From Candidatus Eiseniibacteriota bacterium (lineage in GTDB: Bacteria > Eisenbacteria > RBG-16-71-46 > CAZAMP01), in assembly GCA_965224245.1 (NCBI GenBank), contig OZ245046.1, positions 320,001 to 384,000 of the forward strand: a DNA stretch of 64,000 nt, written 5' to 3'. The position numbers and the translations under genes were made by a program. Positions 1-64,000 of the stretch are shown here, piece by piece. The notes beneath the pieces are model-generated. The model did not search any database. It worked only from the letters and a program-made list of their open reading frames with translations, and was not told the origin of the DNA. The stretch's first letter is position 1. Every line of letters begins with the position of its first letter.

Positions 1-84
1 GCAAAGACAGGACACTCATGTTGGCAACCGTCCTCGAAGAGGCCTTCCACCCACACACCCCGGGCCAGAGGCGCGTGGTCCATC

Positions 85-765
85 CAGTGGAGATCGTATC
101 GCAGGATGACCGTCGATGGCACGTGCAGCCGCTCAAGCCATCTCGCGCCGTCGGACTCGACGGCCACCTCGAGCCGCAGATCGAAGGGCTCGCCGTCCTG
201 CCGCTGGGTGATGGTGACCGAGAGCCCGTCGGCCGACTCCTGCCACGTGTGGGTGAGCACGGGCGCCCCGGTTCGATCCAGCCAGATCGGCGTCGGGAGC
301 CGCCTCGCGGAAGGTCGCGCGCACGTCGTCGAGCGTCATGATCCGTCCGGCGAACCGATCGATCAGCTCCCGCAGCGTGGCGAAGAAGCGATCGTCACCG
401 ATCCGGTGCCGGAGCATGTGGTAGACCCAGTGACCCTTGGCATCGGACAGCGTGTGATCGACGCGGCCCCCGGACTCCAGCGTGGAGAGCGGCTCGTCCG
501 CTCCTTCGCGGCAGAGCCCGACGTACCCGCGCGCGCACTGGCTGGCCACGTATCCGGGATGGGAGAAGCGCAGGGTCCATCGGTACCCACGGTGTTCCCC
601 CACCAGGCATGGGCCGCCTCGTGGGCGAACAGCGGGAGGTCGCCGCGGGGAACCGCGAGAAACCCCGGCTCACCATGATGAACCCCTGCTCGGAGAAGGC
701 GCCGAACGCGCCCTGATCGGCGGGGATCTCGGCGATCGCGTAGCTCGGCGGCGGCATCGCACCCC
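85..765 (-). pseudogene. Decayed M1-family (gluzincin) aminopeptidase fragment
   Basis: M1-like segments lie in different minus frames: SYAIAEIP..FSEQGFIMV | LFAHEAAHAWWGNTV (HEXXH) | DAKGHWVYHMLRHRIGDDRFFATLR | WLDRTGAPVL. Frame breaks near 665, 573 and 284. The N-terminus and the distal Zn-ligand Glu segment are missing. Confidence 0.75.
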
Positions 766-911
766 CGGGTCGAGCGGCGTCGGTCGACGGGGCGGGCGAC
801 ACGGACGACCGGAGCGGGTTCGATCGCCGGTCGGGAGTCAGGGGCGACGTCGATGGTATGATTCGGCGTGTCCACGACGTTCCCGCCGACCCCAACCCCG
901 GAGGCCCTGTC

Positions 912-3689
912 GTGAGACGAGCCACCATCGTGTCGTACGCCTCGTGTGCACTCGCGACGCTCCTCGTCTTCAGTGTCGTCTCGATCCGCTCGACGCCCCC
1001 CGGCGAGTCGAGGCTGCGGATACGATCCGCACGTGACGTCGTGGAGGAGCGGCTGGCCGCGAGGGGCACGACCGATGCGCCTCGGTCGCACCCGGATCTC
1101 GCGGGCGCCTTTCTGCGCGCGCAGCGCGTCACTCCCGACGGCGTGCTCCCGATGCAGGATCTATACGATCGCTTTCGCGAGATCCGTGCTCGCGAGTCGC
1201 GCGCGCGAGGCACGCTACCCGGCGGCATCCTCGGCTGGCAGTCGATCGGACCGGGCAACGTTGGAGGACGCACCCGCGCCATCGCGATCGATCCGACCGA
1301 TCCGGACCGGATGTTCGCCGCGGGCGTCGCCGGCGGCATCTGGCGATCCCACGACGCCGGGGCGAGCTGGATGCCGGTCGACGACCTGATGCTGAACCTC
1401 GCCGTGTGCACGCTCGCGATCGACCCGACGAACCCCGACGTCTTGTACGCCGGGACCGGTGAAGGCTTCGGCAACGGCATCTTTCTCGACGGCCTGGGCA
1501 TCTTCAAGTCGATCGACGGCGGCTTCTCGTTCGAGCAGCTGCCGGCCACCGCGCCCGCGGTCACCTCGGCGTTCTCGTACGTGAACGATCTCGTGATCAG
1601 TCCCAACGACCCGACCCGTCTGTACGCGGCGACGCGCCACGGCGTGTTCCGAAGCGAGGACGCCGGTGGCAGCTGGAACGTCGTCCTGGCCAATCCGTTC
1701 TACGATGGGACACCGCCCACCTCGAACGGCTGCACGCTCGGCTGCACGGACATCGCCGTACGCACCGACTCGGAGCCGGACGTGATCCTGGCGGCGTTCG
1801 GGAGTCAACAGGCCGACGGGCTCTTTCGCAGCGACGACGGTGGCGACTCGTGGGTCGCGTACTCGGTGCCGTCCTACCAGGGCCGGATGACGATCGCCAT
1901 CTCCCCGACCGACAACGATCGCATCTACCTCGGCATGGCCGACAACGGCGGGCTCGCGCAGTACGGTCGGCTCGTGGGAATCTTCCGGGCGGACGACGGC
2001 GTCAACTTCACCTACGTGCAGGATCCCGATCACAGGTTCACGCCCTGGCTGTTCAGCTACTCCTCGATCGCGCTGGGATGTCTGACCGGCTATCCGATCT
2101 ACTCGCAAGGATGGTACGACCAGGTCATCGCGGTGGATCCGGTCGACCCGGACCGGCTCTTCCTCGGCGGGATCGATCAGTTTCGAAGCGACGACGCCGG
2201 GGTCACCTTCGGCATGACCGGCTATCTGTTCTTTCGGGGCCAGGATCCTCCGTATCCGCACTACATCCACGTCGACCAGCACGCGATCGTCTTTCATCCC
2301 GGATACGACGGCATGGGGAACCAGACGATGTACGTCGGCAACGATGGCGGGCTGTGGCGAACCGACAACGCGCGCGCGGCCTCCACGGAGGAGGAGTGTC
2401 CGATCGCGGACGACCCCGGCCCGCCGCCCGCGGTCGAGTGGACGTCGCTGAACAACGGCTACGCCGTCACGCAGTTCTATCACGGGTCCGTCGCGCGGGG
2501 GGCGGACGTCTATATCGGGGGCGCACAGGACAACGGCTCGAGCCGCGTGCGATCCACGGCGACGCCCGACGACTGGGAGGAGATCTTCGGCGGCGACGGT
2601 GGCTACACGGCGATCGATCCCACCGACGCCGACGTCATGTACGTCGAGATCCAGGGGTTTCCGACGATCGAGAAGTCCATCGACGGGGGCGAGACGTTCA
2701 CGCCGGCCGTGAACGGGATCACCGACACGGACGGACTGTTCATCACACCGTTCGCGATGGACCCGAACGATCCCGACGTTCTCTGGACCGGAGGTCAGCG
2801 GCCGTGGCGGACGACCGACGGCGCCGCGCTGTGGCGGGTCGCGGGGCCGAACTTCGGGGCGACCAGCCAGATGTCGGCCATCGGCATCTCGCCACTGGAC
2901 GGCAACATCGTGTACGTCGGGTTCGCCAACGGATACGTCATGCGAACCACCGACGGGCTCTCCGAGTCACCGTCGTGGAGCCTCGTGTCGAGTGGACTTC
3001 CCATCGGAGCGTGGGTCAGCAGCGTGGCGGTGGACCCGCTGGATCCGGACGTCGCATACGCCACGTACAGCTCCTCGGGCGTTCCTCACATCCATCGAAC
3101 CGAGGACGGCGGTGCCTCGTGGACCGGGATCGACGGGATCGCCGAGTCGGGCGTTCCCGACATCCCCGTGCACTGGCTCGCGGTGCGGCCCAACTTCCGA
3201 TCGACGCTCTACGCAGGGACGGAGTTCGGCGTGTTCGCGAGCGAGGACACCGGCACCACGTGGCAGCCGGCCAACCAGGGACTTGCGCACACCGTGGTCG
3301 AGGCCCTCGCGTTTCGGGACGAGAACACGCTGGTCGCGTTCTCGTTCGGTCGCGGCGCGTTCGTGACGTCGCTGGATCCCGTGGTGGCGGTCCCCCCGGC
3401 CGACGTCGCGCGTCTGGAACCGGTTCTCTCGGTCGGAGGGACGCCGGTGCTGGGTGGCGCGACGCTACGCGTGGACGTCGCTCGGGACGCCGACGCCACG
3501 GTCTCGTTGCACGACGTGAGGGGCCGGCGGGTGGCCGTCGTCCACGACGGAGCCCTGGAACGCGGCCGGACCGAGCTTCGCTGGGATGGACGCACGAGCT
3601 CGGGCGAGGCCGCCGCCGCCGGCACGTATCTGGTGCGCCTCGAGATCGAAGGGCGGGTGCTCACCGAGAAGCTCGTGCTGCTGCGGTAG
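912..3689 (+). CDS. Secreted BNR/Asp-box (VPS10/sialidase-like) beta-propeller protein with C-terminal FlgD-Ig/T9SS-like domain
   Basis: GTG start with GGAGG upstream and an N-terminal hydrophobic segment. WQSIGPGNVGGRTRAIAIDP, many SxDGGxSW Asp-boxes, GGAQDNG. Ends DVRGRRV..WDGR..AGTYLVRL..KLVLLR. Confidence 0.85.
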   Translation: MRRATIVSYASCALATLLVFSVVSIRSTPPGESRLRIRSARDVVEERLAARGTTDAPRSHPDLAGAFLRAQRVTPDGVLPMQDLYDRFREIRARESRARGTLPGGILGWQSIGPGNVGGRTRAIAIDPTDPDRMFAAGVAGGIWRSHDAGASWMPVDDLMLNLAVCTLAIDPTNPDVLYAGTGEGFGNGIFLDGLGIFKSIDGGFSFEQLPATAPAVTSAFSYVNDLVISPNDPTRLYAATRHGVFRSEDAGGSWNVVLANPFYDGTPPTSNGCTLGCTDIAVRTDSEPDVILAAFGSQQADGLFRSDDGGDSWVAYSVPSYQGRMTIAISPTDNDRIYLGMADNGGLAQYGRLVGIFRADDGVNFTYVQDPDHRFTPWLFSYSSIALGCLTGYPIYSQGWYDQVIAVDPVDPDRLFLGGIDQFRSDDAGVTFGMTGYLFFRGQDPPYPHYIHVDQHAIVFHPGYDGMGNQTMYVGNDGGLWRTDNARAASTEEECPIADDPGPPPAVEWTSLNNGYAVTQFYHGSVARGADVYIGGAQDNGSSRVRSTATPDDWEEIFGGDGGYTAIDPTDADVMYVEIQGFPTIEKSIDGGETFTPAVNGITDTDGLFITPFAMDPNDPDVLWTGGQRPWRTTDGAALWRVAGPNFGATSQMSAIGISPLDGNIVYVGFANGYVMRTTDGLSESPSWSLVSSGLPIGAWVSSVAVDPLDPDVAYATYSSSGVPHIHRTEDGGASWTGIDGIAESGVPDIPVHWLAVRPNFRSTLYAGTEFGVFASEDTGTTWQPANQGLAHTVVEALAFRDENTLVAFSFGRGAFVTSLDPVVAVPPADVARLEPVLSVGGTPVLGGATLRVDVARDADATVSLHDVRGRRVAVVHDGALERGRTELRWDGRTSSGEAAAAGTYLVRLEIEGRVLTEKLVLLR

Positions 3690-3713
3690 CTCGCCGCCGA
3701 CCGAGAGCGCTGA

Positions 3714-4139
3714 TCAGCCGTTGATCAACCGGGCGACGATTCCATCGCCATCGGGCCCGCTGCTCGCGTCGTTGCCGTACGCCTCGATCACGTAGACACC
3801 GGAGAGCCCGTCGAACGTGTATCCGACGTTGCCCCGGGAGAACGTGCCCGTGGGTCCGATCGTGATGTGGGCGCCGGTGAACGGATTCTCCGGGAAGATG
3901 TTGCCGCCGAAGATCTCGGGATAGAACTCGGTGGCATCCGCGGGATACCGGGAGTGGGCGATCTGGAACATCTCGGTCGCCATCTGGACCGTGTGAGCGA
4001 CCGCTTGCACGCGACTCTCGCGGGCTCTCACCACGTTCTTCTGGTAGGTGAACATGGCGATGAGAGCGAGTATGCCCAGGATGCTGACCGCCACGGTCAG
4101 CTCCAGGATCGTGAATCCGCGACGACCTCGCTGGAGCAT
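3714..4139 (-). CDS. Type IV pilin / pseudopilin-like protein
   Basis: AAGGAG RBS; class III signal RRG|FTILEL followed by a hydrophobic helix; NPFTG motif; 141 aa. Confidence 0.85.
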   Translation of the reverse strand: MLQRGRRGFTILELTVAVSILGILALIAMFTYQKNVVRARESRVQAVAHTVQMATEMFQIAHSRYPADATEFYPEIFGGNIFPENPFTGAHITIGPTGTFSRGNVGYTFDGLSGVYVIEAYGNDASSGPDGDGIVARLING

Positions 4140-4265
4140 ATGATGGTTCTCCTTCCCCAACGATTGATCGACCGCGGCCCGTGGTTCTTCACCCGCAGTG
4201 TCGCCCGCGATACGGGCCCGGGCGGTGCACCGGACGGCGGCGCCGGGGTCAAGACGGCTCGATGG

Positions 4266-4296
4266 CCATAATTCGTTTATTGGGAACGAGTTATGG
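4266..4296. promoter_or_regulatory. AT-rich dyad (12-bp arms, 7-bp spacer), possible IHF-like or transcription-factor site
   Basis: ccataattcgtt-tattggg-aacgagttatgg, one mismatch between arms, in the divergent region upstream of the pilin gene. Confidence 0.55.
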
Positions 4297-4509
4297 AATT
4301 GACCGTGCGCGGTCGAGGGCGGGCGCATCCCTCGCCCGCGGCATCGCCACCGAATTTGATGCAGCCGCATCATGGCGGCGGTTCCGTGTTTCCCCGACGA
4401 TGACTGGACGCTCGCCCCGACGGCGTTGCCCCCGCGCGTTCCAGCCACTGGACTGCCCCGGGACCGCCGGCGTGGGTGACCACGGGTTCGTCGAGGGATT
4501 GGAGTCGGA

Positions 4510-5043
4510 ATGGCCGAGCACACCCGACACTCGATCGACGCGAACCGGCGGCCGGATGCCGACGCCGCCGGGAAACACATCGGAACGCATCCGCCCCCGC
4601 ACCGGCGGGTGTTTGCAATCTCGGCGGCCATCCTCGTCCTGGCCGGCGCGATCCTCGTGATCGGGGTGATCCCGGCCGTCGAGACCGACACGTACCCGAG
4701 GGCCGATCCGGTGAGGGCGGCGCGCGCCTTCCAGGTGAACGTCGGGATCAGCCTGCTGGCCGCGGTGGCCCTCCTCCTCGGGGGAGTGCCGCTGATGCGG
4801 AAGGGACGGGGGGGACGGTCGCTTCTCACCCTGCTCGGGGTCGTCGTTCTCGTGGCCGGACTCGCGCTCGTCGACGCGACCGGTGCCTTCGGATCTCACG
4901 GGCCGCACATGCGCGTCGCCAGGGTGTTCATGGGACTCGGAGCCGCCGCGGAGCTCTCGGCGGGCGTCCTGACCTGCGTGGCCGCACTGCGATCCACCGA
5001 GAAACCTTCGACCGGCACGCTGCAGAGCGATTCGACGGGATAG
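4510..5043 (+). CDS. Hypothetical integral membrane protein (about 4 TM helices)
   Basis: GGAG RBS; four hydrophobic stretches; 177 aa. Confidence 0.65.
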   Translation: MAEHTRHSIDANRRPDADAAGKHIGTHPPPHRRVFAISAAILVLAGAILVIGVIPAVETDTYPRADPVRAARAFQVNVGISLLAAVALLLGGVPLMRKGRGGRSLLTLLGVVVLVAGLALVDATGAFGSHGPHMRVARVFMGLGAAAELSAGVLTCVAALRSTEKPSTGTLQSDSTG

Positions 5044-5190
5044 CACCCGAGGCCGCAGCACCACGCCGAACGCGCGGCTCCATCGCGATCCGACGTTGGG
5101 CGTCCGCGGGCACGTGAGGTAAGCTCGTGCTTCAACGACCTCGATCTCCTCACTGCGTGTGCCGCTACGGCCCGCTGGATCCACGACGGC

Positions 5191-7464
5191 ATGGACGTTC
5201 CCTCGCGCATCGCGCACTACCGTGTGGAAGAGAAGCTCGGCCAGGGGGCCATGGGTGTCGTGTTTCGAGCATTCGACACCCGCCTCGAGCGTCCCGTCGC
5301 ATTGAAGCTCATCGCCGATGGGGACGACTCACCGGCCGGGCGCGCGCGAACGCTGCGGGAGGCCAGAGCCTCGTCCGCGCTGAACCATCCCAACATCTGC
5401 ACGGTGTACGACGCGGCCGAGGAAGGTGCGGTCGCATTCATCGTGCTCGAGCTCGTGGACGGCGAGTCACTATCGAGCCTCGTGAGGCGGCGGCGCTTCG
5501 ACGCGGCGGAGGTGCTCGCGATCGGGCGGCAGATAGCCGATGCGCTCGCCCATGCCCACGCTCGCGGTGTGGTTCACCGGGACCTCAAGTGCGGAAACGT
5601 GGTTCTGACCTCCGACGGAAAGCCCAAGGTCCTCGACTTCGGCCTCGCGGCCGTCACCCCCGAGGTCGCGACCGCGGACGGCGAGACCGTCTCGCTGCGC
5701 ACCTCCAGCACGGCGGGGATGATCGTCGGTACCCTGCCCTACATGTCCCCGGAGGTGCTGCGGGGCAACCGCGCGGATGCGTTCGCCGATCTGTGGGCGC
5801 TCGGCGTGATGATCTTCGAGATGACGACGGGGCGGCTGCCGTTCACCGGCCGTACGCCCTTCGAGGTGAGCGCGGAGATCCTGAGCGGCCGGATTCCGGA
5901 GGCTCACCCCGACACTCCCTCGGGGCTGCGGGATCTGGTCCACCGGGCGCTCGCGCTCGAGCAGGCTCGGCGGTTTCCGGACGCCGAGTCCTTCCGCGAC
6001 GCCATCGGCGCACTCGTCAACTCCGGCGAGGAGCACGCATCCGACGCACGGCCGACGCGCGTGCGATCGCTGGCCGTTCTGCCGCTGCAGAATCTCTCGA
6101 ACGATCCCGGTGAGGAGTACTTCGCCGACGGCATGACCGAGGCCATCACCACGGCTCTCGCATCGGTGCGCGATCTGCGCGTCGTGTCGCGAACGTCGGC
6201 CATCCGGTTCAAGGACGTGTCGCGGCCGCTCCCGGACATCGCCCGCGCGCTCCGGGTGGACGCGATCGTCGAGGGCGCGGTCCTTCGCTCGGAGAGCCGC
6301 GTGCGCGTGAGCGTCCGGCTGATTCACGCCGACGCCGACGAGCTGGTCTGGGCGGGCTCCTACGACCGGGAGCTGCGCGACGTCCTCACGCTTCAGCTCG
6401 AGGTGTCGCGCGCCGTCGTGAACGAGATCGAGGTGGCCGTGAGCGCCGAGGAGCGCGCGCGACTGGACGCGGCCGAGGCGATCGATCCCGAGGCCTACGA
6501 GGCGTACATGCGGGGTCGACACGCGCTCGGCGTGCGCACATCCGCGAGCCTGGTGCGTGCGATCGGTCACTTCGAGTCCGCGATCGACCGGGCGCCGGGC
6601 TTCGCGCCGGCGCTCGCGTCCCTGGCGGAGTGCCACAACGTCCTGGGCTTTCAGGGGGGGCGCCCTCCACGGGACTCGTATCGGCCGGCCGGGGTGCTGG
6701 CGCGCCGGGCGCTGGAGCTCGCGCCCGATCTGGCCCCGGCGTACGTCTCGCTCGGCTACACGGCCCTCCATCACGATCAGCGGTGGCAGGAGTCCCAGGA
6801 CGCGTTCCGGCAGGGCCTTCGGCTCGATCCCGGAAGCGCGACGGGCCACCACTGGTATGCCCTGTTCCACGCCAGCGTCGGTCACCACGAGCTCGCGGTG
6901 ACCACGATGGCGTCGGCTCGCGATCTCGATCCGCTCTCGTCGATCATCGGAACCGCGATGGGCCTCGTGCTCCAGTTCGCCTGCCGGTTCGACGAGGCGA
7001 TCGAGGAGTTCGAGCGGGTCCTGAGCGAGGACCCGGGCTTCTGGGCGGCGGTGGTCTGGCGGGCGATGACGCTGACCTACGCCGGTGAGCCGAAGGACGC
7101 GATGAAGACGCTCCTGCCCGTGCTCGAGACGTTCGGTCGATCCCCGGTCGTGGTCGCCGCGCTGGGCGAGGCGGCGGCGCGCGCGGGGGACGACGCGACC
7201 GCGCGATCGGCGCTGGCGGAGCTCCGGGGACCGTCCCGCGACCACTACGTGCGGCCGTACGATCGGGCGAAGGTGCTCATCGCGCTCGGCGAGCCCGACG
7301 CGGCGCTGGCCGAGCTCGAGCTGGCGCTGGCCGAGGGCGGAAACTGGCTCAACTACCTTCGCGTGGATCGGGCCATGGACGCGCTGCGGGATGACGACCG
7401 GTTTTGTCGCCTTCTCGCCGACGTGTACCGGACGGCACCGGACGCCGGGCCGGACCCCCGCTAG
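5191..7464 (+). CDS. Ser/Thr protein kinase with TolB-N-like domain and TPR repeats (cytoplasmic)
   Basis: LGQGAMGVV, VALK, HRDLKCGN, DFG, YMSPE; SLAVLPLQNLS..EEYFADGMTE (TolB-N-like); TPR helices; no TM segment. Confidence 0.92.
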   Translation: MDVPSRIAHYRVEEKLGQGAMGVVFRAFDTRLERPVALKLIADGDDSPAGRARTLREARASSALNHPNICTVYDAAEEGAVAFIVLELVDGESLSSLVRRRRFDAAEVLAIGRQIADALAHAHARGVVHRDLKCGNVVLTSDGKPKVLDFGLAAVTPEVATADGETVSLRTSSTAGMIVGTLPYMSPEVLRGNRADAFADLWALGVMIFEMTTGRLPFTGRTPFEVSAEILSGRIPEAHPDTPSGLRDLVHRALALEQARRFPDAESFRDAIGALVNSGEEHASDARPTRVRSLAVLPLQNLSNDPGEEYFADGMTEAITTALASVRDLRVVSRTSAIRFKDVSRPLPDIARALRVDAIVEGAVLRSESRVRVSVRLIHADADELVWAGSYDRELRDVLTLQLEVSRAVVNEIEVAVSAEERARLDAAEAIDPEAYEAYMRGRHALGVRTSASLVRAIGHFESAIDRAPGFAPALASLAECHNVLGFQGGRPPRDSYRPAGVLARRALELAPDLAPAYVSLGYTALHHDQRWQESQDAFRQGLRLDPGSATGHHWYALFHASVGHHELAVTTMASARDLDPLSSIIGTAMGLVLQFACRFDEAIEEFERVLSEDPGFWAAVVWRAMTLTYAGEPKDAMKTLLPVLETFGRSPVVVAALGEAAARAGDDATARSALAELRGPSRDHYVRPYDRAKVLIALGEPDAALAELELALAEGGNWLNYLRVDRAMDALRDDDRFCRLLADVYRTAPDAGPDPR

Positions 7465-7627
7465 AGCGCCGCGTGCCTTTGGCCCTCGAAGTCCCTGCCC
7501 GGCTGTTGGTTACAGCTTCATTGCGCTTCCGCGCCCCGGAATTCGAACTGTACGGCGGAGGACCGAAAGCCGGAGATCGGACCCACTCCGATCTCTCGAC
7601 GAGAGTCACAACGCCAAGGAGCACTTG

Positions 7628-8149
7628 ATGAAGTCCCAGATCATCCGTCTGGCGATGCTGATCGCCACCATCATCACCGTCTCGACCGCCACCGCGACGG
7701 CCGAGGTTTCCCAGGTCCCGGTGGTTCGACTCGAGGCCTCGCTCGCCATCGATGCGTCCCCCGCCGACGTGTGGTCGCACATGGTCTCCGGGTCGAACAT
7801 CGGCTGGTGTCCGTACTGGAAAGTCGCCGCGAACGACGGGCACGCCGACCTGGCGCGGGTCGGGGACGTGCTCGACTTCGTCGACGACTGGGGCGGTGGT
7901 GGCCAGTCCATCGTGACGTACTTCGAACCCGGCAAGGAGCTCCGGATCGCGCACGAGCCGCGAGACGGGTCCTACGTCTGTCAGTCCAAGCTCATTCTGA
8001 GCGCGACCGGGACCGGAACCACGATCCACTACGTCGAGCAGTACACCGACGAGAGCGACGCGGCGACGCTGGCCGACACCGCCGGTAAGATGCAGACTCA
8101 GATGGAGTCGACGCTGGCGGCGATTCGCAAGGGCGTCGAGGCGCACTGA
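7628..8149 (+). CDS. Secreted SRPBCC (START/polyketide cyclase-like) protein
   Basis: AAGGAG RBS; signal peptide MKSQIIRLAMLIATIITVSTATATA; IDASPADVW; C-terminal helix LAAIRKGVE. Confidence 0.8.
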   Translation: MKSQIIRLAMLIATIITVSTATATAEVSQVPVVRLEASLAIDASPADVWSHMVSGSNIGWCPYWKVAANDGHADLARVGDVLDFVDDWGGGGQSIVTYFEPGKELRIAHEPRDGSYVCQSKLILSATGTGTTIHYVEQYTDESDAATLADTAGKMQTQMESTLAAIRKGVEAH

Positions 8150-8184
8150 GCCCGGCGATCACCCGATGCCGCTGCCCATCGCAC

Positions 8185-8229
8185 GCGTGTGACGGTTCGT
8201 CGCGACGGTCGCGATGGACCGTCACGCGC
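8185..8229 (+). terminator. GC-rich hairpin without U-tract downstream of the SRPBCC gene
   Basis: gtgacggttcgtcgcga..tcgcgatggaccgtcac inverted repeat with G-U pairs. Confidence 0.45.
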
Positions 8230-8422
8230 CCTTCCGTGTTCCTCCGTGTCCCTTCCTGCCCGCCGCCGATGCGCCGAGGCCAGACCGGGGCCGCGACCAG
8301 CCCCCGGCTCCATCCACCCGCCCACGGCCCCGGGCCGCGGGTTGCATCGCCCGGTGCCCCGAGTCCGCGGCCTCGCGGACGCCGTGGTACCATTACGTGA
8401 ACGCAGCTCATCAGGAGTGACC

Positions 8423-9760
8423 ATGCGGACGCTGACCCTCGCCGTCTCGATCGCACTGTCTATCCCCCGACCGGGCCTCGCCGCCACGTACACGATCCGC
8501 CCCGATGGAACCGGAGACTATCCCACGATCCAGGACGCGCTGGACGTCGCGATCGACGGCGACGTCGTCGAGCTCACCGACGGTCTGTTCGAAGGGGACG
8601 GGAACCGGGATCTGGATCCGCGCGGCGTCGCGGTCACGATTCGCTCGGTCTCCGGCCACGCATCGGCCTGTGTGATCTACCCCGCGAACGCCGGACGCGG
8701 ATTCCTCTTCGACGACGGCGAGGGGCCCGGCACGCGCGTGGAGCGCGTCACGATCTTCGACGGGTTCGCCAGCCGAATCGGTGGCGGCGTGCTCTGTGAC
8801 GGCGCCTCGCCGACGTTCGTCGGGGTTCGCATCGAGAGCTGCCTGGCATCGGCGCCGAGCAAGAGCACGGCGGGAGTCGGCGGCGCGATCGCCTGCATCA
8901 ACGGCTCGGGCCTCGACTTCAGCGACGGCGAGATCGTGGACAACATCGCACAGGCAACGTGGTCGGCGGACGGGGGCGGCATCTACGCCGATGCCTCGTC
9001 GTCGGTTCGTCTCGTGGACGTCGTCCTTCGCGACAATCGCACCAACACGAGCGACGTCTTCGGGGGAACGGGTGGAGCGTTCCTCCTCGGCCCGGCGGAG
9101 CTCGAGCGCGTCGTCGTCGAGAACAACTACGCGCGTGGGCTCTATCTCGGCGGACCGGCGTCGGTCGCATCGTGTGTCATCCGGGGAAATCCCGGGGGCG
9201 AGGGATCGGCGAGCGCCGTGGCAACCGGGTCCGACGAGGTCACGTTCGTCGACTGCCTCGTCTCGGACAACTCGGGACTCGGCTCCGCCACGGTCTCCGT
9301 CGGGGGGGTCGCTCACTTCGTGGCATGCACGATCGCGTCAAACGGAGACACGTACGTGTGGCGCGGCGGTGGAGGGCTGTTCGTCCGCGACGGCGGGGAC
9401 GTGACCCTGCATCGGACGATCGTCTGGGGCAACTGTGCGCCCGGATACGCCGACGACGTCCACGTCGAGCCCGAAGGTGCCCTGTCGGCGACGTGCTCGG
9501 TGCTCGACCCGGACAGGATCGTGGCGCTCGGGACGCTGGAGCTCGCGTCCGACGTCTTCGCCGCCGATCCACTCTTCTGCGGGCCGAGCGCGTGCGACGT
9601 GCGCGAGCCCTACGGCGACTTCTCCCTGGCCGGGGACTCTCCGTGCCGAGCCGAGGCGAGCCCCTGCGGCGAGCGTATCGGGGCGCTGCCCGTCGAGTGC
9701 GGGAGCTCGACGGCGACCCGTCGGACGTCCTGGTCGGGGCTGAGAGATGGCTTCCGCTGA
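8423..9760 (+). CDS. Secreted right-handed parallel beta-helix protein with C-terminal W-motif tail
   Basis: AGGAG RBS; signal peptide; TIRPDGTGDYPTIQDA; GGG(I/V)xC repeats; DPLFC..SPC..CG.IGA cap; tail TATRRTSWSGLRDGFR. Confidence 0.85.
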   Translation: MRTLTLAVSIALSIPRPGLAATYTIRPDGTGDYPTIQDALDVAIDGDVVELTDGLFEGDGNRDLDPRGVAVTIRSVSGHASACVIYPANAGRGFLFDDGEGPGTRVERVTIFDGFASRIGGGVLCDGASPTFVGVRIESCLASAPSKSTAGVGGAIACINGSGLDFSDGEIVDNIAQATWSADGGGIYADASSSVRLVDVVLRDNRTNTSDVFGGTGGAFLLGPAELERVVVENNYARGLYLGGPASVASCVIRGNPGGEGSASAVATGSDEVTFVDCLVSDNSGLGSATVSVGGVAHFVACTIASNGDTYVWRGGGGLFVRDGGDVTLHRTIVWGNCAPGYADDVHVEPEGALSATCSVLDPDRIVALGTLELASDVFAADPLFCGPSACDVREPYGDFSLAGDSPCRAEASPCGERIGALPVECGSSTATRRTSWSGLRDGFR

Positions 9761-9861
9761 CGCGCGGGCCCGCCGCGCACTCCCAGATGCGGATCGTCGA
9801 CGATGTAGGTCTTGAAGCCCGAACACCGTGGTCGGGAGAACCGTCGTTCCCCGATCCCTCG

Positions 9862-12800
9862 ATGCGAGGTGATGTGCTCTCTCGACGCTCAAACACCCGG
9901 TCGATGCTCGGCGTCGCGCTGGGGTTCGTGGCGATCGTGCCGACCATGGACGCGCACGGGCGGACCTGGCACGTGCTCGCGGATGGCACCGGCGACGCGC
10001 CCACCATTCAGGCGGCGGTCGACTCGGCGCAGGCGGGCGACGAGGTGCTCGTGGGGCCCGGCCGGTACGGATGGCGCGGTCAGGGTGCGAGTGGCACCCA
10101 CATGGTCACCGTGGATGTTCCGATCTGGCTCCACTCCGAGAGTGGTGAAGACCTGACGATCATCGATGGCGAGCTCGAGGGCGGTCTGATCCAGGTCGAG
10201 GCGTCCGGTGGAACCACGACGATCGAGGGCTTCGTGCTGACCCGCGGGCGGTACGGCGGTGCCACGGGGTCGGTGGTCCGAGCGGTCGATTCCCGGGTCG
10301 TGATCCAGGGCAATCTCGTGACGTCGTGCTCGGGTGCCACGGTGTACGCGTCCTCGGGCAGCGTCGACGTCATCGACAATCGCTTCACGGGGAACCCGGG
10401 CTACGTTCGCCTCTCCTTCGGCGAACACACGATCTCCGGCAACGAGTTCGTGGGGGGCACTTTCTGGGTGCTGTTCGCGACGTCGACCGACGACCCGATC
10501 GAGATCGCCGACAACGTCTTCGCCGACAACGTGGCCTCACCGATCGTGTGGATGCGCGGTGATGGGGTCGTCGTCCGCGATTGCGTCTTCCGCGACAACA
10601 CGGGCTCCTCGGGCACCGGGATCGTGCACGCGACCTCGGGAAGTCTCATCGGATGCACGTTCGTGGCGAACGACCTGAACGACGGCCCGGTGATCGACGT
10701 CGTCGATCGCGTCCTGATGGATCGATGCATCGTCGCGAACACGCGCGGCGGGCCCGTCGCCCGGGGTGACGCCGGCACCCGCGTCACCGCGCGGTGCTGC
10801 TGCCTGTACGACAACCCCGCGGGTAGCTGGGTCGGTCCTCTCGACGGCAAGGACGGAACGGACGGCAACTTCACGGGGGTGCCGCGGTTCTGCGATCCGG
10901 ACGGAGCGGATTTCCGACTGGCCTCGAACTCGCCGTGTCTTCCCGGCAATCATCCCACGGGCGTGGCCTGCGGTCAGATCGGCGCGCTCGGACCCGGGTG
11001 CGCCGCGATCGAGCCCACGATCTGGCACGTCACCCCCGATGGCACCGGAGACGTGCCCACGATCGGCGACGCCATGGCGCTGGCGCGCACCGGCGATCAG
11101 ATCTGGCTCGATCCCGGCACGTACACGCGAGCCACGGAAGGCACCGCGGCAGCCGATCTCATCACGATGCGACCCGGCGTCCGGCTGCGGGGTCCGGGAG
11201 GGCCGAGCCTGACTCACATCGATGCCGAGGGAAGCGGGCGTGGCATTCGTGTCGCTCTGGGCGACGAGCTGACCGTGGTCGAAGGAGTCACGTTGCGCGG
11301 TGGCAATGCCGACTCCGGTGGTGGCGCGAGTGTGGAGGCGGGGTATGCCCAGTTCGAGAACGTGGTGTTCGAGGACAACGAGGCCGCCGGCTCCGGCGGC
11401 GCGCTGTCGGCGATCGACGCGTCTGTGGTGAGGTTGGAGAACACGCGTTTCGTGTCGAACCACAGTCTCCAGAGCGGTGGGGCGCTCGCGCTCGACGGGG
11501 GTGTGATCGAGCTCGTGGAGTGCGAGTTCTCGAGCAATTCGGCCGACGTCGACGGCGGCGCAGTGACGAACGAGAGAGGCCGGATCGAGGCACGGGAGAC
11601 GTCATTCGTGTCGAACACGGCCGCATCGCGGGGTGGGGCCGTCTTCCTGCGTCGAGGCGCCGTCTTCGAGGCATGCACGTTCCGGCTGAACGACGCGCTC
11701 GAGGGCGGTGCGATCTCCGCACGCGCGTTGACCGATGATGGGGTCACGATCTCCGGGTGCGACGTCGTGTCGAACACCGCCACCAGAGGGGGTGGCCTGC
11801 ACGTGTACGGGCTATGGTCGGGGCGACTCGACGTCGACGGCACGGTGTTCTTCGAGAACTCGGCCGGACAGGGTGGAGGGCTGTACCTCGCGTGGTGTGA
11901 GGATGCGGTTCAGGTGACCGGTACGACGCTCTACGGAAACACGGCGTCGGATGGGGCGCAGCTCTTCGTGCAGTCGGCATCGCCCGGAGTCTCGACCAGC
12001 ATCATCGCCTACGGGACGGGCGGACCGGCGATCGCTTGCGACGACTCGGGGGCCGGCGCCATGCCGTTCTTCACGTGCACCGATGCCTTCGGCAACGACG
12101 GAGGAGACGAGCTGTGCGGGGAGCTCGGCGCCGGCAACTTCTCGGCGGACCCGGCCTTGTGCGGGACGAGCCCGGATCTCCTGGGGCTGGATGCCGACTC
12201 GCCGTGTCTGGCCGGCAGTCACCCGGACGGGCTCGACTGCGGCCTCATCGGCGCGCGCGATCTCGCGTGCGGGGCTGCGCGCAACTTCCTCGTTCTCGCC
12301 GACGGCACCGGAGAGTTCTCCACGATCCAGGCCGCGATGAACGAGGCCGCGAACCGGGACACGATCACACTGGGTGCCGGTGAGTTCCGGGGCGACGGCA
12401 ACCGCGACGTGCACTTCCTCGGCAAGAACGTCATCGTTCGCTCACTGTCGGACGATCCGGCGTCCTCGATCATCGACTGCGAGGGGACCGACACCGATCC
12501 GCACAGAGGCTTCGTGTTCGATGGCCCGGAGGGACGCGTCGCGAGCGTGCGCGTGGTCACGATCCGCAACGGGAACGTCGTGTCACATGCCGATCCCGAC
12601 GGCGGGGCCATCCGGTGCGCGGCCGGGGCATCCCCGACCCTCGACCGCTGCCGGTTCGAGGCCAACGTTGCGATGTCCGGCGGCGCGATCTCGTCGGTGG
12701 CCGGCGATCCGGTCGTCGACGGCGGAATCTTCGTCGACAACGTCGCCATGGACGACGGTGGTGCGCTCCTCCTGGCTGGCTCCGGGACCGTCCGAGGGTC

Positions 12801-13614
12801 ACGCTTCGAAGGCAACCAGGCCCGACGGGGCGGGGCCGTCCACGCGGCATCCGGAGAGGTGACCGTCGACGGTTGCACGCTGGTCGAGAATGCCGCCAGC
12901 GAGAGTGGGGGAGCGCTCAGCGCGATCGACCAGATCCTGTCGATCCGGTCGTCCACCCTCGTCGCGAACGGGGCGCCGGTCGGTGGCGGTGCGTACGCGG
13001 CGGGAGGCACCCTGGACGTCGAGAACACGATCGTCGCCTTCGCCACCGCCGGGTCGGATCTCGCGTGCGACCCATCGACGACAACGATCGCCGTGGTCTG
13101 TTCGGACTTCTTCGGTAACGCCGGTGGCGACTGGACCGACCCCTGCCTCGTCGATCAGCTGGGAGCGGACGGCAACATCTCGGCCGACCCGCTCTTCTGC
13201 GGGGAGTCGCTCGGAGATCGGCGATTCGCACTGCGCGACGACTCCCCATGCGCCGAGTTTGCCACCGCCTGTGGCCGGATGGGGGCCTGGTCGAGTGGCT
13301 GCGAGATCGTGGGGATCGCGCAGGTGCCGGCGATGCCGCGACGTCTCGTACGCGTGGTGCCGAACCCGACCAACCCATCGGCTCGCTTCGTCTTCCACGC
13401 GGAGCCGGCCGGGGCTCCGGTGACGCTCACGATGTACGATGCGCTCGGACGCCGAGTTCGCGAGGTGACCTCGACGACGTCGAGCGCGGGAGAGACGGCG
13501 CTGTTCTGGGATGGACACGACCGGCACGGGAGATCCCTCCCCAGTGGCGTGTACTTCTTCAGGCTCGAGGTAGCGGGGCGGATCGAGACCGGATCGGTTC
13601 GTCTCGTACGGTGA
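9862..13614 (+). CDS. Secreted protein with three tandem beta-helix modules and C-terminal FlgD-Ig/T9SS-like domain
   Basis: Signal peptide; modules begin at 9967, 11023 and 12286 (xxVxxDGTG(D/E)xxTI); GGA(I/L/V) repeats; PNP..YDALGRRV..WDGHD..SGVYFFRL. Start uncertain (9862-9904). Confidence 0.85.
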   Translation: MRGDVLSRRSNTRSMLGVALGFVAIVPTMDAHGRTWHVLADGTGDAPTIQAAVDSAQAGDEVLVGPGRYGWRGQGASGTHMVTVDVPIWLHSESGEDLTIIDGELEGGLIQVEASGGTTTIEGFVLTRGRYGGATGSVVRAVDSRVVIQGNLVTSCSGATVYASSGSVDVIDNRFTGNPGYVRLSFGEHTISGNEFVGGTFWVLFATSTDDPIEIADNVFADNVASPIVWMRGDGVVVRDCVFRDNTGSSGTGIVHATSGSLIGCTFVANDLNDGPVIDVVDRVLMDRCIVANTRGGPVARGDAGTRVTARCCCLYDNPAGSWVGPLDGKDGTDGNFTGVPRFCDPDGADFRLASNSPCLPGNHPTGVACGQIGALGPGCAAIEPTIWHVTPDGTGDVPTIGDAMALARTGDQIWLDPGTYTRATEGTAAADLITMRPGVRLRGPGGPSLTHIDAEGSGRGIRVALGDELTVVEGVTLRGGNADSGGGASVEAGYAQFENVVFEDNEAAGSGGALSAIDASVVRLENTRFVSNHSLQSGGALALDGGVIELVECEFSSNSADVDGGAVTNERGRIEARETSFVSNTAASRGGAVFLRRGAVFEACTFRLNDALEGGAISARALTDDGVTISGCDVVSNTATRGGGLHVYGLWSGRLDVDGTVFFENSAGQGGGLYLAWCEDAVQVTGTTLYGNTASDGAQLFVQSASPGVSTSIIAYGTGGPAIACDDSGAGAMPFFTCTDAFGNDGGDELCGELGAGNFSADPALCGTSPDLLGLDADSPCLAGSHPDGLDCGLIGARDLACGAARNFLVLADGTGEFSTIQAAMNEAANRDTITLGAGEFRGDGNRDVHFLGKNVIVRSLSDDPASSIIDCEGTDTDPHRGFVFDGPEGRVASVRVVTIRNGNVVSHADPDGGAIRCAAGASPTLDRCRFEANVAMSGGAISSVAGDPVVDGGIFVDNVAMDDGGALLLAGSGTVRGSRFEGNQARRGGAVHAASGEVTVDGCTLVENAASESGGALSAIDQILSIRSSTLVANGAPVGGGAYAAGGTLDVENTIVAFATAGSDLACDPSTTTIAVVCSDFFGNAGGDWTDPCLVDQLGADGNISADPLFCGESLGDRRFALRDDSPCAEFATACGRMGAWSSGCEIVGIAQVPAMPRRLVRVVPNPTNPSARFVFHAEPAGAPVTLTMYDALGRRVREVTSTTSSAGETALFWDGHDRHGRSLPSGVYFFRLEVAGRIETGSVRLVR

Positions 13615-13672
13615 TCTCGAGGAGTGCCGGGGGCGGCGAGCGGCGCACATCAACCGAGCGCGGCCCGTGCGA

Positions 13673-14362
13673 CTAGGGGGATCCTCCGCCGTACAGCGCT
13701 CTCAACTGCCCCCAGGTCGAGGCACGAACCGGCGTGTCGTTCAGCTCGTCGTAGAGCACGATGAACGCGCTCTCGGCCGCGTACCCGAACAGCGACTCGA
13801 CCGGCACCCAACTCGGGAAGCCGAAGGTCGCGGAACGCACCCACGCCTGCTGACCGTTTCCTTGGCCCGCCGACCACGCCCAGATGGGAGGAGAGCACAG
13901 GTTGGCCACGATCGAGACGAAGTACGACGTGCCCGCTAGCCCCTCGAACGTGTCGGAGGCGACGCAGTAAGAGTACGGCTCGCCGGCCGTCTCGTTGAAC
14001 TCGGTGGTCTCGACCGCGTGCACGACGTCTCCCGGAGAGCCGCCGTCGTTCTCGTAGAAGGTCAACGTGAACGAGTTCGGCGTGATGTGGTCTCCGTAGA
14101 CCTCCTCACCCCACCATCCGACGCCGACCAGCCGGGCTCCCGACATGGTGAACACGAAGTCGTCGGCGCATTCGATCCGGGTCGGGTAGCAGACGTCGTC
14201 GTCCGACAGAAGCGGCTCGCCACCGGTGGGCAGCTGAAACCACTCGACGTCGCCCTCACAGTCGAACACGTCCAGCACGTCGGCAGCGGCGGGACCGGGC
14301 ATGCCGACCGCCACGGCCATTCCGCCCAGCCAGACGAGCCGTGCAATCTGTATCGTACGCAT
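13673..14362 (-). CDS. Secreted hypothetical protein with C-terminal W-motif tail
   Basis: Signal peptide MRTIQIARLVWLGGMAVAVGMPGPAAA; beta-rich body (ADDF, WWG, AGTSYFVSI); tail TPVRASTWGQLRALYGG. Confidence 0.8.
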   Translation of the reverse strand: MRTIQIARLVWLGGMAVAVGMPGPAAADVLDVFDCEGDVEWFQLPTGGEPLLSDDDVCYPTRIECADDFVFTMSGARLVGVGWWGEEVYGDHITPNSFTLTFYENDGGSPGDVVHAVETTEFNETAGEPYSYCVASDTFEGLAGTSYFVSIVANLCSPPIWAWSAGQGNGQQAWVRSATFGFPSWVPVESLFGYAAESAFIVLYDELNDTPVRASTWGQLRALYGGGSP

Positions 14363-14578
14363 CTTCTGACCCCACTCGAGAGCGACATGTCGTGGCATTA
14401 TCGCACGACTCGGGCGTGTCGTGCGGCTCACCGACCCGTTACAGTGGCCTGCGGACCAGCGGGTCGGGTCCGGGCGAGCGATTCCTCATCATCGCCCTGC
14501 ATGAAGTCGATCCAGGTGTGAGACGCCGTGAGGTCCGGCCTCGAAGGGGGTTCGGAGCCGTCGGAAGGAGCTCGTTCA

Positions 14579-16477
14579 ATGCCGGGTGTCGTTGGCCTGG
14601 TTCGCCGGGATCGAGGTGTCGCATCGCTCGAGCCGGCGCTCCGGAGCCTCTCGCATCTTCCCACATATCACACGCGAGAGATCCCGCTCGCGCCGGGCGT
14701 CGTGCTCGGCGAGGCACTGCCTCGCGAGCCGATCGGAGCCGCCGAGCCCACGTGGGCCCTCGATGGGGCCGGCGAGACCGGTGTGCTCGTCGGGGGACAC
14801 GTGCTCCTCGACGGAGACCACCCCCGCCGGCTCTCGGCCCGGGACATCCTCTCCGACGTCCAGCGACACGGGTTCGACGTACTGTCGTCGTACGACGGGA
14901 GCTTCTGCGTCGTCGTCGTGAACCTGGTGAGCCGGGAGCTGCACGTCGTCAACGATCGGCTGGGGCTGCTCCCGATCTACTATCGCCACGACGACGAGGT
15001 CTTCGCGTTCGGCCCCGAGGCGAAGGCGGTGACCCTCGCGACCGGGAAGCCGGTCCGGCTGGACGAGATCGGGCTGCTCAACTTCATCTCCGCCGGCTAC
15101 TGCTATCACGACCGAACGGTCTTCGACGAGATCCGGGTGCTCACCCCGGGGACCCACCTCACGCTCGACCTGGACGCGCTGACGCTCACGCGGCGCCGGC
15201 ACTGGCGGATGGTCTTCGAGCGGGATCCCGATCTCGACGATCGCACGCGAGCAGAGGACGCGCTGCACGACGCGCTCCTGAGAGCCCACGAGCTCGCACT
15301 CGCGGACGCCGGTGACGACGTCGATCTGCTTCTGTCCGGTGGCCTCGACTCCCGGGGCATCCTGGCGTTTCTTCGCGAGCTCGATCGACTGCCCCGCCGC
15401 GCGCTCTCGTTCGGGCTCTCCGACGCATATCCCAACTCGGACGGCTGGCTCGCCCGGCGCATGGCCGCCCACTGTGGCGTCCCGTTCGAGTTCCTCTCCT
15501 TCGACACCGACGCGTTCGCCGGCCAGGCGGAACGGTGGTGTGCGATCTCCGAGCTCGCCAACGACAACGTCGGCTGGTACGCGGAGGGCGTCGGCGCCCT
15601 CACGAGCTTCTTCTCGGTCGCCGGCGACTTCACGCTGGTCGGCGACGAGACCTGGGGCGGCAACGGCTGGGTCTTCAGTCGAGACGAGGCGATCGCGATC
15701 AACTTCCCCGGCGTGTATCCGCGCCCCCTCGACGAGGCGCTGCGCGCCGATCGTGTTCCGGGGCTCCTGGCGGCCTACCGGGCGCTGATCGATCGGAGTC
15801 TCGCCGAGGACGTGTCCACCGACTGGCTCGACACGAAAGACTATCTCTACACCCACGTGCGATTGGCCCGCTTCATCGGGGCCGTGGGCTACTGGAAGGA
15901 GATCGCGACCCCGATCCGGCGGCCGTTCCTGGCCAATCGCGTCGTCGAGGTGATCCGGCGGATGCCCGGTCGGTATCGGAATCACAAGGGCCTCTACGTC
16001 AGCATGCTCCGGCGCCGCTTCCCCGACCTCGCCGCTTTCCCGGGAATGAAGGTCAGCGGGCTCCCCGACTGGCGATACGACATCCGGCGTCGACCCGGCG
16101 TGACCGAGCACTTCCGTGCCCTTCTCAATCCCGATCGCGTGCTGGCGGGCCCTCTCGGCCGTGCCTTCGATCCCGACGCCTATCGCCGGATCCACGATCG
16201 CTTCCTCGACGGGGACGCTCGGGCCACCGCGCGCAGCCGAGGGCCCGGCGCGTACCTGATGCGATGGGCGCTGCGCTCGTTCGGGGCGACGCGCGGCTAC
16301 GCCGAGGCGGTGCGGCTCTACAAGCGATTCGCGGGGGGAACGGCGAACGCCGTCATCGGCGACTACGAGTTCCTTCGCCGCGTGGCGCTGGTGAGCCTGC
16401 TCGACTCGGTGTTGCCGGCGTTCGAGAGTGACGGCGCCCGACGTGCCGTGCCCGGACAGCGGTCGCGATCGGCGTAG
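14579..16477 (+). CDS. Asparagine synthetase B-like protein (Ntn domain + ATP pyrophosphatase) lacking the N-terminal Cys
   Basis: AAGGAG RBS; begins MPGVVG; DGSF, NDRLGLLPIYY, PP-loop LLSGGLDSR, RRPFL. Confidence 0.82.
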   Translation: MPGVVGLVRRDRGVASLEPALRSLSHLPTYHTREIPLAPGVVLGEALPREPIGAAEPTWALDGAGETGVLVGGHVLLDGDHPRRLSARDILSDVQRHGFDVLSSYDGSFCVVVVNLVSRELHVVNDRLGLLPIYYRHDDEVFAFGPEAKAVTLATGKPVRLDEIGLLNFISAGYCYHDRTVFDEIRVLTPGTHLTLDLDALTLTRRRHWRMVFERDPDLDDRTRAEDALHDALLRAHELALADAGDDVDLLLSGGLDSRGILAFLRELDRLPRRALSFGLSDAYPNSDGWLARRMAAHCGVPFEFLSFDTDAFAGQAERWCAISELANDNVGWYAEGVGALTSFFSVAGDFTLVGDETWGGNGWVFSRDEAIAINFPGVYPRPLDEALRADRVPGLLAAYRALIDRSLAEDVSTDWLDTKDYLYTHVRLARFIGAVGYWKEIATPIRRPFLANRVVEVIRRMPGRYRNHKGLYVSMLRRRFPDLAAFPGMKVSGLPDWRYDIRRRPGVTEHFRALLNPDRVLAGPLGRAFDPDAYRRIHDRFLDGDARATARSRGPGAYLMRWALRSFGATRGYAEAVRLYKRFAGGTANAVIGDYEFLRRVALVSLLDSVLPAFESDGARRAVPGQRSRSA

Positions 16478-16555
16478 CCTCGTGCTCCCGAGCGGATCGT
16501 GGCGCAGGAGTCGCCACGAGACCGATCCATCGGCGGCGTCAACCGGGCGCGGTCG

Positions 16556-17926
16556 TCAGGGCAGCCTCACGATCCGGCGTACGAACGTCCGGTCGTCCAC
16601 GAGGACGTGGAGAAAGTAGATCCCCGCTGCGGCGGGGCGCCCGCCGGGCCGGTGTCCATCCCAGGCGAGAACGTGCGTGCCGGTCGCCAGCGGCGAATCC
16701 AGCACCGTGGAGACGACCCGACCGCTCACCGAGAAGACTCGAGCGCGAACGCGAGCGGCGGACGGCAGCGCGAGCCGGAACACACCGCGGTCGCGCGACG
16801 GATTCGGCCCCAGCCGGGTCAGCGCGACCGCCGGGCGGGTCTCCGGCGGCACGCCGACCGTCGCATCGGGGAGCCGGGCCAGCCATGCCTCGGTGTTGCC
16901 GTCGGGGTTCCGGCCGTATCCGACGATCGTCCGTCCATCGGCGGACACGTCGGTCGCGCTCTGAAGGAGCCACGACGAGAGGTCGATCCCCTCGTCGGCC
17001 AGCACGTCGGCGACACGGCGGATCCCGTGCGTCGCGTCCCACACGATGGCCGGCGAGCCCACCGCCACCGAGCCGTCGGCCGACACCGCCTCGAACCAGG
17101 CACCGCCTCCGGCCCCGTGAAGCGGGTCGGGCCGCACGTAGCCGGTCTCCTCGCGCCAGAGCCACGGCTCGCTCGTCCCGCCGATGTGCGCGTCGCCGAC
17201 GACGGTCGTGCCGTCCTCGGAGATCCCCCAGGCCAGCGCGTAGGGGTCCCCATCCGGCACGTCGCCCAGCGAGTCGAGCCCGGTGGCCTCGGTCCAGATC
17301 ATGGGCTCGACGTCGAAGCCGTGGTGGAAGCTGAAGCCCGCGAGGATCGACCCGTCCGCCGACGAGGCGGTCATGAAGCTGTCGTGGAGCGTCGACGGAA
17401 GCCACCCCAGCGGCTCGAACCCTGCCGTCTCCGTCCAGCGAAACGCCTGGTTGGCCGGCTCCGCCGCCGACTCCGCAACGCCGACGATCGTCGTCCCGTC
17501 CGAGGACAGGTCAAGGGGGCGGGCCTGGACGAGGATGCCCGTCGTGTCCGGGACCTCGACGAGCCCACTCGATGCCGTCCAGACGATGGGCCAGGGACCG
17601 CTTCCCGAGAGCACGATCCGTGATCCATCGGCGGACACGCCGAGAGCGCGACTATCCGGAGGAGATGCGAGGCCACCCAGACCGACCAGCCCGTCGCTCG
17701 TCGTCCAGCGGAAGGCCTCGTCGGGATCGCCCTCCGACGAGGACCGGCTGTACCCGACGACGGTGGTGCCGTCCGCCGAGACGGCGGTCGCGATGCTGTG
17801 AAACGCACCGCCCGGCAGATCTCCGAGAGGGACGAAAGCCGCGGACCCGGTGGCGCCGGCGTACCCGCTCGTGCACGCCGTGGCCGCCGTCGTGAGCAGC
17901 GCGACAACCGGTGGGAAGGGACGCAC
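16556..17926 (-). CDS. Secreted HAF-repeat extracellular protein with FlgD-Ig/T9SS-like CTD
   Basis: GTG start with GGAG; PLGDLPGG..ATAVSADGTTVVG..EAFRWT repeats; PNPS..WDG..AAGIYFL..RIVRLP. Confidence 0.85.
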   Translation of the reverse strand: MRPFPPVVALLTTAATACTSGYAGATGSAAFVPLGDLPGGAFHSIATAVSADGTTVVGYSRSSSEGDPDEAFRWTTSDGLVGLGGLASPPDSRALGVSADGSRIVLSGSGPWPIVWTASSGLVEVPDTTGILVQARPLDLSSDGTTIVGVAESAAEPANQAFRWTETAGFEPLGWLPSTLHDSFMTASSADGSILAGFSFHHGFDVEPMIWTEATGLDSLGDVPDGDPYALAWGISEDGTTVVGDAHIGGTSEPWLWREETGYVRPDPLHGAGGGAWFEAVSADGSVAVGSPAIVWDATHGIRRVADVLADEGIDLSSWLLQSATDVSADGRTIVGYGRNPDGNTEAWLARLPDATVGVPPETRPAVALTRLGPNPSRDRGVFRLALPSAARVRARVFSVSGRVVSTVLDSPLATGTHVLAWDGHRPGGRPAAAGIYFLHVLVDDRTFVRRIVRLP

Positions 17927-18183
17927 AGGCGATGCTCCGCTGTCGTGGGACCGCTCGGGTCCGAGGGTGGTCGGACGACACGCTGGCGATGGGCGCGGCC
18001 TCGCGGCCGGCCTCCATCGATTCAGACGCGCGGCTGAACCGGATGATACCTCCCCGCCGCCCGCGCGTGGCGAGCTCGGCGCTCGCCGGAGACGTGACGG
18101 CGCTCGACGGGCGATGACGCGAAGAGGGGACGCAGGCGACCGGTCGGTCGCCTGCGTCCCCGGTGCGTTCGCCGGCGGTCCGG

Positions 18184-19773
18184 CTACGGCAGGTGGGAGG
18201 CCAGGTCGCCCTCGCCGTCGAAGATCTCGCGCCAGGACACGCGCTTCCACGAGTTCAACGGGTTCGGGAAGCACGGCGGCGGGAACTCGCGGATGTCGTG
18301 ATCGTAGTTGTACTGCCACGTGATCCGTCCGGCGGCGATGCCCTCCACCGTTCCCGACGACCACGGTACGGCGCTCGCACCGTCGTACGTGATGAGCGGA
18401 CCGTTCAGGTTCAGCACCCAGTGGTCGGTCGTCAGGTTGAGCTCGTCCCAGCCCGTGAACGGATCCGGATCGTGGTTCACCGGGGTCTCACCCACGATCT
18501 GGTCCATGTCGAGGTCCACCGGACCGGTCAGCATCGGCGGGTGCGCCGACATGCCGGGGTTGCGGGCGCGCCAGTTGCGTCGCACAGCCATGATCGCGGC
18601 GTCGATCTGGACGATCTGGGGGACGTCGCCCAGGTAGACGTAGTAGTGACCGATGAGGCCGAGGTTGACGGGGTCGCCGGTGCCGTTGGGCGCGCCGGTG
18701 CCGGCGTCGAAGCCGGTCGTGCCCGTGTAGATGCTGCCCTCGACGTAGACGTCCCGATCGGCATAGATCGACATCGAGTGTCCGCTCCGGCCGTCCATCG
18801 TGCCGAACACGTGGGCGTCGCGGGCGAAGAAGATGATGCCGTTGAAGTCCTCGAGCCGCAGCGGGGCGCCGGTGGTCACGTTCTCGCAGGGCACGCCGTT
18901 GTAGGTGATGATCGTGTTGCCCGGTGACGTCGTCGTGTCGTGGAAGTCGAAGAGGCTCAGGTTCAGCCAGTCTCCGGTGCTCGAGATGCCGATGGGGTCC
19001 GTGGTTGGCAGGTTCACGTAGAGGCCGACCGCGCCGCCGTACTCGCAGGCGCTTCTCGTCCCGCTGCCGCGGGCCTGATCGGCGATCTCGTCGAAGTCCA
19101 CCGAGCCCAGGATGTCGATCTCGGGCGCGTGCTCGGTGAAGCCGCGCATGAACTCGGCGCCGGTGGGGTTGTTGATGTCGCCGGTCACCGTGACGTGCTC
19201 CAGAAAGCGGGGCTGCTCCCCGACGGCACAGGTCGCGATGTTCAGGTTGCCTCCGACGTAGAGCTCGGCTTCCACGTCGTCGCGGCAGCCGTACCCCGTA
19301 CCGGTGGTGGCCACGAAACGCGCGAACTTCAGGAACGACTCCTTCGCGAACTCGACCTGAACGCGACGCTTCGCGCCCCGGACGTTGCCTTCGGACACGA
19401 GGTTGAAGCCCTGGGAGCGGTAGGCGGAGACCGCGTCGATGCCGCGGATCTCGGTGGCCTCGCCGATGACGCGGTAGTGCCCGCCCCAGTCCAGCGTGTC
19501 GGCCAGCTCGAAGTCGAAGTACCCGTCACCATCGGCGTCCTCGAGAGGGGCGGTGAGCGTCTTCAGCGCGTTCTCGGCCACCGCGATTCCGGTCTCCGCG
19601 GCCGCGAGCGCGTCGGCGGCGTCACGGCCGTAGCGACTGACCGAACGGTCCGACATGGCGTTGAAGACGATGGCGGTTCCGAGCAAGGCCATTGCGCCCA
19701 GGATCATCAGGGTCACGATGAGCGCGCCACCTCGTTCGGAGGTCAGGGCGCGTATGTGGCGTGTGTCGGCCAT
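18184..19773 (-). CDS. PilX-like minor pilin / pilus assembly protein
   Basis: GGAGG RBS; ERGGALIVTLMIL hydrophobic helix then ALAAAETGI (PilX N-terminal pattern); ends YDHD..PPPCFP..SWREI. Confidence 0.75.
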   Translation of the reverse strand: MADTRHIRALTSERGGALIVTLMILGAMALLGTAIVFNAMSDRSVSRYGRDAADALAAAETGIAVAENALKTLTAPLEDADGDGYFDFELADTLDWGGHYRVIGEATEIRGIDAVSAYRSQGFNLVSEGNVRGAKRRVQVEFAKESFLKFARFVATTGTGYGCRDDVEAELYVGGNLNIATCAVGEQPRFLEHVTVTGDINNPTGAEFMRGFTEHAPEIDILGSVDFDEIADQARGSGTRSACEYGGAVGLYVNLPTTDPIGISSTGDWLNLSLFDFHDTTTSPGNTIITYNGVPCENVTTGAPLRLEDFNGIIFFARDAHVFGTMDGRSGHSMSIYADRDVYVEGSIYTGTTGFDAGTGAPNGTGDPVNLGLIGHYYVYLGDVPQIVQIDAAIMAVRRNWRARNPGMSAHPPMLTGPVDLDMDQIVGETPVNHDPDPFTGWDELNLTTDHWVLNLNGPLITYDGASAVPWSSGTVEGIAAGRITWQYNYDHDIREFPPPCFPNPLNSWKRVSWREIFDGEGDLASHLP

Positions 19774-20302
19774 GGCGGCCTCCGATTGGCAGGAGAGGGA
19801 CTCGCACCTTGTCTGATCGTTCTTCGGCGCGTCGGGAGGTAATCTGAGCGCTCAGTTCGCCGGAGCCCCGCAAAGAGGAGGAGATCAACCGCATTCGAGG
19901 TCGCCCGGGCGATGGGCGGCGTCTTCCAGCCGCCGGACGTCGCCCCTCGGGCACCGGACGGCCCCGGTCTCTCCCCACGCAGGCACTCACTCCCGTCGGT
20001 GCGAGACGCAGTGGTATCGCCCGGGCTCATCGCGTGAGCACATCCCCCAGCGGTCCATTCCAGGGAGACGGAACCGACGACACGCGATCAGAGCGTCTCG
20101 GGTACGAGCTCGACGGACAGTCCGTCGGGCTCGTTCAGATCGAGCGGCAACCGACGCATCCAGACGTTCACGCTGGTGTGCCACCCGGGTGTCGAGAGCG
20201 CGGGCGACTTCTGGGCGCGAGTGGGGGGAACCTGGAAGAGAGCCGAGTACGTCGGTCGACGCTACCTCGCGAGCCGCTGACGGCTCCCGAGACGTGACGA
20301 TC

Positions 20303-20342
20303 GACGGCGCCGTCACCGACTCCCGGCGGTGACGGCGCCGTC
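20303..20342 (-). terminator. Perfect 16-bp hairpin downstream of the cupin gene
   Basis: gacggcgccgtcaccg-actcccgg-cggtgacggcgccgtc, just past the cupin stop codon. Confidence 0.55.
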
Positions 20343-20350
20343 CGGAGCTT

Positions 20351-20779
20351 CTACTCGGCGGGGAATCGCTCGGGCTGTCCCGCTTCGTGAACGCGGAACA
20401 CCACGATGGTGGCGCCCGAGTCGCCGGTGATCGCCGTGTGCACCTGGCGCAACGGCACCTTCATGGCATCACCGGCGTGACCGACGAGATCCTCCTTGCC
20501 CTCCTGCCACAGCGTGACCTCGCCGTCGAGGACGTAGGCGAACTCCTCGCCCGGATGCCAGTGCTTGGGGAGGGAGGTGTGAGGCGGAATCCAGACACGA
20601 CTGACGATCACCTCGATGCCTTCCGCGTGCTCGAGCTCGGCCCTGAGGAGGTTCTCGAGCTTCGGGCCCGTCGGGTCCGCGGCTGGCGGGGTGGACGCAC
20701 CGTCGGCGGACACCGCGATGCGACTGATCAGAGCACCGAGAACGAAGCCGACGACGACGAGCGGGAAGACCTTTCGCAT
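20351..20779 (-). CDS. Exported cupin-domain protein
   Basis: AGGAG RBS; N-terminal hydrophobic signal; cupin motifs PKHWHPGEEFAYVLDG and VPLRQVH. Confidence 0.85.
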   Translation of the reverse strand: MRKVFPLVVVGFVLGALISRIAVSADGASTPPAADPTGPKLENLLRAELEHAEGIEVIVSRVWIPPHTSLPKHWHPGEEFAYVLDGEVTLWQEGKEDLVGHAGDAMKVPLRQVHTAITGDSGATIVVFRVHEAGQPERFPAE

Positions 20780-21107
20780 GGCTGCTCCTGCTGTGGAAGA
20801 TGGTGGCTTCGCCGGCGCTCCGTCGAGGCTCCTCAGGGAACGTCGACGCGTGACCGGCGATCGCGCCTTCCGCCGTGGCCCACGATGTCGGACGTGATGC
20901 GACCGGCGAAGTGACGAGCCGGCATCGTAGCTCAGATCGAGGATCTCGATCACCCGCGATCGCGTCGGGTGTTGCACGCGCGACACGCCGCGATCGGCGG
21001 GTCCGGGACCCGCGGCCGGGTGCGGCGGGTGTTGGGCTCCGGATCGTCTGGAATCGGTCGTTCTCGGCCAGTTGAACCCCGCGGGCCACGTCGCCTAGAA
21101 TTCGAAC

Positions 21108-21686
21108 ATGCCGCAACCCACGCCGGCCGAGCTCACGGCGATCCTCGGCCAGCTCCGTTCCGACTCCGCCGAACGCGACGAGCTGGTGGCCCAGCTGTTC
21201 GAGCTGGTCTACGACGACCTGAAGCGGATCGCCAGCGGCCTGATGCGCGGCGAACGCGCCGATCACTCCCTGCAGCCGACCGAGCTCGTCCACGAGTCGT
21301 ACTTTCGTCTGTTTCACCAGACCGACGTGGAGTGGGAGTCGCGTGCACACTTCTACGGCATAGCCGCCCAGGCCATGCGCCGGATCCTGGTCGATCACGC
21401 GCGTTCCCGGAACGCCGCCAAGCGGAGCGGCCGCTGGGAGAAGATCACGCTCCACGACGAGATGCTGGCCGGAGAGGCGCCCGCGGGTGAGCTGGACGTG
21501 CTGAAGCTCGACGACGCATTGCGCAAGCTCTTCGCGCTCGACGAGCGCATGGGCCGTGTGGCCGAGCTGCGCATCTTCGGTGGGCTGACGATGGCACAAG
21601 TCGCTCACGTACTCGGCTTCTCGAAGCGCACGGTGGACTACGACTGGAAGACCGCTCGTCCCTGGCTGATGCGCGAGCTGGCCTAG
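21108..21686 (+). CDS. ECF RNA polymerase sigma factor, TIGR02999 (ECF43-like) family
   Basis: LVYDDLKRIA, DHSLQPTELVHESYFRL, AMRRILVDHAR, ELRIFGGLT, DWKTARPWL. Confidence 0.93.
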   Translation: MPQPTPAELTAILGQLRSDSAERDELVAQLFELVYDDLKRIASGLMRGERADHSLQPTELVHESYFRLFHQTDVEWESRAHFYGIAAQAMRRILVDHARSRNAAKRSGRWEKITLHDEMLAGEAPAGELDVLKLDDALRKLFALDERMGRVAELRIFGGLTMAQVAHVLGFSKRTVDYDWKTARPWLMRELA

Positions 21687-21747
21687 GCGTGGCCGGCCGG
21701 CGTGTCCGGGGCTCGAGCCCGTTTCGACTCTGGAAGGGTGATCGCGA

Positions 21748-24390
21748 ATGACGTCCGACCGGCTTCGACGCGCGCGAGCGATCCTCGCGCGGGCACACGA
21801 GGTCGACCCGGCGGAGCGAGAGGCGCTGGTCTCTCGCCTGTCCGAGGGTGACGAGGATCTCCGCCGCGAGGTCATGTCTCTCCTCGCGCACGATGCGCCG
21901 ACCGCCGGGCTGAAGGAGCGGATCGACGTGGACGCCGTGGGCGCGCTCGTCGAGCGCTTGCGGGCGGGTTCGGCTCGAACGCCCGAGCGGATCGGGAGCT
22001 ACCGGGTGATCCGGCTGCTCGGGGAGGGGGGGACCGGAGCGGTCTACGAGGCGGAGCAGCAGAGCCCACGGAGGTCCGTGGCGATCAAGGTGCTCCGTCA
22101 CCGGCTCCTCGACGACTACCGCCGCCAGCTCATCCGGCGCGAGGCGGCGGCGCTCGCACGACTCGATCATCCGAACATCGCCGGCATCATCGAGGCCGAC
22201 GAGGTCGACGGCGAGCCGTTCGTCGTGATGGAGTGTGTCCGGGGCACGCCGCTGTCCCAGTTCCTGAAGGAGCCGGCGGGGCAGGCGCTCTCGGTCCGCC
22301 AGAGGATCGAGCTGTTCCTCCAGATCTGCGATGCCATTGCATACGCCCACCGCCGGGGGGTCATTCACCGCGATCTGAAGCCGTCCAACGTCATCGTCAC
22401 CAGCGAGACCGAGAAGCCGTCGGTCAAGGTGCTGGACTTCGGACTGGCGCGCTTCACCGACGCCGACGTGACGCTGGTCACGATGAGCACCGAGACCGGG
22501 CGCGTGCAAGGGACGCTCGCATACATGAGCCCCGAGCAGGCACGTGGAGATCCGAACCAGATCGATCTTCGATCCGACATCTACTCCCTGGGTGCGATCC
22601 TCTACGAGATGCTCACCGGAGAGCGGCCGAGCCAGCTGTCCGATCGCTCGCTCGCGGAGGCGGTCCGGATCATCTGCGAGGACGATCCGCCGTCGTTGAG
22701 GACGCTGGATCGGACCCTCGACACCGACCTCGACACGATCGCGATGAAGGCGCTCGAGAAGCCTCCGGACCGCCGGTATCAGACCGTGACCGCTCTCGCC
22801 GGCGATCTCACGAGATGGCGCCAACATGAGCCCATCACGGCCAGGCCCCCGACGCTCGCGTACCAGCTGGGCAAGCTGATGCGACGACATCGCCCGGTGT
22901 TCGCGCTGGGAGCGGCGTTGCTGGTGGCCGTGATCGCGTCGGCGGTGGTCACCTCCGTGCTCCTGTACCAGCAGACGCAGGAGCGCGAGCGGGCGGAGCG
23001 GGAGGTCGTGCGTGCCACCCGCGAGGCGCGAAAGGCCGACCAGATCAACGCGTTCCTGCGCGACATGCTGGTGGCGGTGGATCCGCGACGCGAGGGGGCG
23101 GACGTAACGGTGAGAGAGGTCCTCGACCAGGCCGCGCGCGATCTCGTGGGGGCGTTTCCGGACGAGCCCGAGGTCCGGGCGGCGCTTCACAACAGTCTGG
23201 GGCAGGCCTACTACGGCGTGGCGGTGCTCGATTCGGCCCGCACCCACCTCACCCGCTCGATCGAGATTCAGCGTGAGATGCGCGGGGCGGCGGACCCGGC
23301 CGTGGTCAGGGGCCTGGCGGCCCTCGCCACCGTGGCCAGCCGCGAGGCCCGGAATGCGGAGGCGGAGTCCCTCCTGGTGGCGGCGCTGGCCATCGATCCC
23401 GAGAACATGCCCCGCGACGAGACGTTCGAGCTCCAGCAGGAGCTGGCGGTGGTGATGCACGGCCAGGGGAAGACCGCCGAGGCCGCCGCTCAGCTCCGGA
23501 GCGCGATCGACACGTATCGCGCCGCCGGCGGCGCATACAGCGAGAGTCTGCTCCAGGCCCTGACGAACCTCGCCGCGCTGGCCCAGATCCGAGGCGACTA
23601 CGGCGAGGCGGAGACCGCCACGCGCGACGTCCTGGCCCTGGCCAGAGAGCATCACGGCGACGACCATCCGCTGGTGTTCGCCAACCTCTCGAACCTCGCG
23701 CAGCTGCTCTCGCGCCAGCGGCGAGAGGAGGCCGGCGAGGTCTTCGCAGAGGCGCTCGCGCTCGGTGAAGAGGTCTACGGCGCCGAACATCCCGAGGTCT
23801 CGACCTGTCGGAACAACTACGCCGGCTACCTGAACCGCAGCGGTCGCCATGCCGAGGCAGAGGTCCTGGTCCGGCGGTCGATGGAGATCGATCGTCGAAC
23901 GCTGGGGCCGGATCACCCGTCCATCTCGTCGGGCCTTCAGCAGCTCGGGTTCGCGTTGCGGTCGCAACATCGATTTGCCGCGGCCGAGTCGGTGTACGTC
24001 GAATCGGTCAGGATCCGTCGGGCCGCCTACGGGCCCGACCATCCCTCGGTCGCGTACGCGCTCTACGGACTCGGGACGAGCGTGCTGGAGCAAGAACGCC
24101 CCGCCGACGCGATCGAGCCGCTCGAGGAGTGCCTTCGCATCCGACGCGCGCACCATCCGGGTACGACGACCAACGTGGCCCTGCCGGCGTTCCTGGTGGG
24201 CGTCTGCATGGGAGCGCGTGGGTGCAGCGCAGTGGCCGAGTCGCTGATCGTGACGAACGCGGCCGTCATCCTGGATGCCGACCAGACCTCGGACCAGAGC
24301 CGCCGGGACACGCTCCAGCGGGCGATCGACTACTTCGATCGGTGCGACCCGAAGCGGGCCGAGTCTTACCGTGCGCAGCTGACGGAGTGA
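21748..24390 (+). CDS. Membrane Ser/Thr kinase with N-terminal helical extension and C-terminal TPR repeats
   Basis: LGEGGTGAV, HRDLKPSN, DFG, YMSPEQ; TM VFALGAALLVAVIASAVVTSVLLY; G.(D/E)HP-type TPR repeats; immediately downstream of the ECF gene. Confidence 0.93.
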   Translation: MTSDRLRRARAILARAHEVDPAEREALVSRLSEGDEDLRREVMSLLAHDAPTAGLKERIDVDAVGALVERLRAGSARTPERIGSYRVIRLLGEGGTGAVYEAEQQSPRRSVAIKVLRHRLLDDYRRQLIRREAAALARLDHPNIAGIIEADEVDGEPFVVMECVRGTPLSQFLKEPAGQALSVRQRIELFLQICDAIAYAHRRGVIHRDLKPSNVIVTSETEKPSVKVLDFGLARFTDADVTLVTMSTETGRVQGTLAYMSPEQARGDPNQIDLRSDIYSLGAILYEMLTGERPSQLSDRSLAEAVRIICEDDPPSLRTLDRTLDTDLDTIAMKALEKPPDRRYQTVTALAGDLTRWRQHEPITARPPTLAYQLGKLMRRHRPVFALGAALLVAVIASAVVTSVLLYQQTQERERAEREVVRATREARKADQINAFLRDMLVAVDPRREGADVTVREVLDQAARDLVGAFPDEPEVRAALHNSLGQAYYGVAVLDSARTHLTRSIEIQREMRGAADPAVVRGLAALATVASREARNAEAESLLVAALAIDPENMPRDETFELQQELAVVMHGQGKTAEAAAQLRSAIDTYRAAGGAYSESLLQALTNLAALAQIRGDYGEAETATRDVLALAREHHGDDHPLVFANLSNLAQLLSRQRREEAGEVFAEALALGEEVYGAEHPEVSTCRNNYAGYLNRSGRHAEAEVLVRRSMEIDRRTLGPDHPSISSGLQQLGFALRSQHRFAAAESVYVESVRIRRAAYGPDHPSVAYALYGLGTSVLEQERPADAIEPLEECLRIRRAHHPGTTTNVALPAFLVGVCMGARGCSAVAESLIVTNAAVILDADQTSDQSRRDTLQRAIDYFDRCDPKRAESYRAQLTE

Positions 24391-24404
24391 TCGACGCTCA
24401 AGGG

Positions 24405-24465
24405 CGTCACGGGGTCGCGATGCGGATGCCCGGGCAGGTCATCTCGCACACGCGCCCCCGTGACG
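24405..24465. terminator. Long imperfect hairpin between convergent genes
   Basis: cgtcacggggtcgcg..cgcgcccccgtgacg outer stem plus an inner tgcg-gatg-cc/gg-catc-cgca stem. Confidence 0.45.
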
Positions 24466-24480
24466 ATGTCTCGTCGCAAC

Positions 24481-27066
24481 CTACCGCACCAGCACGAGCT
24501 TTCGGCTGGCCGTGAAGCCCGGGGCCCGCAGCCGCACGAAGTAGGTGCCGGCCGCGGCATGACCGTCCCGCGTGCGGCCGTCCCACACGACTCCGAACCG
24601 CCCCGCGTCGTGGATCGCGTCGACGAGGGTCCGGATGCGCCGGCCCGACGCGTCGAAGATCCCCACGTCGACCCGCCCGCGGACGGGGAGCTCGAAGCGG
24701 ACGGTGGTGGCGACCGTGAACGGGTTCGGTCGGAGCGGCTCGAGCACGAAGGCGGTCGGCCGCGGCGTTCCCGGAACCCCGAGAAGGCCCTCGATGCCGG
24801 TGGGGGAGCCCTCGTTGCCGGCGTGGTCGGTCGCCGTGACGAAGTAGAACGCGTGCAGGGCACCCGACACGTCGATGCTGGTGCCCGACGTCCGCCCGAT
24901 CACGTCGGCGGATCCGTCCAGGACGTCCTCGAACGAGCCGTAGACCGTGAAGTAGTCGAAGTCGTCGGCCTCCGACTCGTCCCAGGCCAGGAGGACGTCG
25001 GACTCCCATCGCGGGTTCGCCGGCGGCAGCGGGTCCAGGTTGTCCACCGAGTACCCGCTGGCCGGGGCCGAGTCGAAGTGCATGCCCAGCGTCGACGTGA
25101 GTGCACGGACGAAGAACGTCGTGTAGTACACGCCCCCGGATCCGGTCGAGTCGGCGAGCGTGGGGACGACGGCGTGGTACACGTCCTCGGTGCTGGCGGC
25201 GACCGAGATCAGGAAGTCCCAGTCACTCGGTGAGGACGAGCCCGCGCTCCGGAGGTCCGCGTCGATCTCCCGGTAGACGCCGTAGGCCGTGATGGGCACC
25301 GACGCGCCGGCATCGTCGAAGTGTGCGGCCGTCCAGGTCAGGCGCACCCATCGACCCTGATCGTTGGGTACGTCCACGACGTTCGTGATCGTCGGGGAGA
25401 GCGTGATCCTCCAGATGTCCCCGTCGGCCACGTCGAGACGCTCCGACGAGAACGTGAGCATGGTTCCGTCCCGTGACCAGTTCGGCGAGACGTCGTCCCC
25501 GTCGTCGGTCGTGACCTGCACCGCGGTTCCGCCGGAGCTGGGAATGAGCCAGATGTCGTCGTTGCCCGATCGGTCCGAGGCGAACGCGATCAACCCGCCG
25601 TTCGGAGAGCACGAGGGATGGAAGTCGTCCGCGGAGTTGGTCGTGATCCGCGTGGCGGTGCCGCCCAGCGTGGGGATCGACCAGATGTCCCAGTTGCCGC
25701 TCCGCGTGGACGCGAAGGCCACGCGGGCCCCGTCCGCGAACCAGCTCGGGTACGCGTCCACGTCGGGATCGGTCGTCAGCTGCCACGGAGTGCCACCATC
25801 GCCGGGGATCAGCCAGATGTCCGACGTCTCCGCGAACGCGAGGGTGCCGCCGTCGGGCGACCAGGTCGGAAACAGGCCCTGGGTGAGCGCGGTCGGGGTC
25901 CCCCCTCCGGCGGGAATCGTCGTGACGTAGTAGTCGCTGCCGTCCCAGGCGTAGTAGGCGAGCGTGGATCCGTCGGGTGACCAGCTCGGGGCGACGTCGT
26001 TCAGGCCATCGGAGATCTGCGTGTCGGTTCCCCCGTCCACCGAGGTGACCCAGATCAGGCTCACGCCCCCGTCGGGACGAAACGACGAGAACGCGATCTG
26101 CGATCCGTCGGGGGAGAAGCACGGCGCCTGATCGTTGGCGTAGTCCGACGTGACCTGCACCGCCCCGTCGTCGGCCACGATGGAGCGATGGATCATCCAC
26201 ACGTCGTTGTTCCCGGAGCGGTTCGACATGAACGCGACCGCCGATCCATCCGGAGCCCAGCTCGGATGCGAGTCGTCGTCGAAGTCGTCGGTGAGCTGCG
26301 CCGCGGTCCCGCCGGAGGACGGGATGATCCACACGTCCACGCTCACACCCCGGTCCGAGTTGAACGCGATCTCGGAGCCATCGGCGGACCAGGCGGCGGA
26401 GCGATCCTCGGCGCCATCGGTCGTGATCTGCACGGCCGTGCCTCCATCGAACGGGACCGTCCAGATGTCGCGGTTCCCGCTCCGCGTCGACTGGAACGCG
26501 ATCAGGCTGCCGTCGGGTGACCAGGTGCCCTGGTCGTCGTCGGCGGCGTCGGTGGTCACCTGGAACTTGGGACCTCCGCCGGCCGGCGTGCGCCAGATGT
26601 CGCGATTGCCCGAGCGCATGGACGAGAAGGCGATCTGGTTGCCGTCGGGCGACCAGCTCGGGTAGGTGTCGGCGCTCGGATGCGTGGTGAGCTGCGTCGC
26701 GGTGCCCCCGTCGGCCGGGATCACCCAGATGTCCAGGTTGCCGCTGCGCAGGGACTGGAACGTGATCATGCTGCCGTCGGGCGACCACGACGGCGCGGCG
26801 TCGTCGGCCGCGTCGGTCGTGATCTGGACGGGCGGGCCGCCGCCGACCGGCTTCACCCAGATGTCTCCGTTTCCGCTCCGGAGCGACCGGAACGCGATCA
26901 TGCTGCCGTCGGGGGACAGCTCGGGCTGTACGTCCTCGGCCGTATCCGTCGTGATCTGCTGCTCGAAGTAGCCCATGACGTCGGATGTCTCGGCATCCGC
27001 CTCGATCGCGAGCAGCAGCAGCAGCAGCGAGATGCCGCTCGTCATTCGTTCGCGCCGCATGTCCAT
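24481..27066 (-). CDS. Secreted TolB-like PD40-repeat double beta-propeller protein with FlgD-Ig/T9SS-like CTD
   Basis: GGAG RBS; Leu-rich signal; 12 PxWSPDG..IAFxSxRSGNxDIW repeats; DVPNDQG domain; PNPF..WDGR..AGTYFVRL..KLVLVR. Confidence 0.9.
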   Translation of the reverse strand: MDMRRERMTSGISLLLLLLAIEADAETSDVMGYFEQQITTDTAEDVQPELSPDGSMIAFRSLRSGNGDIWVKPVGGGPPVQITTDAADDAAPSWSPDGSMITFQSLRSGNLDIWVIPADGGTATQLTTHPSADTYPSWSPDGNQIAFSSMRSGNRDIWRTPAGGGPKFQVTTDAADDDQGTWSPDGSLIAFQSTRSGNRDIWTVPFDGGTAVQITTDGAEDRSAAWSADGSEIAFNSDRGVSVDVWIIPSSGGTAAQLTDDFDDDSHPSWAPDGSAVAFMSNRSGNNDVWMIHRSIVADDGAVQVTSDYANDQAPCFSPDGSQIAFSSFRPDGGVSLIWVTSVDGGTDTQISDGLNDVAPSWSPDGSTLAYYAWDGSDYYVTTIPAGGGTPTALTQGLFPTWSPDGGTLAFAETSDIWLIPGDGGTPWQLTTDPDVDAYPSWFADGARVAFASTRSGNWDIWSIPTLGGTATRITTNSADDFHPSCSPNGGLIAFASDRSGNDDIWLIPSSGGTAVQVTTDDGDDVSPNWSRDGTMLTFSSERLDVADGDIWRITLSPTITNVVDVPNDQGRWVRLTWTAAHFDDAGASVPITAYGVYREIDADLRSAGSSSPSDWDFLISVAASTEDVYHAVVPTLADSTGSGGVYYTTFFVRALTSTLGMHFDSAPASGYSVDNLDPLPPANPRWESDVLLAWDESEADDFDYFTVYGSFEDVLDGSADVIGRTSGTSIDVSGALHAFYFVTATDHAGNEGSPTGIEGLLGVPGTPRPTAFVLEPLRPNPFTVATTVRFELPVRGRVDVGIFDASGRRIRTLVDAIHDAGRFGVVWDGRTRDGHAAAGTYFVRLRAPGFTASRKLVLVR

Positions 27067-27428
27067 CTCCTCTCCAGTGCCCGGGGGGGCCGAGATCTGA
27101 GCGTTTCCACCGATGCAGGGCCCCGTCGTGCGTCACTCGCACGCTGGCGAGGCGACCGTCTGCCGCTCGCCGCATCGGGGACCAGGGTGGGGTCCCCTAC
27201 CCGGAAGGGCGGATTCCGCGGGTCGATGTGCAATGGAACGGCTCGGGACGTGCCGGCTGTCCCCGCCGGGCACGGCGCGCGACGGCGGTCGCGAAAGGGG
27301 TCAGACGCCGAGGTGAGGCGACGAATCGGGCGAGAACCCCGCTCCCGGGATGAGCCGGCTGGACGTGGAAAGGAGGGCCATCGCCTTGCCGCACGCGACC
27401 CGGTGCGCCTCGCGCGCCCGGGCCGCGC

Positions 27429-30377
27429 TCATCCCGTGCGGAGATCGCGAAGCCGGCGCCGGGCATCCTCGATCTCGGCGATCCGCGGATCTCCGCCGTC
27501 CACGATGGAGAGGAACTGCACGAGCTGCGCGACGGCGTCCTCGGGCCGTCCGACGTTCTGGTAGCAGATGCCCAGGTGATAGTAGGCCCGGGCCGAGTCC
27601 AGGCCACACTGCAGTCTGTCTCCGTCATACCAGGTGACGGTCGTCTCCAGCAGCCCGATCGCCTTCTCCCACTGGCGAGTCTCCACGTAGCAGCGGCCGA
27701 GCGGGAGCCGGGTCCAGATCCAGTTGGCGCTCTGCGCTCTCTCCAGGTAGGAGATGGCCAGGTCCAGCTCGCCCCGGGTCATCTCCAGGTTGCCGCGAGC
27801 GACGTAGTAGTACGCCTGCAGGACGCTCGTCGAGCTGTCCTCGCGAGCGATGTACGGTTCGAGGTATCGATGGCTCTCCTCGACGGCTCCCACCCTGGCC
27901 AGCACGCTGGCGGCGTCGATGAGATCGAAGTCGTTCTCGGGTGGCGCGATCTCGAGCGCCCGATGCACGGCGGCCACGGCGCCGCTCCGATCGCCGATCT
28001 CTTGGAGGAGGAACCCACGCTGCTCGTGCCGAGCCGCCATGGTCTGGGAATGGACGCCTTCCATCTGGTCTACGGTCAGGGCCGCATCGATCTGACGCAA
28101 CGCTTCTTCGACCCGGCCCCGATAGGCCAGCAGCCCGATCAGCCCGGTGCGACCCCTTGCACGGGTCTCCGCGTCGGGACTCGCGAACAGATGGCGGAAC
28201 TGGCTCTCGGCCTTCTCGTAGTCGCCGTGAAACGCGTACATGTCGCCCAGCTTCGCCGCCGACTGGTAGTCGGCGAAGTCCGGCTTCATCTCGACCGCCT
28301 TCGCGTAGGACGCGATCGCCTCCTCGAGCCGGCCGTGCCGCGCGAAGATGTCGCCACGCGAGTCGTACGGGTTCGGCTCGTCCGGTGCCAGCTCGATGTA
28401 CGTGTCGAGCTCGTGGATCGCGCGATCCAGATCGCCCACCGCGCTGTAGGCGTACGCCAGCTCGTTGTGCACGGTCTTGTCGAGCGGATCGAGTGCCAGG
28501 AGCCTCTCCGCGTACTCGATCGCCTTCTCGGGCGGTCCCAGAATGCCGTACGCTTGCCGGAGACCCTCCAGGGCGTGCTTGTCGTCGGGGTACGTCTCCA
28601 GCACACGCTCCAGGGACGCGATGAATCGATCGGGGTCCGACGCCAGCCACGCCTCGGCGCCTTCGAGGTACATCTGCTCCCGGGTCGACGCCCGGTCGGC
28701 ATGTCGGACGGCCTGTGCGAGGTACTTCCGATCTCCTCGAGAACCGCCCAACCCTCCCAGCCGATAGGCGGCCATGGCGAACGTGGAGTCGATGGCGAGC
28801 GCCTGGAGGTACGCGTCCCGGGCCTCCTGGTTGAAGAACTTGCGCTCGTTCTCGATCCCCTCGAGATAGAAGCGGTAGGCATCCTCGGAGTTCGTGGACA
28901 GGCTCGCCACCGAGGGGGTCGTCTCGGCCGCCGACTCTTCCGTACCACCGAGGTCGTCCAGCGTCTCCTCGGTGATCCGGTCGACGAGCACGAAGATCGA
29001 CTCGCCCGGCACGCCGGTCGTCCGCTGAGACGCCACGACGTTGCCCGTCGCCACCTCCACGATCTGAGAGGTGACGACGTAGGCCGGCTCGGCCTGGAGA
29101 ATCGTCCCCTGCATCATCAGCCGGGCGTCGGTCCGCCTGGCCACGTCGGTGGCCGTGTCGCGGTCGATCCGGCGTTCGCCTTCACGCCCCAGCTGCTTCA
29201 AGACGTCGTAGAGGCGCTGGCTGGACACGACCCTCATGTTCGCCGCTTCCGAGAGCCCCGTGATCAGGAGCTCGGACACGATTTCCCCGTGACGCTTCGG
29301 ATCCTCCGGCTCCGCGAGGTTCTCGAAGTACATGATGGCGAGCGTGTTCGTGTCGGCCCCGGCCCCCGGTTCGGGTGTGACCCGGAGCTTCCACGGATCG
29401 AGGATCAGGAACGCCGCGAGCGCCGCGACGGCGACCAGCGCGCCGATCCCGACGCGCGCGTCGACGCGTGGCCTGCCGGGACCGACGGCCCCCACCGACC
29501 CGGTCGACGAGCCCACCTCCACCTGGAGCGACTCCAGCATGTTGGCCACGTCGAGGGCGCTCTGGAGGCGTCTTCGCGGGTCCTTCTCCAGACAGTGCTG
29601 GATGATGCGACCGAGCTGATTGGGGAGCTCGCTCCGGATCGCGGTCACGCTCGTCGGCGTGTCCTTGAGGACGGACGAGAGGCGGGACAGGCTCGTCTCG
29701 CCGTGAAACGGCTGACGACCGGTGGCCATCTCGTAGAGCAGGACGCCCAGCGAGAAGATGTCGGAGCGGGCGTCGACCGGCTTTCCCTCCGCCTGCTCGG
29801 GCGACATGTAGGCGACGGTGCCCAGGACCGTGCCGGCCGCCGTGTCGGGCGAGTCGTCCAGCACCGTCTCCGCCTCCGCCACCTCGTCGTCCGTTCGATC
29901 GAGGAGCTTGGCCAGGCCGAAGTCCAGCACCTTCACGCGGCCCTCGGCATCGACCATCACGTTGGCCGGCTTGAGGTCGCGGTGCGTGATGCCTGCGGCG
30001 TGAGCGCCGTGCACCGCCTCGGCCAGGGGGATGGCCAGATGGAAGAACCGAGAGAGCGGGAAGCCCCCCGACGGGAGCAGCTCGGAGATCGTCTTGCCCT
30101 CGACCAGCTCCATGGTCAGAAAGACGCGCCCGTCGGCCTCCTCGACCGAGTGAAGGGTCACGATGTTCGGGTGCGTGAGGGACGCGACGGCCCGGGCCTC
30201 GCGTTCGAAGCGGCGGCGGCGCTCCTCGTCGTGCGCCACGTCGGCGGGCAGGAGCTTGAGGGCGACGTCACGTCCCAGGCGCGTGTCGCGCGCGCGATAG
30301 ACCTCGCCCATCCCGCCGGCGCCGAGCGACGCGAGGATCGTGTAGCGTCCGAGCTGCGATCCGATCGTCAGTGACAT
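27429..30377 (-). CDS. Membrane Ser/Thr kinase with TolB-N/FlgO-like domain and TPR repeats
   Basis: [65 protein letters not shown]; TPRs. Confidence 0.92.
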
Positions 30378-30760
30378 CCGCCGCAGTCTACCCGAAGACC
30401 CCGGTGCCTCGATACCGCAGTTTTTTGGTCTCGAGCGCGGCCCCAGATGATGCAGACGCATCATGGAACCGCCGGATTCCCCATGGTCCAATGCTCCTGC
30501 GCCGGTGGCCGCATCATCGCTCCGGGCGGCGCCCGGTAGCGCATCTGATTGATCGCCTCGATATCGAATTGCCGCCATGACCCGATGGATCCCGTTCGGA
30601 GTGGCGGCTCGTGCGACACCCGACAACACCCAGCGCCTTGTGAGTCGCGTCGCCGTGGCCGCCCGCATGTCAACCCATCGCAGCTCGCCATGTGCTGCCC
30701 GAGCACCTCCCCCGGTGATCCCTGCGCCCGATCTTCGGTTACCACCACAATCGTGAGGTC

Positions 30761-33457
30761 GTGATGAAGAAATCCGTACCGAAGCTGACCATCACGGTGG
30801 CACTGGTGTCAGCTCTCTCTCTGATGACTGCGTCGTCCTCGGCCGCGGGCGATCGGCCAGCGGGCCTTCCGGCGACGACGACGGTCGACGTTCCCCAGGT
30901 TTCGGCTCCTGCCGGTGACGAGCTCGGTGTCCGATGTGCGCGCGTCGTGAGGGCCGAGCTCATCGGCGATACCGTCGCACGGTTCGGGGACGACGTCGCG
31001 GTGACCCGTCCGAGACAGTCCTCCAGCACTCCAGCGATGGCCATTCGCGCGAACGGCGACATCTTCGTCGTCACGGACGATCTGAGTGCCAACGCCCTCG
31101 ACATCTTCCGATCCACGAACGGCGGAAGCACGTGGATCTACCACGCGAGCCTCGTGGGCGACGCGCATCTCCTGACGCCATCGGTGGCCGTCGGCGAGGG
31201 CGTGGCGAACCGGCTGCTGGTGGCGTATCACTACGGAAAAGGTACGCCGAGCTCCTCGATCATCGTGTACTGGGAGGACCTCGACACGGGGGCGTACGGC
31301 TCGAGCGTGGTCATGACCGCTCCCGCACCGTACGATCCTCAGGATCCGGCGATCTGCGTCGACAGCCCCGAGTACGCCGACTGGTACGCCTATCTCACGT
31401 ACTCCTGGGACGCACCGATCCCGGCGCCCGACGGTGTCTACATCACCCAGTTCGTACGGTCGGTCGACCTGGGCGCCTCGTGGGTCGACCTCCGCACGTT
31501 GCAGTACAGTCCGGGTGACGTCCGATCCTCCGACATCGACTTCGCCGGGGAGACACTCGTGGCCGTCTATGCCCACGAGCGCCCCTCGGGCTCCGACCCG
31601 GACGTCTCGGCCCGGATCAGTCTCGACTACGGCGATACCTGGGCAGATCCGATCCCGCTCGCGGGCACGACGGCGGCCGAGGCCGGACCCCGCGTGGCGG
31701 TCGGCAACGCGGGAAGCCACGTGGTGGTCGCCTACACGGCGGAGATCACGGCGGAGGACATCGACATTCAGCAGTACTCCAGCACCGACGGTGGAGCGAG
31801 CTGGACGTGGAGCACGTGGCCGCACGTGGAGCTTCCCGAGTTCAACTGCGACGTGGTCGAGGACCCACGCACCGGCGGATTCCACGGGTCCTTCTGGCGC
31901 CAGAACTCAGGTGCGAACGGGTTCACGATGCACCTGCGGAGCGACGAGGTCGACCCGACGACGTGGCTGGATCTGAGCAACGTCTGCGATACCGGGCAGG
32001 CCGTCCCCTGGGGGAGACCGGTCATCGCGGTCGATCCGACCTCGGAGCGGTTGAACGAAGCATGCATCGCCTGGGGTGACTTCCGCGAGGACCCGATGCG
32101 GCACGTCTACTTCGACGGCCCCGGTGTCGACGTGGAGGAGTGTACGATCGCTCCGTTCGAGGACCTCACGCTCGGGGCCTCGTACGTCTCGGGCGACGTG
32201 TTCTCGTCATCGGGGATCGACATCCGCGTCGATGACTTCTACTACGTCATCGGCCCCTGCGGCGGGCCCATGACGAGCGGTGACGTCCGGGTCATCGACG
32301 ACGTCGGCTCCTGTCGTCCCGGGAAAGAGCTCTGGTTGGACAACGTCACGTTGATCTTCGACTTTCATGAGCCCCTGTATCAGGTGACGATCCCGTTCGG
32401 CGAGTACGGTGGGGTCGTGGATCTCGGCGTCAATGGAGACTGCCGCGTCGTCGCCGACTTCAGAGACCTCGACCAGCAGATCGTCGGCGGCTGCCTCGTG
32501 ACCGTGGTCGACCTGTCCACGGCCTTCTGCGGGGAGATCGCGATCGAGGGGCCGGTCGAGCAGCTCGTCGTCGGCGGACAGGAGCTCGCCATCGACGACG
32601 TTCAGTACTGTCGCCGCGTCTGCGAGAACCTGACCATCACGATGGACTTCGAGTCGCTTCCGCTGGGGCTGGAGCTCCCGTACGGCAGCCAGTTCCAGCA
32701 CGGCTACTCGGAGCTCACGCCGCCCGGGGTCGGCTTTGCGGTCGAGACCACGATGGACACGTACTTCTGGAGTGCCGGCTGCACGAATCCCTACACCGGT
32801 GGAGTCGCCATCGTGCAGGAGGGCGGCGGTGCGTGCGCGGGAGGACATGAGCTTCGCGTCGACAACGTCAACCTGCGCTTCGATTTCGATGGACCCGTGG
32901 AACGACTCAGCATCCAGTACGGGGAGTATGGCGGCAGCGTGAACCTCCAGCTCAACGGCGTCTGCCTCACGCTTGGAGACTTCCGCGAGGCCATCGGACC
33001 CTATCCCGACGCCTACGTCTTTGCCGAGCTCTATCCCGGCATGGGCGGCTGCGGGCGCGTCGTCGTGAACGGGAAGATCGACGACTTCGCGATCGGAGGG
33101 CAGGAGCTGGTGATCGACTCGATCGAAGCCTGCCTCCATCCGGTCGTGGACGTGCCGGAGACCGGTCCGGTCTCGAGCGTGCCGCGAGTGTGGAACGCAC
33201 CCAACCCGTTCCGCAGGGCGACGACGATCCACTTCGCCCTTCGCTCGATCGAAGGCGTGTCGGTGGACGTCTTCGACGTCGTCGGTCGCCGCGTCCGAAC
33301 GCTGCTTCACGGCGACGCGGTCCCTGCCGAGGGGCGGGGTGAGGTGACGTGGGACGCACGGGACGAGGTGGGGCGTCGCGTTCCACCGGGAGTCTACTTC
33401 TACCGGGTGAGATCCGGTTCAACCGTCCTCACGCGGCACATCGTGCTCGTGGAGTAG
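30761..33457 (+). CDS. Secreted protein: Asp-box propeller + two tandem Cys-rich beta domains + FlgD-Ig/T9SS-like CTD
   Basis: Signal peptide; STNGGSTW, SVDLGASW, SLDYGDTW, STDGGASW; duplicated ~160-aa domain; PNPF..WDARD..PGVYFYR. Confidence 0.85.
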   Translation: MMKKSVPKLTITVALVSALSLMTASSSAAGDRPAGLPATTTVDVPQVSAPAGDELGVRCARVVRAELIGDTVARFGDDVAVTRPRQSSSTPAMAIRANGDIFVVTDDLSANALDIFRSTNGGSTWIYHASLVGDAHLLTPSVAVGEGVANRLLVAYHYGKGTPSSSIIVYWEDLDTGAYGSSVVMTAPAPYDPQDPAICVDSPEYADWYAYLTYSWDAPIPAPDGVYITQFVRSVDLGASWVDLRTLQYSPGDVRSSDIDFAGETLVAVYAHERPSGSDPDVSARISLDYGDTWADPIPLAGTTAAEAGPRVAVGNAGSHVVVAYTAEITAEDIDIQQYSSTDGGASWTWSTWPHVELPEFNCDVVEDPRTGGFHGSFWRQNSGANGFTMHLRSDEVDPTTWLDLSNVCDTGQAVPWGRPVIAVDPTSERLNEACIAWGDFREDPMRHVYFDGPGVDVEECTIAPFEDLTLGASYVSGDVFSSSGIDIRVDDFYYVIGPCGGPMTSGDVRVIDDVGSCRPGKELWLDNVTLIFDFHEPLYQVTIPFGEYGGVVDLGVNGDCRVVADFRDLDQQIVGGCLVTVVDLSTAFCGEIAIEGPVEQLVVGGQELAIDDVQYCRRVCENLTITMDFESLPLGLELPYGSQFQHGYSELTPPGVGFAVETTMDTYFWSAGCTNPYTGGVAIVQEGGGACAGGHELRVDNVNLRFDFDGPVERLSIQYGEYGGSVNLQLNGVCLTLGDFREAIGPYPDAYVFAELYPGMGGCGRVVVNGKIDDFAIGGQELVIDSIEACLHPVVDVPETGPVSSVPRVWNAPNPFRRATTIHFALRSIEGVSVDVFDVVGRRVRTLLHGDAVPAEGRGEVTWDARDEVGRRVPPGVYFYRVRSGSTVLTRHIVLVE
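32156..33133 (+). repeat. Two tandem ~160-aa intragenic domain repeats
   Basis: FEDL..ELWLDNV..FDF..GEYGG.V.L..NG.C..GGQELAIDD matches FESL..ELRVDNV..FDF..GEYGG.V.L..NG.C..GGQELVIDS. Confidence 0.85.
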
Positions 33458-33465
33458 CTGATGAC

Positions 33466-33506
33466 GGCGCCACCGCCTGCTCTCCACTCGGACGGGCGGT
33501 GGCGCC
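33466..33506 (+). terminator. GC-rich hairpin after the 30761-33457 gene
   Basis: ggcgccaccgcctg..cgggcggtggcgcc, 14-bp stem just after the stop codon. Confidence 0.5.
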
Positions 33507-33707
33507 TCGGAGGCGGCTCCCCGGACGTGTGCCCTCTCCGGAGTCGTCACCTTCTACCACCAGGCCCGACGCTGTTACCATGGTCGTCGATCGTATCGGA
33601 CGAGCGGCGACCTCGAACCCGGATCGAGACCGAACGCACGGAGCGGCGGCGCATCGTACGGACGTGACACCCGAGCCTGGAACCTCATCCTTCGTACGGA
33701 GGCTGCC

Positions 33708-34532
33708 ATGCGACGTCGAGTCACAGGAGGTGCCGTGCTTTCCGTCGGGCTGGCGGGCGCAGTCGCCGGCATTGCCGCCGCGACCGATCTCCTCGAGATC
33801 GACATCGTCCGGTTCGACGCGTCGGGGACGATCCTCCACGAGATCTACTTCGAGGCCAACCGGGACGGGGCGACGACGTGCGACCTCGTCACGCCGCTGG
33901 GTACGTACGTCTGCACCGACGTCGGGGGTCGCTTCCGGGCCGAGCCGGCGTTCTTCGACGAGCATGTGGATCTGACCTTCGCCGAGGTGCAGAGCATCGT
34001 GTCGTCGCCGTGGACCGTGACCTGGGACGCGGGCGCCGGTCAGACGGTCGCGACCCTCGAGCTCGGGCCCATTACGATCGAGGACGTTCCGGCCATTCCC
34101 AGCCTCACCGCGCCGGTGGATGGTGAGGTCATCGAGGTGCCGGCCGACCCGAACCCTCCGGTCGTCACGTGGATGTACGACGGGATCTCCGACCCGTGCG
34201 AGGCGCAGCCGGACCACGTCGTGGTGATCTTCACGGACCAGGAGTCGATCTGGGACGCCACGACCGTGATCGACTCGGGCGAGCTCGCCTGCACGGAGAC
34301 GTCCTGGGAGCCCTCCGAGGCGCTTCCGGAGGGCATCTGGTTCACGGCGGTCGTGAACGCGCTGTCGTTCCGGGACGTGCCGGACGGGATCACGGTGGTC
34401 GAGGGGGACTGGCCGCTCGAGAACACGGACTGGCTGCAGCTGTACGGGGCGGACCGTGTCCACAACGAGGTGATCCCGGTGGAGCGGAGCAGCTGGAGCG
34501 AGATCAAGGCGCGCCATCGCGATCCGAGGTGA
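33708..34532 (+). CDS. Secreted hypothetical protein with C-terminal W-motif tail
   Basis: GGAGG RBS; signal peptide MRRRVTGGAVLSVGLAGAVAGIAAA; acidic beta-rich body; tail IPVERSSWSEIKARHR. Confidence 0.8.
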   Translation: MRRRVTGGAVLSVGLAGAVAGIAAATDLLEIDIVRFDASGTILHEIYFEANRDGATTCDLVTPLGTYVCTDVGGRFRAEPAFFDEHVDLTFAEVQSIVSSPWTVTWDAGAGQTVATLELGPITIEDVPAIPSLTAPVDGEVIEVPADPNPPVVTWMYDGISDPCEAQPDHVVVIFTDQESIWDATTVIDSGELACTETSWEPSEALPEGIWFTAVVNALSFRDVPDGITVVEGDWPLENTDWLQLYGADRVHNEVIPVERSSWSEIKARHRDPR

Positions 34533-34563
34533 GCGCTCGCATCGCTCGACAGGTCCCGCGATC

Positions 34564-35292
34564 TCAGAACGTCCGATACACGGACTTGACGCGCGCCCAG
34601 CTGGCCGGCGCGATCGGGGTCTCGCAGTCCTCGACCCAGACCTCGACGTCGTCGATCGCGAACGTGAACGCGTTCGTGAACGACGGCTCGTACTGGAAGT
34701 ACGTGACGTCACCGGTGACGGGCGTCGTGGGCAGGTCCTCCGCCACCACGACCCCGTCGATCAGCAACGTCTGGGTCTGGCCGGCCGTGTCGACGTGCCA
34801 CTCGAAGCAGTTGGCCTGGTCGAGGGTCCAGGAGCCGACCGTCTCCTCCGCGCCCGACGTGAGGATCGTGATCGACGGACCTCGATAGTTGACCGAGCCG
34901 TAGATGCGGCCTTGAGGTCCCCGGAGAACGAAGAACGACGGCGGGATGACGGTGCGTGCCACCGAGCACCACTTCACCACGAAGCGATCGCAGGGGTAGG
35001 CGGTCTCGGGGAAATGGAAGCCCGCCAGGAGCGACCCGGCGCCCCCTTCCTCGCGCTGCATCTCCAGCGGCTGATCGGAGAGCGATCCCGACGACGCGAC
35101 CACCGTGTACGTGCCGGGTGCCGTGGGCGAGACGGTCATGGAGTCCCCATCGGGGGGACCGGGGAGCGAGAGGTCGGGGCTCTCGCCGACGACGTCGGCG
35201 TTGAAGTCCGCCCTGGCGACGAGTGTGAGCTGAGCGGCCGCAGACGCGGGGATCAGCAAGGCGAGCGCGGCCGACAGAGCGAGGCGACTCAT
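34564..35292 (-). CDS. Secreted hypothetical (jelly-roll-like) protein with C-terminal W-motif tail
   Basis: GGAGG RBS; signal peptide MSRLALSAALALLIPASAAA; ends FAIDDVEV..TPIAPASWARVKSVYRTF. Confidence 0.82.
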   Translation of the reverse strand: MSRLALSAALALLIPASAAAQLTLVARADFNADVVGESPDLSLPGPPDGDSMTVSPTAPGTYTVVASSGSLSDQPLEMQREEGGAGSLLAGFHFPETAYPCDRFVVKWCSVARTVIPPSFFVLRGPQGRIYGSVNYRGPSITILTSGAEETVGSWTLDQANCFEWHVDTAGQTQTLLIDGVVVAEDLPTTPVTGDVTYFQYEPSFTNAFTFAIDDVEVWVEDCETPIAPASWARVKSVYRTF

Positions 35293-35563
35293 GGGTCCTC
35301 CCGTGGGCGATGTCGCATGGATTGGCCGGCCGTCGCAAGACGCCCGGACCCCGTCCGATTGTCGATCACCCTGTCGATTTGCGTCAATCGGGGTCGGTTT
35401 CAGCCATGGAGACGGCGCGGCCGGGATGCACGTCGATCCGTCCGCTCACCGCAACGAGGGAGTGCGATTCGTGCTCGATCTCGCGTGCACGCATCGACGC
35501 CATCCCGCTAGAATGGGGAGCCCGAAACCGACGGACCGCGCCTCTCTCGATCTCAGAGGTTCG

Positions 35564-36145
35564 ATGCCCGACCGGCCCGTGCCCGACGTCGCCGCATTCC
35601 TGCGTACCACATCGGCGGGTGCCTCGCCCTCCGACGTGGAGATCGACCGTCTCTTCGCGGTGCTCTACGTGGAGCTGCGGGCAATGGCGGGCGGAATCCT
35701 GTCCGACCAGGTGACCCACCGCACGCTGACCCCCACCGTGCTCGTCAACGAGGCGTATCTGCGCCTGGCTCGCGGTGTCCAGACGAGCTGGCAGTCACGC
35801 GCTCACTTCCTCGGCGTTGCCGCGAAGGCGATGCGGCACGTGCTGGTCGACTATGCCCGGCGGCAGCGGGCGCAGCGACGCGGCGGCGACTGGAAGCGCG
35901 TGTCCATCCCGTTCGATTCGGAGATGCCGGCCACCGCGCCGGAGGCCGACGTCATTGGGCTCCACGAGGCGCTCGAGCGCCTCGGATCGGAGGACCCCCG
36001 CATGGCCCAGGTGGTCGAGCTACGGGTGTTCGCGGGACTGTCCGCAGAGGAGACCGGGCACGTCCTGGGGCTTTCGCGTCGGACGATCACCAAGCACTGG
36101 AAGGTGGCGTGCCTCTGGCTCGCTCACGAGATGTCCGAGGAGTGA
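35564..36145 (+). CDS. ECF RNA polymerase sigma factor, TIGR02999 (ECF43-like) family
   Basis: LYVELRAMA, RTLTPTVLVNEAYLRL, AMRHVLVDYAR, ELRVFAGLS. Start chosen by GAGG RBS and length match to its paralogues. Confidence 0.9.
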   Translation: MPDRPVPDVAAFLRTTSAGASPSDVEIDRLFAVLYVELRAMAGGILSDQVTHRTLTPTVLVNEAYLRLARGVQTSWQSRAHFLGVAAKAMRHVLVDYARRQRAQRRGGDWKRVSIPFDSEMPATAPEADVIGLHEALERLGSEDPRMAQVVELRVFAGLSAEETGHVLGLSRRTITKHWKVACLWLAHEMSEE

Positions 36146-36195
36146 GACGACGCCGTGCGGGTTGCCGGCACGCCTGGAGCGGTCGGACCCGGAGG

Positions 36196-37230
36196 GTGAT
36201 CCAGGTCATCCTGACGGTCATCCCGCTCACGGTCGCCGCGGCGGGCACCGATCCGATCCCCACCGATCCTGTCCCGAGCCACCGTATGTGTCCCGAATAC
36301 GTGCTGAGCTGGGGGGAGCGGGGCGTGGGCCCGGGGAAGTTCCAGGCGCCGCGGGTGGTCGCGCTGGCGCCCGACGGCGACGTGCTCGTGCTCGACACCC
36401 GGTCCTACCGGGTTCAGCGGTTCTCCGCGAACGGCAGCTTCGAGCGCGAGTGGCACGCGTCACGACCCTCCGACGTCGATCCGCCCCACGGGCTGGCCGT
36501 CGGCGACGACGGACGGATCTACGTCTCGCACGTCGGCCGCATCGACGTCTTCGATCCCGAGGGACGTCTGTCCCGGGTGATCGAGATCGAGGGCAACGTG
36601 GGAGCCATCTCGGTGTCGGACTCGCAGGGGATCGCCGTGCTGATCGGGACCCACGAGGTCTGCCGGCTCGCACCCGACGGAGCCGTCCGCGCCCGTTGGG
36701 GTGGCGACGGGGACGGCCCGGGGCAGTTTCGCTGGGCGAGCGACCTCGCGATCGGTGCGGGGGAGGTCGTGTACGTGCTCGATCGTTCCGAGGCTCGCGT
36801 GCAGTGCTTCTCACCCGACGGCGAGCTGCTTCGCGCCTGGGGCGGGCGGGACTACGCAGCCGTGCACCTGCAGCAGCTAGCGGCCATCGCCTGTCATCCC
36901 GATGGCCGGGTCTTCGTCGTCGATTCGCCGAGCAAGCGGGTCCTCGTCTTCGACGCGCTCGGCGAGCTGCTCTGCACCTGGGGCGAGGGCGGACGCACGC
37001 CGGGCACCTTCGACAGGCCCGTGTCGATCACCGTCGGTCCGCTCGGTGTGTACGTGTGCGACGAGGCAAGAGCGCGCATTCAGCTCTTTCGCGAACCCGA
37101 GAGTCGGATCCGTCCGGTGATCTGGCCCGCGGCTCGCCGGTGGCTGAACGCTGAGGACGTCACCGATCCCGAGGTGTCTCGAACGCCGCCGCCCGGTCAG
37201 GCGTCCCCCAGGCCTCGTAAAGACCGATGA
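36196..37230 (+). CDS. NHL-repeat beta-propeller protein, probably exported
   Basis: WGERGVGPGKFQAP, RVQRFSANG, GDGPGQF, RVQCFSPDG, PGTFDRP repeats; hydrophobic N-terminus. Start approximate; the 3' end overlaps the convergent kinase by 71 bp. Confidence 0.8.
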   Translation: MIQVILTVIPLTVAAAGTDPIPTDPVPSHRMCPEYVLSWGERGVGPGKFQAPRVVALAPDGDVLVLDTRSYRVQRFSANGSFEREWHASRPSDVDPPHGLAVGDDGRIYVSHVGRIDVFDPEGRLSRVIEIEGNVGAISVSDSQGIAVLIGTHEVCRLAPDGAVRARWGGDGDGPGQFRWASDLAIGAGEVVYVLDRSEARVQCFSPDGELLRAWGGRDYAAVHLQQLAAIACHPDGRVFVVDSPSKRVLVFDALGELLCTWGEGGRTPGTFDRPVSITVGPLGVYVCDEARARIQLFREPESRIRPVIWPAARRWLNAEDVTDPEVSRTPPPGQASPRPRKDR

Positions 37231-39664
37231 GGTCCGCACGAACCTCGTCGCGCATCGTCTGAGTGCCGGCGCCGCCATCCGCGAGCCGGCGGTCGCTGGC
37301 CAGGAACAGGGACTCGGCCGCCGCGTAGCGGTGGAGTCGCATCAGGCAACGACCCAGCAGGCGGTCGGTCTCGGCGAGCAGGATCGGCTGGTCCAAGGGC
37401 CCCAGAGCCAGCCGTAGACGTCGAAACACCGGCTCCGCCTCCTCGGGACGGCCGAGATCCAGGAGCGAACGACCGAGGCCCAGGAGCATTCCGGTCGCGT
37501 TGAGGTTCTCGTCCCCGATCAGATCGGCCGTGATGCCGAGCGCCTCGCGGTACATGGGCTCGGCCTCGGTCGGCTGTCCGAGCGCGCGCTTCACGTCGGC
37601 GTGGTGACTGAGTGCCAGGGCATAGGAGCTGTTCGGACCGTTCCGCGCGAACATGTCCGGGAGGATTTCCCGGTAGAGCGAGTCCGCGATCTCGAAGTTC
37701 CCGGCGAGCCGGTGCATGCGCGCGCGCCTGGTCGGGATCGATCCGATCAGACTCACGCTGTCCCCGAAGGTCTCACGCAAGAGGGCTCGACTCCGCGCGT
37801 ACAGGGAATCGGCGTGGCGTATGGCGCCCCGGGCGTCCTCCAGCAGAGCCAGACGGTACAGGGCGAGGGCGATCTCGTAGCGATCGTCGGTCGATGCGGT
37901 CCGTCGTGAGAGTACGCGCGTGAGCGCGGCGCCGGCCTCGTCCGTCTCGCCGTTGGCCAGCATGACATTGGCCAGGTTCAGCTCGAGCTCCAGCAGCCGG
38001 GGATCGTCGCCGCCGCGTTCGACCCGAAGCAGCGAGAGCGACTCGTGGTACAGAGACTCGGCCTCCGCGTAGCGACCGCGCGTGGCATGGATCGAGGCCA
38101 GGTCCGCCAGCAGGTCCACGCGACGCTCGACGTTCGCTCCCGCGCTCGCGGCCAGCGCTGCGCGAAGCTCGCGCTCGGACTCGTCGAAGAGATCGAGGTT
38201 CCGGTAGGCGTGCCCGAGAAGCGACCGCACCTGCAACACCAGGTCCGGATCGGCGAGCGTCTCGCCGGTGCGTCGCGATGCCTCGTCGAGCACGATTCGT
38301 GACGTCGTCGCGCCGAGCACGCCCGTCAGGTACTCGTTGACGCTCTCGGTCCGTGCGCGTTCCCGACGCTGCTGCTGCCAGAGGAACGACATCGCCACGC
38401 TCGTTCCCACCGACACCACGAAGATCACGGTGAGCAGGGAGACGACGGCGCGATGTCGCTGCACCATCTTCCTCACGGCATAGAGCGTCGACGGGGGACC
38501 GGCCGTCACCGCTCGTCCCACGAGATACCGCTCGACGTCCGAGGCGAGATCCGAGGCGGACTGGTAGCGCCGCTCGGGCTCCTTCTCCAGCGCGCGCATC
38601 GTGATCCACTCGAGCTCTCCGGTGAGCCGTCGGAGCAGCTCGCGGGGGGTGGTCGCCCGTGCACCGGCGACCCCGGCCGCGGCCTCGCCGAGCTCGGAGA
38701 CGCGTGCGGCGGGCGACGGGGGAACGACGTCGCGTATCAGCCGGATCGCTCGCTCGAGCCCCTCCGCGTGCAGATCGTCGGGATCGAGCGGGAGGACTCC
38801 GGTCACCAGCTCGTAGAGCAGCACGCCGAGGGCGTAGACGTCGGTGCGCGAGTCGATGGCACCGGGCCGGAAATCGGCTTGCTCGGGGCTCATGTACTCG
38901 GGCGTCCCGATCACGTGTCCGGCCACGGTGCCATCGGCGCCGGGAAGGCCGGACGTCTCCAGCGACTTGGCCACGCCGAAGTCGATCACCTTGGGAATCG
39001 GTGTTCCCTCGACCTCGGTCACCAGGACGTTCGTCGGCTTGATGTCCCGGTGGATGATGCCCTTGCGATGGGCGTGCTCGACCGCGCGGCACACCTGACC
39101 GAACAGCCGGAGGCGTTGCCCGATCGTGAGGCGGCGCTCGTCGCAGTACGTCGTGATCGGCGGACCGTCCACGAGCTCCATGACGAAGAAGGGGCGTCCG
39201 GCGTCGGTGGTTCCCGCCTCGAAGATCCGCGCGATGTGGGGATGCTCCATCAGGGCCAGCGCCTGGCGTTCGGTCTCGAAGCGAGCGATCACGTCGCGCT
39301 CGTGCATGCCGCCGCGGATCACCTTCAGCGCCACGTTCCGGCTCAGGGGGCCGGTCTGGTGGGCGAGGTAGACGCTTCCCATCCCACCTTCGCCGATCGC
39401 ATCGATGATCCGATAGGGTCCGATCGTCGTGCCCGGTGGGATGCCCGCGGCAACGGGGGGCACACGCGCGCCGAGCAGTCGGTCGACCGGAGCCGACGTG
39501 GCGAGAATCGACGGCAGGTCCTCCGCGGACGCCATGATCGCCCTGACGCGGCGCTCGAGGTCCGGATCGCCGTCGCACTGCTCCGCGAGGATGGCCGTGT
39601 GCCTCGACGGGTCGGCATCCACCAGGATGGAGAGAATCTGACGTATCCGCTGCGAGCTCGACAT
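37160..39664 (-). CDS. Membrane Ser/Thr kinase with N-terminal helical extension and TPR repeats
   Basis: AGGAG RBS; IGEGGMGSV, VALK, HRDIKPTN, DFG, YMSPEQ; TM AVVSLLTVIFVVSVGTSVAMSFLW; TPRs. Confidence 0.92.
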   Translation of the reverse strand: MSSSQRIRQILSILVDADPSRHTAILAEQCDGDPDLERRVRAIMASAEDLPSILATSAPVDRLLGARVPPVAAGIPPGTTIGPYRIIDAIGEGGMGSVYLAHQTGPLSRNVALKVIRGGMHERDVIARFETERQALALMEHPHIARIFEAGTTDAGRPFFVMELVDGPPITTYCDERRLTIGQRLRLFGQVCRAVEHAHRKGIIHRDIKPTNVLVTEVEGTPIPKVIDFGVAKSLETSGLPGADGTVAGHVIGTPEYMSPEQADFRPGAIDSRTDVYALGVLLYELVTGVLPLDPDDLHAEGLERAIRLIRDVVPPSPAARVSELGEAAAGVAGARATTPRELLRRLTGELEWITMRALEKEPERRYQSASDLASDVERYLVGRAVTAGPPSTLYAVRKMVQRHRAVVSLLTVIFVVSVGTSVAMSFLWQQQRRERARTESVNEYLTGVLGATTSRIVLDEASRRTGETLADPDLVLQVRSLLGHAYRNLDLFDESERELRAALAASAGANVERRVDLLADLASIHATRGRYAEAESLYHESLSLLRVERGGDDPRLLELELNLANVMLANGETDEAGAALTRVLSRRTASTDDRYEIALALYRLALLEDARGAIRHADSLYARSRALLRETFGDSVSLIGSIPTRRARMHRLAGNFEIADSLYREILPDMFARNGPNSSYALALSHHADVKRALGQPTEAEPMYREALGITADLIGDENLNATGMLLGLGRSLLDLGRPEEAEPVFRRLRLALGPLDQPILLAETDRLLGRCLMRLHRYAAAESLFLASDRRLADGGAGTQTMRDEVRADLIGLYEAWGTPDRAAAFETPRDR

Positions 39665-40037
39665 GGCACTCCTACGCGAGAGGCCGCGATTCGATCACAT
39701 CTTACGTACGATCGGAGGACCGGATCAAATGGTGGAGAGGGGTGCGCTGTCGGGAGGACGAGAAGAGCCCCCTCGACGAGCGCCGAGGGGCTCGGGACCG
39801 CTCTCGACGGAGAGGGGGGGCAGCGAATCTGGTTGACCGCCTCGTCGAGCAGCTTCTCGTCTGCCAGCGTCACCGCGCCGACCACCTCTGGCCGCACCAT
39901 GATCGACGAGACGCCGATCAACGCGGCCGGCAGGTGCCGTCGGCCGGATGGGTCGCATGTCGGGCGCTGGAACGGGACGGACGCCCCCGTGCTAGGATCG
40001 AAGGCGCACCGCTCCAACCCACTCCCGGAGACGAACC

Positions 40038-42665
40038 GTGCTGCCATCCAAGCGCTCCTCGACGCTCCTCCACGTCGTCTTCTTCCTCTCCGGGACCAGC
40101 GCCCTGATCTACGAGGTCGTGTGGACGCGACTTCTCACGCTGCAGTTCGGCGTGACCGCCTACGCGGTCGCCACCGTCGTCGCGGCGTTCATGGCCGGTC
40201 TCGCGATCGGCAGCGCCGTGCTCGGGCGGCTGGCCGATCGCTGGCGGCGACACCTGCGCGCCTACGCCGGCCTGGAGCTCGCCATCGGTCTCGTCGGTCT
40301 CCTCATGCCGTCGCTGCTCGCCCTCGGGGGACGGGTGGCTGCGGGGTCCCTCGGCGCCGCCGGAGGGGTCGGACTCGACCACGCGCTGGGGACGTTCCTC
40401 GTGGCATCGCTGGCGCTGCTCTTGCCCACGACGCTGATGGGGGCGACGCTGCCCGTTCTGGCCAAGCACGTCACGGTCGACGTTCGGGCTGCCGGACGTC
40501 GGATCGGCACCCTGTACGCGGTGAACACGTGGGGGGGCGTCGTCGGGTCGGTGGCCAGCGCGTTCCTCTTGATCGCGCTTCTGGGGGTCCACGCGACCAA
40601 CCTGATCGCCGCCGGCATCAACTTCCTGCTCGCCGCCGTCACGATCGTCATGGCGCGTCGCGACGAGTCCGCGGCACCCGCGGCGCCCTCGGAGTCGGCT
40701 CCCGTCGATGAGGCGCGGGAGGTGCTTCCCGACACGACGTCTCCGACTCTCGTGGGGCTCGCCTATGCCGCCGCGGGCGCGGTGGCGCTCGCGATCCAGG
40801 TCTTGCTCACGCGATTCGCCATCTTCTTCCTGTGGGACACGACCGTCTACTCGTTTGCGGCCGTCCTGACCACCTTTCTGGCCGGGCTGGCCATCGGGAG
40901 CTCGCTGATCGTGCGGTGGGTCGATCGGTGGCGCGCGCTGCTGGGGGTGTTCGGCCTCCTGCAGATCGGGGTCGGGCTGGCCGCCATCGCGCTCCTGTCG
41001 GTGCTGGACTCCCTCTCCGACGTGCGTGCGCGGCTCTGGTCGGGACTCTACGAGGCGGGGGAGCTCGTGCCATGGCGGTACCTCGGGCTCAAGTTCCTGA
41101 TGGCCGTGGTGCTCGTGCTTCCGCCGACCATTCTGATGGGAGCCACGTTTCCCGTCGTGAACCGCCTCGTGGCCAGGCGGCGGGCCACACTCGGCCGTCG
41201 CGTCGGTGGCGTGTACGCAGCCAACACCGTGGGGGCGATACTGGGGTCGCTGGTCGGCGGGTTCTGGCTGGTGCCGCACGTCGGCATCGTGCGCGGCCTT
41301 CTCGCCGTCGGCGCGGTGAGCGTGGTGATGGGTGTCCTCGTGATCTCGCGCGAGCGCACGCGGTCGGTGTCGTGGCGAACGGTCCGGGCCGGCGCGGGGC
41401 TGGCCGTCCTCGGGCTGCTGATCACCGTGGCGCCGCGAGATCGCACCGCGGTCTCGTACTCCGATCTCCTGTCCGGCCGGCACGGGGACCGGGAGGTCCT
41501 CTACTACCACGAGGGGCTGGAGGCCTCGCTGGCCGTCCTGCGCGATCCGAGCACCGGCGTCCGGGAGCTGAACATCAACGGCCAGTCCACCGCGTTCACG
41601 ACGTACATGGACCTTCAGGTCCACCGCGCGCTGGGACATCTGCCCGCGCTGTGCCATCCGGATCCGCGATCGGCGCTGGTGATCGGCTTCGGCTTCGGCT
41701 CCACGTGCCACGCCATCCGGACCCACGGGGTGGAGCGTCTGGACTGCGTGGAGCTCGTCGCGGCCGAGCGCGAGACGGCGGGGCTGTTCGCCAACGTCAA
41801 CGGCTCGGTGATGGACGACCCGTCCTTTCGGTTCATCGAGGGAGATGGGCGTCACCACGTGCTGATCACCGACGACCGGTACGATCTGCTGTCGTTCAAC
41901 GCGATCCATCCGAAGCTGAGCGCCAGCCTCTACACGCTCGAGTTCTACGAGCTCTGCCGCGAGCGGCTCACCGAGAACGGCGTCATCGCGGCCTGGCTGC
42001 CCATCAACTTCCTGTCCGGCGACGAGTTCCGGATGCTCACGCGCACGTTCCAGCACGTCTTCCCGCACGCGACGATGTGGTACGTCGGGCCGGGACATGC
42101 GGTGCTGCTGGGTCATCCGGAACCCCTCGTGCTCGACTACGCGCGGATCGAAGAGCGCCTGGCCATGCCCGCGCTAGCGGCGGACCTCGCGGAGTCCAAC
42201 CTCGACGACCCCGGTGAGATCATCACGATGTACGTCGCGGACGAGGACGCCGTGCGCGCGTTCTCCGGAGACGGGCCGCTGAACACCGACGACCGACCCC
42301 ACATCGAGTACGGGATCTCGTTCTCGTCCCGCGAGTGGTACGAGACCCTCCAGCACATTCACCGGGTCACGATGGCGGCGCTCCCGCCACTGCGGAACGT
42401 GGACGGACCGTGGGGTGACGCGGAGTCGGTGACGGAGAACCTGTCCCGCTACCTCGAGGCGCGGCGGTACTCCATGTTCGGGGGGATCATGCAGACGGTC
42501 GGGCTCTCGGCGCGGAGTCCCGAGATGATGCAGCAGGGCATCGACGCGTACCGGAAGGCGCTCGAGATCGTGCCGGAGAGCCGAAACACGAGGCGCCTCT
42601 TGGAGGACAAGGTCCGCGGACTCGAGACGCTGCGCCGGTCGGCAGGGGCAGCCGCGGCACCCTAG
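40038..42665 (+). CDS. Fused MFS-like membrane domain / spermidine-synthase-like methyltransferase-fold protein with C-terminal TPR
   Basis: FFLSGTSALIYEVVWTR, PTTLMGATLP, LYAVNTWG in two membrane halves; ALVIGFGFGST, LDCVEL, GDGR, LYTLEFY, NTDDRP. Confidence 0.88.
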   Translation: MLPSKRSSTLLHVVFFLSGTSALIYEVVWTRLLTLQFGVTAYAVATVVAAFMAGLAIGSAVLGRLADRWRRHLRAYAGLELAIGLVGLLMPSLLALGGRVAAGSLGAAGGVGLDHALGTFLVASLALLLPTTLMGATLPVLAKHVTVDVRAAGRRIGTLYAVNTWGGVVGSVASAFLLIALLGVHATNLIAAGINFLLAAVTIVMARRDESAAPAAPSESAPVDEAREVLPDTTSPTLVGLAYAAAGAVALAIQVLLTRFAIFFLWDTTVYSFAAVLTTFLAGLAIGSSLIVRWVDRWRALLGVFGLLQIGVGLAAIALLSVLDSLSDVRARLWSGLYEAGELVPWRYLGLKFLMAVVLVLPPTILMGATFPVVNRLVARRRATLGRRVGGVYAANTVGAILGSLVGGFWLVPHVGIVRGLLAVGAVSVVMGVLVISRERTRSVSWRTVRAGAGLAVLGLLITVAPRDRTAVSYSDLLSGRHGDREVLYYHEGLEASLAVLRDPSTGVRELNINGQSTAFTTYMDLQVHRALGHLPALCHPDPRSALVIGFGFGSTCHAIRTHGVERLDCVELVAAERETAGLFANVNGSVMDDPSFRFIEGDGRHHVLITDDRYDLLSFNAIHPKLSASLYTLEFYELCRERLTENGVIAAWLPINFLSGDEFRMLTRTFQHVFPHATMWYVGPGHAVLLGHPEPLVLDYARIEERLAMPALAADLAESNLDDPGEIITMYVADEDAVRAFSGDGPLNTDDRPHIEYGISFSSREWYETLQHIHRVTMAALPPLRNVDGPWGDAESVTENLSRYLEARRYSMFGGIMQTVGLSARSPEMMQQGIDAYRKALEIVPESRNTRRLLEDKVRGLETLRRSAGAAAAP

Positions 42666-42743
42666 CGGCGTTCCACTCCATGCCCCCGTCTCCGCCGCGG
42701 ACCATCCGGCCGATCCGCGTGACGCGGCTCGGCCGGCCCCGCG

Positions 42744-45700
42744 TCACCGTACGACGAGTATCTCTCCGGTCTCCTCCACCGCCCCCGCCGTGAACCGGTA
42801 GAAGTACCGTCCCGGCGGAACCGGCGCGCCGCTGCTCGTCCGCGCGTTCCAGGCGGCGCGGTGCACGCCGGCGGCCTGAACGCCATCGACGAGAGTCGCC
42901 GCTCGCCGCCCCGCCACGTCGAAGATCTCGATCCGGACGTCGCCGTCGGTGGCCAGGGAGTATGAGACATGGGTGCTTCCACGGCTCGGACTCGGAGCCA
43001 CCGCGAGAACTCGCGTCACGTACGCCGGGGTCGAAGGAGGCGTCGCGACCGTGCCGTCGACGATGACGAACCCGGTCGTGGTGGCCTGATGGGTGGTGGC
43101 CTCGCGCGAGCGACCCTGGACGACGACGAGTGCCTGGGGCGTGGCCGGCCCGGTCACGACCCAGTCGTGCGTCAGCGCGGCGACGCCCTCGAAGATCATC
43201 TTCCACGTGGTCCCGCCGTCGCGCGACAGGAAGCCTCGATAGCTCGCGTCGGGCTCGGGCATCGCGTCCCAGCTGAGCGACAAGATCGTTCCCACGGCGA
43301 CCGGCAACGTGAGATCGACGCCCGTTGCCACGTCTCCTTGCGGATCGAATAACGAGAGCGTGCCGGTCGCTCGGAAGTAGGTGCCGGCCGCGGTCCCGCT
43401 GATGTCGACGGGAACGTCGAGCTCGATCGGCAGCGCCGCGATGACGGCGGCCCGATCGAGCTTCACCGACAGATCGGGGATCCCGTCCTCATCTGCATCG
43501 CCCAGCGACACCGGCCAGGTCTCCGCGCGGACGACGTCCATGAACCACAGCGTCGAGGGGTCGATGCTCGCCGCGTCGAGCGGCGGATCGAGCTCGATCC
43601 GGGCCGTGATGAACCGACCCTCGCTCCCGGTGTTGAGCGTCGGGGGCTCGACCGACAGCACCCCGGTCGCGGGCGCCGGCGCACCCCGGAGCGCGACCGA
43701 AATCGTTTCGGTACGCGTGAAGGGCGGGATCGCAAGCGCGGTGCTGCCTCCGCCCTCCTCGACGAACGGGAGGTCCTGATCGGGTCCCGTACCGTCGACG
43801 TTGGTCGCCGTCACCTCGAACACGTAGAGACCATCGCCGCTGTACGTGTCGAAGATCGCCCCATACGCGCCGTCGTCGCCGAAGGTGTCGCCGTGGGCCG
43901 GATCCCCGTCGTCGAACAGCGGGATGTCGATCGTCGTGCCGCCGGGACGGCGGACACGCGCGGAGACGTTCGCCCCGGCCACCGGCACGGTCGCCACCAG
44001 ATCGGCCCGCAGCCGTACGGGATCCGGAAACGCGTAGTCGGTTGCGTCGGTGCTGAGCGAGAGCGACAGCGCGCGGCTCTCGACGAAGGCCGCGAACCGG
44101 TAAGGGACCGGCTCGTCGGACAGGCGCTCCAGGCGGGCGATCCACGTCCCGTCGGCCGGCTGGATGACGCGGATGTAGATGAACCCATCCCGCTGGTATG
44201 CCTCGACGCGGGGATCGGTCGCGGCCGATCCCACGTCGATCGTCTCCCCCATCGGAGAGGTCAGGATGAGATCGAGGCTGCCCACCTCCCAGCCGACGAC
44301 GGTCGTGACCTCTTCACCGAAGCCGTCGATCAGGATCGGGATCGACGTGAAGTCCTCGCCGAGAACGCCCTCCTCGCCGAAGAGCAGGGCACCGTCACGG
44401 GCCTCGGAGACGATCTCTCCCATGAGGACGGGGATCTCGCGCTCGTTCTCGATCCGGAAGTACTGTCCGCCGGCCGAGACCGCGAGATCGCGCAGGCGCT
44501 CGTCGCTCGCCTCGCCGCCGGGTGAGACCGTGAAGAACTTCACGCCTCGCTCGACGAGTTCGGGAACGAGCGACTCGGGGTCGGCGCCCTCGATGTCGAT
44601 GCCGTCCGAGATCAGGACGATGGCCTCGCTGCACGCGGGGATGGTCGACGCGTCGCGAAGAATGGCCATCGCGGCATCCAGCGCGATCGCGACGTCGGTG
44701 GACCCCAGCGGGCCGAGGTCGTCCAGCGTGGCCCGCGCGGCATCGCGCACGGCCTCGTCGGTGATCTCGGTGAGCGGGAACGGGATCGACGCATCACCGG
44801 TGAACGTGGTGAGCGCGAAGGTGTCGCCGTCGAGCAGGATCGTCTCCTCGCCGGTGTCGATCTCCTTTCGGGCGTGAAGGAGATCCACGAGCTCGAGCGC
44901 GGCGGCCATCGTCCGGTCGAACTGGGTCCCGGCCATGCTGCTGGAAACGTCGATGCAGAGAATGATTCGCACGTCGGCGCTGGCGACCTCCCAGACGAGG
45001 GGCTCGAGCCCGGCCGGGTCCGAGCCGTCGACCTCGGTGGGGGGGACGAAGCCCACGATGCGGGCGATCGTGTCCCAGCAGCTCTCGCCGTTGAGAGCCT
45101 CCTGCGCGTTCACGTAGCGCTCGCCGCCGACGACGATCCCTTCGTTGTGCGTGGTCGCCAGCCCGTTGCCGACGTGCGTGCAGAACTCGGTACGCCCGTT
45201 GTTGGGTGCGACGGTGGTCCCACCGTCCATGATGCAGCCGACCGGATCGTCCTCGGTCACGCAGAACTGGTTGGGGACGCGAAACGTCGTCGTCTGCTCG
45301 GCGATCGGGGAACCGGCGTGGCGGACGGGAATCACCACGCCCTTGTACTCGTCGTACGTCCCGAACGCGTAGTGGCCGATCTCGTGTACGAGTCCGTACT
45401 GCCCGATGGCCGGCTCGGTGATCGACTTGTGCGTCTGCGACAGGAAGATGTGCCCGATGCCCGAGAGACCGAGGACGTTCGCGAGCGCGCCCGCGTCGTT
45501 GTCCATGATCCAGACGTCGGCGCCGTCCTTGTCGTAGCCGCAGCTCGTGACGCGGACCGTGCCCAGCTGAAGCTGGCCGTTGGTGGCGTTGAACAGGAGC
45601 CGCGACGCCTCCTCGAACAGCGGACGCCAGCTGTCGGGTTCGGCTTCTCGATACGCGAACATCACGCTGATGTCGAGCTTGTCCCCGTCGATCGACCCGT

Positions 45701-45779
45701 CGCCCGCGAGGGCGGGGCCGAGCAGCAGTGTGATCGCGGCGGTGGACAGCACGAACGGACGAATGCATTGACGGGACAT
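42744..45779 (-). CDS. Secreted CLCA-like zinc metalloprotease + vWA + beta-sandwich domains + FlgD-Ig/T9SS-like CTD
   Basis: Signal peptide; EEASRLLFNAT, LVHEIGHYAFGTYDEY, CIM..EFC..HN..SCWDTI; MIDAS DVSSS; LFDDG..DDGAYGAIF; FDVAGRR..WNAR..PGRYFYR. Confidence 0.85.
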   Translation of the reverse strand: MSRQCIRPFVLSTAAITLLLGPALAGDGSIDGDKLDISVMFAYREAEPDSWRPLFEEASRLLFNATNGQLQLGTVRVTSCGYDKDGADVWIMDNDAGALANVLGLSGIGHIFLSQTHKSITEPAIGQYGLVHEIGHYAFGTYDEYKGVVIPVRHAGSPIAEQTTTFRVPNQFCVTEDDPVGCIMDGGTTVAPNNGRTEFCTHVGNGLATTHNEGIVVGGERYVNAQEALNGESCWDTIARIVGFVPPTEVDGSDPAGLEPLVWEVASADVRIILCIDVSSSMAGTQFDRTMAAALELVDLLHARKEIDTGEETILLDGDTFALTTFTGDASIPFPLTEITDEAVRDAARATLDDLGPLGSTDVAIALDAAMAILRDASTIPACSEAIVLISDGIDIEGADPESLVPELVERGVKFFTVSPGGEASDERLRDLAVSAGGQYFRIENEREIPVLMGEIVSEARDGALLFGEEGVLGEDFTSIPILIDGFGEEVTTVVGWEVGSLDLILTSPMGETIDVGSAATDPRVEAYQRDGFIYIRVIQPADGTWIARLERLSDEPVPYRFAAFVESRALSLSLSTDATDYAFPDPVRLRADLVATVPVAGANVSARVRRPGGTTIDIPLFDDGDPAHGDTFGDDGAYGAIFDTYSGDGLYVFEVTATNVDGTGPDQDLPFVEEGGGSTALAIPPFTRTETISVALRGAPAPATGVLSVEPPTLNTGSEGRFITARIELDPPLDAASIDPSTLWFMDVVRAETWPVSLGDADEDGIPDLSVKLDRAAVIAALPIELDVPVDISGTAAGTYFRATGTLSLFDPQGDVATGVDLTLPVAVGTILSLSWDAMPEPDASYRGFLSRDGGTTWKMIFEGVAALTHDWVVTGPATPQALVVVQGRSREATTHQATTTGFVIVDGTVATPPSTPAYVTRVLAVAPSPSRGSTHVSYSLATDGDVRIEIFDVAGRRAATLVDGVQAAGVHRAAWNARTSSGAPVPPGRYFYRFTAGAVEETGEILVVR

Positions 45780-45904
45780 CGGTGCAACCCCCGGGCTCGG
45801 AGCGGCGACGTGGATGACGGATGGGACAACACCCAACTCGTCAGTTTATCACGATTCGAGGAGTCGATTGCCGGGCGCCCCCGCGATCCGAGAAGGTCCG
45901 AACG

Positions 45905-48900
45905 CTAATCGGTAGCCCCGGTGGCGACCAGAATTGCGGTGTCCCGATCCAGGCTCCGACCGCGGTTCCAGGCGGCCGAGAATGCCTCCGCACCGAGCGC
46001 CCGCTCGAGCGCCGTGCGGTTCTCGTTCAGAAACTCCGAGATCTGCGGGAGTGTGTGGGACCCCGCGGCCCGGGTGCGATCGTCCCAGCTCGCCAGGAGC
46101 GTCGCCGCCCGGGCCGGATCGTCGCTCCGGCGAGCCAGGCGGACGGCCTGCTGGATGGCATCGGTGATCAGGCGCTCGTCGCCGAACTCCTGCACGGTCA
46201 ACAGGCTCTCGGCCAGGAGCGCCCGGGTCTCGCTCTCGTCGCGGGAGTCCACCGTGATCGCGACCAGGTTCAGCAGCACGATCGCGACCGACGAGCGATT
46301 GCCCAGCTCACGGAACATCCGAAGACTCTCCTCGTAGTGCTCGATCGCACACCGGTCGTCACCGGCAGCCCGGGCCAGGCGGCCCAGGTTGTTGAGCGCC
46401 GTCGCGATGCCCGAGCGATCCCCGAGCTCGCGGAGAATGGACAGGCACTCGTCCAGTAGCGTCCCGGCCTGGGCCAGGTTCCCGGTTGCCTCCTCCACCG
46501 TCGCCAGGTTGTTCAGCGATGCGGCCACGTTGTTCCGGTCCCCCTGTCGCCGGCGGATGGCCAGGCTCTCGGTGTATGCCGCGCGGGCGTCCTCCAGGCG
46601 TCCGGTCAGAAAGGCGACCGCACCGAGCCCGTTGAGTGCGAGGGCGACGCCTCCCTCGTTCCCGACCGCCTCGTACGTGCGGTGGCTCTCTCGATAGTGG
46701 GCCTCCGCGGCGTCCCACTCACCGAGATCCCGGAGGACGTTCCCCAGGTTGTTCAGGGACTCGGCGACCGCCGTGGGCTCGCCGAGCTGCCGGCGAATGT
46801 CCAGGCTCCGTTCGAGCAGAGCGCGTGCCTCGGCGTACTCTCCCTGAAGCTTCGCGAGATTCCCCGACCAGCTGAGGCACAGCGCGGACGCGGCGTCGAT
46901 CCCCGGCTCGGCGGCGTCGAACAGCCGGTGGTACGCGGCTCGTCCGGCCTGCCAGCGTCCGGCCACGACCCAGTACCGACCGAGCGCGCCGGCCAGTCGT
47001 GCGGCCCCGCCGAGCTCGCCGGTGTCGAACAGTGTCTCCAGAGCACGCTGGAGGTTGTTCTGGTCGGTCCGCAGCCGGGTCAGCCACTCGACCTGGTGCG
47101 ACGTCGTCAGCTCCGGTGCAGCCCGCTCGGCCAGAGTCACGAAGTACATGGCGTGCCGCATCGCCAGATCGGCGAGCTCCTCGGCCTCGGTGAGCCGCTC
47201 GCGCGCGTACTCGCGCACGGTCTCCAGCATGCGATAGCGCGTGGAGTCGGTCGACGAGTCGGCGACGCGTACGTCCACGAGCGACTTGGAGACGAGCTCG
47301 GAGATCAGATCCAGGACCTCCCACTCCTCGATCCCGTCGACCGCACAGACCGTCTCCGCGGCCTCGAGCGTCCATCCGCCGGAGAAGACCGACACGTAGC
47401 GCAGCATCCTCCGCTCGGTGTCGTCCAGGAAGTCGTAGCTCCAGTCGATCAGCTCGCGAAGCGTCCGGTGGTGCCCCGCGGCCTGACCGCGCCTGGAGCC
47501 GAGGACGCGGAAGCGGTGGACGAGCCGCGCGTCGAGGTCGTCCACCGAGAGCACGCGGAGCCGCGCGGCGGCCAGCTCCAGCGCCAGCGGGATTCCATCG
47601 AGGCGCCGGCAGATGCCGGCGACCACGCCCGCGTTCTCGGCGTCGAGCACGAACTCGGGCCGCGCCGCCCTGGCGCGATCCACGAACAGCCGGACGGCAT
47701 CGTTGTCGACCAGATCCTCGAGACACGTCGCGGCGTCGACCGGGGGAGGAGTGAGCGTCGAGATCGGGAACACGACCTCGCCGCTCTCACCGAGCGGCTC
47801 CCGGCTCGTCGCCAGCACGAAGAGCGCACGGCAGCTCTGCAGGAGCGATCGCACGACCCGCCGGCAGTCGTCGAGCACGTGCTCGCAGTTGTCCAGTACG
47901 AGCAAGACGTGCCGTTGCGCCAGGTGCGACTGGAGGCTCTCGAGCGGGGACTGTCCCGGTGCGTCACGCACCCCCAGGACGCGTGCGATGGCGCCCTCGA
48001 TGCCGCCCGCGGCGGTCAGGCCCGCCAGCTCGATCAGCCACAGCCCGTCGAACCCGGTGGAGACGAGCTCCCGTCCGACCTCGACCGTGAGCCGGCTCTT
48101 GCCGCCGCCCGCGGGGCCGGTAACGGTCACGAGTCGATTCTCCGCGACCAGCTCGACGAGCGTGGACAGCTCCCGCTCACGACCGACGAAGCTGCTGATG
48201 GACGCCGGGAGGTTGTTCTCGGCGCCGAGGTCGCCGGGCGATCCGTCCCGGGCCCGGAGCGTGGCCTGGATCTCCTCGAGCGCCTGCCGGAGCGCCGTCA
48301 TGCTCTCGAGCCGAGCGCCGGGATCCTTCTCCAGGCAGTGCATGACCAGGAGCCGGAGGGGATGGTCGGGCGAGAGCTCGCAGTCCGACAGCTCGGGGTC
48401 CACGGTCAACGTTCGGTTCAGTCGATCGCGGATGGTCGAGCCGGGGAACACCGGACGCCCCGTCAGGAGCTCGCCGATGATGCAGCCCAGCGCGAAGACG
48501 TCGGTACGCGCATCCTCCCGCGCGCCCCGGATCTGCTCTGGGCTCATGTACCCCGGTGTTCCGGCGATCTGGCCGCCACCTCTGTTGCCGGCGTCGCGAC
48601 CGGCGCCCTGCTCGATGCTCGACTCCAGCGCGAGCGCGATCCCGAAGTCGAGCACCTTGACCTCGCCATCCGAGCGGATCATCACGTTCTGCGGCTTCAG
48701 GTCGCGGTGAACGATCCCTTGCTCGTGCGCCGCTTCGACCGCCATTGCGATCTGGCGGCAGATCCGGACGATCTCCTCGAGACTCCCGGAGTCATCGGGT
48801 CGCCAGCCGGCGAGCGAGACGCCGTCGATGAACTCCATGGTCAGGAAGATCGTGCCGTCGGCATCCTCGAGCGAGTGAACCGTCGCCACGTTGCGATGAT

Positions 48901-49258
48901 TGAGCGCGGCCAGCAGCTGCGCTTCACGTCGGAAGGCGATGAACGCGTTGCGATCGGTGGACAGGACGTCGGGCAGGATCTTCAGCGCGATGCGTCGGCC
49001 GAGCTGAGGGTCTCGCGCGACGTACACGACTCCCATGCCACCCCGGCCGAGCTCACTCAGGATCGGATAGCGTCCGATCGTGCTAGGGTACGAGTCCGCA
49101 CCGAGTGCGATGGTCTCGTCGGACGACGTTGCGACAGTCCGTGCGGTCGCGCCGGCGTCGGGCGGAGATGCAACCTCGGTGTGCGGCGGATCGCCGGCGA
49201 TCGTCGGGATGTCTCCCGTGTCGGCGTCCGGCTTGTCGGGATCGCGACGACTCGTCAT
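45905..49258 (-). CDS. Ser/Thr kinase - STAND (NB-ARC/AfsR-like) ATPase - TPR fusion
   Basis: HRDLKPQN, DFG, YMSPEQ; NNLP..SFVGRE, Walker A GPAGGGKS, Walker B LLVLDNCEH, ATSRE, GIPLALELAAA; TPRs. Confidence 0.92.
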   Translation of the reverse strand: MTSRRDPDKPDADTGDIPTIAGDPPHTEVASPPDAGATARTVATSSDETIALGADSYPSTIGRYPILSELGRGGMGVVYVARDPQLGRRIALKILPDVLSTDRNAFIAFRREAQLLAALNHRNVATVHSLEDADGTIFLTMEFIDGVSLAGWRPDDSGSLEEIVRICRQIAMAVEAAHEQGIVHRDLKPQNVMIRSDGEVKVLDFGIALALESSIEQGAGRDAGNRGGGQIAGTPGYMSPEQIRGAREDARTDVFALGCIIGELLTGRPVFPGSTIRDRLNRTLTVDPELSDCELSPDHPLRLLVMHCLEKDPGARLESMTALRQALEEIQATLRARDGSPGDLGAENNLPASISSFVGRERELSTLVELVAENRLVTVTGPAGGGKSRLTVEVGRELVSTGFDGLWLIELAGLTAAGGIEGAIARVLGVRDAPGQSPLESLQSHLAQRHVLLVLDNCEHVLDDCRRVVRSLLQSCRALFVLATSREPLGESGEVVFPISTLTPPPVDAATCLEDLVDNDAVRLFVDRARAARPEFVLDAENAGVVAGICRRLDGIPLALELAAARLRVLSVDDLDARLVHRFRVLGSRRGQAAGHHRTLRELIDWSYDFLDDTERRMLRYVSVFSGGWTLEAAETVCAVDGIEEWEVLDLISELVSKSLVDVRVADSSTDSTRYRMLETVREYARERLTEAEELADLAMRHAMYFVTLAERAAPELTTSHQVEWLTRLRTDQNNLQRALETLFDTGELGGAARLAGALGRYWVVAGRWQAGRAAYHRLFDAAEPGIDAASALCLSWSGNLAKLQGEYAEARALLERSLDIRRQLGEPTAVAESLNNLGNVLRDLGEWDAAEAHYRESHRTYEAVGNEGGVALALNGLGAVAFLTGRLEDARAAYTESLAIRRRQGDRNNVAASLNNLATVEEATGNLAQAGTLLDECLSILRELGDRSGIATALNNLGRLARAAGDDRCAIEHYEESLRMFRELGNRSSVAIVLLNLVAITVDSRDESETRALLAESLLTVQEFGDERLITDAIQQAVRLARRSDDPARAATLLASWDDRTRAAGSHTLPQISEFLNENRTALERALGAEAFSAAWNRGRSLDRDTAILVATGATD

Positions 49259-49430
49259 GCGCTGTCCGGTTCACGCTCTCGCGGGTAGTTGACGGCCGGC
49301 GACGCGCCGCCAGGTGCGGACTCGCGGACGCGGGGCGAGCTCCGGCGTCGGCCTCCGGGAGCTCCGCGCGTGACCCGCAACCCGCCGGGGCCCGGGTCTC
49401 CCCAGGTCCCCGACGAGCATGCCATGGGCC

Positions 49431-49457
49431 GTAGGAGATTACAAAAGAGTAACTTAC
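49431..49457. promoter_or_regulatory. AT-rich dyad with 7-bp spacer, same geometry as 4266-4296
   Basis: gtaggagatt-acaaaag-agtaacttac in the divergent kinase/lipoprotein region; arms imperfect. Confidence 0.45.
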
Positions 49458-49757
49458 GAGGTGAGTGACCCGGACGACGGCATCGAGACGGGGAGGCGGG
49501 CCCACACGGACACCCGGGACCACCGGGTCGCGCCGTTCGCCAGCAAAGGTCCTTTACAATGGGCCCGGTTTGGTGGGTAACATGCCTGATATCGAGGTCT
49601 CGGGCGGGTCGTGGGGGGGAATGGCTGACAGAAGCCACCACACATTCAATTCACGATTCGAACATACGGTCCGTGCTAGGCTCTTTCTCGAGTGCCCGCA
49701 CTGCAACCCCAAATCTCGCCGCTCGCGGCGAGGCAACTTCCGGCAGGAGAGACACTA

Positions 49758-50873
49758 ATGAGCATCAACACCATGCGATCGCTGTCGATCGCGAGCGCCG
49801 GTCTGGGAATCGTGCTCCTGGGCTGCTTCCGACCGGCGGGCGACGGGTCCTCGGACTCCGTCACGGCGCCGGAGACGACGCCGCAAGCACGGGCGAGTGA
49901 GCTCCAGGCGCTCGATCTGGAGTCGCTCCCCACGGGGACGATCGTCGATCAGCTGTTCGGGACGCTCGGTGACGGACCGGTGCTGGTCAATGGCATCAGC
50001 CCGCTTCTCGCCGGCAACACGGCGATCATCTTCGACTCCGCCAATCCCACCGGCGGCGACTGGGATCTCGGCAGCCCCAACGAGACGTGTGGGGGTCCGG
50101 GACAGGGTGCCGGCGGCGAGGTCGGCTCGCCGTACGAGAACTGCGATCCGCTCGGCAAGGTGCTGATCATCGCGGCCGACCTCGAGGACGCGGGCGGTGA
50201 CGGCCTCGTCGACGATCCCGACGACATCGACGTCGCGGCGCTGGACGGCGTGATCATCGAGCTCGACTTCTCGGCGCTCGGGACGGTCACGATGCACAGC
50301 CTGAACGTCCTCGACATCGACGGGAACGGTCCGGACCCGCGCGTCGAGATGTACGGCGTCGGTGGCGTCCTGCTCAGCACGGTTCCGATTCCGAACGACA
50401 TGGAGAACAACGGTGCGGCCACCGTGGATCTCGGGGACGTCTCGGGCGTGGTCGACGTCACCGTGTACCTGCAGGGCTCGGGCGCGATCGACACGTTCTT
50501 CTTCCGCTGCGACACGCCGCCCGGAGGCGGAGAGGGCTGCACGCCGGGTTACTGGGGTCGTCGTCATCACTTCTGCCACTGGCCGGCCCCGTACGAGACG
50601 GACACCGCGTTCTCCGACGTGTTCGGTCGCGACGTTCCGGACGTCACGACGCTGCTCGACGGCCTGCACTCGCAGGGTAGCTACAAGAACCTCGTGTTCC
50701 ATGCGGTCGCGGCGCTTCTGAACGCGGCGAGCGACGAGGTCGACTTCGACTACGACGTGGCCGACGTGATCGCCATCTTCCAGGACGGCTGGGACAGTGG
50801 CGACCTCGAAGGTGCCAAGAACCTGCTCGCGGGCGCGAACGAGAGTGACTGCCCGCTCGGGAACTGCCGATGA
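49758..50873 (+). CDS. Acidic lipoprotein with C-terminal GCTPGYW..AALLNA helical domain
   Basis: AGGAG RBS; lipobox LLG|C; IFDSANPTGGDWDLGSPN; GCTPGYW..HAVAALLNAA; ends CPLGNCR. Confidence 0.82.
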   Translation: MSINTMRSLSIASAGLGIVLLGCFRPAGDGSSDSVTAPETTPQARASELQALDLESLPTGTIVDQLFGTLGDGPVLVNGISPLLAGNTAIIFDSANPTGGDWDLGSPNETCGGPGQGAGGEVGSPYENCDPLGKVLIIAADLEDAGGDGLVDDPDDIDVAALDGVIIELDFSALGTVTMHSLNVLDIDGNGPDPRVEMYGVGGVLLSTVPIPNDMENNGAATVDLGDVSGVVDVTVYLQGSGAIDTFFFRCDTPPGGGEGCTPGYWGRRHHFCHWPAPYETDTAFSDVFGRDVPDVTTLLDGLHSQGSYKNLVFHAVAALLNAASDEVDFDYDVADVIAIFQDGWDSGDLEGAKNLLAGANESDCPLGNCR

Positions 50874-50937
50874 GGGATCGCGTGCGCGTCACCCTCCGGT
50901 GACGGCACGTCGACGCTCCGACTGCTGGTAACCGTGT

Positions 50938-50967
50938 ACGCCCCCGACCCACGCGGGTCGGGGGCGT
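50938..50967. terminator. Hairpin between convergent lipoprotein and sigma genes
   Basis: acgcccccgaccc-acgc-gggtcgggggcgt perfect 13-bp stem followed by cttcgt. Confidence 0.6.
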
Positions 50968-51084
50968 CTTCGTATCGGGCGGTCGCCTGGGACCCGGCGC
51001 CCCGCTCCCGGCGTCAGGTCCGTTCAGACGCACGCAGGCCTGAGAGACGTGCGTGATCGACGGGCACGCCTCCTCCAGGCCATT

Positions 51085-51663
51085 CTATTCGGGTAGAGGT
51101 TCCGAGGTCCCGCCGGTCAGCTGCGTTCGAAGCCAGCGGCGCGCGAACTGCCAGTCACCGTTGACCGTTTTTCGAGAGACGCCACAGATCGACGCGATCT
51201 CCTCACCGGTCAGTCCGGCGAGGATCTTGAGCTCGACGACCCGGGACACGCGCTCGTTGGCCAGGCGGAGACGCTCGAGCGCACGGGCCAGATCCGACGC
51301 CGGCGCGATGATCTCCTCACCGCCCGCGGCATCGTCGGCGAGCTCGACGCGGGTCCACCCGTGTCCGCGCCGCACCGTCTTGCGCGCCCGGGCGTGATCC
51401 ACGAGCACCTGACGCATGACGCGGGTGGCGATGCCGAGAAACCGAACGCGGTCCTCGCCGTCCAGCTCGGCGCGGGCGGCGAGACGCAGGTAGACCTCGT
51501 TCAGGAGCGCAGTCGGTTGAAGCGTGTGGTCGTCGCGCTCGTGGCGCATCTCGCGGCTCGCCATGCGCCGGAGCTCCCGGTAGGCGACGTCGAAGAGCTG
51601 GTCGATCGCATCCCGCCGGCGGTCCTCGTCGGTCCCCTCCGGTCGATCGTCGTGGACGCTCAT
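51085..51663 (-). CDS. ECF RNA polymerase sigma factor, TIGR02999 (ECF43-like) family
   Basis: GGGAG RBS; AYRELRRMA, DHTLQPTALLNEVYLRL, VMRQVLVDHAR, DWQFARRWL. Confidence 0.92.
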   Translation of the reverse strand: MSVHDDRPEGTDEDRRRDAIDQLFDVAYRELRRMASREMRHERDDHTLQPTALLNEVYLRLAARAELDGEDRVRFLGIATRVMRQVLVDHARARKTVRRGHGWTRVELADDAAGGEEIIAPASDLARALERLRLANERVSRVVELKILAGLTGEEIASICGVSRKTVNGDWQFARRWLRTQLTGGTSEPLPE

Positions 51664-51926
51664 GTGGGCGCTCCCTGTTCCTGCACGTCTGAAGCCTACC
51701 ACGTGGCCCGGCGAGGCGGAGGCATCGGTGACCGGAGCACCGGATGGGGCGGGGCCTCCGGTACGATACTCAACACCCATCATCGCAGTCGATTGCACGT
51801 TTCGGCCCGGCATGCCACGATTCGGGCTCGGAGATGTCGTCTCTGGGTACGGTGACGCCGGCTCGACGTTGCACGCTCGGTGGATCACGACGCCGGCGCC
51901 CACGTTGCCGAAACGAGGACTCACCA

Positions 51927-54900
51927 TTGAGTGAACCGGACCTGAACCGGCTGCGGGACCTCGTCGTCGCGGTGCTGGATCTACCCGCCGAGGAACGAGA
52001 CTCGTATCTCGAAGGTGCATGCGGCGGGGACGACACCCTCCTGTCGTCGGTCAAGCGGCTCCTGAACGAGGAGCCGATCGATGCCGACAGGTCTCACGCG
52101 CTCGACGCCGTCGGGGGCGACGAGGCGATCGCGAACGCGGCCGCGCTACCCGAGCGCGTCGGGCGCTACGAGATCCTCGGGCGCCTGGGTGCGGGTGGGA
52201 TGGGCATCGTGTACCTGGCCGTGGATCCGAGCCTGGACCGACGGGTGGCCCTGAAGGTCCTCCCGCCTCGACTCGCGGGCGATGCCGCCGGAATCGCTCG
52301 CTTCCGCGAGGAGGCTCGCCTTCTCGCGCGGCTCAATCACCCGAACATCGCGACCATCCACTCGCTGGAGGCGGCGGGAGAGGTGGTGTTCATCACGATG
52401 GAGCACGTGCACGGGCCGACCCTGGCCGCCCGGATCGGCTCCGACGCTCGCGACGACGAGCTGCGCATCGCCTACGAGATCGCGTGCGCGCTGGAGGCGG
52501 CTCATGCGAAGGGGATCGTGCACCGCGACCTGAAGCCGTCGAACGTGATCGTCTCGTCGGAGACAGGCACGGTGAAGGTCGTCGACTTCGGACTGGCCAA
52601 GCTGGCCCGAGAGCGGAGTGATTCCCCGGCGGCGGCCGCCGCGCCTGCTGTCCCGTCGGCGTCCATCGATGCGTCGTGGTCGCTGGTGCTGGGGACGCCC
52701 GGCTACATGAGCCCCGAGCAGGTGCGCGGCGAAACCACCGACGAGGGTAGCGACATCTGGGCGTTCGGGTGCGTGCTGTACGAGCTCTCGACGGGGACGA
52801 GGGCGTTCGATGGATCCGCCGTCGACCGGATGGTGGCCACACTGGCCAGAGACGTCGATCTGGAGTGCGTGCGCGGACGTGCCCCCGACGCCGTTCACGA
52901 CCTGGTCGAGAGGTGCCTCAGGATCGATCGCGACGAGCGATTGCGGTCGATCGCCGAGGCCCGACGGATTCTCGGATCGCTCCTACAGGTTTCGGCCTCG
53001 TTCCACGGCGATCTCGATGCTCCGACGGCCACCGAGTCGCTGGCAGAGACGCTGCCGACGTACACGACTCGCCTCGTGGGGCGGGAGCGCGAGATCGACG
53101 AGATCTCGACACTCCTGACCGATCGTCTCGTCGTCACGTTGACCGGCTTTGGCGGAGCGGGGAAGACGCGCCTCGCCACCGAGGTCGCCCGCCGGTCGGC
53201 CGATCGATTCCCCGACGGCTGCTGGTTCGTGGACCTGGCCCCGGCCAGCGACGAGGACGACGTCCTGCAGCTGACCCTGTCGGTGATGAATCTGCGCGAG
53301 ACGGCGGGAGAGTCGCCGGTCGACACGCTCGTGAGCTTTCTTCGGACCCGGCGCGCGCTCGTGATTCTCGACAACTGCGAACAGGTCGTCGACGCGTGCT
53401 CGGCACTGGCCGCCATGGTGACTCGCGGCTGCCCCCGGACACGCGTGCTCGCCACAAGTCGTTCCGCCCTGTTCGTCGGCGGGGGGCAGATCTACGCCGT
53501 CGCCCCGCTCGCCCGTCCCGCCGCCGACGGTGCGTTCGACGAGGCCCGGCGCTCGCCGGCGGTGACGCTCCTGGAGGACCGCGCAAAGCTCATCGACATG
53601 AGCTTCGAGCTGTCCGAGAGCAACTTCCGGGCGGTCTCCGAGATCTGTCGGCGTCTGGACGGCCTGCCGCTGGCCATCGAGCTCGCGTCGACGCGCCTGG
53701 ACGCGATGACGCCCGACGAGCTGCTCGAGTCTCTCGAGGGTCGCCTGCCGCTGCAAGGTCACGGGCCGGCCGGGCCGGATCGGCATCGGAGCCTGACGGG
53801 GCTGGTCGCGTGGAGCTACGACCGGCTCTCCGACGCGGAGCAGGCGTTTCTCCGACGGCTGTCGGTGTTCCGCGGAGGTTGGACGTTGCGTTCGGCGGAG
53901 GCCGTTTGCTCCGACCCCGGATCCGAGCTCGTGCCGGCCTGGCAGGTGCTCGATCTGACCCGGACGCTCGTGCAGCGGTCGCTGATCGAACGTGCCACCG
54001 TCGTCGCGGGGGGACTGGAGCGATCCCGGTACGGCATGCTGGAGACCATCCGGACGTACGCCGCCGACCAGCTCCACGCGCACGGGGAGGAGGAGGCGAT
54101 CCGGGCGCGACACGTCCAGTACTTCCTCGCGCAGCCGACCGACCCCGGTCACGACGGCACGACCTCCGCCACGTGGATCGCCCTCGTCTCGGCCGACGAC
54201 GACAACTTCACCGCGGCGCTGTCGGAGCCCTACCGGCGATCGATCTCCCTGTTCGAGGCGACGTCCCTGGCGCGCCAGCTGCTGCACTACTGGACGGTGA
54301 CCGGGCGCTGGAGACGCGGGCAACGCGTCTACCAGAGCCTCGTCGACGCGATCGTCCGGGAGGGGCAGACGGGGACGCGACATCACGCGGAGGCAGTGGC
54401 CGGCGTCGGACGTCTGGTCGCGCTTCGGGGAGAGAACGACCTGGCCCGGAAGCTCCTGACCGAGGCCCGCCGGATCGGCCTCGAGATCGACGAAGAGGAC
54501 GTCGTCAGCGTGTGCGACACGGGCCTCTCCTATCTCGCTCGCATCGAGCGCCGCTTCGACGAGGCGCTCGAGCTGGCCGATCGGCGCGTTCGACACTGGG
54601 AGCCGCGGTGCGGGAGCGCTGATGTGCCGACGCCTCAGGAACGGAGCGTCCGGCGGCACCTGTCGGCGGCGCTCCTGGATCGCGGGCAGTGTCTGGCCCG
54701 GTTCGGACGGTTCGACGAGGCGGGCGCCGACTTCGAATGGGCCCACGAGCTCGCGAGCTCGGTCGGCGACGTGGGCGGCTCCGCCCTGCCCCGCGCCGCC
54801 CTGGCCGGCGTCAAGCACCGGACCGGAGACGTCGACGCGGCGCGCGATCTCTATCTCGAGGCGCTCGCGTACATGCGAACGGCGAAGCAGCGCGACAACA

Positions 54901-55514
54901 ACCTCGTGTCACTCCTGAACAACCTGGCGCTGCTGTCGCTCGAGACCGACGATGCGCGCTCGGCGGACGAGTATGCGTGCGAGGCGCGCGAGGTGGCGAT
55001 CGAGCTGGGAAGCGCCGGACAGGCGACGCACGCCCTCTACCTGGCCGGGCTCGCCAAGATCTTCGCGGATCGGTCGATGGCCCGCGAACGCCTCCGGCAG
55101 GCCATCGAGGAGTCGCGCGCGGCCACGTGGGCGGCCGGGCTCGTGCACGCGCTCAACGGGATGCTCCACGTCGAGGTGCTGGACGAGCGCTTCGAGGAGG
55201 CCTGGGCCATCGGGCTGGAGCTGATGGAGCTCCTGACGCCGATCGACGGGCTGATCGCCGCCACCACGCTGGGCGCGTGCGCGCGGACCCGGCTCGCGCT
55301 CGGGTCGCCCTCCGACGCCGCGTTTCTGCTCGGCGCGGCCGAGGAGGCCCGGGAGCGCTCGAACGCCCCGTTTCCTCGGGGAAACCGGCAGCTGATCGAG
55401 GACTGGAGCCGGATGACGCGGGATTCCCTCGACGCCGCGGACTTCGAGCGGTGGTGGAACGAAGGGCGGAAGGCTCCCCTGGAATCGCTGCGCAGCCGGT
55501 GGGCGGGGGGGTGA
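51927..55514 (+). CDS. Ser/Thr kinase - STAND ATPase - TPR fusion with N-terminal helical extension
   Basis: TTG start after GAGGA; LGAGGMGIV, HRDLKPSN, DFG; Walker A GFGGAGKT, LVILDNCEQ, GLPLAIELA; TPRs; no TM segment. Confidence 0.9.
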   Translation: MSEPDLNRLRDLVVAVLDLPAEERDSYLEGACGGDDTLLSSVKRLLNEEPIDADRSHALDAVGGDEAIANAAALPERVGRYEILGRLGAGGMGIVYLAVDPSLDRRVALKVLPPRLAGDAAGIARFREEARLLARLNHPNIATIHSLEAAGEVVFITMEHVHGPTLAARIGSDARDDELRIAYEIACALEAAHAKGIVHRDLKPSNVIVSSETGTVKVVDFGLAKLARERSDSPAAAAAPAVPSASIDASWSLVLGTPGYMSPEQVRGETTDEGSDIWAFGCVLYELSTGTRAFDGSAVDRMVATLARDVDLECVRGRAPDAVHDLVERCLRIDRDERLRSIAEARRILGSLLQVSASFHGDLDAPTATESLAETLPTYTTRLVGREREIDEISTLLTDRLVVTLTGFGGAGKTRLATEVARRSADRFPDGCWFVDLAPASDEDDVLQLTLSVMNLRETAGESPVDTLVSFLRTRRALVILDNCEQVVDACSALAAMVTRGCPRTRVLATSRSALFVGGGQIYAVAPLARPAADGAFDEARRSPAVTLLEDRAKLIDMSFELSESNFRAVSEICRRLDGLPLAIELASTRLDAMTPDELLESLEGRLPLQGHGPAGPDRHRSLTGLVAWSYDRLSDAEQAFLRRLSVFRGGWTLRSAEAVCSDPGSELVPAWQVLDLTRTLVQRSLIERATVVAGGLERSRYGMLETIRTYAADQLHAHGEEEAIRARHVQYFLAQPTDPGHDGTTSATWIALVSADDDNFTAALSEPYRRSISLFEATSLARQLLHYWTVTGRWRRGQRVYQSLVDAIVREGQTGTRHHAEAVAGVGRLVALRGENDLARKLLTEARRIGLEIDEEDVVSVCDTGLSYLARIERRFDEALELADRRVRHWEPRCGSADVPTPQERSVRRHLSAALLDRGQCLARFGRFDEAGADFEWAHELASSVGDVGGSALPRAALAGVKHRTGDVDAARDLYLEALAYMRTAKQRDNNLVSLLNNLALLSLETDDARSADEYACEAREVAIELGSAGQATHALYLAGLAKIFADRSMARERLRQAIEESRAATWAAGLVHALNGMLHVEVLDERFEEAWAIGLELMELLTPIDGLIAATTLGACARTRLALGSPSDAAFLLGAAEEARERSNAPFPRGNRQLIEDWSRMTRDSLDAADFERWWNEGRKAPLESLRSRWAGG

Positions 55515-55640
55515 CGCCAGTCCACGCATGTCGCCGAGCCACCCGGAAACCCCCACGGCAGGTGACAGCTCACGCGCCGTTCTCGCACTACCGAACGACG
55601 ACACCCACATCACGACGCCACGCTTCCGGAGGAGTGCGCC

Positions 55641-55889
55641 ATGATCCATCGACCCCGAGTCACCGTTGCCACGCTCGTCGTCTTCGGATCGGGCGCCCCC
55701 GCCTCGACGCCCGACCTCCCGTCTTCCTGGTGCGGCCGCCCGGTGGTCGACGACGACGCCTCGCCGCGGGTGCTGGCCGAGAGCGAGAAGATGGCGATCG
55801 CCCGCGCGGCGGTCGAGTCCGCGATCCAGGTGGGGGCTCGACTCCTCGATCCCCTGGACGTGCCCGACCGACGCACGCCGGCGCCATGA
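55641..55889 (+). CDS. Small hypothetical protein or truncated remnant of a secreted protein
   Basis: Strong GGAGGAG RBS; signal-like N-terminus; only 82 aa. Confidence 0.4.
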   Translation: MIHRPRVTVATLVVFGSGAPASTPDLPSSWCGRPVVDDDASPRVLAESEKMAIARAAVESAIQVGARLLDPLDVPDRRTPAP

Positions 55890-55922
55890 GGCAATGACAT
55901 CCTCCGGCGTGAGCGGGTAGAC

Positions 55923-57770
55923 TTGCATCCGTATCCCGCGCACCGGAGGTGTCCCATCACGCTCCAGAGAGTGCTCGTTCCGGCCGTCGCGGCTGCGATC
56001 GCGTTGATCACGATCCACGACCCGACCTTCGGCGCGGTCCTCGACTACGTCGACGCATCGACCGGACTCGACACGCCGGCGCTCGACACCGGACGTACCG
56101 ATCTCGCGATGGTCGACGTCGACCTCGACGGGCACGTGGATCTCGTGTCCATCGGCGATCACGGCAGCCCCTTCATCGGCTCCCCGCAGCACGGCATCAT
56201 GGTGTGGTTCGGGAACGGCGCGGGCGGGTTCGGCGTGGTACAGACCGGAGACTTCGGCTACGGCGGCATCGCCATCGGCGACGTGAACGGTGACGGTCTG
56301 AACGATGCCGCGTACGGCATGCACCACAACTATTCGGGTACCGACCTCGGCGATCAGATCCTCGAGGTGGCGCTGGGCGACGGCACCGGGACGAGCTGGA
56401 CCCCCTGGGACGATGGGCTGGCGACCAGCGGCGAGACGTGGGGGATGTTCGGCACCGATCTCGCCGACGTGGACAACGACGGCGACCTCGACGTGGGCTC
56501 CATCTCGTTCGGGTGCTGCGCGGGCGTGCACGTCTACCTGAACCAGGGCGACGGCACGTGGGTCCAGAGCTGGGGGATCGGCGGGGGCAACTCCACGATG
56601 GAGCTGCGCTTCGGCGACGTGAACGCGGACGGGAACGCCGACCTCCTCGCCGCCCACCAGAGCGGGTCGGTGTACGTGGGCGACGGCGAGGGCGGATTCA
56701 CGCTCGCCGACGACGGCCTGCCCCCGGCCGGTACCATAGGACGGCGCGGTCCGGATCTCGGCGACGTGACCGGTGACGGCGCCGACGACGTGTCGTTCGT
56801 GACCGCGGACGGTGGCGTGGCCGTGTACACGCGCACGGGCACGACCTGGCAGTCGATCGGGAGCGGGCTCCCTGCGACGGGCGCGTTTCGATCCACGCGT
56901 CTGTGCGACATGGACGGCGACGGCCACGTGGATCTCGCCGCGTTCGACGGGGATGTGATCCGTCTGTGGCGAGGCGACGGCAGCGGTGGCTGGAGCGCCG
57001 ACGCGACGGTGGTCGTGTCGTCGTCGGGGGACTATGCGGCGTTTCGCACCGGTGCCGATCTCGACCACAACGGCCGTCCCGACCTGGTCGTGGTGGTCGA
57101 AGAGGGGTCGTGGCCGACGTATCAGAATCACCTTCGCGCGTATCGGGAAACGTCGGTCGCCACGGCGCTGGCGGCGCGTGTCGTTCGACCCCGGCGGGGA
57201 GAGCGGTTGACGTCGGGCTCGGTGCGGTTCGTGGAGTGGATGGCCGCGGTGCCCCTCCTTGCATCGGCGAGGGTCGATCTCGCGTTCTCGACGTCGGGGG
57301 AAGCGGGGCCCTGGCAGACGATCGCAACCGACCTCCCCAACGGCGGTCGATACCAGTGGCGCGTCGGTGACACCCCATCCAGCGACTGCGTCGTCCGCGC
57401 GACCGTCGCGACGCCCCGCGACACCGTCGTCGTGCTCTCCGACCCGTTCACGATCGGCGAGCCAGGCGCCGTGTCGGTTCCACCGTCATCGTCGACGGAG
57501 CGGACGATCATGCGGGTCCTCGGAAACCCCGCACGGGATGGGCTGCGGGTCGCCATCGCGAGTGCCCGCCCGGGCGTGCACGTGCTGGAGCTGTTCGACG
57601 TCTTGGGACGTCGTGTCGGATCGGTGCCGGTCCGGCTCGGGATCGGCGAGCGCGAGCTGACTTGGTCCCTCGGGGGCGACAGCGGCATCTCGCTCGCACC
57701 CGGTGCGTACTGGCTACGGCTCTCCGGACCGTCCGGAACCCTGGACGCCCGGATCCGCGTGCTTCACTGA
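55923..57770 (+). CDS. Secreted FG-GAP/VCBS-repeat propeller protein with Ig domain and divergent CTD
   Basis: DVDLDGHVD, GDVNGDGLND, ADVDNDGDLD etc.; GNPAR..FDVLGRRV..PGAYWLRL. Start uncertain (55923-55971). Confidence 0.85.
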   Translation: MHPYPAHRRCPITLQRVLVPAVAAAIALITIHDPTFGAVLDYVDASTGLDTPALDTGRTDLAMVDVDLDGHVDLVSIGDHGSPFIGSPQHGIMVWFGNGAGGFGVVQTGDFGYGGIAIGDVNGDGLNDAAYGMHHNYSGTDLGDQILEVALGDGTGTSWTPWDDGLATSGETWGMFGTDLADVDNDGDLDVGSISFGCCAGVHVYLNQGDGTWVQSWGIGGGNSTMELRFGDVNADGNADLLAAHQSGSVYVGDGEGGFTLADDGLPPAGTIGRRGPDLGDVTGDGADDVSFVTADGGVAVYTRTGTTWQSIGSGLPATGAFRSTRLCDMDGDGHVDLAAFDGDVIRLWRGDGSGGWSADATVVVSSSGDYAAFRTGADLDHNGRPDLVVVVEEGSWPTYQNHLRAYRETSVATALAARVVRPRRGERLTSGSVRFVEWMAAVPLLASARVDLAFSTSGEAGPWQTIATDLPNGGRYQWRVGDTPSSDCVVRATVATPRDTVVVLSDPFTIGEPGAVSVPPSSSTERTIMRVLGNPARDGLRVAIASARPGVHVLELFDVLGRRVGSVPVRLGIGERELTWSLGGDSGISLAPGAYWLRLSGPSGTLDARIRVLH

Positions 57771-58125
57771 CGGTCACTCTCCTCGATCGTGCGTTCGATC
57801 CGCGTGCCGAGGTTCGGCGTCACAGGTGCTCGTGCGGCACGGGTCGTTCGTCCGATTCGATGACCCCCACGACCGTACGTATCAAACCCCGTGGCGGCGG
57901 ACACTCGTGTCGGACCGTGCACCGTGGACGAAGGGCGGGTAGGGGCATGGGCCTCGTCATCGCGAGGCGTATGCGTGGAATCCGAAGGGGCGTATCAGGG
58001 TCATCGTATCGACGCTCGTTCTGGAATGGGGCAACACTGGTCGCGATCAGGCCGGGGCGACTCGAACGAGAGCGAGACGACGTAGCGGCAACGCGATGTC
58101 ACACGTTGCGGTCAGGAGGACTCTC

Positions 58126-60435
58126 ATGAGCCTGAAGAGACGGGCGGCCACTCCGGTGGCGATCATGCTCACGCTCGCGCCGGCGTTCTCGCCGGCCGAC
58201 GCCGCGGTCACGGCCGAGTGGCAGCTCGTGCGCCCCGACAACACGGGGGTGCCGGGCGCCGAGATTCGATTCCTCCGTTTCGGTCCCGACGACAACCTCT
58301 GGGTCTCCGCTCGCTGGGAGTTCTGGGAGAAGGGTGGGATCGGCATCCACGACGGCGTGACCGACACGTGGAGCGTGATCTCGACCGTCGACACGCCGAT
58401 ACCATCCGGATACATCAACGACGTCGTCTTCGATCCCGACGGATCCCTCTGGATCGCGACCAGCCACAACGAGCTGACCGGTGTCGATGGAGGCCTCCTG
58501 CACAAGCAAGGGGACCAGTGGACGATCTACGACCGCACCAACTCGCCTCTCCTCCACAACGGAATCCGCTCCATCGAGCAGGATTCCATGGGCAACCTCT
58601 GGATCAACAACACCGACGTCCGGGAAGGACTGGCGGCGCTGTTTCGCTTCGACGGCACGAGCTGGACCTCGTACCGCGTCCCGGACCAGCTCCCCTGGGA
58701 GGCCCCGTGGGACGAGCTCGGCTCGCTCCACATCGACGCGGACGACAACGTCTGGGTCACCAACTCGACGCTGCCCGGAGTGGCCAGGTTCGACGGCACG
58801 GAATGGACGCTGCATGGGGACGACATCAGCTGCTTCGACTACGTCACGACCGACAACGACGGGAACGTCTGGGTCATCTCGTGTCACAGCAGCTATTCGG
58901 TCTGGAAGTACGACGGGACGAGCTTCGTGCCGTTCGGCGGTGGAGCGCCTCCGCTGTCGTCGACGAGCATCACGCTCGTGACCTGCGATCGGTCCACCGG
59001 CGACATGTACATCGGAAACTGGATGGGCGAGGTCGTGAAGTCGACGAACGGCGGCGCGAGCTGGTCGTTCTTCGGCCAGGTGTCGAGCTTCGTGACCGGC
59101 ATTGCCTTCGACCCGCTCGGCGACGACGTCTACGTGGGAAGCCACCGAGGCGTGCATCACCTGAACGGGTTCGGCGGCTGGATCGAGTCCTTCAACAGCC
59201 CGAACACGGGCTTTCCCGACTACTTCGTCGATTACATGTCGCTGGATCGCAGCGGCTACTTCTGGGTGGCGACCGGTGAGGCCGGACTCTCCCGTTTCGA
59301 CGGCCAGCGCTGGCGCAACTGGGGCGATCACAATCTAGGCTCCGAGCCGTATCCGTTCGCCGGCAACGAGCCGATGGGAGGCGCCTACGAGGATCGAGAC
59401 GGCACCGTGTGGATGGGCGGCAACGGCATCGCGCGCTGGGATCCCGTCACCGAGGACTTCACCGGGTTCTGGAACTGGGAGAACAACCCGGGCATGGGCG
59501 TCACGATGTTTCCGTTCTTCGCCGAGGACATGAACGGCGAGCTGTTCGCGGCGACCGATACCGGCGCCATCTTCCGGTTCAACGGCGATCTGTGGGTCCG
59601 GGAGCCCGTCGACCCGTACTCCGGCGGTCACCTGCCGGGCATGAAGGCCGACAGCCAGGGCAACGTCTGGATCGCGGCCTGGTTCGATCTCCACAAGTGG
59701 GATGGCGAGGTCTGGACCGTCGTGGGCACGGAGTGGCCGATCTTCGATCTGGGCGGGATCAACGTGTTCGACATCGGTCCGGACGACGTGTTCTGGCTGG
59801 GGCTCGAGGACGGTCTCGCGCGCTGGGATGGCACCGACCTGACCGTGTACGACATGACGAACTCTCCCATCCCGTCGCTCGGCGTGAAGGGCGTGGCCGT
59901 GCGCTCGGACGGGATGATCGGGATGGCCACCTCGGAGTTCGGCTCGATCACGCCGTTTCCGAACGGCGTGGCGATCGTCGACGGGGACATCGACGATCCG
60001 GCGAGCTGGACCTCGTGGCACTACGAGGACTCGCCACTGCCGCACTATCAGCTCGGGCGGGTGGCGTTCGACGTCAATGGCAGCCTCTGGGTGAGCGCGA
60101 TCAGCGAGGCCGCGGCGGTGCTGCACCTCTCGCCGATCGTCGACGTGCCCACAAACGCCGGCGTTCCGCTGACCGGGGGGTGGCTCGTCCAGAACCGACC
60201 CAACCCGTTTCGAGGTGCGACCACGATCGGCTTCGAGCTGCCGCGCGCCGGAGCGGTGTCGATCGACCTGATCGACGTCAACGGGCGCCTCGTGCGGAGG
60301 CTGCTCGACCGCAGGATGGCCGAGGGACGACATGAGCTGGAGCTGTCGGGCGAGGGACTCGTGCCGGGGGTTTACTTCTATCGGCTGACGGCGAACGGGC
60401 ACGAGGAGACGCGGCGTCTCTCGATCGTTCGTTAA
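58126..60435 (+). CDS. Secreted Reg_prop-like beta-propeller protein with T9SS type A-like CTD
   Basis: AGGAGG RBS; signal peptide; DxxGxxW(I/V)..G(L/V)xRFDGxxW..NSP(L/I) repeats; QNRPNPF..GVYFYRL..RRLSIVR. Confidence 0.87.
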   Translation: MSLKRRAATPVAIMLTLAPAFSPADAAVTAEWQLVRPDNTGVPGAEIRFLRFGPDDNLWVSARWEFWEKGGIGIHDGVTDTWSVISTVDTPIPSGYINDVVFDPDGSLWIATSHNELTGVDGGLLHKQGDQWTIYDRTNSPLLHNGIRSIEQDSMGNLWINNTDVREGLAALFRFDGTSWTSYRVPDQLPWEAPWDELGSLHIDADDNVWVTNSTLPGVARFDGTEWTLHGDDISCFDYVTTDNDGNVWVISCHSSYSVWKYDGTSFVPFGGGAPPLSSTSITLVTCDRSTGDMYIGNWMGEVVKSTNGGASWSFFGQVSSFVTGIAFDPLGDDVYVGSHRGVHHLNGFGGWIESFNSPNTGFPDYFVDYMSLDRSGYFWVATGEAGLSRFDGQRWRNWGDHNLGSEPYPFAGNEPMGGAYEDRDGTVWMGGNGIARWDPVTEDFTGFWNWENNPGMGVTMFPFFAEDMNGELFAATDTGAIFRFNGDLWVREPVDPYSGGHLPGMKADSQGNVWIAAWFDLHKWDGEVWTVVGTEWPIFDLGGINVFDIGPDDVFWLGLEDGLARWDGTDLTVYDMTNSPIPSLGVKGVAVRSDGMIGMATSEFGSITPFPNGVAIVDGDIDDPASWTSWHYEDSPLPHYQLGRVAFDVNGSLWVSAISEAAAVLHLSPIVDVPTNAGVPLTGGWLVQNRPNPFRGATTIGFELPRAGAVSIDLIDVNGRLVRRLLDRRMAEGRHELELSGEGLVPGVYFYRLTANGHEETRRLSIVR

Positions 60436-60503
60436 CGGTCGGGTTCGAGCGAAGAGGGCCGCCCGCCCCGTCGGGTCGGTGCGTCTCGCGAAAGGAGCTC
60501 ATC

Positions 60504-61850
60504 GTGTTCGAGTGCGGAGTCCGGGCCCTGGGCGCGGCGCTGACCGTCTGCGTCGCGGTGAGGCCCGTCTCGGGGATCCCTCCCGAGTACACGATCGACA
60601 TCCTGGACGCTCCGGTCATCCACATCGACGACATGAACATCGAGGCCGAGGTCGTGGGGTGGACGACGGTGGGCGGCAACGTGCGTGCCTACGTGGCCGG
60701 ACCGGAGCATCCCTACGAGCTCTTGCCGCTGCCCGAGGGATACGCCAGCAGCTGGGCCAAGAACATCAACGACGCGGGGGTGATCGTCGGATCGGTGGGC
60801 GAAGGATTCACGCCGGAGTTCGGGGACGCGGTGGTCTGGACCCCCATCGAGGAGGGGTACGACGTGACGTTCCTCGGCGCATTGCCCGGTCACGACGACA
60901 GCGTGGCAATGGCCGTCAACAACGTCGGTGACATCGTGGGCTACTCGATCCAGCCCGGCTTTCAAGGTGGCCCCACGGTCTGGTTCAACTCCCCCGGAGG
61001 CATTCTCGATCTGAGTGATCTCGGGGCGCCCTCCTCGCCTCAGGATCTGAACGACGAACGGGTCCTCTGCGGCTGGAACGGCGGCCTGTTCGATCTGGAC
61101 GACCTGACCGCCATGCCGCTGCCCGGCGAGATTCCGCCCGACTGGGCGATGCCGCTCTCGTGGGCCATCAACGAGCACGGCGAGCTGGCGGGGTACTCGG
61201 GTATTCCGACGCTGATCCGCTTCGCGACCCGCTACACGCTCGACGGCGGCTGGGAGGTTCTCGGCAACGAGGTGGGATCCTCCGTTCAGGCGGGTGCATA
61301 CGACATCAACCGGGATGGTTCCGTGGTGCTGGAGACCAACATTCCCGGTCACGGCTGGGGTGTTGGTGCGTACTTCGACGGCGAGGGGACGGTGGCGCTC
61401 GAGAATCTCCTCGGTCCCGATCAGGGTGCGTGGACGTTCGTGACGAACCAGGGTGACGGGATCAACGATCGGGGACAGATCGCCGCGATCGCCGTCAGCC
61501 TGGAGGGACAGCCGGGGGGGCTGGCCGTTCTCTCGCCGGTCGAGGCCGTTCACGTCGCCGAGGTCGCCGCTCCCGCGCGACTGGGCGCGATCGTGCCCAC
61601 GCCGTTCCGGTCGACGACCGCGATCGGGTTCGTGGTCTCCGCTGCGGATCGTGAGGTGTGGCTCGACATCTTCTCGATCCACGGCCGGCACATCCGCGGT
61701 CTGGTTCGAGGTATCGCGTCCCCCGGCCGGCACGAGGTGATCTGGAACGGGATGGACGATGGGGGGAACCGCGTGGCGCCGGGCGTATACCTCTGTCGAC
61801 TTCGCGCCGGCACACGCATCGAGGCCCGCCGGGTTCATCTGGCGCCGTGA
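60504..61850 (+). CDS. Secreted HAF-like repeat protein with FlgD-Ig/T9SS-like CTD
   Basis: GTG start after AAGGAG; signal peptide; AxxIN(D/E/N)xGxI(V/A)G repeats; PTPF..WNGMD..PGVYLCRL. Confidence 0.82.
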   Translation: MFECGVRALGAALTVCVAVRPVSGIPPEYTIDILDAPVIHIDDMNIEAEVVGWTTVGGNVRAYVAGPEHPYELLPLPEGYASSWAKNINDAGVIVGSVGEGFTPEFGDAVVWTPIEEGYDVTFLGALPGHDDSVAMAVNNVGDIVGYSIQPGFQGGPTVWFNSPGGILDLSDLGAPSSPQDLNDERVLCGWNGGLFDLDDLTAMPLPGEIPPDWAMPLSWAINEHGELAGYSGIPTLIRFATRYTLDGGWEVLGNEVGSSVQAGAYDINRDGSVVLETNIPGHGWGVGAYFDGEGTVALENLLGPDQGAWTFVTNQGDGINDRGQIAAIAVSLEGQPGGLAVLSPVEAVHVAEVAAPARLGAIVPTPFRSTTAIGFVVSAADREVWLDIFSIHGRHIRGLVRGIASPGRHEVIWNGMDDGGNRVAPGVYLCRLRAGTRIEARRVHLAP

Positions 61851-62036
61851 GGCGACGGCGTCGCGCGTGTCGCCTCGGACCATGCGCGCCCCGCCGACAG
61901 ATGCGAGATGTATCAGCGGATCGCGACCGCCCACTCACTGTTGCGATGTGGCCGGGGCGGTTCCAACCGGTCGTCCCTCGGGGCCGGCATGCCCTGTGGT
62001 CCGGGAGGGTCGACGCATTCCAATCGAGAGGTCGAC

Positions 62037-63479
62037 GTGAACGCGCTCACGAGGCGAGTGTATGCGATCTGCGTGCTGGTCACGGCGGCGAGCCCCTGTC
62101 GGTCCGCGGGAGACTGGTCGTTCGTGCCACCGAGCCCGCTCGGTGGCCGGACCGACTTCTTCTATGACGTCGACGGCATCGGCTCCGGAGACGTATGGGC
62201 GGTCGGGTTCTGGGAGCCGCCGACGACGGACCGCAAGAGCCTCATCGAACACTTCGACGGTCACGCCTGGACGCAATCTCCCACGCCCGATACCGGCGTG
62301 ACCGCCCCCTTCGAGTCGTTGACCGGCGTGGTTGCGACCGCGTCCGACCACGCAGTGGCCGTCGGCTCGTACACCCCGATCGGATCCACCGGGCAGCCGC
62401 TGGCCATGGAGTGGAACGGGAGCGACTGGGAGCTTCTCTCGACGCCCGAGTTTTCCGGGGGTGGTGTCTTCTCGCCGGTTGATGCGACCGTGGACGGTCA
62501 CGTGTGGGTTGGGGGGTGGATTGCGGGCTCCGCATTCGTCGCCCGGCAGAACGGGGGCAGCTGGGATCTCGAGTGGGCGCCGCCGGTCAGCGGGTTTCGC
62601 AACCGGTTCTACGCGATGCACGCGCGCACCGACGACGAGATCTGGGTGGTCGGGACTCATGGCACCGGGTTCGGCGACTTCAGGATCTTGATACAGCGCT
62701 ACGACGGCGGATCGAGCTGGACGACGTTCGACGTGCCGACTCCGGGCTGGGACGACTCGCTTCAGGGCGTCGTGGCCTTCGCTCCGGACGACGTCTGGGT
62801 GGCGGGCTATTACTATCACACCACGCTCTTTCACTTTCAGCCGCTGCTCATGCACTTCGACGGCAGCGCGTGGTCGACGGTGACGCTCCCGGCGTTCACC
62901 GAGGGATCGGCCGAGCTCCGCGACATCTCCGGCACGGGGCCCGACGACGTGACGGCGGCGGGGACGTACGCGACCGCCGACGGCACGCCTCGCCCGTTCA
63001 TGCTGCACTACGACGGTAGCGCCTGGGCCGAGGTCGAGCTTCCGGTGACGGGCGGATCCGGCGAGTGGTTCCGGGGGGTCGGCACCACCGCCGACGGAAC
63101 CGTGTGGGCCGTCGGACAGTACTTCGACGGCGTCTCGACCGAGCCCATGGCCTTCCACGACGGGGACGTCGCCGTGAGCGCCGGTGACGTTCCCGTCACC
63201 CCCCTCACGCTGCAATCATTCGCCAGTCCCAACCCGTCACGGGCGGGCATCGCGGTGCGCTACTCGTCCGCGGCTCGGGGTGCGGCCCGGCTCCGCATCT
63301 GGGACGTCACGGGCAGGCTGGTGCGGGAGCTACATGAGCCGCGCGCCTCTGTGGGGCCGCGATCGATGCCGTGGGACGGCACCGACGATGCCGGAAGGCC
63401 CGCGCTCCCGGGAAGCTACTACTACGAGCTGACCCTGGGAGAATCCTCGTCCCGGCGGTCGTTCGTGCTCGTGCGTTGA
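62037..63479 (+). CDS. Secreted beta-propeller repeat protein with FlgD-Ig/T9SS-like CTD
   Basis: GTG start after GAGG; DVWAVG..HFDGxxW repeats; PNPS..WDVTGRLV..WDGTD..PGSYYY..FVLVR. Confidence 0.85.
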   Translation: MNALTRRVYAICVLVTAASPCRSAGDWSFVPPSPLGGRTDFFYDVDGIGSGDVWAVGFWEPPTTDRKSLIEHFDGHAWTQSPTPDTGVTAPFESLTGVVATASDHAVAVGSYTPIGSTGQPLAMEWNGSDWELLSTPEFSGGGVFSPVDATVDGHVWVGGWIAGSAFVARQNGGSWDLEWAPPVSGFRNRFYAMHARTDDEIWVVGTHGTGFGDFRILIQRYDGGSSWTTFDVPTPGWDDSLQGVVAFAPDDVWVAGYYYHTTLFHFQPLLMHFDGSAWSTVTLPAFTEGSAELRDISGTGPDDVTAAGTYATADGTPRPFMLHYDGSAWAEVELPVTGGSGEWFRGVGTTADGTVWAVGQYFDGVSTEPMAFHDGDVAVSAGDVPVTPLTLQSFASPNPSRAGIAVRYSSAARGAARLRIWDVTGRLVRELHEPRASVGPRSMPWDGTDDAGRPALPGSYYYELTLGESSSRRSFVLVR

Positions 63480-63531
63480 CGCACCCGGGGTCAGGTGAGA
63501 TCCGGACCCCGGACTGGACGGAGAGAGCAAG

Positions 63532-64000
63532 ATGATCGACACGAAAAGGTCTCGGATGCTCGTGAGAGCGACGATCCCGTTCACGGTGCTGATGGCCTCG
63601 AAGGACGTCGCGGCGGTCGAGACGCTCTTCGAGACCTCGACCGGATTCGTGACCGGCGACTACTCGAACGCACGCTTTCCTTACGCGATCGAGCTAGGGG
63701 ACGTGGACGGCGACGGGCGGGCCGATGCGGTGGTGGCACAGTGGCCGTGGGCGACGGGATTCGCGCTGCTTCCCGGCCGTCCGGACGGGTCGTTCGGAGA
63801 CGCTCGTCGCATCGACTCCGTGCTCCCCGCGCTGGATCTGTGCCTGGGCGACGTGGACCTGGACGGGGACCGGGACGTGGTCGTCTCCAACACCGGATAC
63901 AACTACGAGGGAACCACGGTCTCGGTGTTCCTGAACGACGGCTCGGGTGACTTCGGGCCCGAGCTCCAGTACTCGCTCGCCGCGGGCAGCCGCGGGCCCT
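63532..64000 (+). CDS. FG-GAP/VCBS-repeat secreted protein (5' part, runs off the window)
   Basis: Open frame from ATG 63532 to the window end: signal-like N-terminus, LGDVDGDGRAD, LGDVDLDGDRD, VSVFLNDGSG. Absent from the ORF track because no stop codon is reached. Confidence 0.8.
   Translation, partial: MIDTKRSRMLVRATIPFTVLMASKDVAAVETLFETSTGFVTGDYSNARFPYAIELGDVDGDGRADAVVAQWPWATGFALLPGRPDGSFGDARRIDSVLPALDLCLGDVDLDGDRDVVVSNTGYNYEGTTVSVFLNDGSGDFGPELQYSLAAGSRGP

Follow-up and report, generated by a model that had tools for sequence, protein, structure and literature searches.

A 16-residue C-terminal tag on unrelated exported proteins of Candidatus Eisenbacteria, a candidate address label of the cell envelope

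Introduction

C-terminal sorting signals have led to several envelope machines, namely, sortase, exosortase, rhombosortase, the T9SS, and the myxosortases. Short docking peptides also occur on unrelated cargo, as in the targeting peptides of encapsulins and microcompartments and in dockerin–cohesin pairs, which work either inside the cytoplasm or within Gram-positive cellulosomes. A third group, exemplified by MinD and PBP5, consists of C-terminal amphipathic helices that target proteins to a membrane. Among the criteria given for tripartite C-terminal signals in a 2023 preprint (Haft, 10.1101/2023.06.07.544157) are an extreme C-terminal place, many copies per genome, a signature in which at least three residues hardly vary, signal peptides at the N-terminus, and bodies that are not related. 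Here, we describe a short C-terminal tag from a 64,000-nucleotide stretch of DNA (the window) belonging to a 6.9 Mb Candidatus Eisenbacteria genome (G000), and we weigh how it might be read.

Results

Four exported proteins in the window carry the tail. The initial annotation had placed similar tails at 9710-9757 and within 13673-13735, 34473-34532, and 34564-34620, on signal-peptide proteins with unrelated bodies. The translations give exactly these tails, all four N-termini are signal-peptide-like, and the bodies indeed differ. P0001 (8423..9760, + strand, translated from the Met at 8423) is an exported beta-helix protein (Pfam Beta_helix, 34.5 bits). The tail it carries at 9710-9757 (+) is a weak version lacking the proline and scores just 8.2 bits with our tail HMM because T-A-T stands where 113/115 tails of the genome have Pro; it is a degenerate member, and 16 paralogues in the same beta-helix family have canonical tails behind the same Cys-containing cap. 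P0002 (13673..14362, − strand; database form P0005, 229 aa) is an exported lectin-like jelly-roll protein with a tag at 13676-13735 (−; 24.1 bits), followed by GGGSP. Its body matches the choice-of-anchor R model NF041539 weakly, at 14.5 bits against a curated cut-off of 30 bits. Two homologues pass that cut-off (P0053, 33.2 bits; P0094, 30.8 bits) and others reach 16–28 bits, so the P0002 body is a divergent choice-of-anchor R relative.

The remaining two genes are convergent, with a gap of 38 bases. P0003 (33708..34532, +, by translation) is an exported protein whose body has no Pfam or NCBIfam match and forms a singleton cluster; its tag lies at 34473-34529 (+; 21.8 bits). P0004 (34564..35292, −), also exported, has a weak concanavalin-like match (Pfam Laminin_G_3) and a tag at 34567-34620 (−; 26.8 bits). 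The window thus holds three strong members (P0002, P0003, and P0004) and one weak one (P0001).

Genome-wide, 115 ORFs end in the tag, at most 15 residues from the stop, with the 16-residue consensus [TV]-P-[VTI]-x3-[ST]-W-[GSAT]-x-[ILV]-[KR]-[SA]-x-[YFH]-[R]. Numbered from the W, which is present in 115/115, the near-invariant residues are P at −6 (113/115), S/T at −1 (114/115), G/S/A/T at +1 (115/115), K/R at +4 (115/115, with R in place of K in 16), and Y/F/H at +7 (111/115); S/A/G at +5 is found in 88/115. A single Arg occupies +8 in 54/115 tails, and the last residue of the ORF is Arg in 59/115 against a background of 21.5%. Basic residues number no more than two per tail and form no cluster. 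Between the aromatic residue and the C-terminus lie 0 to 15 residues, a spread that speaks against the free carboxylate being recognised.

The strictly C-terminal position proposed at the outset was supported in two ways. A six-frame search of the genome with the regular expression W[GSA].[LIVM][KR]..[YFHW] returned 187 matches, of which 120 finish 0–13 residues ahead of a stop, a zone that takes in only 15.5% of six-frame positions (binomial p = 7.5e-51). Similarly, a local HMM made from 103 seed tails gave 120 matches of at least 15 bits, and all but 7 of these, 113 in number, lay no more than 15 residues from the stop. The Ser at −1 is encoded both by AGC (48) and by TCG/TCC (36), and the mean pairwise nucleotide identity of the tails is 0.54. 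These results indicate that conservation acts on the peptide and not on a DNA repeat.

The bodies in front of the tag are diverse. BLAST sorts them into 52 clusters, of which 42 are singletons; the unrelated body families number at least 52, and the median body length is 220 aa. Signal-peptide-like starts were called in 93/115 tagged ORFs compared with 1479/4125 background ORFs (odds ratio 7.6) by a crude, home-made heuristic that has a high background rate (36%); on this measure, the expected association with signal peptides held. Among the 93, lipobox-like (4) and twin-arginine-like (6) starts are few. A Pfam match was obtained for 13/51 cluster representatives (Beta_helix, Calx-beta, LTD, VWA, Omp28, X25/CBM20, PD40, and multihaem cytochrome), and, judged by sequence family, these are probably surface or extracellular types. 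The largest tagged family has a predicted cohesin-like fold (Foldseek E 8.8e-5). Some tagged bodies, including a TlpA-like redoxin, a multihaem cytochrome, and a TolB-like propeller, could equally be periplasmic.

The tag and the T9SS-type C-terminal domain exclude each other, as had been suggested for the window. None of the 115 tagged ORFs is among the 467 that end in such a domain, and of 475 T9SS-type ORFs none belongs to the 128 that match the tail, at any position, with at least 13 bits. Homologues among T9SS-domain proteins were found for 66/115 tagged bodies (13/52 clusters), and at the junctions the tag, or a linker plus the T9SS domain, begins directly after the same last strand. Classed by our own local rules, the C-termini of the 150 best P0005 homologues comprised 66 tags, 7 T9SS-type domains, and 32 PEP-CTERM-like ends; when 55 of these homologues were checked with NCBIfam, 26 passed the threshold of TIGR02595 and 4 that of TIGR04183. 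The tag can therefore replace a PEP-CTERM or a T9SS domain at one junction on homologous bodies and so acts like a third "choice of anchor". Because it stands where related proteins have known surface-sorting signals, it looks like an undescribed address label.

How widely is the tag distributed? It was found in 141/151 sampled genomes of the phylum, a count that takes in one unpublished genome (G054), and across 18 families; all 41 relatives profiled have matches. Five other FCB genomes (18.4 Mb) gave no match at E ≤ 0.01. A DNA pattern for the tail matched mostly Candidatus Eisenbacteria records, in line with the similar tails that the initial annotation mentions for uncultured lineages related to the FCB group. 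Family f8 has only 0–3 credible tags and keeps 35–86 T9SS-domain hits and 6–9 PorV-like barrels; this near loss shows that some lineages can do without the tag.

Among the gene families tested for a reader, none tracks the distribution of the tag, and the neighbourhoods of tail genes have no recurrent machinery-like neighbour. Exosortase, the one class of intramembrane sorting enzyme profiled, fails the phyletic test: it was found in 28/41 relatives, including the tag-poor G029, G035, and G040, and was not found in the tag-rich G005 (115 tags, 99% complete), G012 (104), G032 (84), and G014 (77). The cohesin-like family fails the same test (17/41); it is missing from many tag-rich genomes and is thus not a general receptor. 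PorV-like barrels and secretins showed no contrast, and the copy number of the former does not follow tag number.

Could the tail bind the envelope directly, with no protein reader at all? Under this explanation, the W...I...Y residues and K/R would form a short interfacial helix lying on a membrane leaflet or on LPS, the model being the MinD-type membrane-targeting sequences of the cytoplasm. AlphaFold2 predicts, for two unrelated families, a confidently modelled body (pLDDT over 90) that a coil linker joins to a short helix; this helix starts at the W and runs to the Y, at pLDDT 70–77 in one family and 51–64 in the other. For P0002/P0005, the pLDDT of the body is 89–98 and that of the tail 70–77, and the helix spans residues 217–224. 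The models thus show the tail as a flexible linker and a low-confidence short helix outside the fold. The predicted helix, the composition (W, I/L/V, Y/F, and K/R, with the frequent terminal Arg), and the searches that found no reader gene are all consistent with direct binding. On the other hand, the helical hydrophobic moment of the tails is 0.31 compared with 0.33 ± 0.16 for shuffled tails, and only 1.7% exceed the 90th percentile of the shuffles. Of the amphipathic helix suggested in the initial annotation, the helix itself is therefore drawn, at a low confidence that also weakens direct binding, and the amphipathicity did not hold. Furthermore, generic lipid binding would need nothing like the strict conservation of the Pro at −6, of S/T at −1, and of the small residues at +1 and +5, and lipid and LPS chemistry is widespread, yet the tag occurs in one lineage and in none of the five other FCB genomes. 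We consider direct anchoring unlikely.

A second explanation, about as unlikely, is that the tag is a minimal T9SS signal, a third kind in addition to the C-terminal domains of types A and B, read by a T9SS component or a specialised shuttle. The window's genome has a PorU-like ORF adjoining a PorV/PorQ-family gene (185 bits, cut-off 90), the 467 domain-bearing ORFs, and at least 150 TIGR04183 matches above cut-off. All 44 tag-rich genomes tested (the 41 relatives plus G041, G044, and G045) have many T9SS domains, the tag takes the place of the domain on homologous bodies, and a 2025 paper (PMC12618676) reports that, in Flavobacterium, different T9SS signals have specialised shuttle proteins. 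However, hhalign finds no similarity between the tag and the domain (probability 0.13%). The number of PorV-like copies does not track the number of tags, family f8 combines its T9SS complement with almost no tags, and the tag is absent at E ≤ 0.01 from the five other FCB genomes, which were compared for the tag only. The T9SS genes are a feature of this genome that is not specific to the tag.

Discussion

We favor the reading, with a probability of about 0.6, that the tail is a portable C-terminal address tag of Candidatus Eisenbacteria, about 16 residues long, that is read by an envelope partner after Sec export. Export and folding of the cargo would come first. A flexible linker beginning at the Pro would then present a short stretch of the pattern S/T-W-small-x-I/L/V-K/R-small-x-Y/F, with Arg as a frequent next residue, to a conserved partner in the envelope, which is probably a protein. 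That partner might either carry the small cargo through the outer membrane or retain it at the cell surface. In this way, the tag would do the job of a PEP-CTERM or a T9SS domain, with no membrane-spanning segment and independently of exosortase. We infer the sorting or docking function, the protein nature of the reader, and the cell-surface destination.

Might the tag have no sorting role and instead be a C-terminal stability element, a protease handle, a degradation tag, or a modification site on exported proteins? The extreme C-terminal place and strict motif would also suit a periplasmic protease or modifying enzyme, and the machinery searches found none. Still, this is improbable: the tag stands in for two genuine sorting signals at a junction that it shares with them in homologues, the Arg at +4 in 16/115 tails makes it ill suited to lysine-specific modification, and a degradation tag on 115 proteins and in 18 families of the phylum is hard to rationalise.

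Far less probable is a degenerate PEP-CTERM signal processed by exosortase. Both signals start with a Pro-containing signature a few residues past the last strand and in many cases finish with Arg, homologues have PEP-CTERM in place of the tag, and the window's genome has exosortase genes; but the tag has no transmembrane segment, the genome has 7 separate PEP-CTERM proteins of its own, and the phyletic pattern of exosortase contradicts such processing. Finally, a chance or compositional artefact, or a DNA repeat at gene ends, is refuted by the controls: a GC content of 69% does give many spurious ORFs, and some low-scoring matches lie in Arg/Ser-rich wrong frames, but the enrichment at stops, the synonymous and six-fold codon variation, the lack of matches in the other five genomes, and the conservation across the phylum leave no room for it.

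More tentatively, and with less confidence than in the address tag itself, we suggest that Eisenbacteria possess a third sorting route for Sec-exported proteins that uses neither a transmembrane segment nor a sortase. Here, a dedicated outer-membrane or surface receptor, distinct from exosortase and from canonical Ig-like recognition by the T9SS, would recognise a peptide of 16 residues that forms a helix and has a small-xxx-small face, and the route would serve ~2–3% of the proteome.

About 115 proteins in each genome of a widespread, uncultured soil phylum bear the tag, which lacks the architecture of known signals. Naming it would help to annotate the exported proteins, hundreds in each genome, that now count as "hypothetical", mark its carriers (mostly small lectin-, cohesin-, and adhesin-like modules) as one functional set, and provide a defined query with which to seek the receptor, whether through phylogenetic profiles or through structure-based screens. 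No characterised sorting model covers it: the tails have no Pfam or NCBIfam match, our search of those models and of the literature found none describing it, and the TIGR04183/PF18962 models match neither the tails nor the four window proteins.

Compared with known systems, the docking peptides resemble the tag in outline, as short terminal extensions outside the fold of unrelated proteins with presumably one receptor; they differ in their shell or scaffold, of which we found none here. The helices of MinD and PBP5 share ~9 aromatic, aliphatic, and K/R residues at the protein end and a predicted helical form, whereas the tag differs in its strict sequence conservation, its shuffle-like moment, and its extracytoplasmic location. 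PEP-CTERM/exosortase (TIGR02595), LPXTG, GlyGly-CTERM, MYXO-CTERM, and PGF-CTERM are like the tag in position, copy number, signature, signal peptides, and unrelated bodies. The PEP-CTERM class, however, has a hydrophobic transmembrane segment and an Arg cluster, while the tag has just 8–9 residues after the W, with K/R mid-way, too short for a membrane span (as noted at first sight), and is not co-distributed with exosortase. The T9SS type A domain (TIGR04183/PF18962, including FlgD-Ig-like domains) is Ig-like and ~80 residues long (70–100); the tag, at about one fifth of that length, has no Ig-like fold, sits on small proteins (median ORF 300 aa vs. 772 aa for T9SS-domain ORFs), and was not found in the five other FCB genomes. 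Both, however, are C-terminal signals on Sec-exported surface or secreted proteins, they occur in the same genomes, and they are interchangeable on homologous bodies.

Four Tailed Proteins in the Window

The four exported proteins to which the initial annotation had ascribed a common C-terminal tail do carry it: translation of the ORFs at 8189/8423–9760 (P0001, plus strand; tail end TATRRTSWSGLRDGFR), 13673–14431 (P0002, minus strand; TPVRASTWGQLRALYGGGSP), 33708–34532 (P0003, plus strand; IPVERSSWSEIKARHRDPR) and 34564–35292 (P0004, minus strand; TPIAPASWARVKSVYRTF) gave the tails as they had been written, and a signal-peptide-like segment is present at every N-terminus. The bodies are also unrelated, as claimed, in that their Pfam and NCBIfam assignments differ or are absent. 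P0001 matches the Pfam family Beta_helix (34.5 bits), P0002 the choice-of-anchor R model (14.5 bits, below its cut-off of 30) and P0004 Laminin_G_3 (14.9 bits, below its cut-off of 27.6), and P0003 has no credible match in either database. The tails of the four proteins gave zero Pfam or NCBIfam matches. With our own tail HMM, the P0001 tail reaches only 8.2 bits because its proline is missing; P0001 is a degenerate representative of its beta-helix family, in which canonical tails are present on 16 paralogues. The P0003 and P0004 genes form a convergent pair, one of 12 pairs of adjacent tagged genes less than 500 bases apart, and tagged genes are dispersed along the chromosome.

A Conserved C-Terminal Peptide

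Is the tail confined to these four proteins? In the whole genome (6,936,481 bases in 27 contigs; GC 67–70%), a loose core regular expression gave 187 six-frame matches, 120 of which end 0–13 residues before a stop, where 15.5% of six-frame positions would fall by chance (enrichment p 7.5e-51). An HMM built from 103 ungapped seeds gave 120 matches of at least 15 bits, and the strictly C-terminal position expected of a sorting signal was borne out by the 113 that lie within 15 residues of the stop; the few high-scoring internal matches seem to stem from reading on into open frames of high GC. The tag set used below comprises 115 ORFs (at least 13 bits, no more than 15 residues from the stop, ORF of at least 100 aa), a count slightly inflated by twin proteins. 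Some tagged proteins are present twice with identical tails, on contig C1 and on the small contigs C4, C5 and C19, probably because a region was duplicated during assembly or in recent evolution.

Numbered from the tryptophan, which is invariant (W115 at position 0), the 115 tails have T62/V36 at −7, P113 at −6, V63/T28/I14 at −5 and S88/T26 at −1, followed by an always-small residue at +1 (G52/S37/A19/T7), I59/L34/V20 at +3, K99/R16 at +4, a mostly small residue at +5 (S45/A35/G8), Y87/F13/H11 at +7 and, at +8, R54 or, in 19 tails, the stop. Beyond the aromatic position +7, there are no residues in 19 tails, one in 44 and up to 15 in the others. The serine at −1 is encoded 48 times by AGC and 36 times by TCG/TCC, and the mean pairwise nucleotide identity of the tail DNA is 0.54. 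This varied codon use indicates that selection acts on the peptide.

Carriers of the Tag

According to a crude home-made detector, a signal peptide accompanies the tag in 93/115 ORFs compared with 1479/4125 predicted genes (odds ratio 7.6, p 2e-22), which agrees with the co-occurrence anticipated by the initial annotation; among the 22 tagged ORFs that fail the detector, several show a signal peptide by eye. A bias of these signal peptides toward the twin-arginine or lipoprotein type was rejected, as 6/93 are Tat-like and 4/93 lipoprotein-like.

The tagged bodies (median 220 aa) fall into 52 BLAST clusters, with sizes of 23, 16, 15, 5, 3, 3, 2, 2, 2 and 2 and 42 singletons. Pfam matches at E ≤ 0.01 were obtained for 13 of 51 cluster representatives (10 above the curated cut-off), and the other 38 have none at that threshold. 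The matched types are Beta_helix, multihaem cytochrome c, VWA, AhpC-TSA, Calx-beta, Omp28, X25/CBM20, LTD, PD40 and DUF6923, with weaker matches to GEVED, PKD and CBM96. A fold search with the P0002 body pointed to a lectin-like jelly roll through weak matches (best E 7e-4). The largest tagged family (L321:1-633, at C1:5429365-5429997, and its paralogues, alignment A3), with 23 paralogues in the tag set and 33 profile matches in the genome, has no Pfam match and a cohesin-like fold (Foldseek best E 8.8e-5); cohesin-like modules of this family are likewise present N-terminally in large T9SS-domain proteins.

Exchange with Known Sorting Signals

According to a local HMM, 467 ORFs of the genome end in a T9SS-type domain, and at least 150 matches lie above the TIGR04183 cut-off (150 of 415 candidates scored). 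The predicted exclusivity of tail and domain held throughout, since no domain ORF has a tail match at any position; the median length is 772 aa for T9SS-domain ORFs versus 300 aa for tagged ORFs. Size, fold and profile rule out that the tag is itself a T9SS domain, and hhalign found no similarity between the two (probability 0.13%). The genome also encodes a porU-porV pair (C1:2570183-2576105), in which the PorV/PorQ-family protein (gene at L310:1186-2670) reaches 185 bits (cut-off 90) and the adjoining 1424-aa ORF matches the PorU sortase model over its last 388 residues (E 2.3e-39). With 3 exosortase matches and 7 PEP-CTERM proteins in addition, three C-terminal systems coexist in this genome. 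Two of the exosortase matches are full ones. The first (L300, C1:1609464-1610231) lies in an 899-aa open frame, possibly a fusion; the second, at C1:4810915, has a PEP-CTERM gene directly upstream.

Homologues of 66/115 tagged bodies (13/52 clusters) occur among the T9SS-domain proteins, and at the junctions either the tag or a linker plus the T9SS domain directly follows a last strand or Cys cap that the two proteins share. P0005 is the version of P0002 in the database (229 aa); with it as query, a full HMMER search yielded 202 proteins at E ≤ 1e-3. When the C-termini of the best 150 of these 202 were classed by our own local rules, 66 had the tag, 7 a T9SS-type domain and 32 a PEP-CTERM-like end, the remaining 45 being "other", many of them visibly PEP-CTERM-like, truncated or Phe-for-Trp variants. 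In the metagenomic homologues P0006, P0008, P0013, P0017 and P0028, a Cys-rich insert precedes the tail and Phe replaces Trp. Among 55 homologues run against curated models, 26 reach the cut-off of TIGR02595 (PEP-CTERM), 4 that of TIGR04183 and 1 that of PEPxxWA-CTERM; the choice-of-anchor R cut-off is reached by 2, with many others just under it. The curated models confirm the swapping of anchors on the P0005-type domain, which is new here. Our strongest argument follows from it: because the tag stands where the same domain otherwise bears either of two established surface-sorting signals, it would be a sorting or anchoring module itself.

Distribution of the Tag

A degenerate DNA pattern, T-P-x5-W-G-x-I-K-x2-Y-R-stop, matched more than 122 stretches in species-representative genomes. 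Among the 80 matches listed, 40 are from records titled Candidatus Eisenbacteria/Eiseniibacteriota, 37 from records named "bacterium" and 3 from records with other names; a record labelled Udaeobacter, among the last three, carries 5 tags together with 20 T9SS-domain hits, and the two further records have one hit each. A search with a 24-tail alignment (A1) gave matches at E ≤ 1 in 41/41 relatives, with 3 to 134 per genome. In a phylum sample of completeness ≥85%, which includes the unpublished genome G054 and for which scoring was limited to 57 candidates per genome, 141/151 genomes match at E ≤ 1e-3. Five other FCB genomes (a Pedobacter and MAGs labelled Gemmatimonadetes, Zixiibacteriota, Ignavibacteria and Calditrichales), which double as a false-positive control, have no tag at E ≤ 0.01.

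All ten matchless genomes of the phylum sample belong to one family, f8, in which 19/29 genomes match (E ≤ 1e-3). The f8 genomes (2.1–3.5 Mb; e.g., L236, L239, L246 and L247) keep 35–86 T9SS-domain hits and have 0–5 raw tag matches, only 0–3 of them credible, a depletion that is new here. The remaining tags are genuine, and several are on one conserved Lamin-tail-domain protein, whose gene adjoins a papain-like peptidase gene. In 4/5 f8 genomes, no member of the P0002 body family was found, and the sole weak match in the fifth overlaps a tail hit; this indicates that f8 lost the proteins and did not swap their tails. Since f8 is the only tag-depleted family in the phylum and retains 0–3 genuine tags, and since tag presence is patchy within genera, profiling within the phylum is unusable.

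Could the tag be a miniature signal coupled to the T9SS? Such a reading stays viable because T9SS domains occur in 44/44 tag-rich genomes examined for both; nothing, however, ties the tag to the T9SS specifically, and we consider this coupling unlikely.

Predicted Structure of the Tail

An AlphaFold2 model of P0005 from a 56-sequence alignment (mean pLDDT 87.9; body 89–98) has residues 206–216 as coil and a helix at 217–224, from W to Y, with pLDDT 70–77. The model of the cohesin-like family (20 paralogues) likewise has a well-predicted body (91–98), a coil and a helix at 204–210 starting from W (pLDDT 51–64). In both models, then, the tail extends beyond the fold and forms no more than a nascent helix.

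The amphipathic helix proposed in the initial annotation therefore stands in part: a short W-to-Y helix is predicted in two unrelated families, but the hydrophobic moment is no higher than that of shuffled tails. Viewed as a helix, the tail would place W, I and Y on one narrow face with K/R beside it, leaving only +2 and +6 free, and the small residues at +1 and +5 would form a small-xxx-small stripe. Such an arrangement is more readily reconciled with a peptide held by a binding partner than with a helix that seeks lipid in a generic way and, together with the hydrophobic moment, makes it improbable that the tag anchors proteins directly in lipid or LPS.

Candidate Readers of the Tag

Which envelope component might grip the tag? 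Exosortase, found in 28/41 relatives, was rejected on its phyletic pattern: several of the genomes with the most tags gave no exosortase match, and genomes poor in tags do have the enzyme. The cohesin-like family was rejected as a general receptor: it occurs in 17/41 relatives and was not found in the tag-rich genomes G005, G012, G032, G026 and G010. In the model of this family, the tail does not dock in cis. PorV-like barrels (4–11 per genome) and secretins are present in 41/41 relatives and show no contrast with the tag. The secretin of the present genome (L309:11163-13469) is PilQ of a pilMNOPQ cluster and not of a type II system. The secretin matches in 8 genomes, this one included, were reported with one in-frame TAG, possibly a gene end overrun by the model.

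Among 456 neighbours of 88 tail genes, there was no recurrent machinery-like family; the neighbours are mostly T9SS-domain proteins (88) and kinase-like ORFs (15). In the window, large kinase-like ORFs lie at 21099–24390 and 35234–39694 and adjoin short ORFs with sigma-factor-like ends; such kinase-like ORFs recur beside tail genes at other loci of the genome.

Comparison with Known Sorting Domains

The peptide is a real, lineage-wide and undescribed C-terminal tag. The 24 aligned tails match no Pfam or NCBIfam model even at E ≤ 10, and a full-text literature search, judged by titles and abstract openings, found no description of the motif. The position-by-position anatomy with its codon control, the two structure models and the phyletic rejection of exosortase and the cohesin-like family are new here. 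As to mechanism, we infer that the tag most likely serves in sorting or docking and is recognised by a partner in the envelope, with a probability of 0.6; a role outside sorting is very unlikely.

Compared with the small C-terminal sorting domains by the criteria given in Haft's preprint (10.1101/2023.06.07.544157), the tag differs in having no transmembrane segment and no co-distribution with exosortase, the sorting enzyme looked for. As to the terminal basic cluster among these criteria, 54/115 tails have a single Arg at +8, and Arg is the last residue in 59/115 compared with a background of 21.5%. The tag resembles these domains in its position, its multiplicity, its signature motif, the accompanying signal peptide and the unrelated bodies to which it is attached.

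Follow-up and report, generated by a model that had tools for sequence, protein, structure and literature searches.

A short C-terminal tag and a T9SS-like domain occupy the same slot on beta-helix proteins of Candidatus Eiseniibacteriota

The described systems that lie closest to the tails considered here are the C-terminal domains (CTDs) of T9SS cargo and the tripartite CTERM signals. In Prevotella intermedia, short CTDs of 43–55 aa occur, long and short T9SS signals are found together in one genome, and cleavage follows the consensus PT/GI, the +1 position favoring a small residue, as described in the available sections of the report (PMC11969387). For P. gingivalis, cleavage by PorU is called sequence-independent in the accessible part of another study (PMC4804311). 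The tripartite CTERM signals comprise PEP-CTERM, GlyGly-CTERM, and MYXO-CTERM, and the criteria for them are taken here from the accessible portion of a preprint (bioRxiv 10.1101/2023.06.07.544157). Two adjacent genes of Candidatus Eiseniibacteriota, at 8423..13614 of a window taken from contig OZ245046.1 (the window being the whole 64,000-nt stretch that was analyzed), carry different C-terminal tails behind the same kind of module. One of these tails, named here the W tail, is very probably an uncatalogued C-terminal sorting tag; the switch between the two tails is real and repeated, while their equivalence, as originally claimed, is overstated.

The original prediction placed one module in 8423-9760 and three in 9862-13614, a count borne out by the DGTG heads and Cys caps (Table 1). 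Gene 1 has a single DGTG[DE] head at residue 28 and 19 residues beyond C426, and gene 2 has heads at D41, D393, and D814, with caps ending at C380, C803, and C1147. From these heads, the predicted module starts at 9967, 11023, and 12286 are exact. It was also confirmed that, after the last Cys cap, gene 1 continues into a 16-aa tail (T430–R445) and gene 2 into a FlgD-Ig CTD, with 103 aa following the last Cys and the junction tripeptide V1150-I1152 standing in the same register as the head of the W tail. According to the codon model, the ATG at 9904 may be an alternative start of gene 2. No promoter-like or terminator-like sites were found in 8100-14500.

Table 1. Coordinates of the features of the two-gene locus and its neighbor, numbered from the first letter of the window
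Feature	Position	Strand	Description
Gene 1 (P0001, 445 aa)	8423..9760	+	Signal-peptide-like start, one beta-helix module, W tail
Gene 1 module	8483..9700	+	DGTGD head, right-handed beta-helix, Cys cap ending C426
W tail of gene 1	9701..9757	+	Head tripeptide T430-T432 (9710-9718), helix around W437 (9731-9733)
Gene 2 (P0002, 1250 aa)	9862..13614	+	Three modules, then FlgD-Ig CTD
Gene 2 module 1	9967..11001	+	
Gene 2 module 2	11023..12270	+	
Gene 2 module 3	12286..13302	+	29% identical to gene 1 module
Gene 2 FlgD-Ig / T9SS type-A-like CTD	13303..13611	+	Junction tripeptide V1150-I1152 (13309-13317)
Convergent neighbor	13673..14362	-	Unrelated family, likewise W-tailed

The beta-helix genes themselves are ordinary. 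Both match PF13229 (beta-helix), and the AF2 model of gene 1, built from 40 W-class rows, has a mean pLDDT of 91.5 with a core above 90. Its fold resembles Pel9A, PL6 lyases, and tailspikes at 8–14% identity and TM values of 0.26–0.42; the likeness to lyases demonstrates no activity. Judging by the model, the module is best read as an ordinary exported right-handed beta-helix with a polysaccharide-binding, lyase-like, or adhesin fold. Its fold and repeats are common to Pel9A, PL6 lyases, Chlamydia Pmp-type repeats (PF02415), and PF13229, and it differs from these known beta-helix proteins in its lineage-specific DGTG head and Cys cap. A database search with the cap plus tail returned a best match of 0.89, which is a lead only.

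The tail of gene 2 matches PF13860 at an E-value of 1e-9 and TIGR04183 at 23.3 bits, marginally over the cut-off of 23, and its match to the PorU CTD 6za2 (E 1e-4) is tied with that to FlgD 3c12. In a single-sequence AF2 model, the domain is an Ig-like beta-sandwich with strands at pLDDT 76–87, which superposes on the FlgD Ig domain with a Z of 9.4 and an rmsd of 2.3 over 84 aligned residues; the single-sequence model of gene 2 module 3 is poor outside the CTD. No T9SS CTD chains stood among the best 50 rows of the structure search, which were taken up by the beta-helix.

The W tail is short, basic, and aromatic, with the consensus [TV]P[VTI]xxx[ST]W[GSA]x[ILV]KxxY. When a tail profile whose seeds came from the same genome was searched on the six-frame ORFs of the 6.94-Mb genome, 121 ORF ends scored at least 18 bits, whereas no control segment reached 14 bits. 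The tail of gene 1 is among the genome's weakest (20.0 bits), having no Pro and changes of K to R and Y to F. A CTD profile found 470 ORFs, 0 of which also carry a W tail, and the W tail shows no similarity to the 470 CTDs (best 5.7 bits); the two tails are mutually exclusive in this genome. The W tail is also portable, its passengers falling into 57 clusters, and its carriers are small and Cys-rich (2.6% vs 1.1% Cys). A signal-peptide heuristic, which is a crude rule, was passed by 78/117 W, 293/446 CTD, and 863/1976 background ORFs. Synonymous codons vary at the Ser/Thr and Gly of the tail, so that the W motif is constrained at the protein level, and a DNA element was ruled out on this ground. 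Of the Pfam and NCBIfam sorting models, none matched any of 55 tails, a search of the tail profile against PDB sequences gave 0 matches at E 10, and no description of the W tail was found in the literature covered, which lay mostly outside subscription journals.

The W tail appears to be bipartite, with a head in register with the PorU-site-like tripeptide of the CTD followed by the TWGxIKxLY helix. A [TSVI][GAPS][VI] tripeptide lies at most 8 residues from the last Cys in 32/50 W and 18/40 CTD proteins, whereas shuffled sequences gave means of 5.2 and 5.0 and maxima of 14 and 12, respectively. This tripeptide stands mostly at offset 2–3 from the last Cys, is found at 0/6 internal modules, and reads TPV or VPV in W proteins and VGV, VAV, or TGV in CTDs. 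Several unrelated families have their junctions in the same register. For seven of the 57 W clusters, a CTD protein can be matched as far as the two junctions, and in 5/7 of these cross-class pairs the head was aligned by eye with the CTD tripeptide; of the other two, one (the module pair) is offset and one shows none.

Collecting homologues, tabulating their tails, and mapping these on trees bore out the expectation that tail type switches repeatedly. In the genome, 51 ORFs contain a module head or cap, and the 32 with both comprise 14 W, 17 CTD, and 1 with neither tail. Outside it, 118 homologues of gene 1 divide into 36 W, 32 CTD, and 50 others, the last being truncated, below threshold, or ending otherwise. 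Once 8 internal modules and 1 tail-less module are set aside, the tree of the 96 terminal modules requires 22 tail changes, compared with 32.2 for shuffled tails, and 9 are forced by starred branches; with 5 long-branch rows removed, 20 changes remain. AU tests on two random 32-row subsets (16 + 16 rows, the 5 long-branch rows dropped beforehand) reject a single split between W and CTD (p 0.0036 and 4e-5). The genome-only tree of 40 modules is poorly resolved, with 10 changes compared with 11.7 shuffled and only 2 forced. Module pairs of at least 50% identity share a tail class in 15/15 cases, and at less than 45% identity the two classes are mixed in about equal parts. Together, the tree and the pair identities indicate that the tail has switched many times and yet is inherited.

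The two genes of the locus had been put forward as the best internal evidence that the short tail is a sorting signal, a role to which they are poorly suited. The module of gene 1 is 28–29% identical to gene 2 modules 2 and 3, has no match to module 1, and is nearer to other W proteins than to gene 2. To judge from these identities, the pair are distant paralogues rather than nearest relatives and thus a weak witness of a swap. A better and closer swap, likewise read from sequence, is provided elsewhere in the genome by one of the seven cross-class cluster matches, a tandem pair of M43 metalloproteases (G000:C1:4291911-4295094), which are 51–53% identical and end in one tail each. Among 121 M43 sequences, 3 have the W tail, 36 the CTD, and 82 other ends at the slot, which include a different short tail in 19, a GC-type dockerin, and lineage-specific ends; this variety indicates that the slot is a general targeting position. 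The M43 tree (34 rows, only 3 of them W) shows 2 changes, 1 of them forced. The shared position shows an envelope-targeting slot and is not proof of one common route.

The two tails differ strongly in the size of their cargo. When a codon model is used to estimate the starts, the median W passenger has 210 aa, with 1/117 exceeding 500 aa and 0/117 exceeding 600, whereas the median CTD passenger has 611 aa and 228/446 exceed 600. All multi-module proteins (5/5) end in the CTD. Each of two further genomes was sampled in 20 regions, which yielded 26 W ORFs of at most 407 aa in one and 21 of at most 413 aa in the other, and among the best 150 of 806 library matches, many of which are fragments, one exceeds 500 aa (692 aa). 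The best reading is that W cargo has a ceiling near 500–600 aa and that the W tail, rather than being equivalent to the CTD, provides small cargo of a single domain with a second address. The small W cargo, the CTD of every multi-module protein, and the constancy of tail class among close pairs all speak against the proposal that the two tails are functionally interchangeable. Of the earlier interpretation, a detachable appendage that switches repeatedly therefore stands, while interchangeability and the choice of best evidence do not.

The genome encodes SprA, PorU, and seven PorV-family loci, all over cut-off. GldM (TIGR03517) was found in 0/3 genomes of this group and in 2/2 Bacteroidota controls; this genome has a completeness of 97%, and the search could have missed a diverged homologue. 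Without GldM, the system is not a canonical T9SS. GldN (TIGR03523) gave no match here, but the positive controls were also silent. The strict W-tail pattern occurs in 99/121 genomes of the phylum, W-tail patterns occur in 40/43 chosen genomes, and a tail pattern matches at least 129 stretches, of which 80 are titled, mostly as Eisenbacteria, Krumholzibacteriota, Latescibacterota, or without a taxon name, and 5 are chance matches. Among tail-rich genomes, SprA is present in 43/44 and PorU in 43/43 (33 of them over cut-off), and PorU is present in 12/12 further genomes with true tails. Secretins occur in 43/44 tail-rich genomes, none over the GspD cut-off, and exosortase (PF09721) occurs in 29/44, being missing from genomes that are 98–100% complete. 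The survey found neither a tail-rich genome without SprA and PorU nor a clean tail-negative genome. Family f6, with 0–5 tail matches and PorU present, was rejected as a tail-negative control, since a Pro-free pattern matched 23/26 against 7/26 with the strict pattern. Since the tail-rich genomes are kin, co-occurrence excludes exosortase and cannot choose between T9SS and a secretin route. A complex prediction with porU-linked PorV (26 rows) and the tail (56 rows) scored 0.00 with controls that did not fold, and counts neither for nor against binding.

Very probably, then, the W tail serves as an address for the envelope or as a docking tag, not as a structural element. For its export, reader, and cleavage, we infer the following route. 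The slot after the last Cys is filled either by a T9SS type-A-like CTD of about 100 aa or by a tag of about 16 aa, and Sec export would be the first step for tagged cargo. The tag head, [TVS]-[PAS]-[VT], sits where the CTD linker has V/T-G/A-V, a sequence that resembles a T9SS sortase cleavage site, and the short helix [ST]WGxIKxLY would serve as a docking motif for an envelope receptor. The helix would then be bound by an adaptor of the reduced T9SS of these phyla, either a PorV-family barrel or a partner, and the cargo would pass through SprA, PorU then processing soluble cargo at the head. The chance that the W tail is read by a reduced T9SS in this manner, including the action of PorU on soluble cargo, is about even. 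A fuller version, put forward tentatively as possible rather than probable, is that in Eisenbacteria and neighboring uncultured phyla a motor-less T9SS (SprA, PorU, and many PorV, with no GldM) serves two cargo classes, one bearing an Ig-like CTD at any size and the other, consisting of small proteins and lipoproteins, bearing a helical 16-residue tag with its own adaptor, both being served by one sortase through the common tripeptide. To our knowledge, a 16-residue tag would, if a T9SS signal, be the shortest known and the first that is helical.

The evidence from lipoproteins bears on this reading in two ways. The head is present in 96/124 unselected tails and in 5/24 tails of one lipoprotein family whose members are not independent; as lipoproteins need no new anchor, its rarity there was counted in favor of PorU acting at the head. 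Against reading by T9SS stands the lack in the tail of motifs B, D, and E, which PorV binds according to the available text of PMC11969387, and against cleavage stands Pro at the putative +1 position, where it is the commonest residue (67/124 unselected tails, and 112/121 in this genome) and lies outside the tolerated residues given in the same portion of that report (PMC11969387). A somewhat less likely alternative is that the helix, without any part of T9SS and without ever being cleaved, works as a peptide for non-covalent docking or anchoring, which would tether exported proteins of small size, as well as lipoproteins, to a scaffold, an S-layer, or another envelope partner, either in the periplasm or outside after a secretin (T2SS-like) route. 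The helix motif occurs without the head on lipoproteins (in one predicted lipoprotein family, 19/27 homologues have it in the strict pattern), four times in tandem in P0242, and as an extra copy near the N-terminus of P0250, just past a lipobox-like Cys; all of this is more in keeping with plain docking than with a signal that is cleaved. The Pro at +1, the secretins of 43/44 genomes, and the GC-type dockerin at the same slot in an M43 homologue point in the same direction. However, docking leaves the register of the head with the CTD tripeptide unexplained, no secretin passes the GspD cut-off, and the last motif lies 7–15 residues from the end in 150/150 of the best 150 of 806 library matches.

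That strict C-terminal position, along with the short, basic, and aromatic character of the tail, would also fit a C-terminal degron or a handle by which a periplasmic protease or chaperone acts in turnover or folding, yet this is improbable, as the tail stands at a junction where it replaces a secretion domain, and as many as 32 further residues are tolerated after the W. Self-association of the tail into oligomers, a lattice, or a vesicle coat is equally hard to credit: about 120 small, Cys-rich carriers per genome and the tandem repeats would be in keeping with it, but the passengers, in 57 clusters, have unrelated folds, and the amphipathicity of the core does not exceed that of shuffled sequences (moment 0.36 vs 0.37). 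An amphipathic membrane helix was rejected on the same moment. Least credible of all, and largely refuted, are the ideas that the beta-helix cap includes the tail as an integral part and that the two tails are fully equivalent. The spacing from cap Cys to W is indeed fixed at 9–10 residues in 34/38 module proteins, but in the AF2 model of gene 1 the linker (residues 429–432) falls below pLDDT 50 and the helix (437–443) reaches about 60, compared with over 90 in the core, which upholds the view of a detachable tail; moreover, the cap also ends in the CTD or another module, and the same tail occurs on unrelated folds. Full equivalence is contradicted by the strong size bias.

Carried by about 120 proteins of this genome, the portable W tail labels a large share of the proteins that uncultured FCB-related bacteria export. 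Rules open to testing follow from the swap data, namely the junction, the ceiling near 500–600 aa, and the use of the tag without its head on lipoproteins. Should the reduced T9SS indeed read the tag, cargo recognition would need no beta-sandwich, the system would work without the Bacteroidota motor, and a 16-aa display tag would be a potentially useful tool.

The T9SS type A CTD, a class defined by TIGR04183 and PF18962 and represented here by the gene 2 tail in its PF13860 FlgD-Ig-like form, shares with the W tail the slot, a similar starting tripeptide, and co-occurrence with SprA, PorU, and PorV. Unlike this CTD, the W tail is limited to small cargo, is also carried by lipoproteins, and has 16 aa, a predicted helix, no beta-sandwich, and no motifs B/D/E, which places it outside the class of T9SS CTDs with at least three beta-strands, motifs B, D, and E, and at least 40 aa. 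The W tail bears a likeness to IPTL-CTERM; kinship to IPTL-CTERM or PEP-CTERM was nevertheless rejected, as there is no tail match and exosortase is missing in 15/44 genomes. One of six PEP-CTERM passengers weakly matches W passengers (24–27%). By the criteria in the accessible portion of the preprint, the W tail is like CTERM signals in being C-terminal, in occurring many times per genome on unrelated passengers with signal peptides, and in having signature residues, and unlike them in having no transmembrane helix after the motif, a membrane-like hydrophobic 17-residue window being found in 1/121 W tails (bioRxiv 10.1101/2023.06.07.544157). It further differs from them in that exosortase is not in every carrier genome (29/44). 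P. intermedia's short CTDs provide a precedent, since short and long signals there share the cleavage motif PT/GI; as far as the available sections of the report describe them, these short CTDs keep three beta-strands and motifs B/D/E, whereas the W tail has one third of their length and an unrelated sequence (PMC11969387).

Of the tail swaps seen in the genome, the closest involves a tandem pair of M43 zinc-metalloprotease paralogues, 51-53% identical, of which one carries the W tail and the other the CTD. Another adjoining W/CTD pair shares 34% identity as far as the junction. Among M43 homologues, the position that holds the W tail or CTD is also occupied by other ends. A second short C-terminal tail (consensus approximately IFxDGFESGDxSxWS) is present there in 19 of 121 M43 sequences, including P0126, P0128, P0168, P0196, and P0237; it is missing from this genome and gave no NCBIfam match in the four proteins scanned. 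It may represent a comparable tag belonging to a different lineage. In many M43 homologues, including P0124, P0130, and P0187, the same position is taken by a C-terminal domain of about 125 aa ending in approximately LTNAxDL, for which the two proteins scanned had no NCBIfam match; one carrier is named Planctomycetota.

Coordinates of the features discussed (G000:C1 for loci in the genome, window for positions in the stretch)
Feature	Coordinates	Strand	Content
M43 tandem pair (L142)	G000:C1:4291911-4295094
Adjoining W/CTD pair (L143)	G000:C1:1439552-1441766
Giant module ORF	G000:C1:1238737-1253814
Exosortase locus	G000:C1:4810237-4814560
Operon L132	G000:C1:2561916-2576105		porU-porV, then two unannotated ORFs, NHL protein, 1224-aa protein, Omp85-family protein
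Operon L134	G000:C1:4762688-4772760		CTD protein, PorV with additional Ig domain, TPR protein, ExbB/TolQ-like gene, two putative ExbD-like ORFs, TonB
Additional W-tail gene	window 13673-14362	-
Additional W-tail gene	window 33708-34532	+
Additional W-tail gene	window 34564-35292	-
Six Ser/Thr kinase-TPR-type genes	window 5191-7464, 21748-24390, 27429-30668, 37160-39664, 45905-49258, 51744-55514

The beta-helix module itself reaches 17 tandem copies followed by a CTD in an ORF of 5025 aa, a giant adhesin-like protein. The helix of the W tail, mostly without its head tripeptide, is borne by a predicted lipoprotein family (P0242, P0250, and P0392-P0418), with four tandem copies in P0242; resemblance to NTF2-like proteins is a lead for this family. 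Within the window, three W-tail genes exist in addition to gene 1, none with a Pfam match. Six genes of the Ser/Thr kinase-TPR type also lie in the window, scattered among CTD cargo genes and with ECF sigma factors close by; Pfam confirmed four of them, and the other two were assigned by reading the sequence.

A third sorting system, exosortase/PEP-CTERM, is separate in this genome, with the exosortase adjoining PEP-CTERM genes and about six PEP-CTERM proteins encoded in total. The genes continuing the porU-porV operon (L132) are candidates for the reader, the proposed receptor or adaptor recognizing the W tail, and their 1224-aa product contains a stretch weakly resembling SprA. The operon pairing a CTD protein with ExbB/TolQ-like and TonB genes (L134), whose TPR protein weakly matches PorW/SprE, is a candidate energizer replacing PorLM, the T9SS motor.

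Follow-up and report, generated by a model that had tools for sequence, protein, structure and literature searches.

Introduction

How does a Ser/Thr kinase find the one sigma factor that it activates? The ECF43 sigma factors serve as the model case for activation of a sigma by direct phosphorylation, and the available text of the literature on this system does not address how an ECF43 kinase finds its sigma. The question becomes sharper in a genome that holds 44 such pairs in parallel, as does that of the Candidatus Eiseniibacteriota bacterium studied here. Within a window of 64,000 nucleotides from this genome (assembly GCA_965224245.1, contig OZ245046.1, positions 320,001 to 384,000), an initial annotation made from the sequence placed six Hanks-type kinases and three ECF sigma factors of the TIGR02999 family. 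It noted that three of the kinases, each beside or one gene from such a sigma, share an N-terminal extension, and read this extension as a portable, sigma-docking or anti-sigma-like domain that sets the specificity of kinase for sigma. As a whole, that reading is partly supported by the analysis that follows. If the extension does dock sigma factors, then pathway insulation would be explained, kinase-sigma pairs that are encoded apart could be predicted from a sequence marker, and orthogonal synthetic circuits would gain a swappable part. If it does not, the strict co-occurrence of extension and sigma would still need an explanation.

Three kinases in the window share an N-terminal extension

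Matches to Pkinase (six) and PF07638 (three) confirmed the annotated kinases and sigma factors (Table 1), and all three sigmas score above the TIGR02999 cut-off of 126.15 bits (166.8-193.4). The N-termini of kinases 1, 2 and 3 align with one another, and an HMM built on them recovers a family; the other three kinases, which had been annotated as lacking the motif, give no match to it. Each of the three sigmas has an extension-bearing kinase either adjoining or one gene away.

Table 1. Sigma factors, kinases and N-terminal extensions in the window (positions count from its first nucleotide)
Feature	Position	Strand	Evidence
Comparator kinase 1, without extension	5191..7464	+	Kinase domain from aa 10; no extension HMM match
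ECF sigma 1 (TIGR02999 / PF07638), 192 aa	21108..21686	+	PF07638 E 1.2e-48; TIGR02999 193.4 bits
Hanks-type Ser/Thr kinase 1, 880 aa	21748..24390	+	Pkinase E 9.2e-47; TPR_12/TPR_10
N-terminal extension of kinase 1 (aa 1-61)	21748..21930	+	Extension HMM E 2.8e-15
Comparator kinase 2, without extension	27429..30377	-	No extension match, relaxed search included
ECF sigma 2 (TIGR02999)	35564..36145	+	PF07638 E 5.3e-46; TIGR02999 173 bits
Hanks-type kinase 2, 834 aa: extension, kinase domain, TPR	37160..39664	-	Pkinase E 1.4e-38; TPR families
N-terminal extension of kinase 2	39488..39664	-	Extension HMM E 1e-14; row L032, alignment A2
Comparator kinase 3, STAND-type, without extension	45905..49258	-	No extension match, relaxed search included
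ECF sigma 3 (TIGR02999)	51085..51663	-	PF07638 E 5.9e-40; TIGR02999 166.8 bits
Hanks-type kinase 3	51927..55514	+	Pkinase E 4.4e-44; NB-ARC; AAA_16
N-terminal extension of kinase 3	51927..52085	+	Extension HMM E 3.2e-13; row L043, alignment A2

The three pairs are arranged differently. Sigma 1 shares a strand with kinase 1 and lies 61 bp upstream of it, and its sigma-2.2 motif reads Q-P-T-E; kinase 1 comprises, in order, the extension, the kinase domain (aa 85-345), a hydrophobic stretch and TPR repeats. Sigma 2, which probably starts at ATG 35564 in a frame open from 35291, is separated from kinase 2 by a single NHL-repeat gene (36109-37230), and kinase 2 is convergent with both. Sigma 3, with a probable start at ATG 51663, is divergent from kinase 3, in which the extension and the kinase domain are followed by an NB-ARC/AAA STAND NTPase and TPR repeats. 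The start of kinase 3 is uncertain: the codon at 51927, where the initial annotation began the gene, is a TTG, and GTG 51852, ATG 51834 and ATG 51744 are alternatives to it.

Comparator kinase 1 was left out of a relaxed search for the extension, which took only N-termini longer than 30 aa, and comparator kinase 2 has its kinase domain from about aa 12 if translation begins at 30377. Comparator kinase 3 has a 65-aa N-terminus without the extension, and it groups with kinase 3 on the kinase tree. The earlier statement that kinases without the motif have no neighbouring sigma fails, by its own one-gene rule, for comparator kinase 3, which is a single gene (49692-50873) from sigma 3. That sigma has its own extension-bearing partner adjoining it on the opposite strand. 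Taken alone, the three of three against none of three in the window is weak evidence for a link to sigma factors.

The extension is a small helical domain

We iterated the HMM from the three window N-termini on six-frame ORFs of the whole genome, and it converged on 46 matches, 44 of which precede a kinase domain by 10-37 aa. E-values down to 1e-25 within the genome rule out a motif that arose by chance or from low complexity. Three helices make up the extension, a bundle of about 50-60 aa that is acidic (mean net charge -5.2 over ~61 aa), and a flexible linker of 10-37 aa connects it to the kinase domain. In the AF2 models, extension 1 has helices at aa 3-16, 21-31 and 36-48/49, with a weaker fourth at 61-73. 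Folded alone, it reaches a pLDDT of 85.5, with the three helices at about 90; in the context of kinase 1 (aa 1-361, mean pLDDT 86.6), the linker at aa 51-60 falls below 50.

Searches with the extension alone against Pfam and NCBIfam gave nothing significant and no model for the domain, and the closest clusters in the ESM Atlas are unnamed 'hypothetical protein' clusters. Neither sequence nor fold searches found a likeness to known sigma-binding domains. Foldseek against the PDB returned nothing at E <=0.001 (best E 3), a helical bundle of ~50 aa being too small to discriminate, and the best Z of VIA-align over ~48,000 chains was 6.0, to generic helical matches, in a search that is likewise indiscriminate for so small a bundle. 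A search of 5.8 billion proteins with residues 1-75 as a single sequence returned only the query itself, and a single-sequence search of the PDB gave spurious designed armadillo repeats, with PknS (9eed_A) only at E 0.31. As single-sequence searches come back nearly empty, a profile is needed to see the family. At E <=0.001, 73,015 cluster representatives match the extension, and more than 22,000 still do so at E <=1e-10. A search of the literature, exclusive of supplementary files, found in the available text no paper that names the module or gives it a function.

The extension is tied to TIGR02999 sigma factors

Across the genome, the extension is found on 44 of 99 Hanks-type kinases. A TIGR02999 sigma lies within 3 kb of 33 of these 44 kinases, compared with 5 of the 55 others (Fisher p ~1e-11). 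Thus, the link that had been drawn from the window alone holds genome-wide, and the extension is not equally common on sigma-unlinked kinases. In 23 of the 33 linked cases, the sigma immediately precedes the kinase on the same strand, and, seen from the sigma side, 36 of the genome's 44 have an extension within 3.5 kb. Because no counterpart lies within these distances of 11 of the 44 extension kinases or of 8 of the 44 sigmas, the linkage is strong but not obligatory in cis. The relaxed search of extension-less kinases with N-termini longer than 30 aa gave a best E of 0.016. The module also proved portable, as had been proposed: besides the TPR and STAND architectures of the window, it occurs with PD40, WD40, FGE-sulfatase, cyclase and ankyrin elsewhere.

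We extended the comparison to 61 genomes of the phylum and, beyond the phylum, to PknS only. Of 21 extension matches in 12 class-level genomes, 18 are located no more than 750 bp downstream of a TIGR02999 sigma on the same strand. Among the 61 genomes, 40 have both domain and sigma and 21 have neither; one is never found alone. Pkinase is present in 61/61, and the 21 genomes that lack both still have from 1 to at least 34 kinases. Counts of extension and sigma rise together at about 1:1 (sums 169 and 174; Spearman 0.98 over 60 genomes), a correlation that, like the Fisher and Mantel figures given here, overstates independence because both genomes and paralogues are related. Collectively, the extension is a discrete module tied specifically to TIGR02999 sigmas.

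Much of this association could reflect shared descent of whole operons, since a single clade of the kinase-domain tree holds 26 of the 44 extension kinases. The extension might then be intrinsic to the kinase, acting in autoinhibition, activation, localisation or dimerisation, and owe its link to the sigma to common operon ancestry without ever touching it. Such a role would suit the 11 extension kinases that have no nearby sigma, and it would suit the position of the module, which is immediately N-terminal to the kinase domain in 37/37 long matches scanned and in 77/78 of a second scan. We nevertheless consider it unlikely, given that the presence of the extension changes at least five times on the same tree and that none of the 61 genomes has the extension without the sigma.

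The loci belong to the ECF43 sigma/kinase system

ECF43 sigmas have no acidic DAED motif and instead carry a conserved Thr in a QTTA-like consensus (PMC13147305, PMC8999054, each as far as its text was available). Phosphorylation of this sigma-2.2 Thr by the kinase is established, in the same portions of those sources, for EcfP/PknT (PMC8999054) and EcfK/PknS (PMC13147305). In an alignment of the genome's 44 TIGR02999 sigmas (A3), columns 56-59 hold Q in 27/44, P or T in 37/44, T in 42/44 and A in 33/44. Judged by sequence, they lack the acidic DAED and carry the conserved Thr as Q-[PT]-T-A, the hallmark of ECF43. We infer from such shared hallmarks, and not from the published ECF classification HMMs, that TIGR02999 corresponds to ECF43.

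The kinases point to the same system. With the 46-member extension profile, the sole match in the PDB is PknS(1-364) (9eed_A, residues 8-56, E 7.6e-9), and the next best has an E of 0.022. When a whole kinase is the query, it aligns to 9eed_A from its residue 7 onwards, compared with residues 74-78 for PknB. By profile comparison, then, the extension and PknS residues 8-56 are homologues. EcfK of Xanthomonas citri, an ECF43 sigma, is phosphorylated by PknS (PMC13147305, in the text available; PDB 9EED). Because the profile matches a proven EcfK kinase, we regard the loci as additions to the ECF43 sigma/kinase system already described, with the extension as its unnamed hallmark.

The likeness to EcfK/PknS covers the Thr-bearing sigma-2.2 motif, the placement of the sigma beside a Hanks kinase, and an N-terminus of 3-4 helices followed by a flexible linker, as in the extension 1 model. 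In the available portion of PMC13147305, PknS's first 81 residues are described as 3-4 predicted helices on a flexible linker, are assigned no function and are not treated as a family. A widespread domain that has no name sits on the only partner kinase to have been crystallised, and is invisible in that crystal. EcfK/PknS is, in the text available, a single proteobacterial pair that controls a type VI secretion system, whereas the genome studied here belongs to a different phylum and has 44 sigmas, 47 extension matches and varied sensor parts. EcfP/PknT of Vibrio parahaemolyticus, also ECF43, follows the same activation model, a likeness taken from a review's description alone (PMC8999054, available in part).

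The extension may hold the sigma factor for its kinase

The strict co-occurrence of domain and sigma suggests that each kinase uses the domain to keep hold of its own sigma. Several rearranged genes bear on this. Three ORFs, one of them in this genome and two in genome G005, fuse a sigma to a kinase, with the sigma first and ~30 aa between it and the kinase domain, and the extension is absent from all three. In genome G021, the gene immediately downstream of a sigma encodes a protein with the extension and AAA_16 but without a kinase domain, and two extension-only ORFs of ~70 aa, which may be remnants of decayed kinase genes, adjoin sigmas. Finally, this genome has a kinase (G000:C1:4379107-4382556) whose sister carries the extension (SH-aLRT 97) and whose own N-terminal slot is taken by a zinc anti-sigma (zf-HC2) motif; the start of its gene and the end of a canonical ECF sigma gene overlap. 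The fusions without the module, the kinase-less carriers beside sigmas and the zf-HC2 positional analogue all indirectly favour sigma binding by the extension. The first two are awkward for a role intrinsic to the kinase, as the extension is gone exactly where the sigma has been fused to the kinase and persists beside sigmas on proteins without one.

The divergence of the extension tells against a kinase-intrinsic role as well, since it tracks the sigma at least as well as it tracks its own kinase domain. Extension and sigma distances correlate with r 0.28; controlling for the kinase domain leaves a partial r of 0.24, a value reached in 10 of 2000 permutations. For the extension and its attached kinase domain, the partial r is 0.14 (93 of 2000). 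These Mantel correlations are small, and that of kinase domain with sigma, at r 0.27, is on par with that of the extension. The proposal that the extension sets specificity is thus borne out weakly, by the partial correlation with the sigma. Complex prediction for sigma 1 (A3) with extension 1 (A2) scored 0.63 over three runs, compared with 0.54 for a control with an unrelated protein in place of the sigma, and so weighs on neither side of the case for binding.

From these data, we infer both contact between the extension and the sigma and a contribution of the extension to specificity. In our leading reading, to which we give about an even chance, the extension is a conserved but unnamed N-terminal domain of ECF43-partner kinases that most likely binds the cognate sigma factor. 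Binding would tether the substrate beside the active site of the kinase, for phosphorylation at the conserved Thr in the Q-x-T-A motif of sigma-2.2, and the same tethering would keep separate the 44 sigma/kinase pairs that the genome holds in parallel. Substrate-docking modules of Hanks kinases, non-catalytic modules that recruit a substrate to the kinase, embody the same idea; the likeness is a general one that implies no homology, and the extension differs in being specific to one sigma family. A stronger version, which we hold at somewhat less than even, is that the extension represents a new class of substrate-recruiting domain in bacterial Hanks-type kinases, a sigma-specific docking domain that replaces the anti-sigma factor in pairing each ECF43 sigma with its sensor. 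Its variable surface would then insulate dozens of paralogous sigma/kinase pathways within one cell, and a swap of the 60-aa cassette could rewire a kinase to another sigma.

The zf-HC2 motif in the same position on the sister kinase raises a further reading, in which the extension is an inhibitor and not a mere tether, sequestering the sigma from RNA polymerase in an anti-sigma-like manner until phosphorylation. The genomic evidence for binding would serve it equally. ECF43 loci have no separate anti-sigma gene in the available text of PMC7826278, and in the window no anti-sigma family modelled in Pfam appears among the 35 ORFs scanned, nor do any of the genome's 10 zf-HC2 matches fall within it. 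The extension and the zf-HC2 anti-sigma domains are both small, helical and N-terminal on signalling proteins, in genes beside an ECF sigma. Class I zinc-binding anti-sigma factors carry the motif H-x3-C-x2-C. The extension has no such motif, with a single conserved Cys (32/46 members) and no conserved His or second Cys among the 46, and its partner is another class of sigma. Below E 1e-3, none of the 46 extensions matches a Pfam family, PF13490 included, and hhalign against the genome's own 10 zf-HC2 segments gave a probability of 0.8%, so that homology to anti-sigma domains is not borne out. No anti-sigma chain appears among the 50 VIA-align matches listed, although that search is indiscriminate for a helical domain of this size. 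An inhibitor would also be redundant, because ECF43 sigmas are intrinsically inactive until phosphorylated (PMC8999054, in the text available). Sequestration therefore seems quite unlikely.

A domain as strongly acidic as this one would suit many basic surfaces, and it could bind another shared partner, such as RNA polymerase, a phosphatase or the membrane, instead of the sigma. We regard this as very improbable: it leaves unexplained both the dispensability of the extension in sigma-kinase fusions and the ~1:1 counts with the sigma, and no further conserved gene was seen beside the pairs in the window.

In addition to the three fusion ORFs, nine further sigma matches within long frames were considered as fusions and rejected, the frames being over-extended. 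Such over-extended open frames are common in high-GC DNA.

Linkage of the kinase extension to TIGR02999 sigma factors

The initial annotation described an N-terminal segment confined to the three window kinases paired with an ECF sigma. By Pfam scan of 35 candidate ORFs, the window (68-70% G+C) encodes six Hanks-type kinases and three PF07638 sigma factors, all three scoring 166.8-193.4 bits with TIGR02999, whose curated cut-off is 126.15. The N-termini of the three named kinases do share a mutually alignable segment, hereafter the extension, and the other three kinases lack it. The claimed contrast in pairing, with a sigma adjacent or one gene away for 3/3 kinases with the extension and 0/3 without, holds for its first term; however, the kinase at 49258, which lacks the motif, likewise has just one gene between it and sigma 3, so that the count becomes 3/3 versus 1/3. 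Sigma 3 has, besides this neighbor, its own adjoining extension kinase.

Table. Coordinates of the features discussed (window numbering unless prefixed; G000:C1, contig of this genome; G005 and G021, other genomes; L, extracted loci)
Feature	Location	Strand	Remarks
Window	G000:C1:320001-384000		6.94-Mb assembly
Kinase without extension	5191-7464	+	Pfam; kinase domain from ~aa 10
Sigma 1 (PF07638/TIGR02999)	21108-21686	+	61 bp upstream of kinase 1, same strand
Kinase 1, with extension	21748-24390	+	Pfam
Kinase without extension	27429-30377	-	Pfam; kinase domain from ~aa 12
Sigma 2 (PF07638/TIGR02999)	about 35564-36145	+	NHL-repeat protein gene between it and convergent kinase 2
Kinase 2, with extension	37160-39664	-	Pfam
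Kinase without extension	45905-49258	-	Pfam; kinase domain from aa 66
Sigma 3 (PF07638/TIGR02999)	51085-about 51663	-	divergent from kinase 3
Kinase 3, with extension	51927-55514	+	Pfam
Secreted-protein ORFs	858-3689, 8959-13614, 24481-27066, 30761-33457, 42744-45836, 58096-60435, 60504-61850, 61908-63479		predicted
MFS/spermidine-synthase-like ORF	40038-42665	+	875 aa
Two tandem extension copies	G000:C1:90578-90739 and 90797-90970	+	one kinase
Extension-only ORF	G000:C1:1063441-1063659 (L094)	+	~70 aa; adjoins TIGR02999 sigma
Extension-only ORF	G000:C1:1212478-1212687 (L095)	-	~70 aa; adjoins TIGR02999 sigma
Three sigmas, one extension kinase	G000:C1:1764554-1768740	+	kinase at 1768587
Sigma-kinase fusion	G000:C1:2978589-2982230	-	single ORF; TIGR02999 domain N-terminal
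Sigma-kinase fusion	G005 L092:1146-5006	-	single ORF; TIGR02999 domain N-terminal
Sigma-kinase fusion	G005 L093:384-4190	+	single ORF; TIGR02999 domain N-terminal
zf-HC2 kinase	G000:C1:4379107-4382556	-	STAND-type
ECF sigma/zf-HC2 kinase locus	L106:1-1614 and 1611-2894	-	outside window
Extension + AAA_16 ATPase	G021:C29, L111:1014-2750	-	579 aa; no kinase domain; ~23 bp downstream of TIGR02999 sigma

We built HMMs of the kinase domains, sigmas and extensions found in the window and ran them against a six-frame translation of the whole genome, iterating the extension HMM blind to sigma positions. The iteration settled at 46 matches: 44 precede a kinase domain by 10-37 aa, and the other two are on short ORFs without one. 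The genome contains 99 kinase ORFs, and its TIGR02999-type sigmas number 44, a count that a separate genome search gave as well. Consistent with the linkage first noticed in the window, a TIGR02999 sigma lies within 3 kb of 33/44 extension kinases versus 5/55 others (Fisher p ~1e-11, which overstates independence because the paralogues are mutually related). In most linked pairs the sigma is upstream on the same strand (23 of 33); four pairs are divergent and three convergent, and in the last three a same-strand sigma is downstream of the kinase. The five exceptions comprise two bystanders of already-partnered sigmas, one sigma-kinase fusion and two possible extension-less partners. At relaxed stringency, a search of the N-termini of those non-extension kinases whose kinase domain is preceded by more than 30 aa gave a best E of 0.016. 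Judged by distance, 11 extension kinases and eight sigmas are orphans. At one locus, three consecutive TIGR02999 sigma genes are followed by a single extension kinase.

Among twelve class-level relatives, the extension and TIGR02999 occur in an identical set of seven genomes, where 18/21 extension matches lie at most 750 bp downstream of a same-strand sigma; of the other three, one is 4.2 kb from a sigma and two have none nearby. The phylum was also sampled evenly with 61 genomes of at least 90% completeness: 40 have both features, 21 have neither and none has just one. Their counts rise together (Spearman 0.98 in the 60 genomes other than our own; 169 extensions and 174 sigmas in sum). Pkinase matches occur in every one of the 61, with 1 to at least 34 kinases in each of the 21 double-negative genomes, so this co-occurrence is not a by-product of having kinases. 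The initial observation is confirmed and much strengthened. Our genome is the extreme of the sample, with 47 extension matches by profile and 44 sigmas against 21 and 23 for the runner-up, a large lineage-specific expansion; the other sampled genomes range over 0-21 extensions and 0-23 sigmas.

Sequence and predicted fold of the module

No Pfam family matches any of the 46 members below E 1e-3, and NCBIfam gives no match. From the 46-row alignment, AlphaFold2 predicts helices at residues 3-16, 21-31 and 36-49 (mean pLDDT 85.5); in a model of kinase 1 residues 1-361, the same three helices are followed by a stretch at pLDDT <50 (51-60), a weaker fourth helix (61-73) and then the kinase domain. 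The module is acidic (mean net charge -5.2), and its best-conserved positions are an Arg (45/46), several Leu/Val, an Asp (37/46) and a Cys (32/46).

Against 1.84 billion cluster representatives, the module's profile gave 73,015 matches at E <=0.001 and 22,681 at E <=1e-10. Among the best 150, we scanned for domains the 37 proteins of at least 250 aa (the 113 shorter ones are probably mostly fragments); a Pkinase domain follows the module in 37/37. Their C-terminal parts include TPR, PD40, WD40, AAA_16/NB-ARC, FGE-sulfatase, guanylate cyclase and ankyrin types, supporting the earlier suggestion of a portable module. In a word-indexed search, PF00069 is on 77/78 longer matches, whose names at source all amount to 'serine/threonine protein kinase' in one form or another. 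Some proteins have tandem copies, as does one kinase of our genome; a public 1156-aa protein (P0002) has up to ten matched stretches before its kinase domain.

Relation to the ECF43 system

The sole significant PDB match of the extension profile is to residues 8-56 of 9eed_A (E 7.6e-9), PknS(1-364) of Xanthomonas citri, which we take as homologous. PknS directly phosphorylates EcfK, an ECF43 sigma; the crystal does not show its first 81 residues, which are predicted to form 3-4 antiparallel helices on a flexible linker and for which no function is proposed (PMC13147305). ECF43 sigmas are marked by a QTTA-like motif that replaces the acidic DAED of sigma-2.2 and whose Thr is phosphorylated (PMC13147305, PMC8999054). 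The 44 sigmas of our genome are alike, reading Q-[PT]-T-A with the Thr in 42/44. By these two sequence criteria, the window loci join the known ECF43 sigma/kinase system as new members, and in the extension they carry a part of that system already seen but without dedicated study. Our literature search, of main texts without supplements and without the primary EcfP/PknT paper, found no paper naming the module; the system is known, while the domain is unnamed and, as far as we could find, without an assigned function. ECF groups associated with kinases typically have no anti-sigma factor encoded alongside (PMC7826278).

The sigma as the module's probable constant partner

A purely kinase-intrinsic role fits the orphan extension kinases and sigmas, and also the tree of kinase domains (98 of the 99, a short one being omitted), where 26/44 extension kinases form one clade. 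On that tree, extension presence requires 12 changes, at least five forced by well-supported branches, and kinase 3 clusters with extension-less STAND kinases. Among the 33 linked pairs, extension and sigma distances correlate at r 0.28 (partial r 0.24 controlling for the kinase domain; 10/2000 permutations as high), above the partial r of 0.14 between extension and attached kinase domain (93/2000).

Three ORFs of 1214-1287 aa, one in our genome and two in G005, fuse the sigma ~30 aa before the kinase domain, and all three lack the extension; on the tree, the first lies beside the main extension clade at an unresolved fork. The extension also occurs without a kinase domain beside TIGR02999 sigmas, once at the N-terminus of an AAA_16 ATPase and twice as an ORF of its own, which may be either a genuine small protein or what is left of a decayed kinase gene. 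One of these two ORFs begins at the sigma gene's stop codon, and the 4-kb loci of both are free of kinase domains. These fusions and kinase-less proteins, like the perfect phyletic match with sigma, are at odds with a kinase-intrinsic role, which we consider unlikely.

A positional analogue comes from a STAND-type kinase whose sister on the tree is an extension kinase (SH-aLRT 97). In the extension's N-terminal slot it has the zinc anti-sigma zf-HC2 motif, H-x3-C-x2-C (23.2 and 18.1 bits in two scans; cut-off 22.2), and the gene upstream, for a canonical ECF sigma (Sigma70_r2 + r4_2), has a stop that overlaps the kinase start. This protein is an anti-sigma-domain/kinase fusion; beside a sigma of another type, a known sigma-binding domain thus takes that slot.

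Fusions, kinase-less proteins, analogue, mobility and co-variation point, independently of one another, to the sigma as the constant partner of the module, rather than to the kinase domain. In the simplest model, the extension would act as a putative tether that binds sigma, while the flexible linker would let the kinase reach the sigma-2.2 Thr. We put this model at an even chance, since the sequences behind the statistics are related, correlations are small and orphans exist on both sides. An inhibitory, anti-sigma-like variant of binding seems to us rather improbable: the extension does not resemble zf-HC2 domains (hhalign probability 0.8%) and has no zinc motif, and ECF43 sigmas are viewed as inactive until phosphorylated (PMC8999054). 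The initial reading, a sigma-docking or anti-sigma-like domain, is partly supported: in its tie to sigma, but not in likeness to the zf-HC2 anti-sigma domain. That the extension binds a different shared partner is more doubtful again. The domain makes the question of how 44 parallel kinase-sigma pairs stay matched amenable to a simple experiment.

Predicted secreted proteins in the window

The window encodes many large predicted secreted proteins, of beta-helix, PD40 propeller, VWA and BNR/sortilin-like types, that terminate in an FlgD_ig-like domain or, for one of them, in a Por_Secre_tail sorting domain. Their genes are scattered among the sigma/kinase pairs, and these proteins are possible targets of the window sigmas. 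In a further ORF, an MFS transporter domain is joined to a spermidine-synthase-like one.
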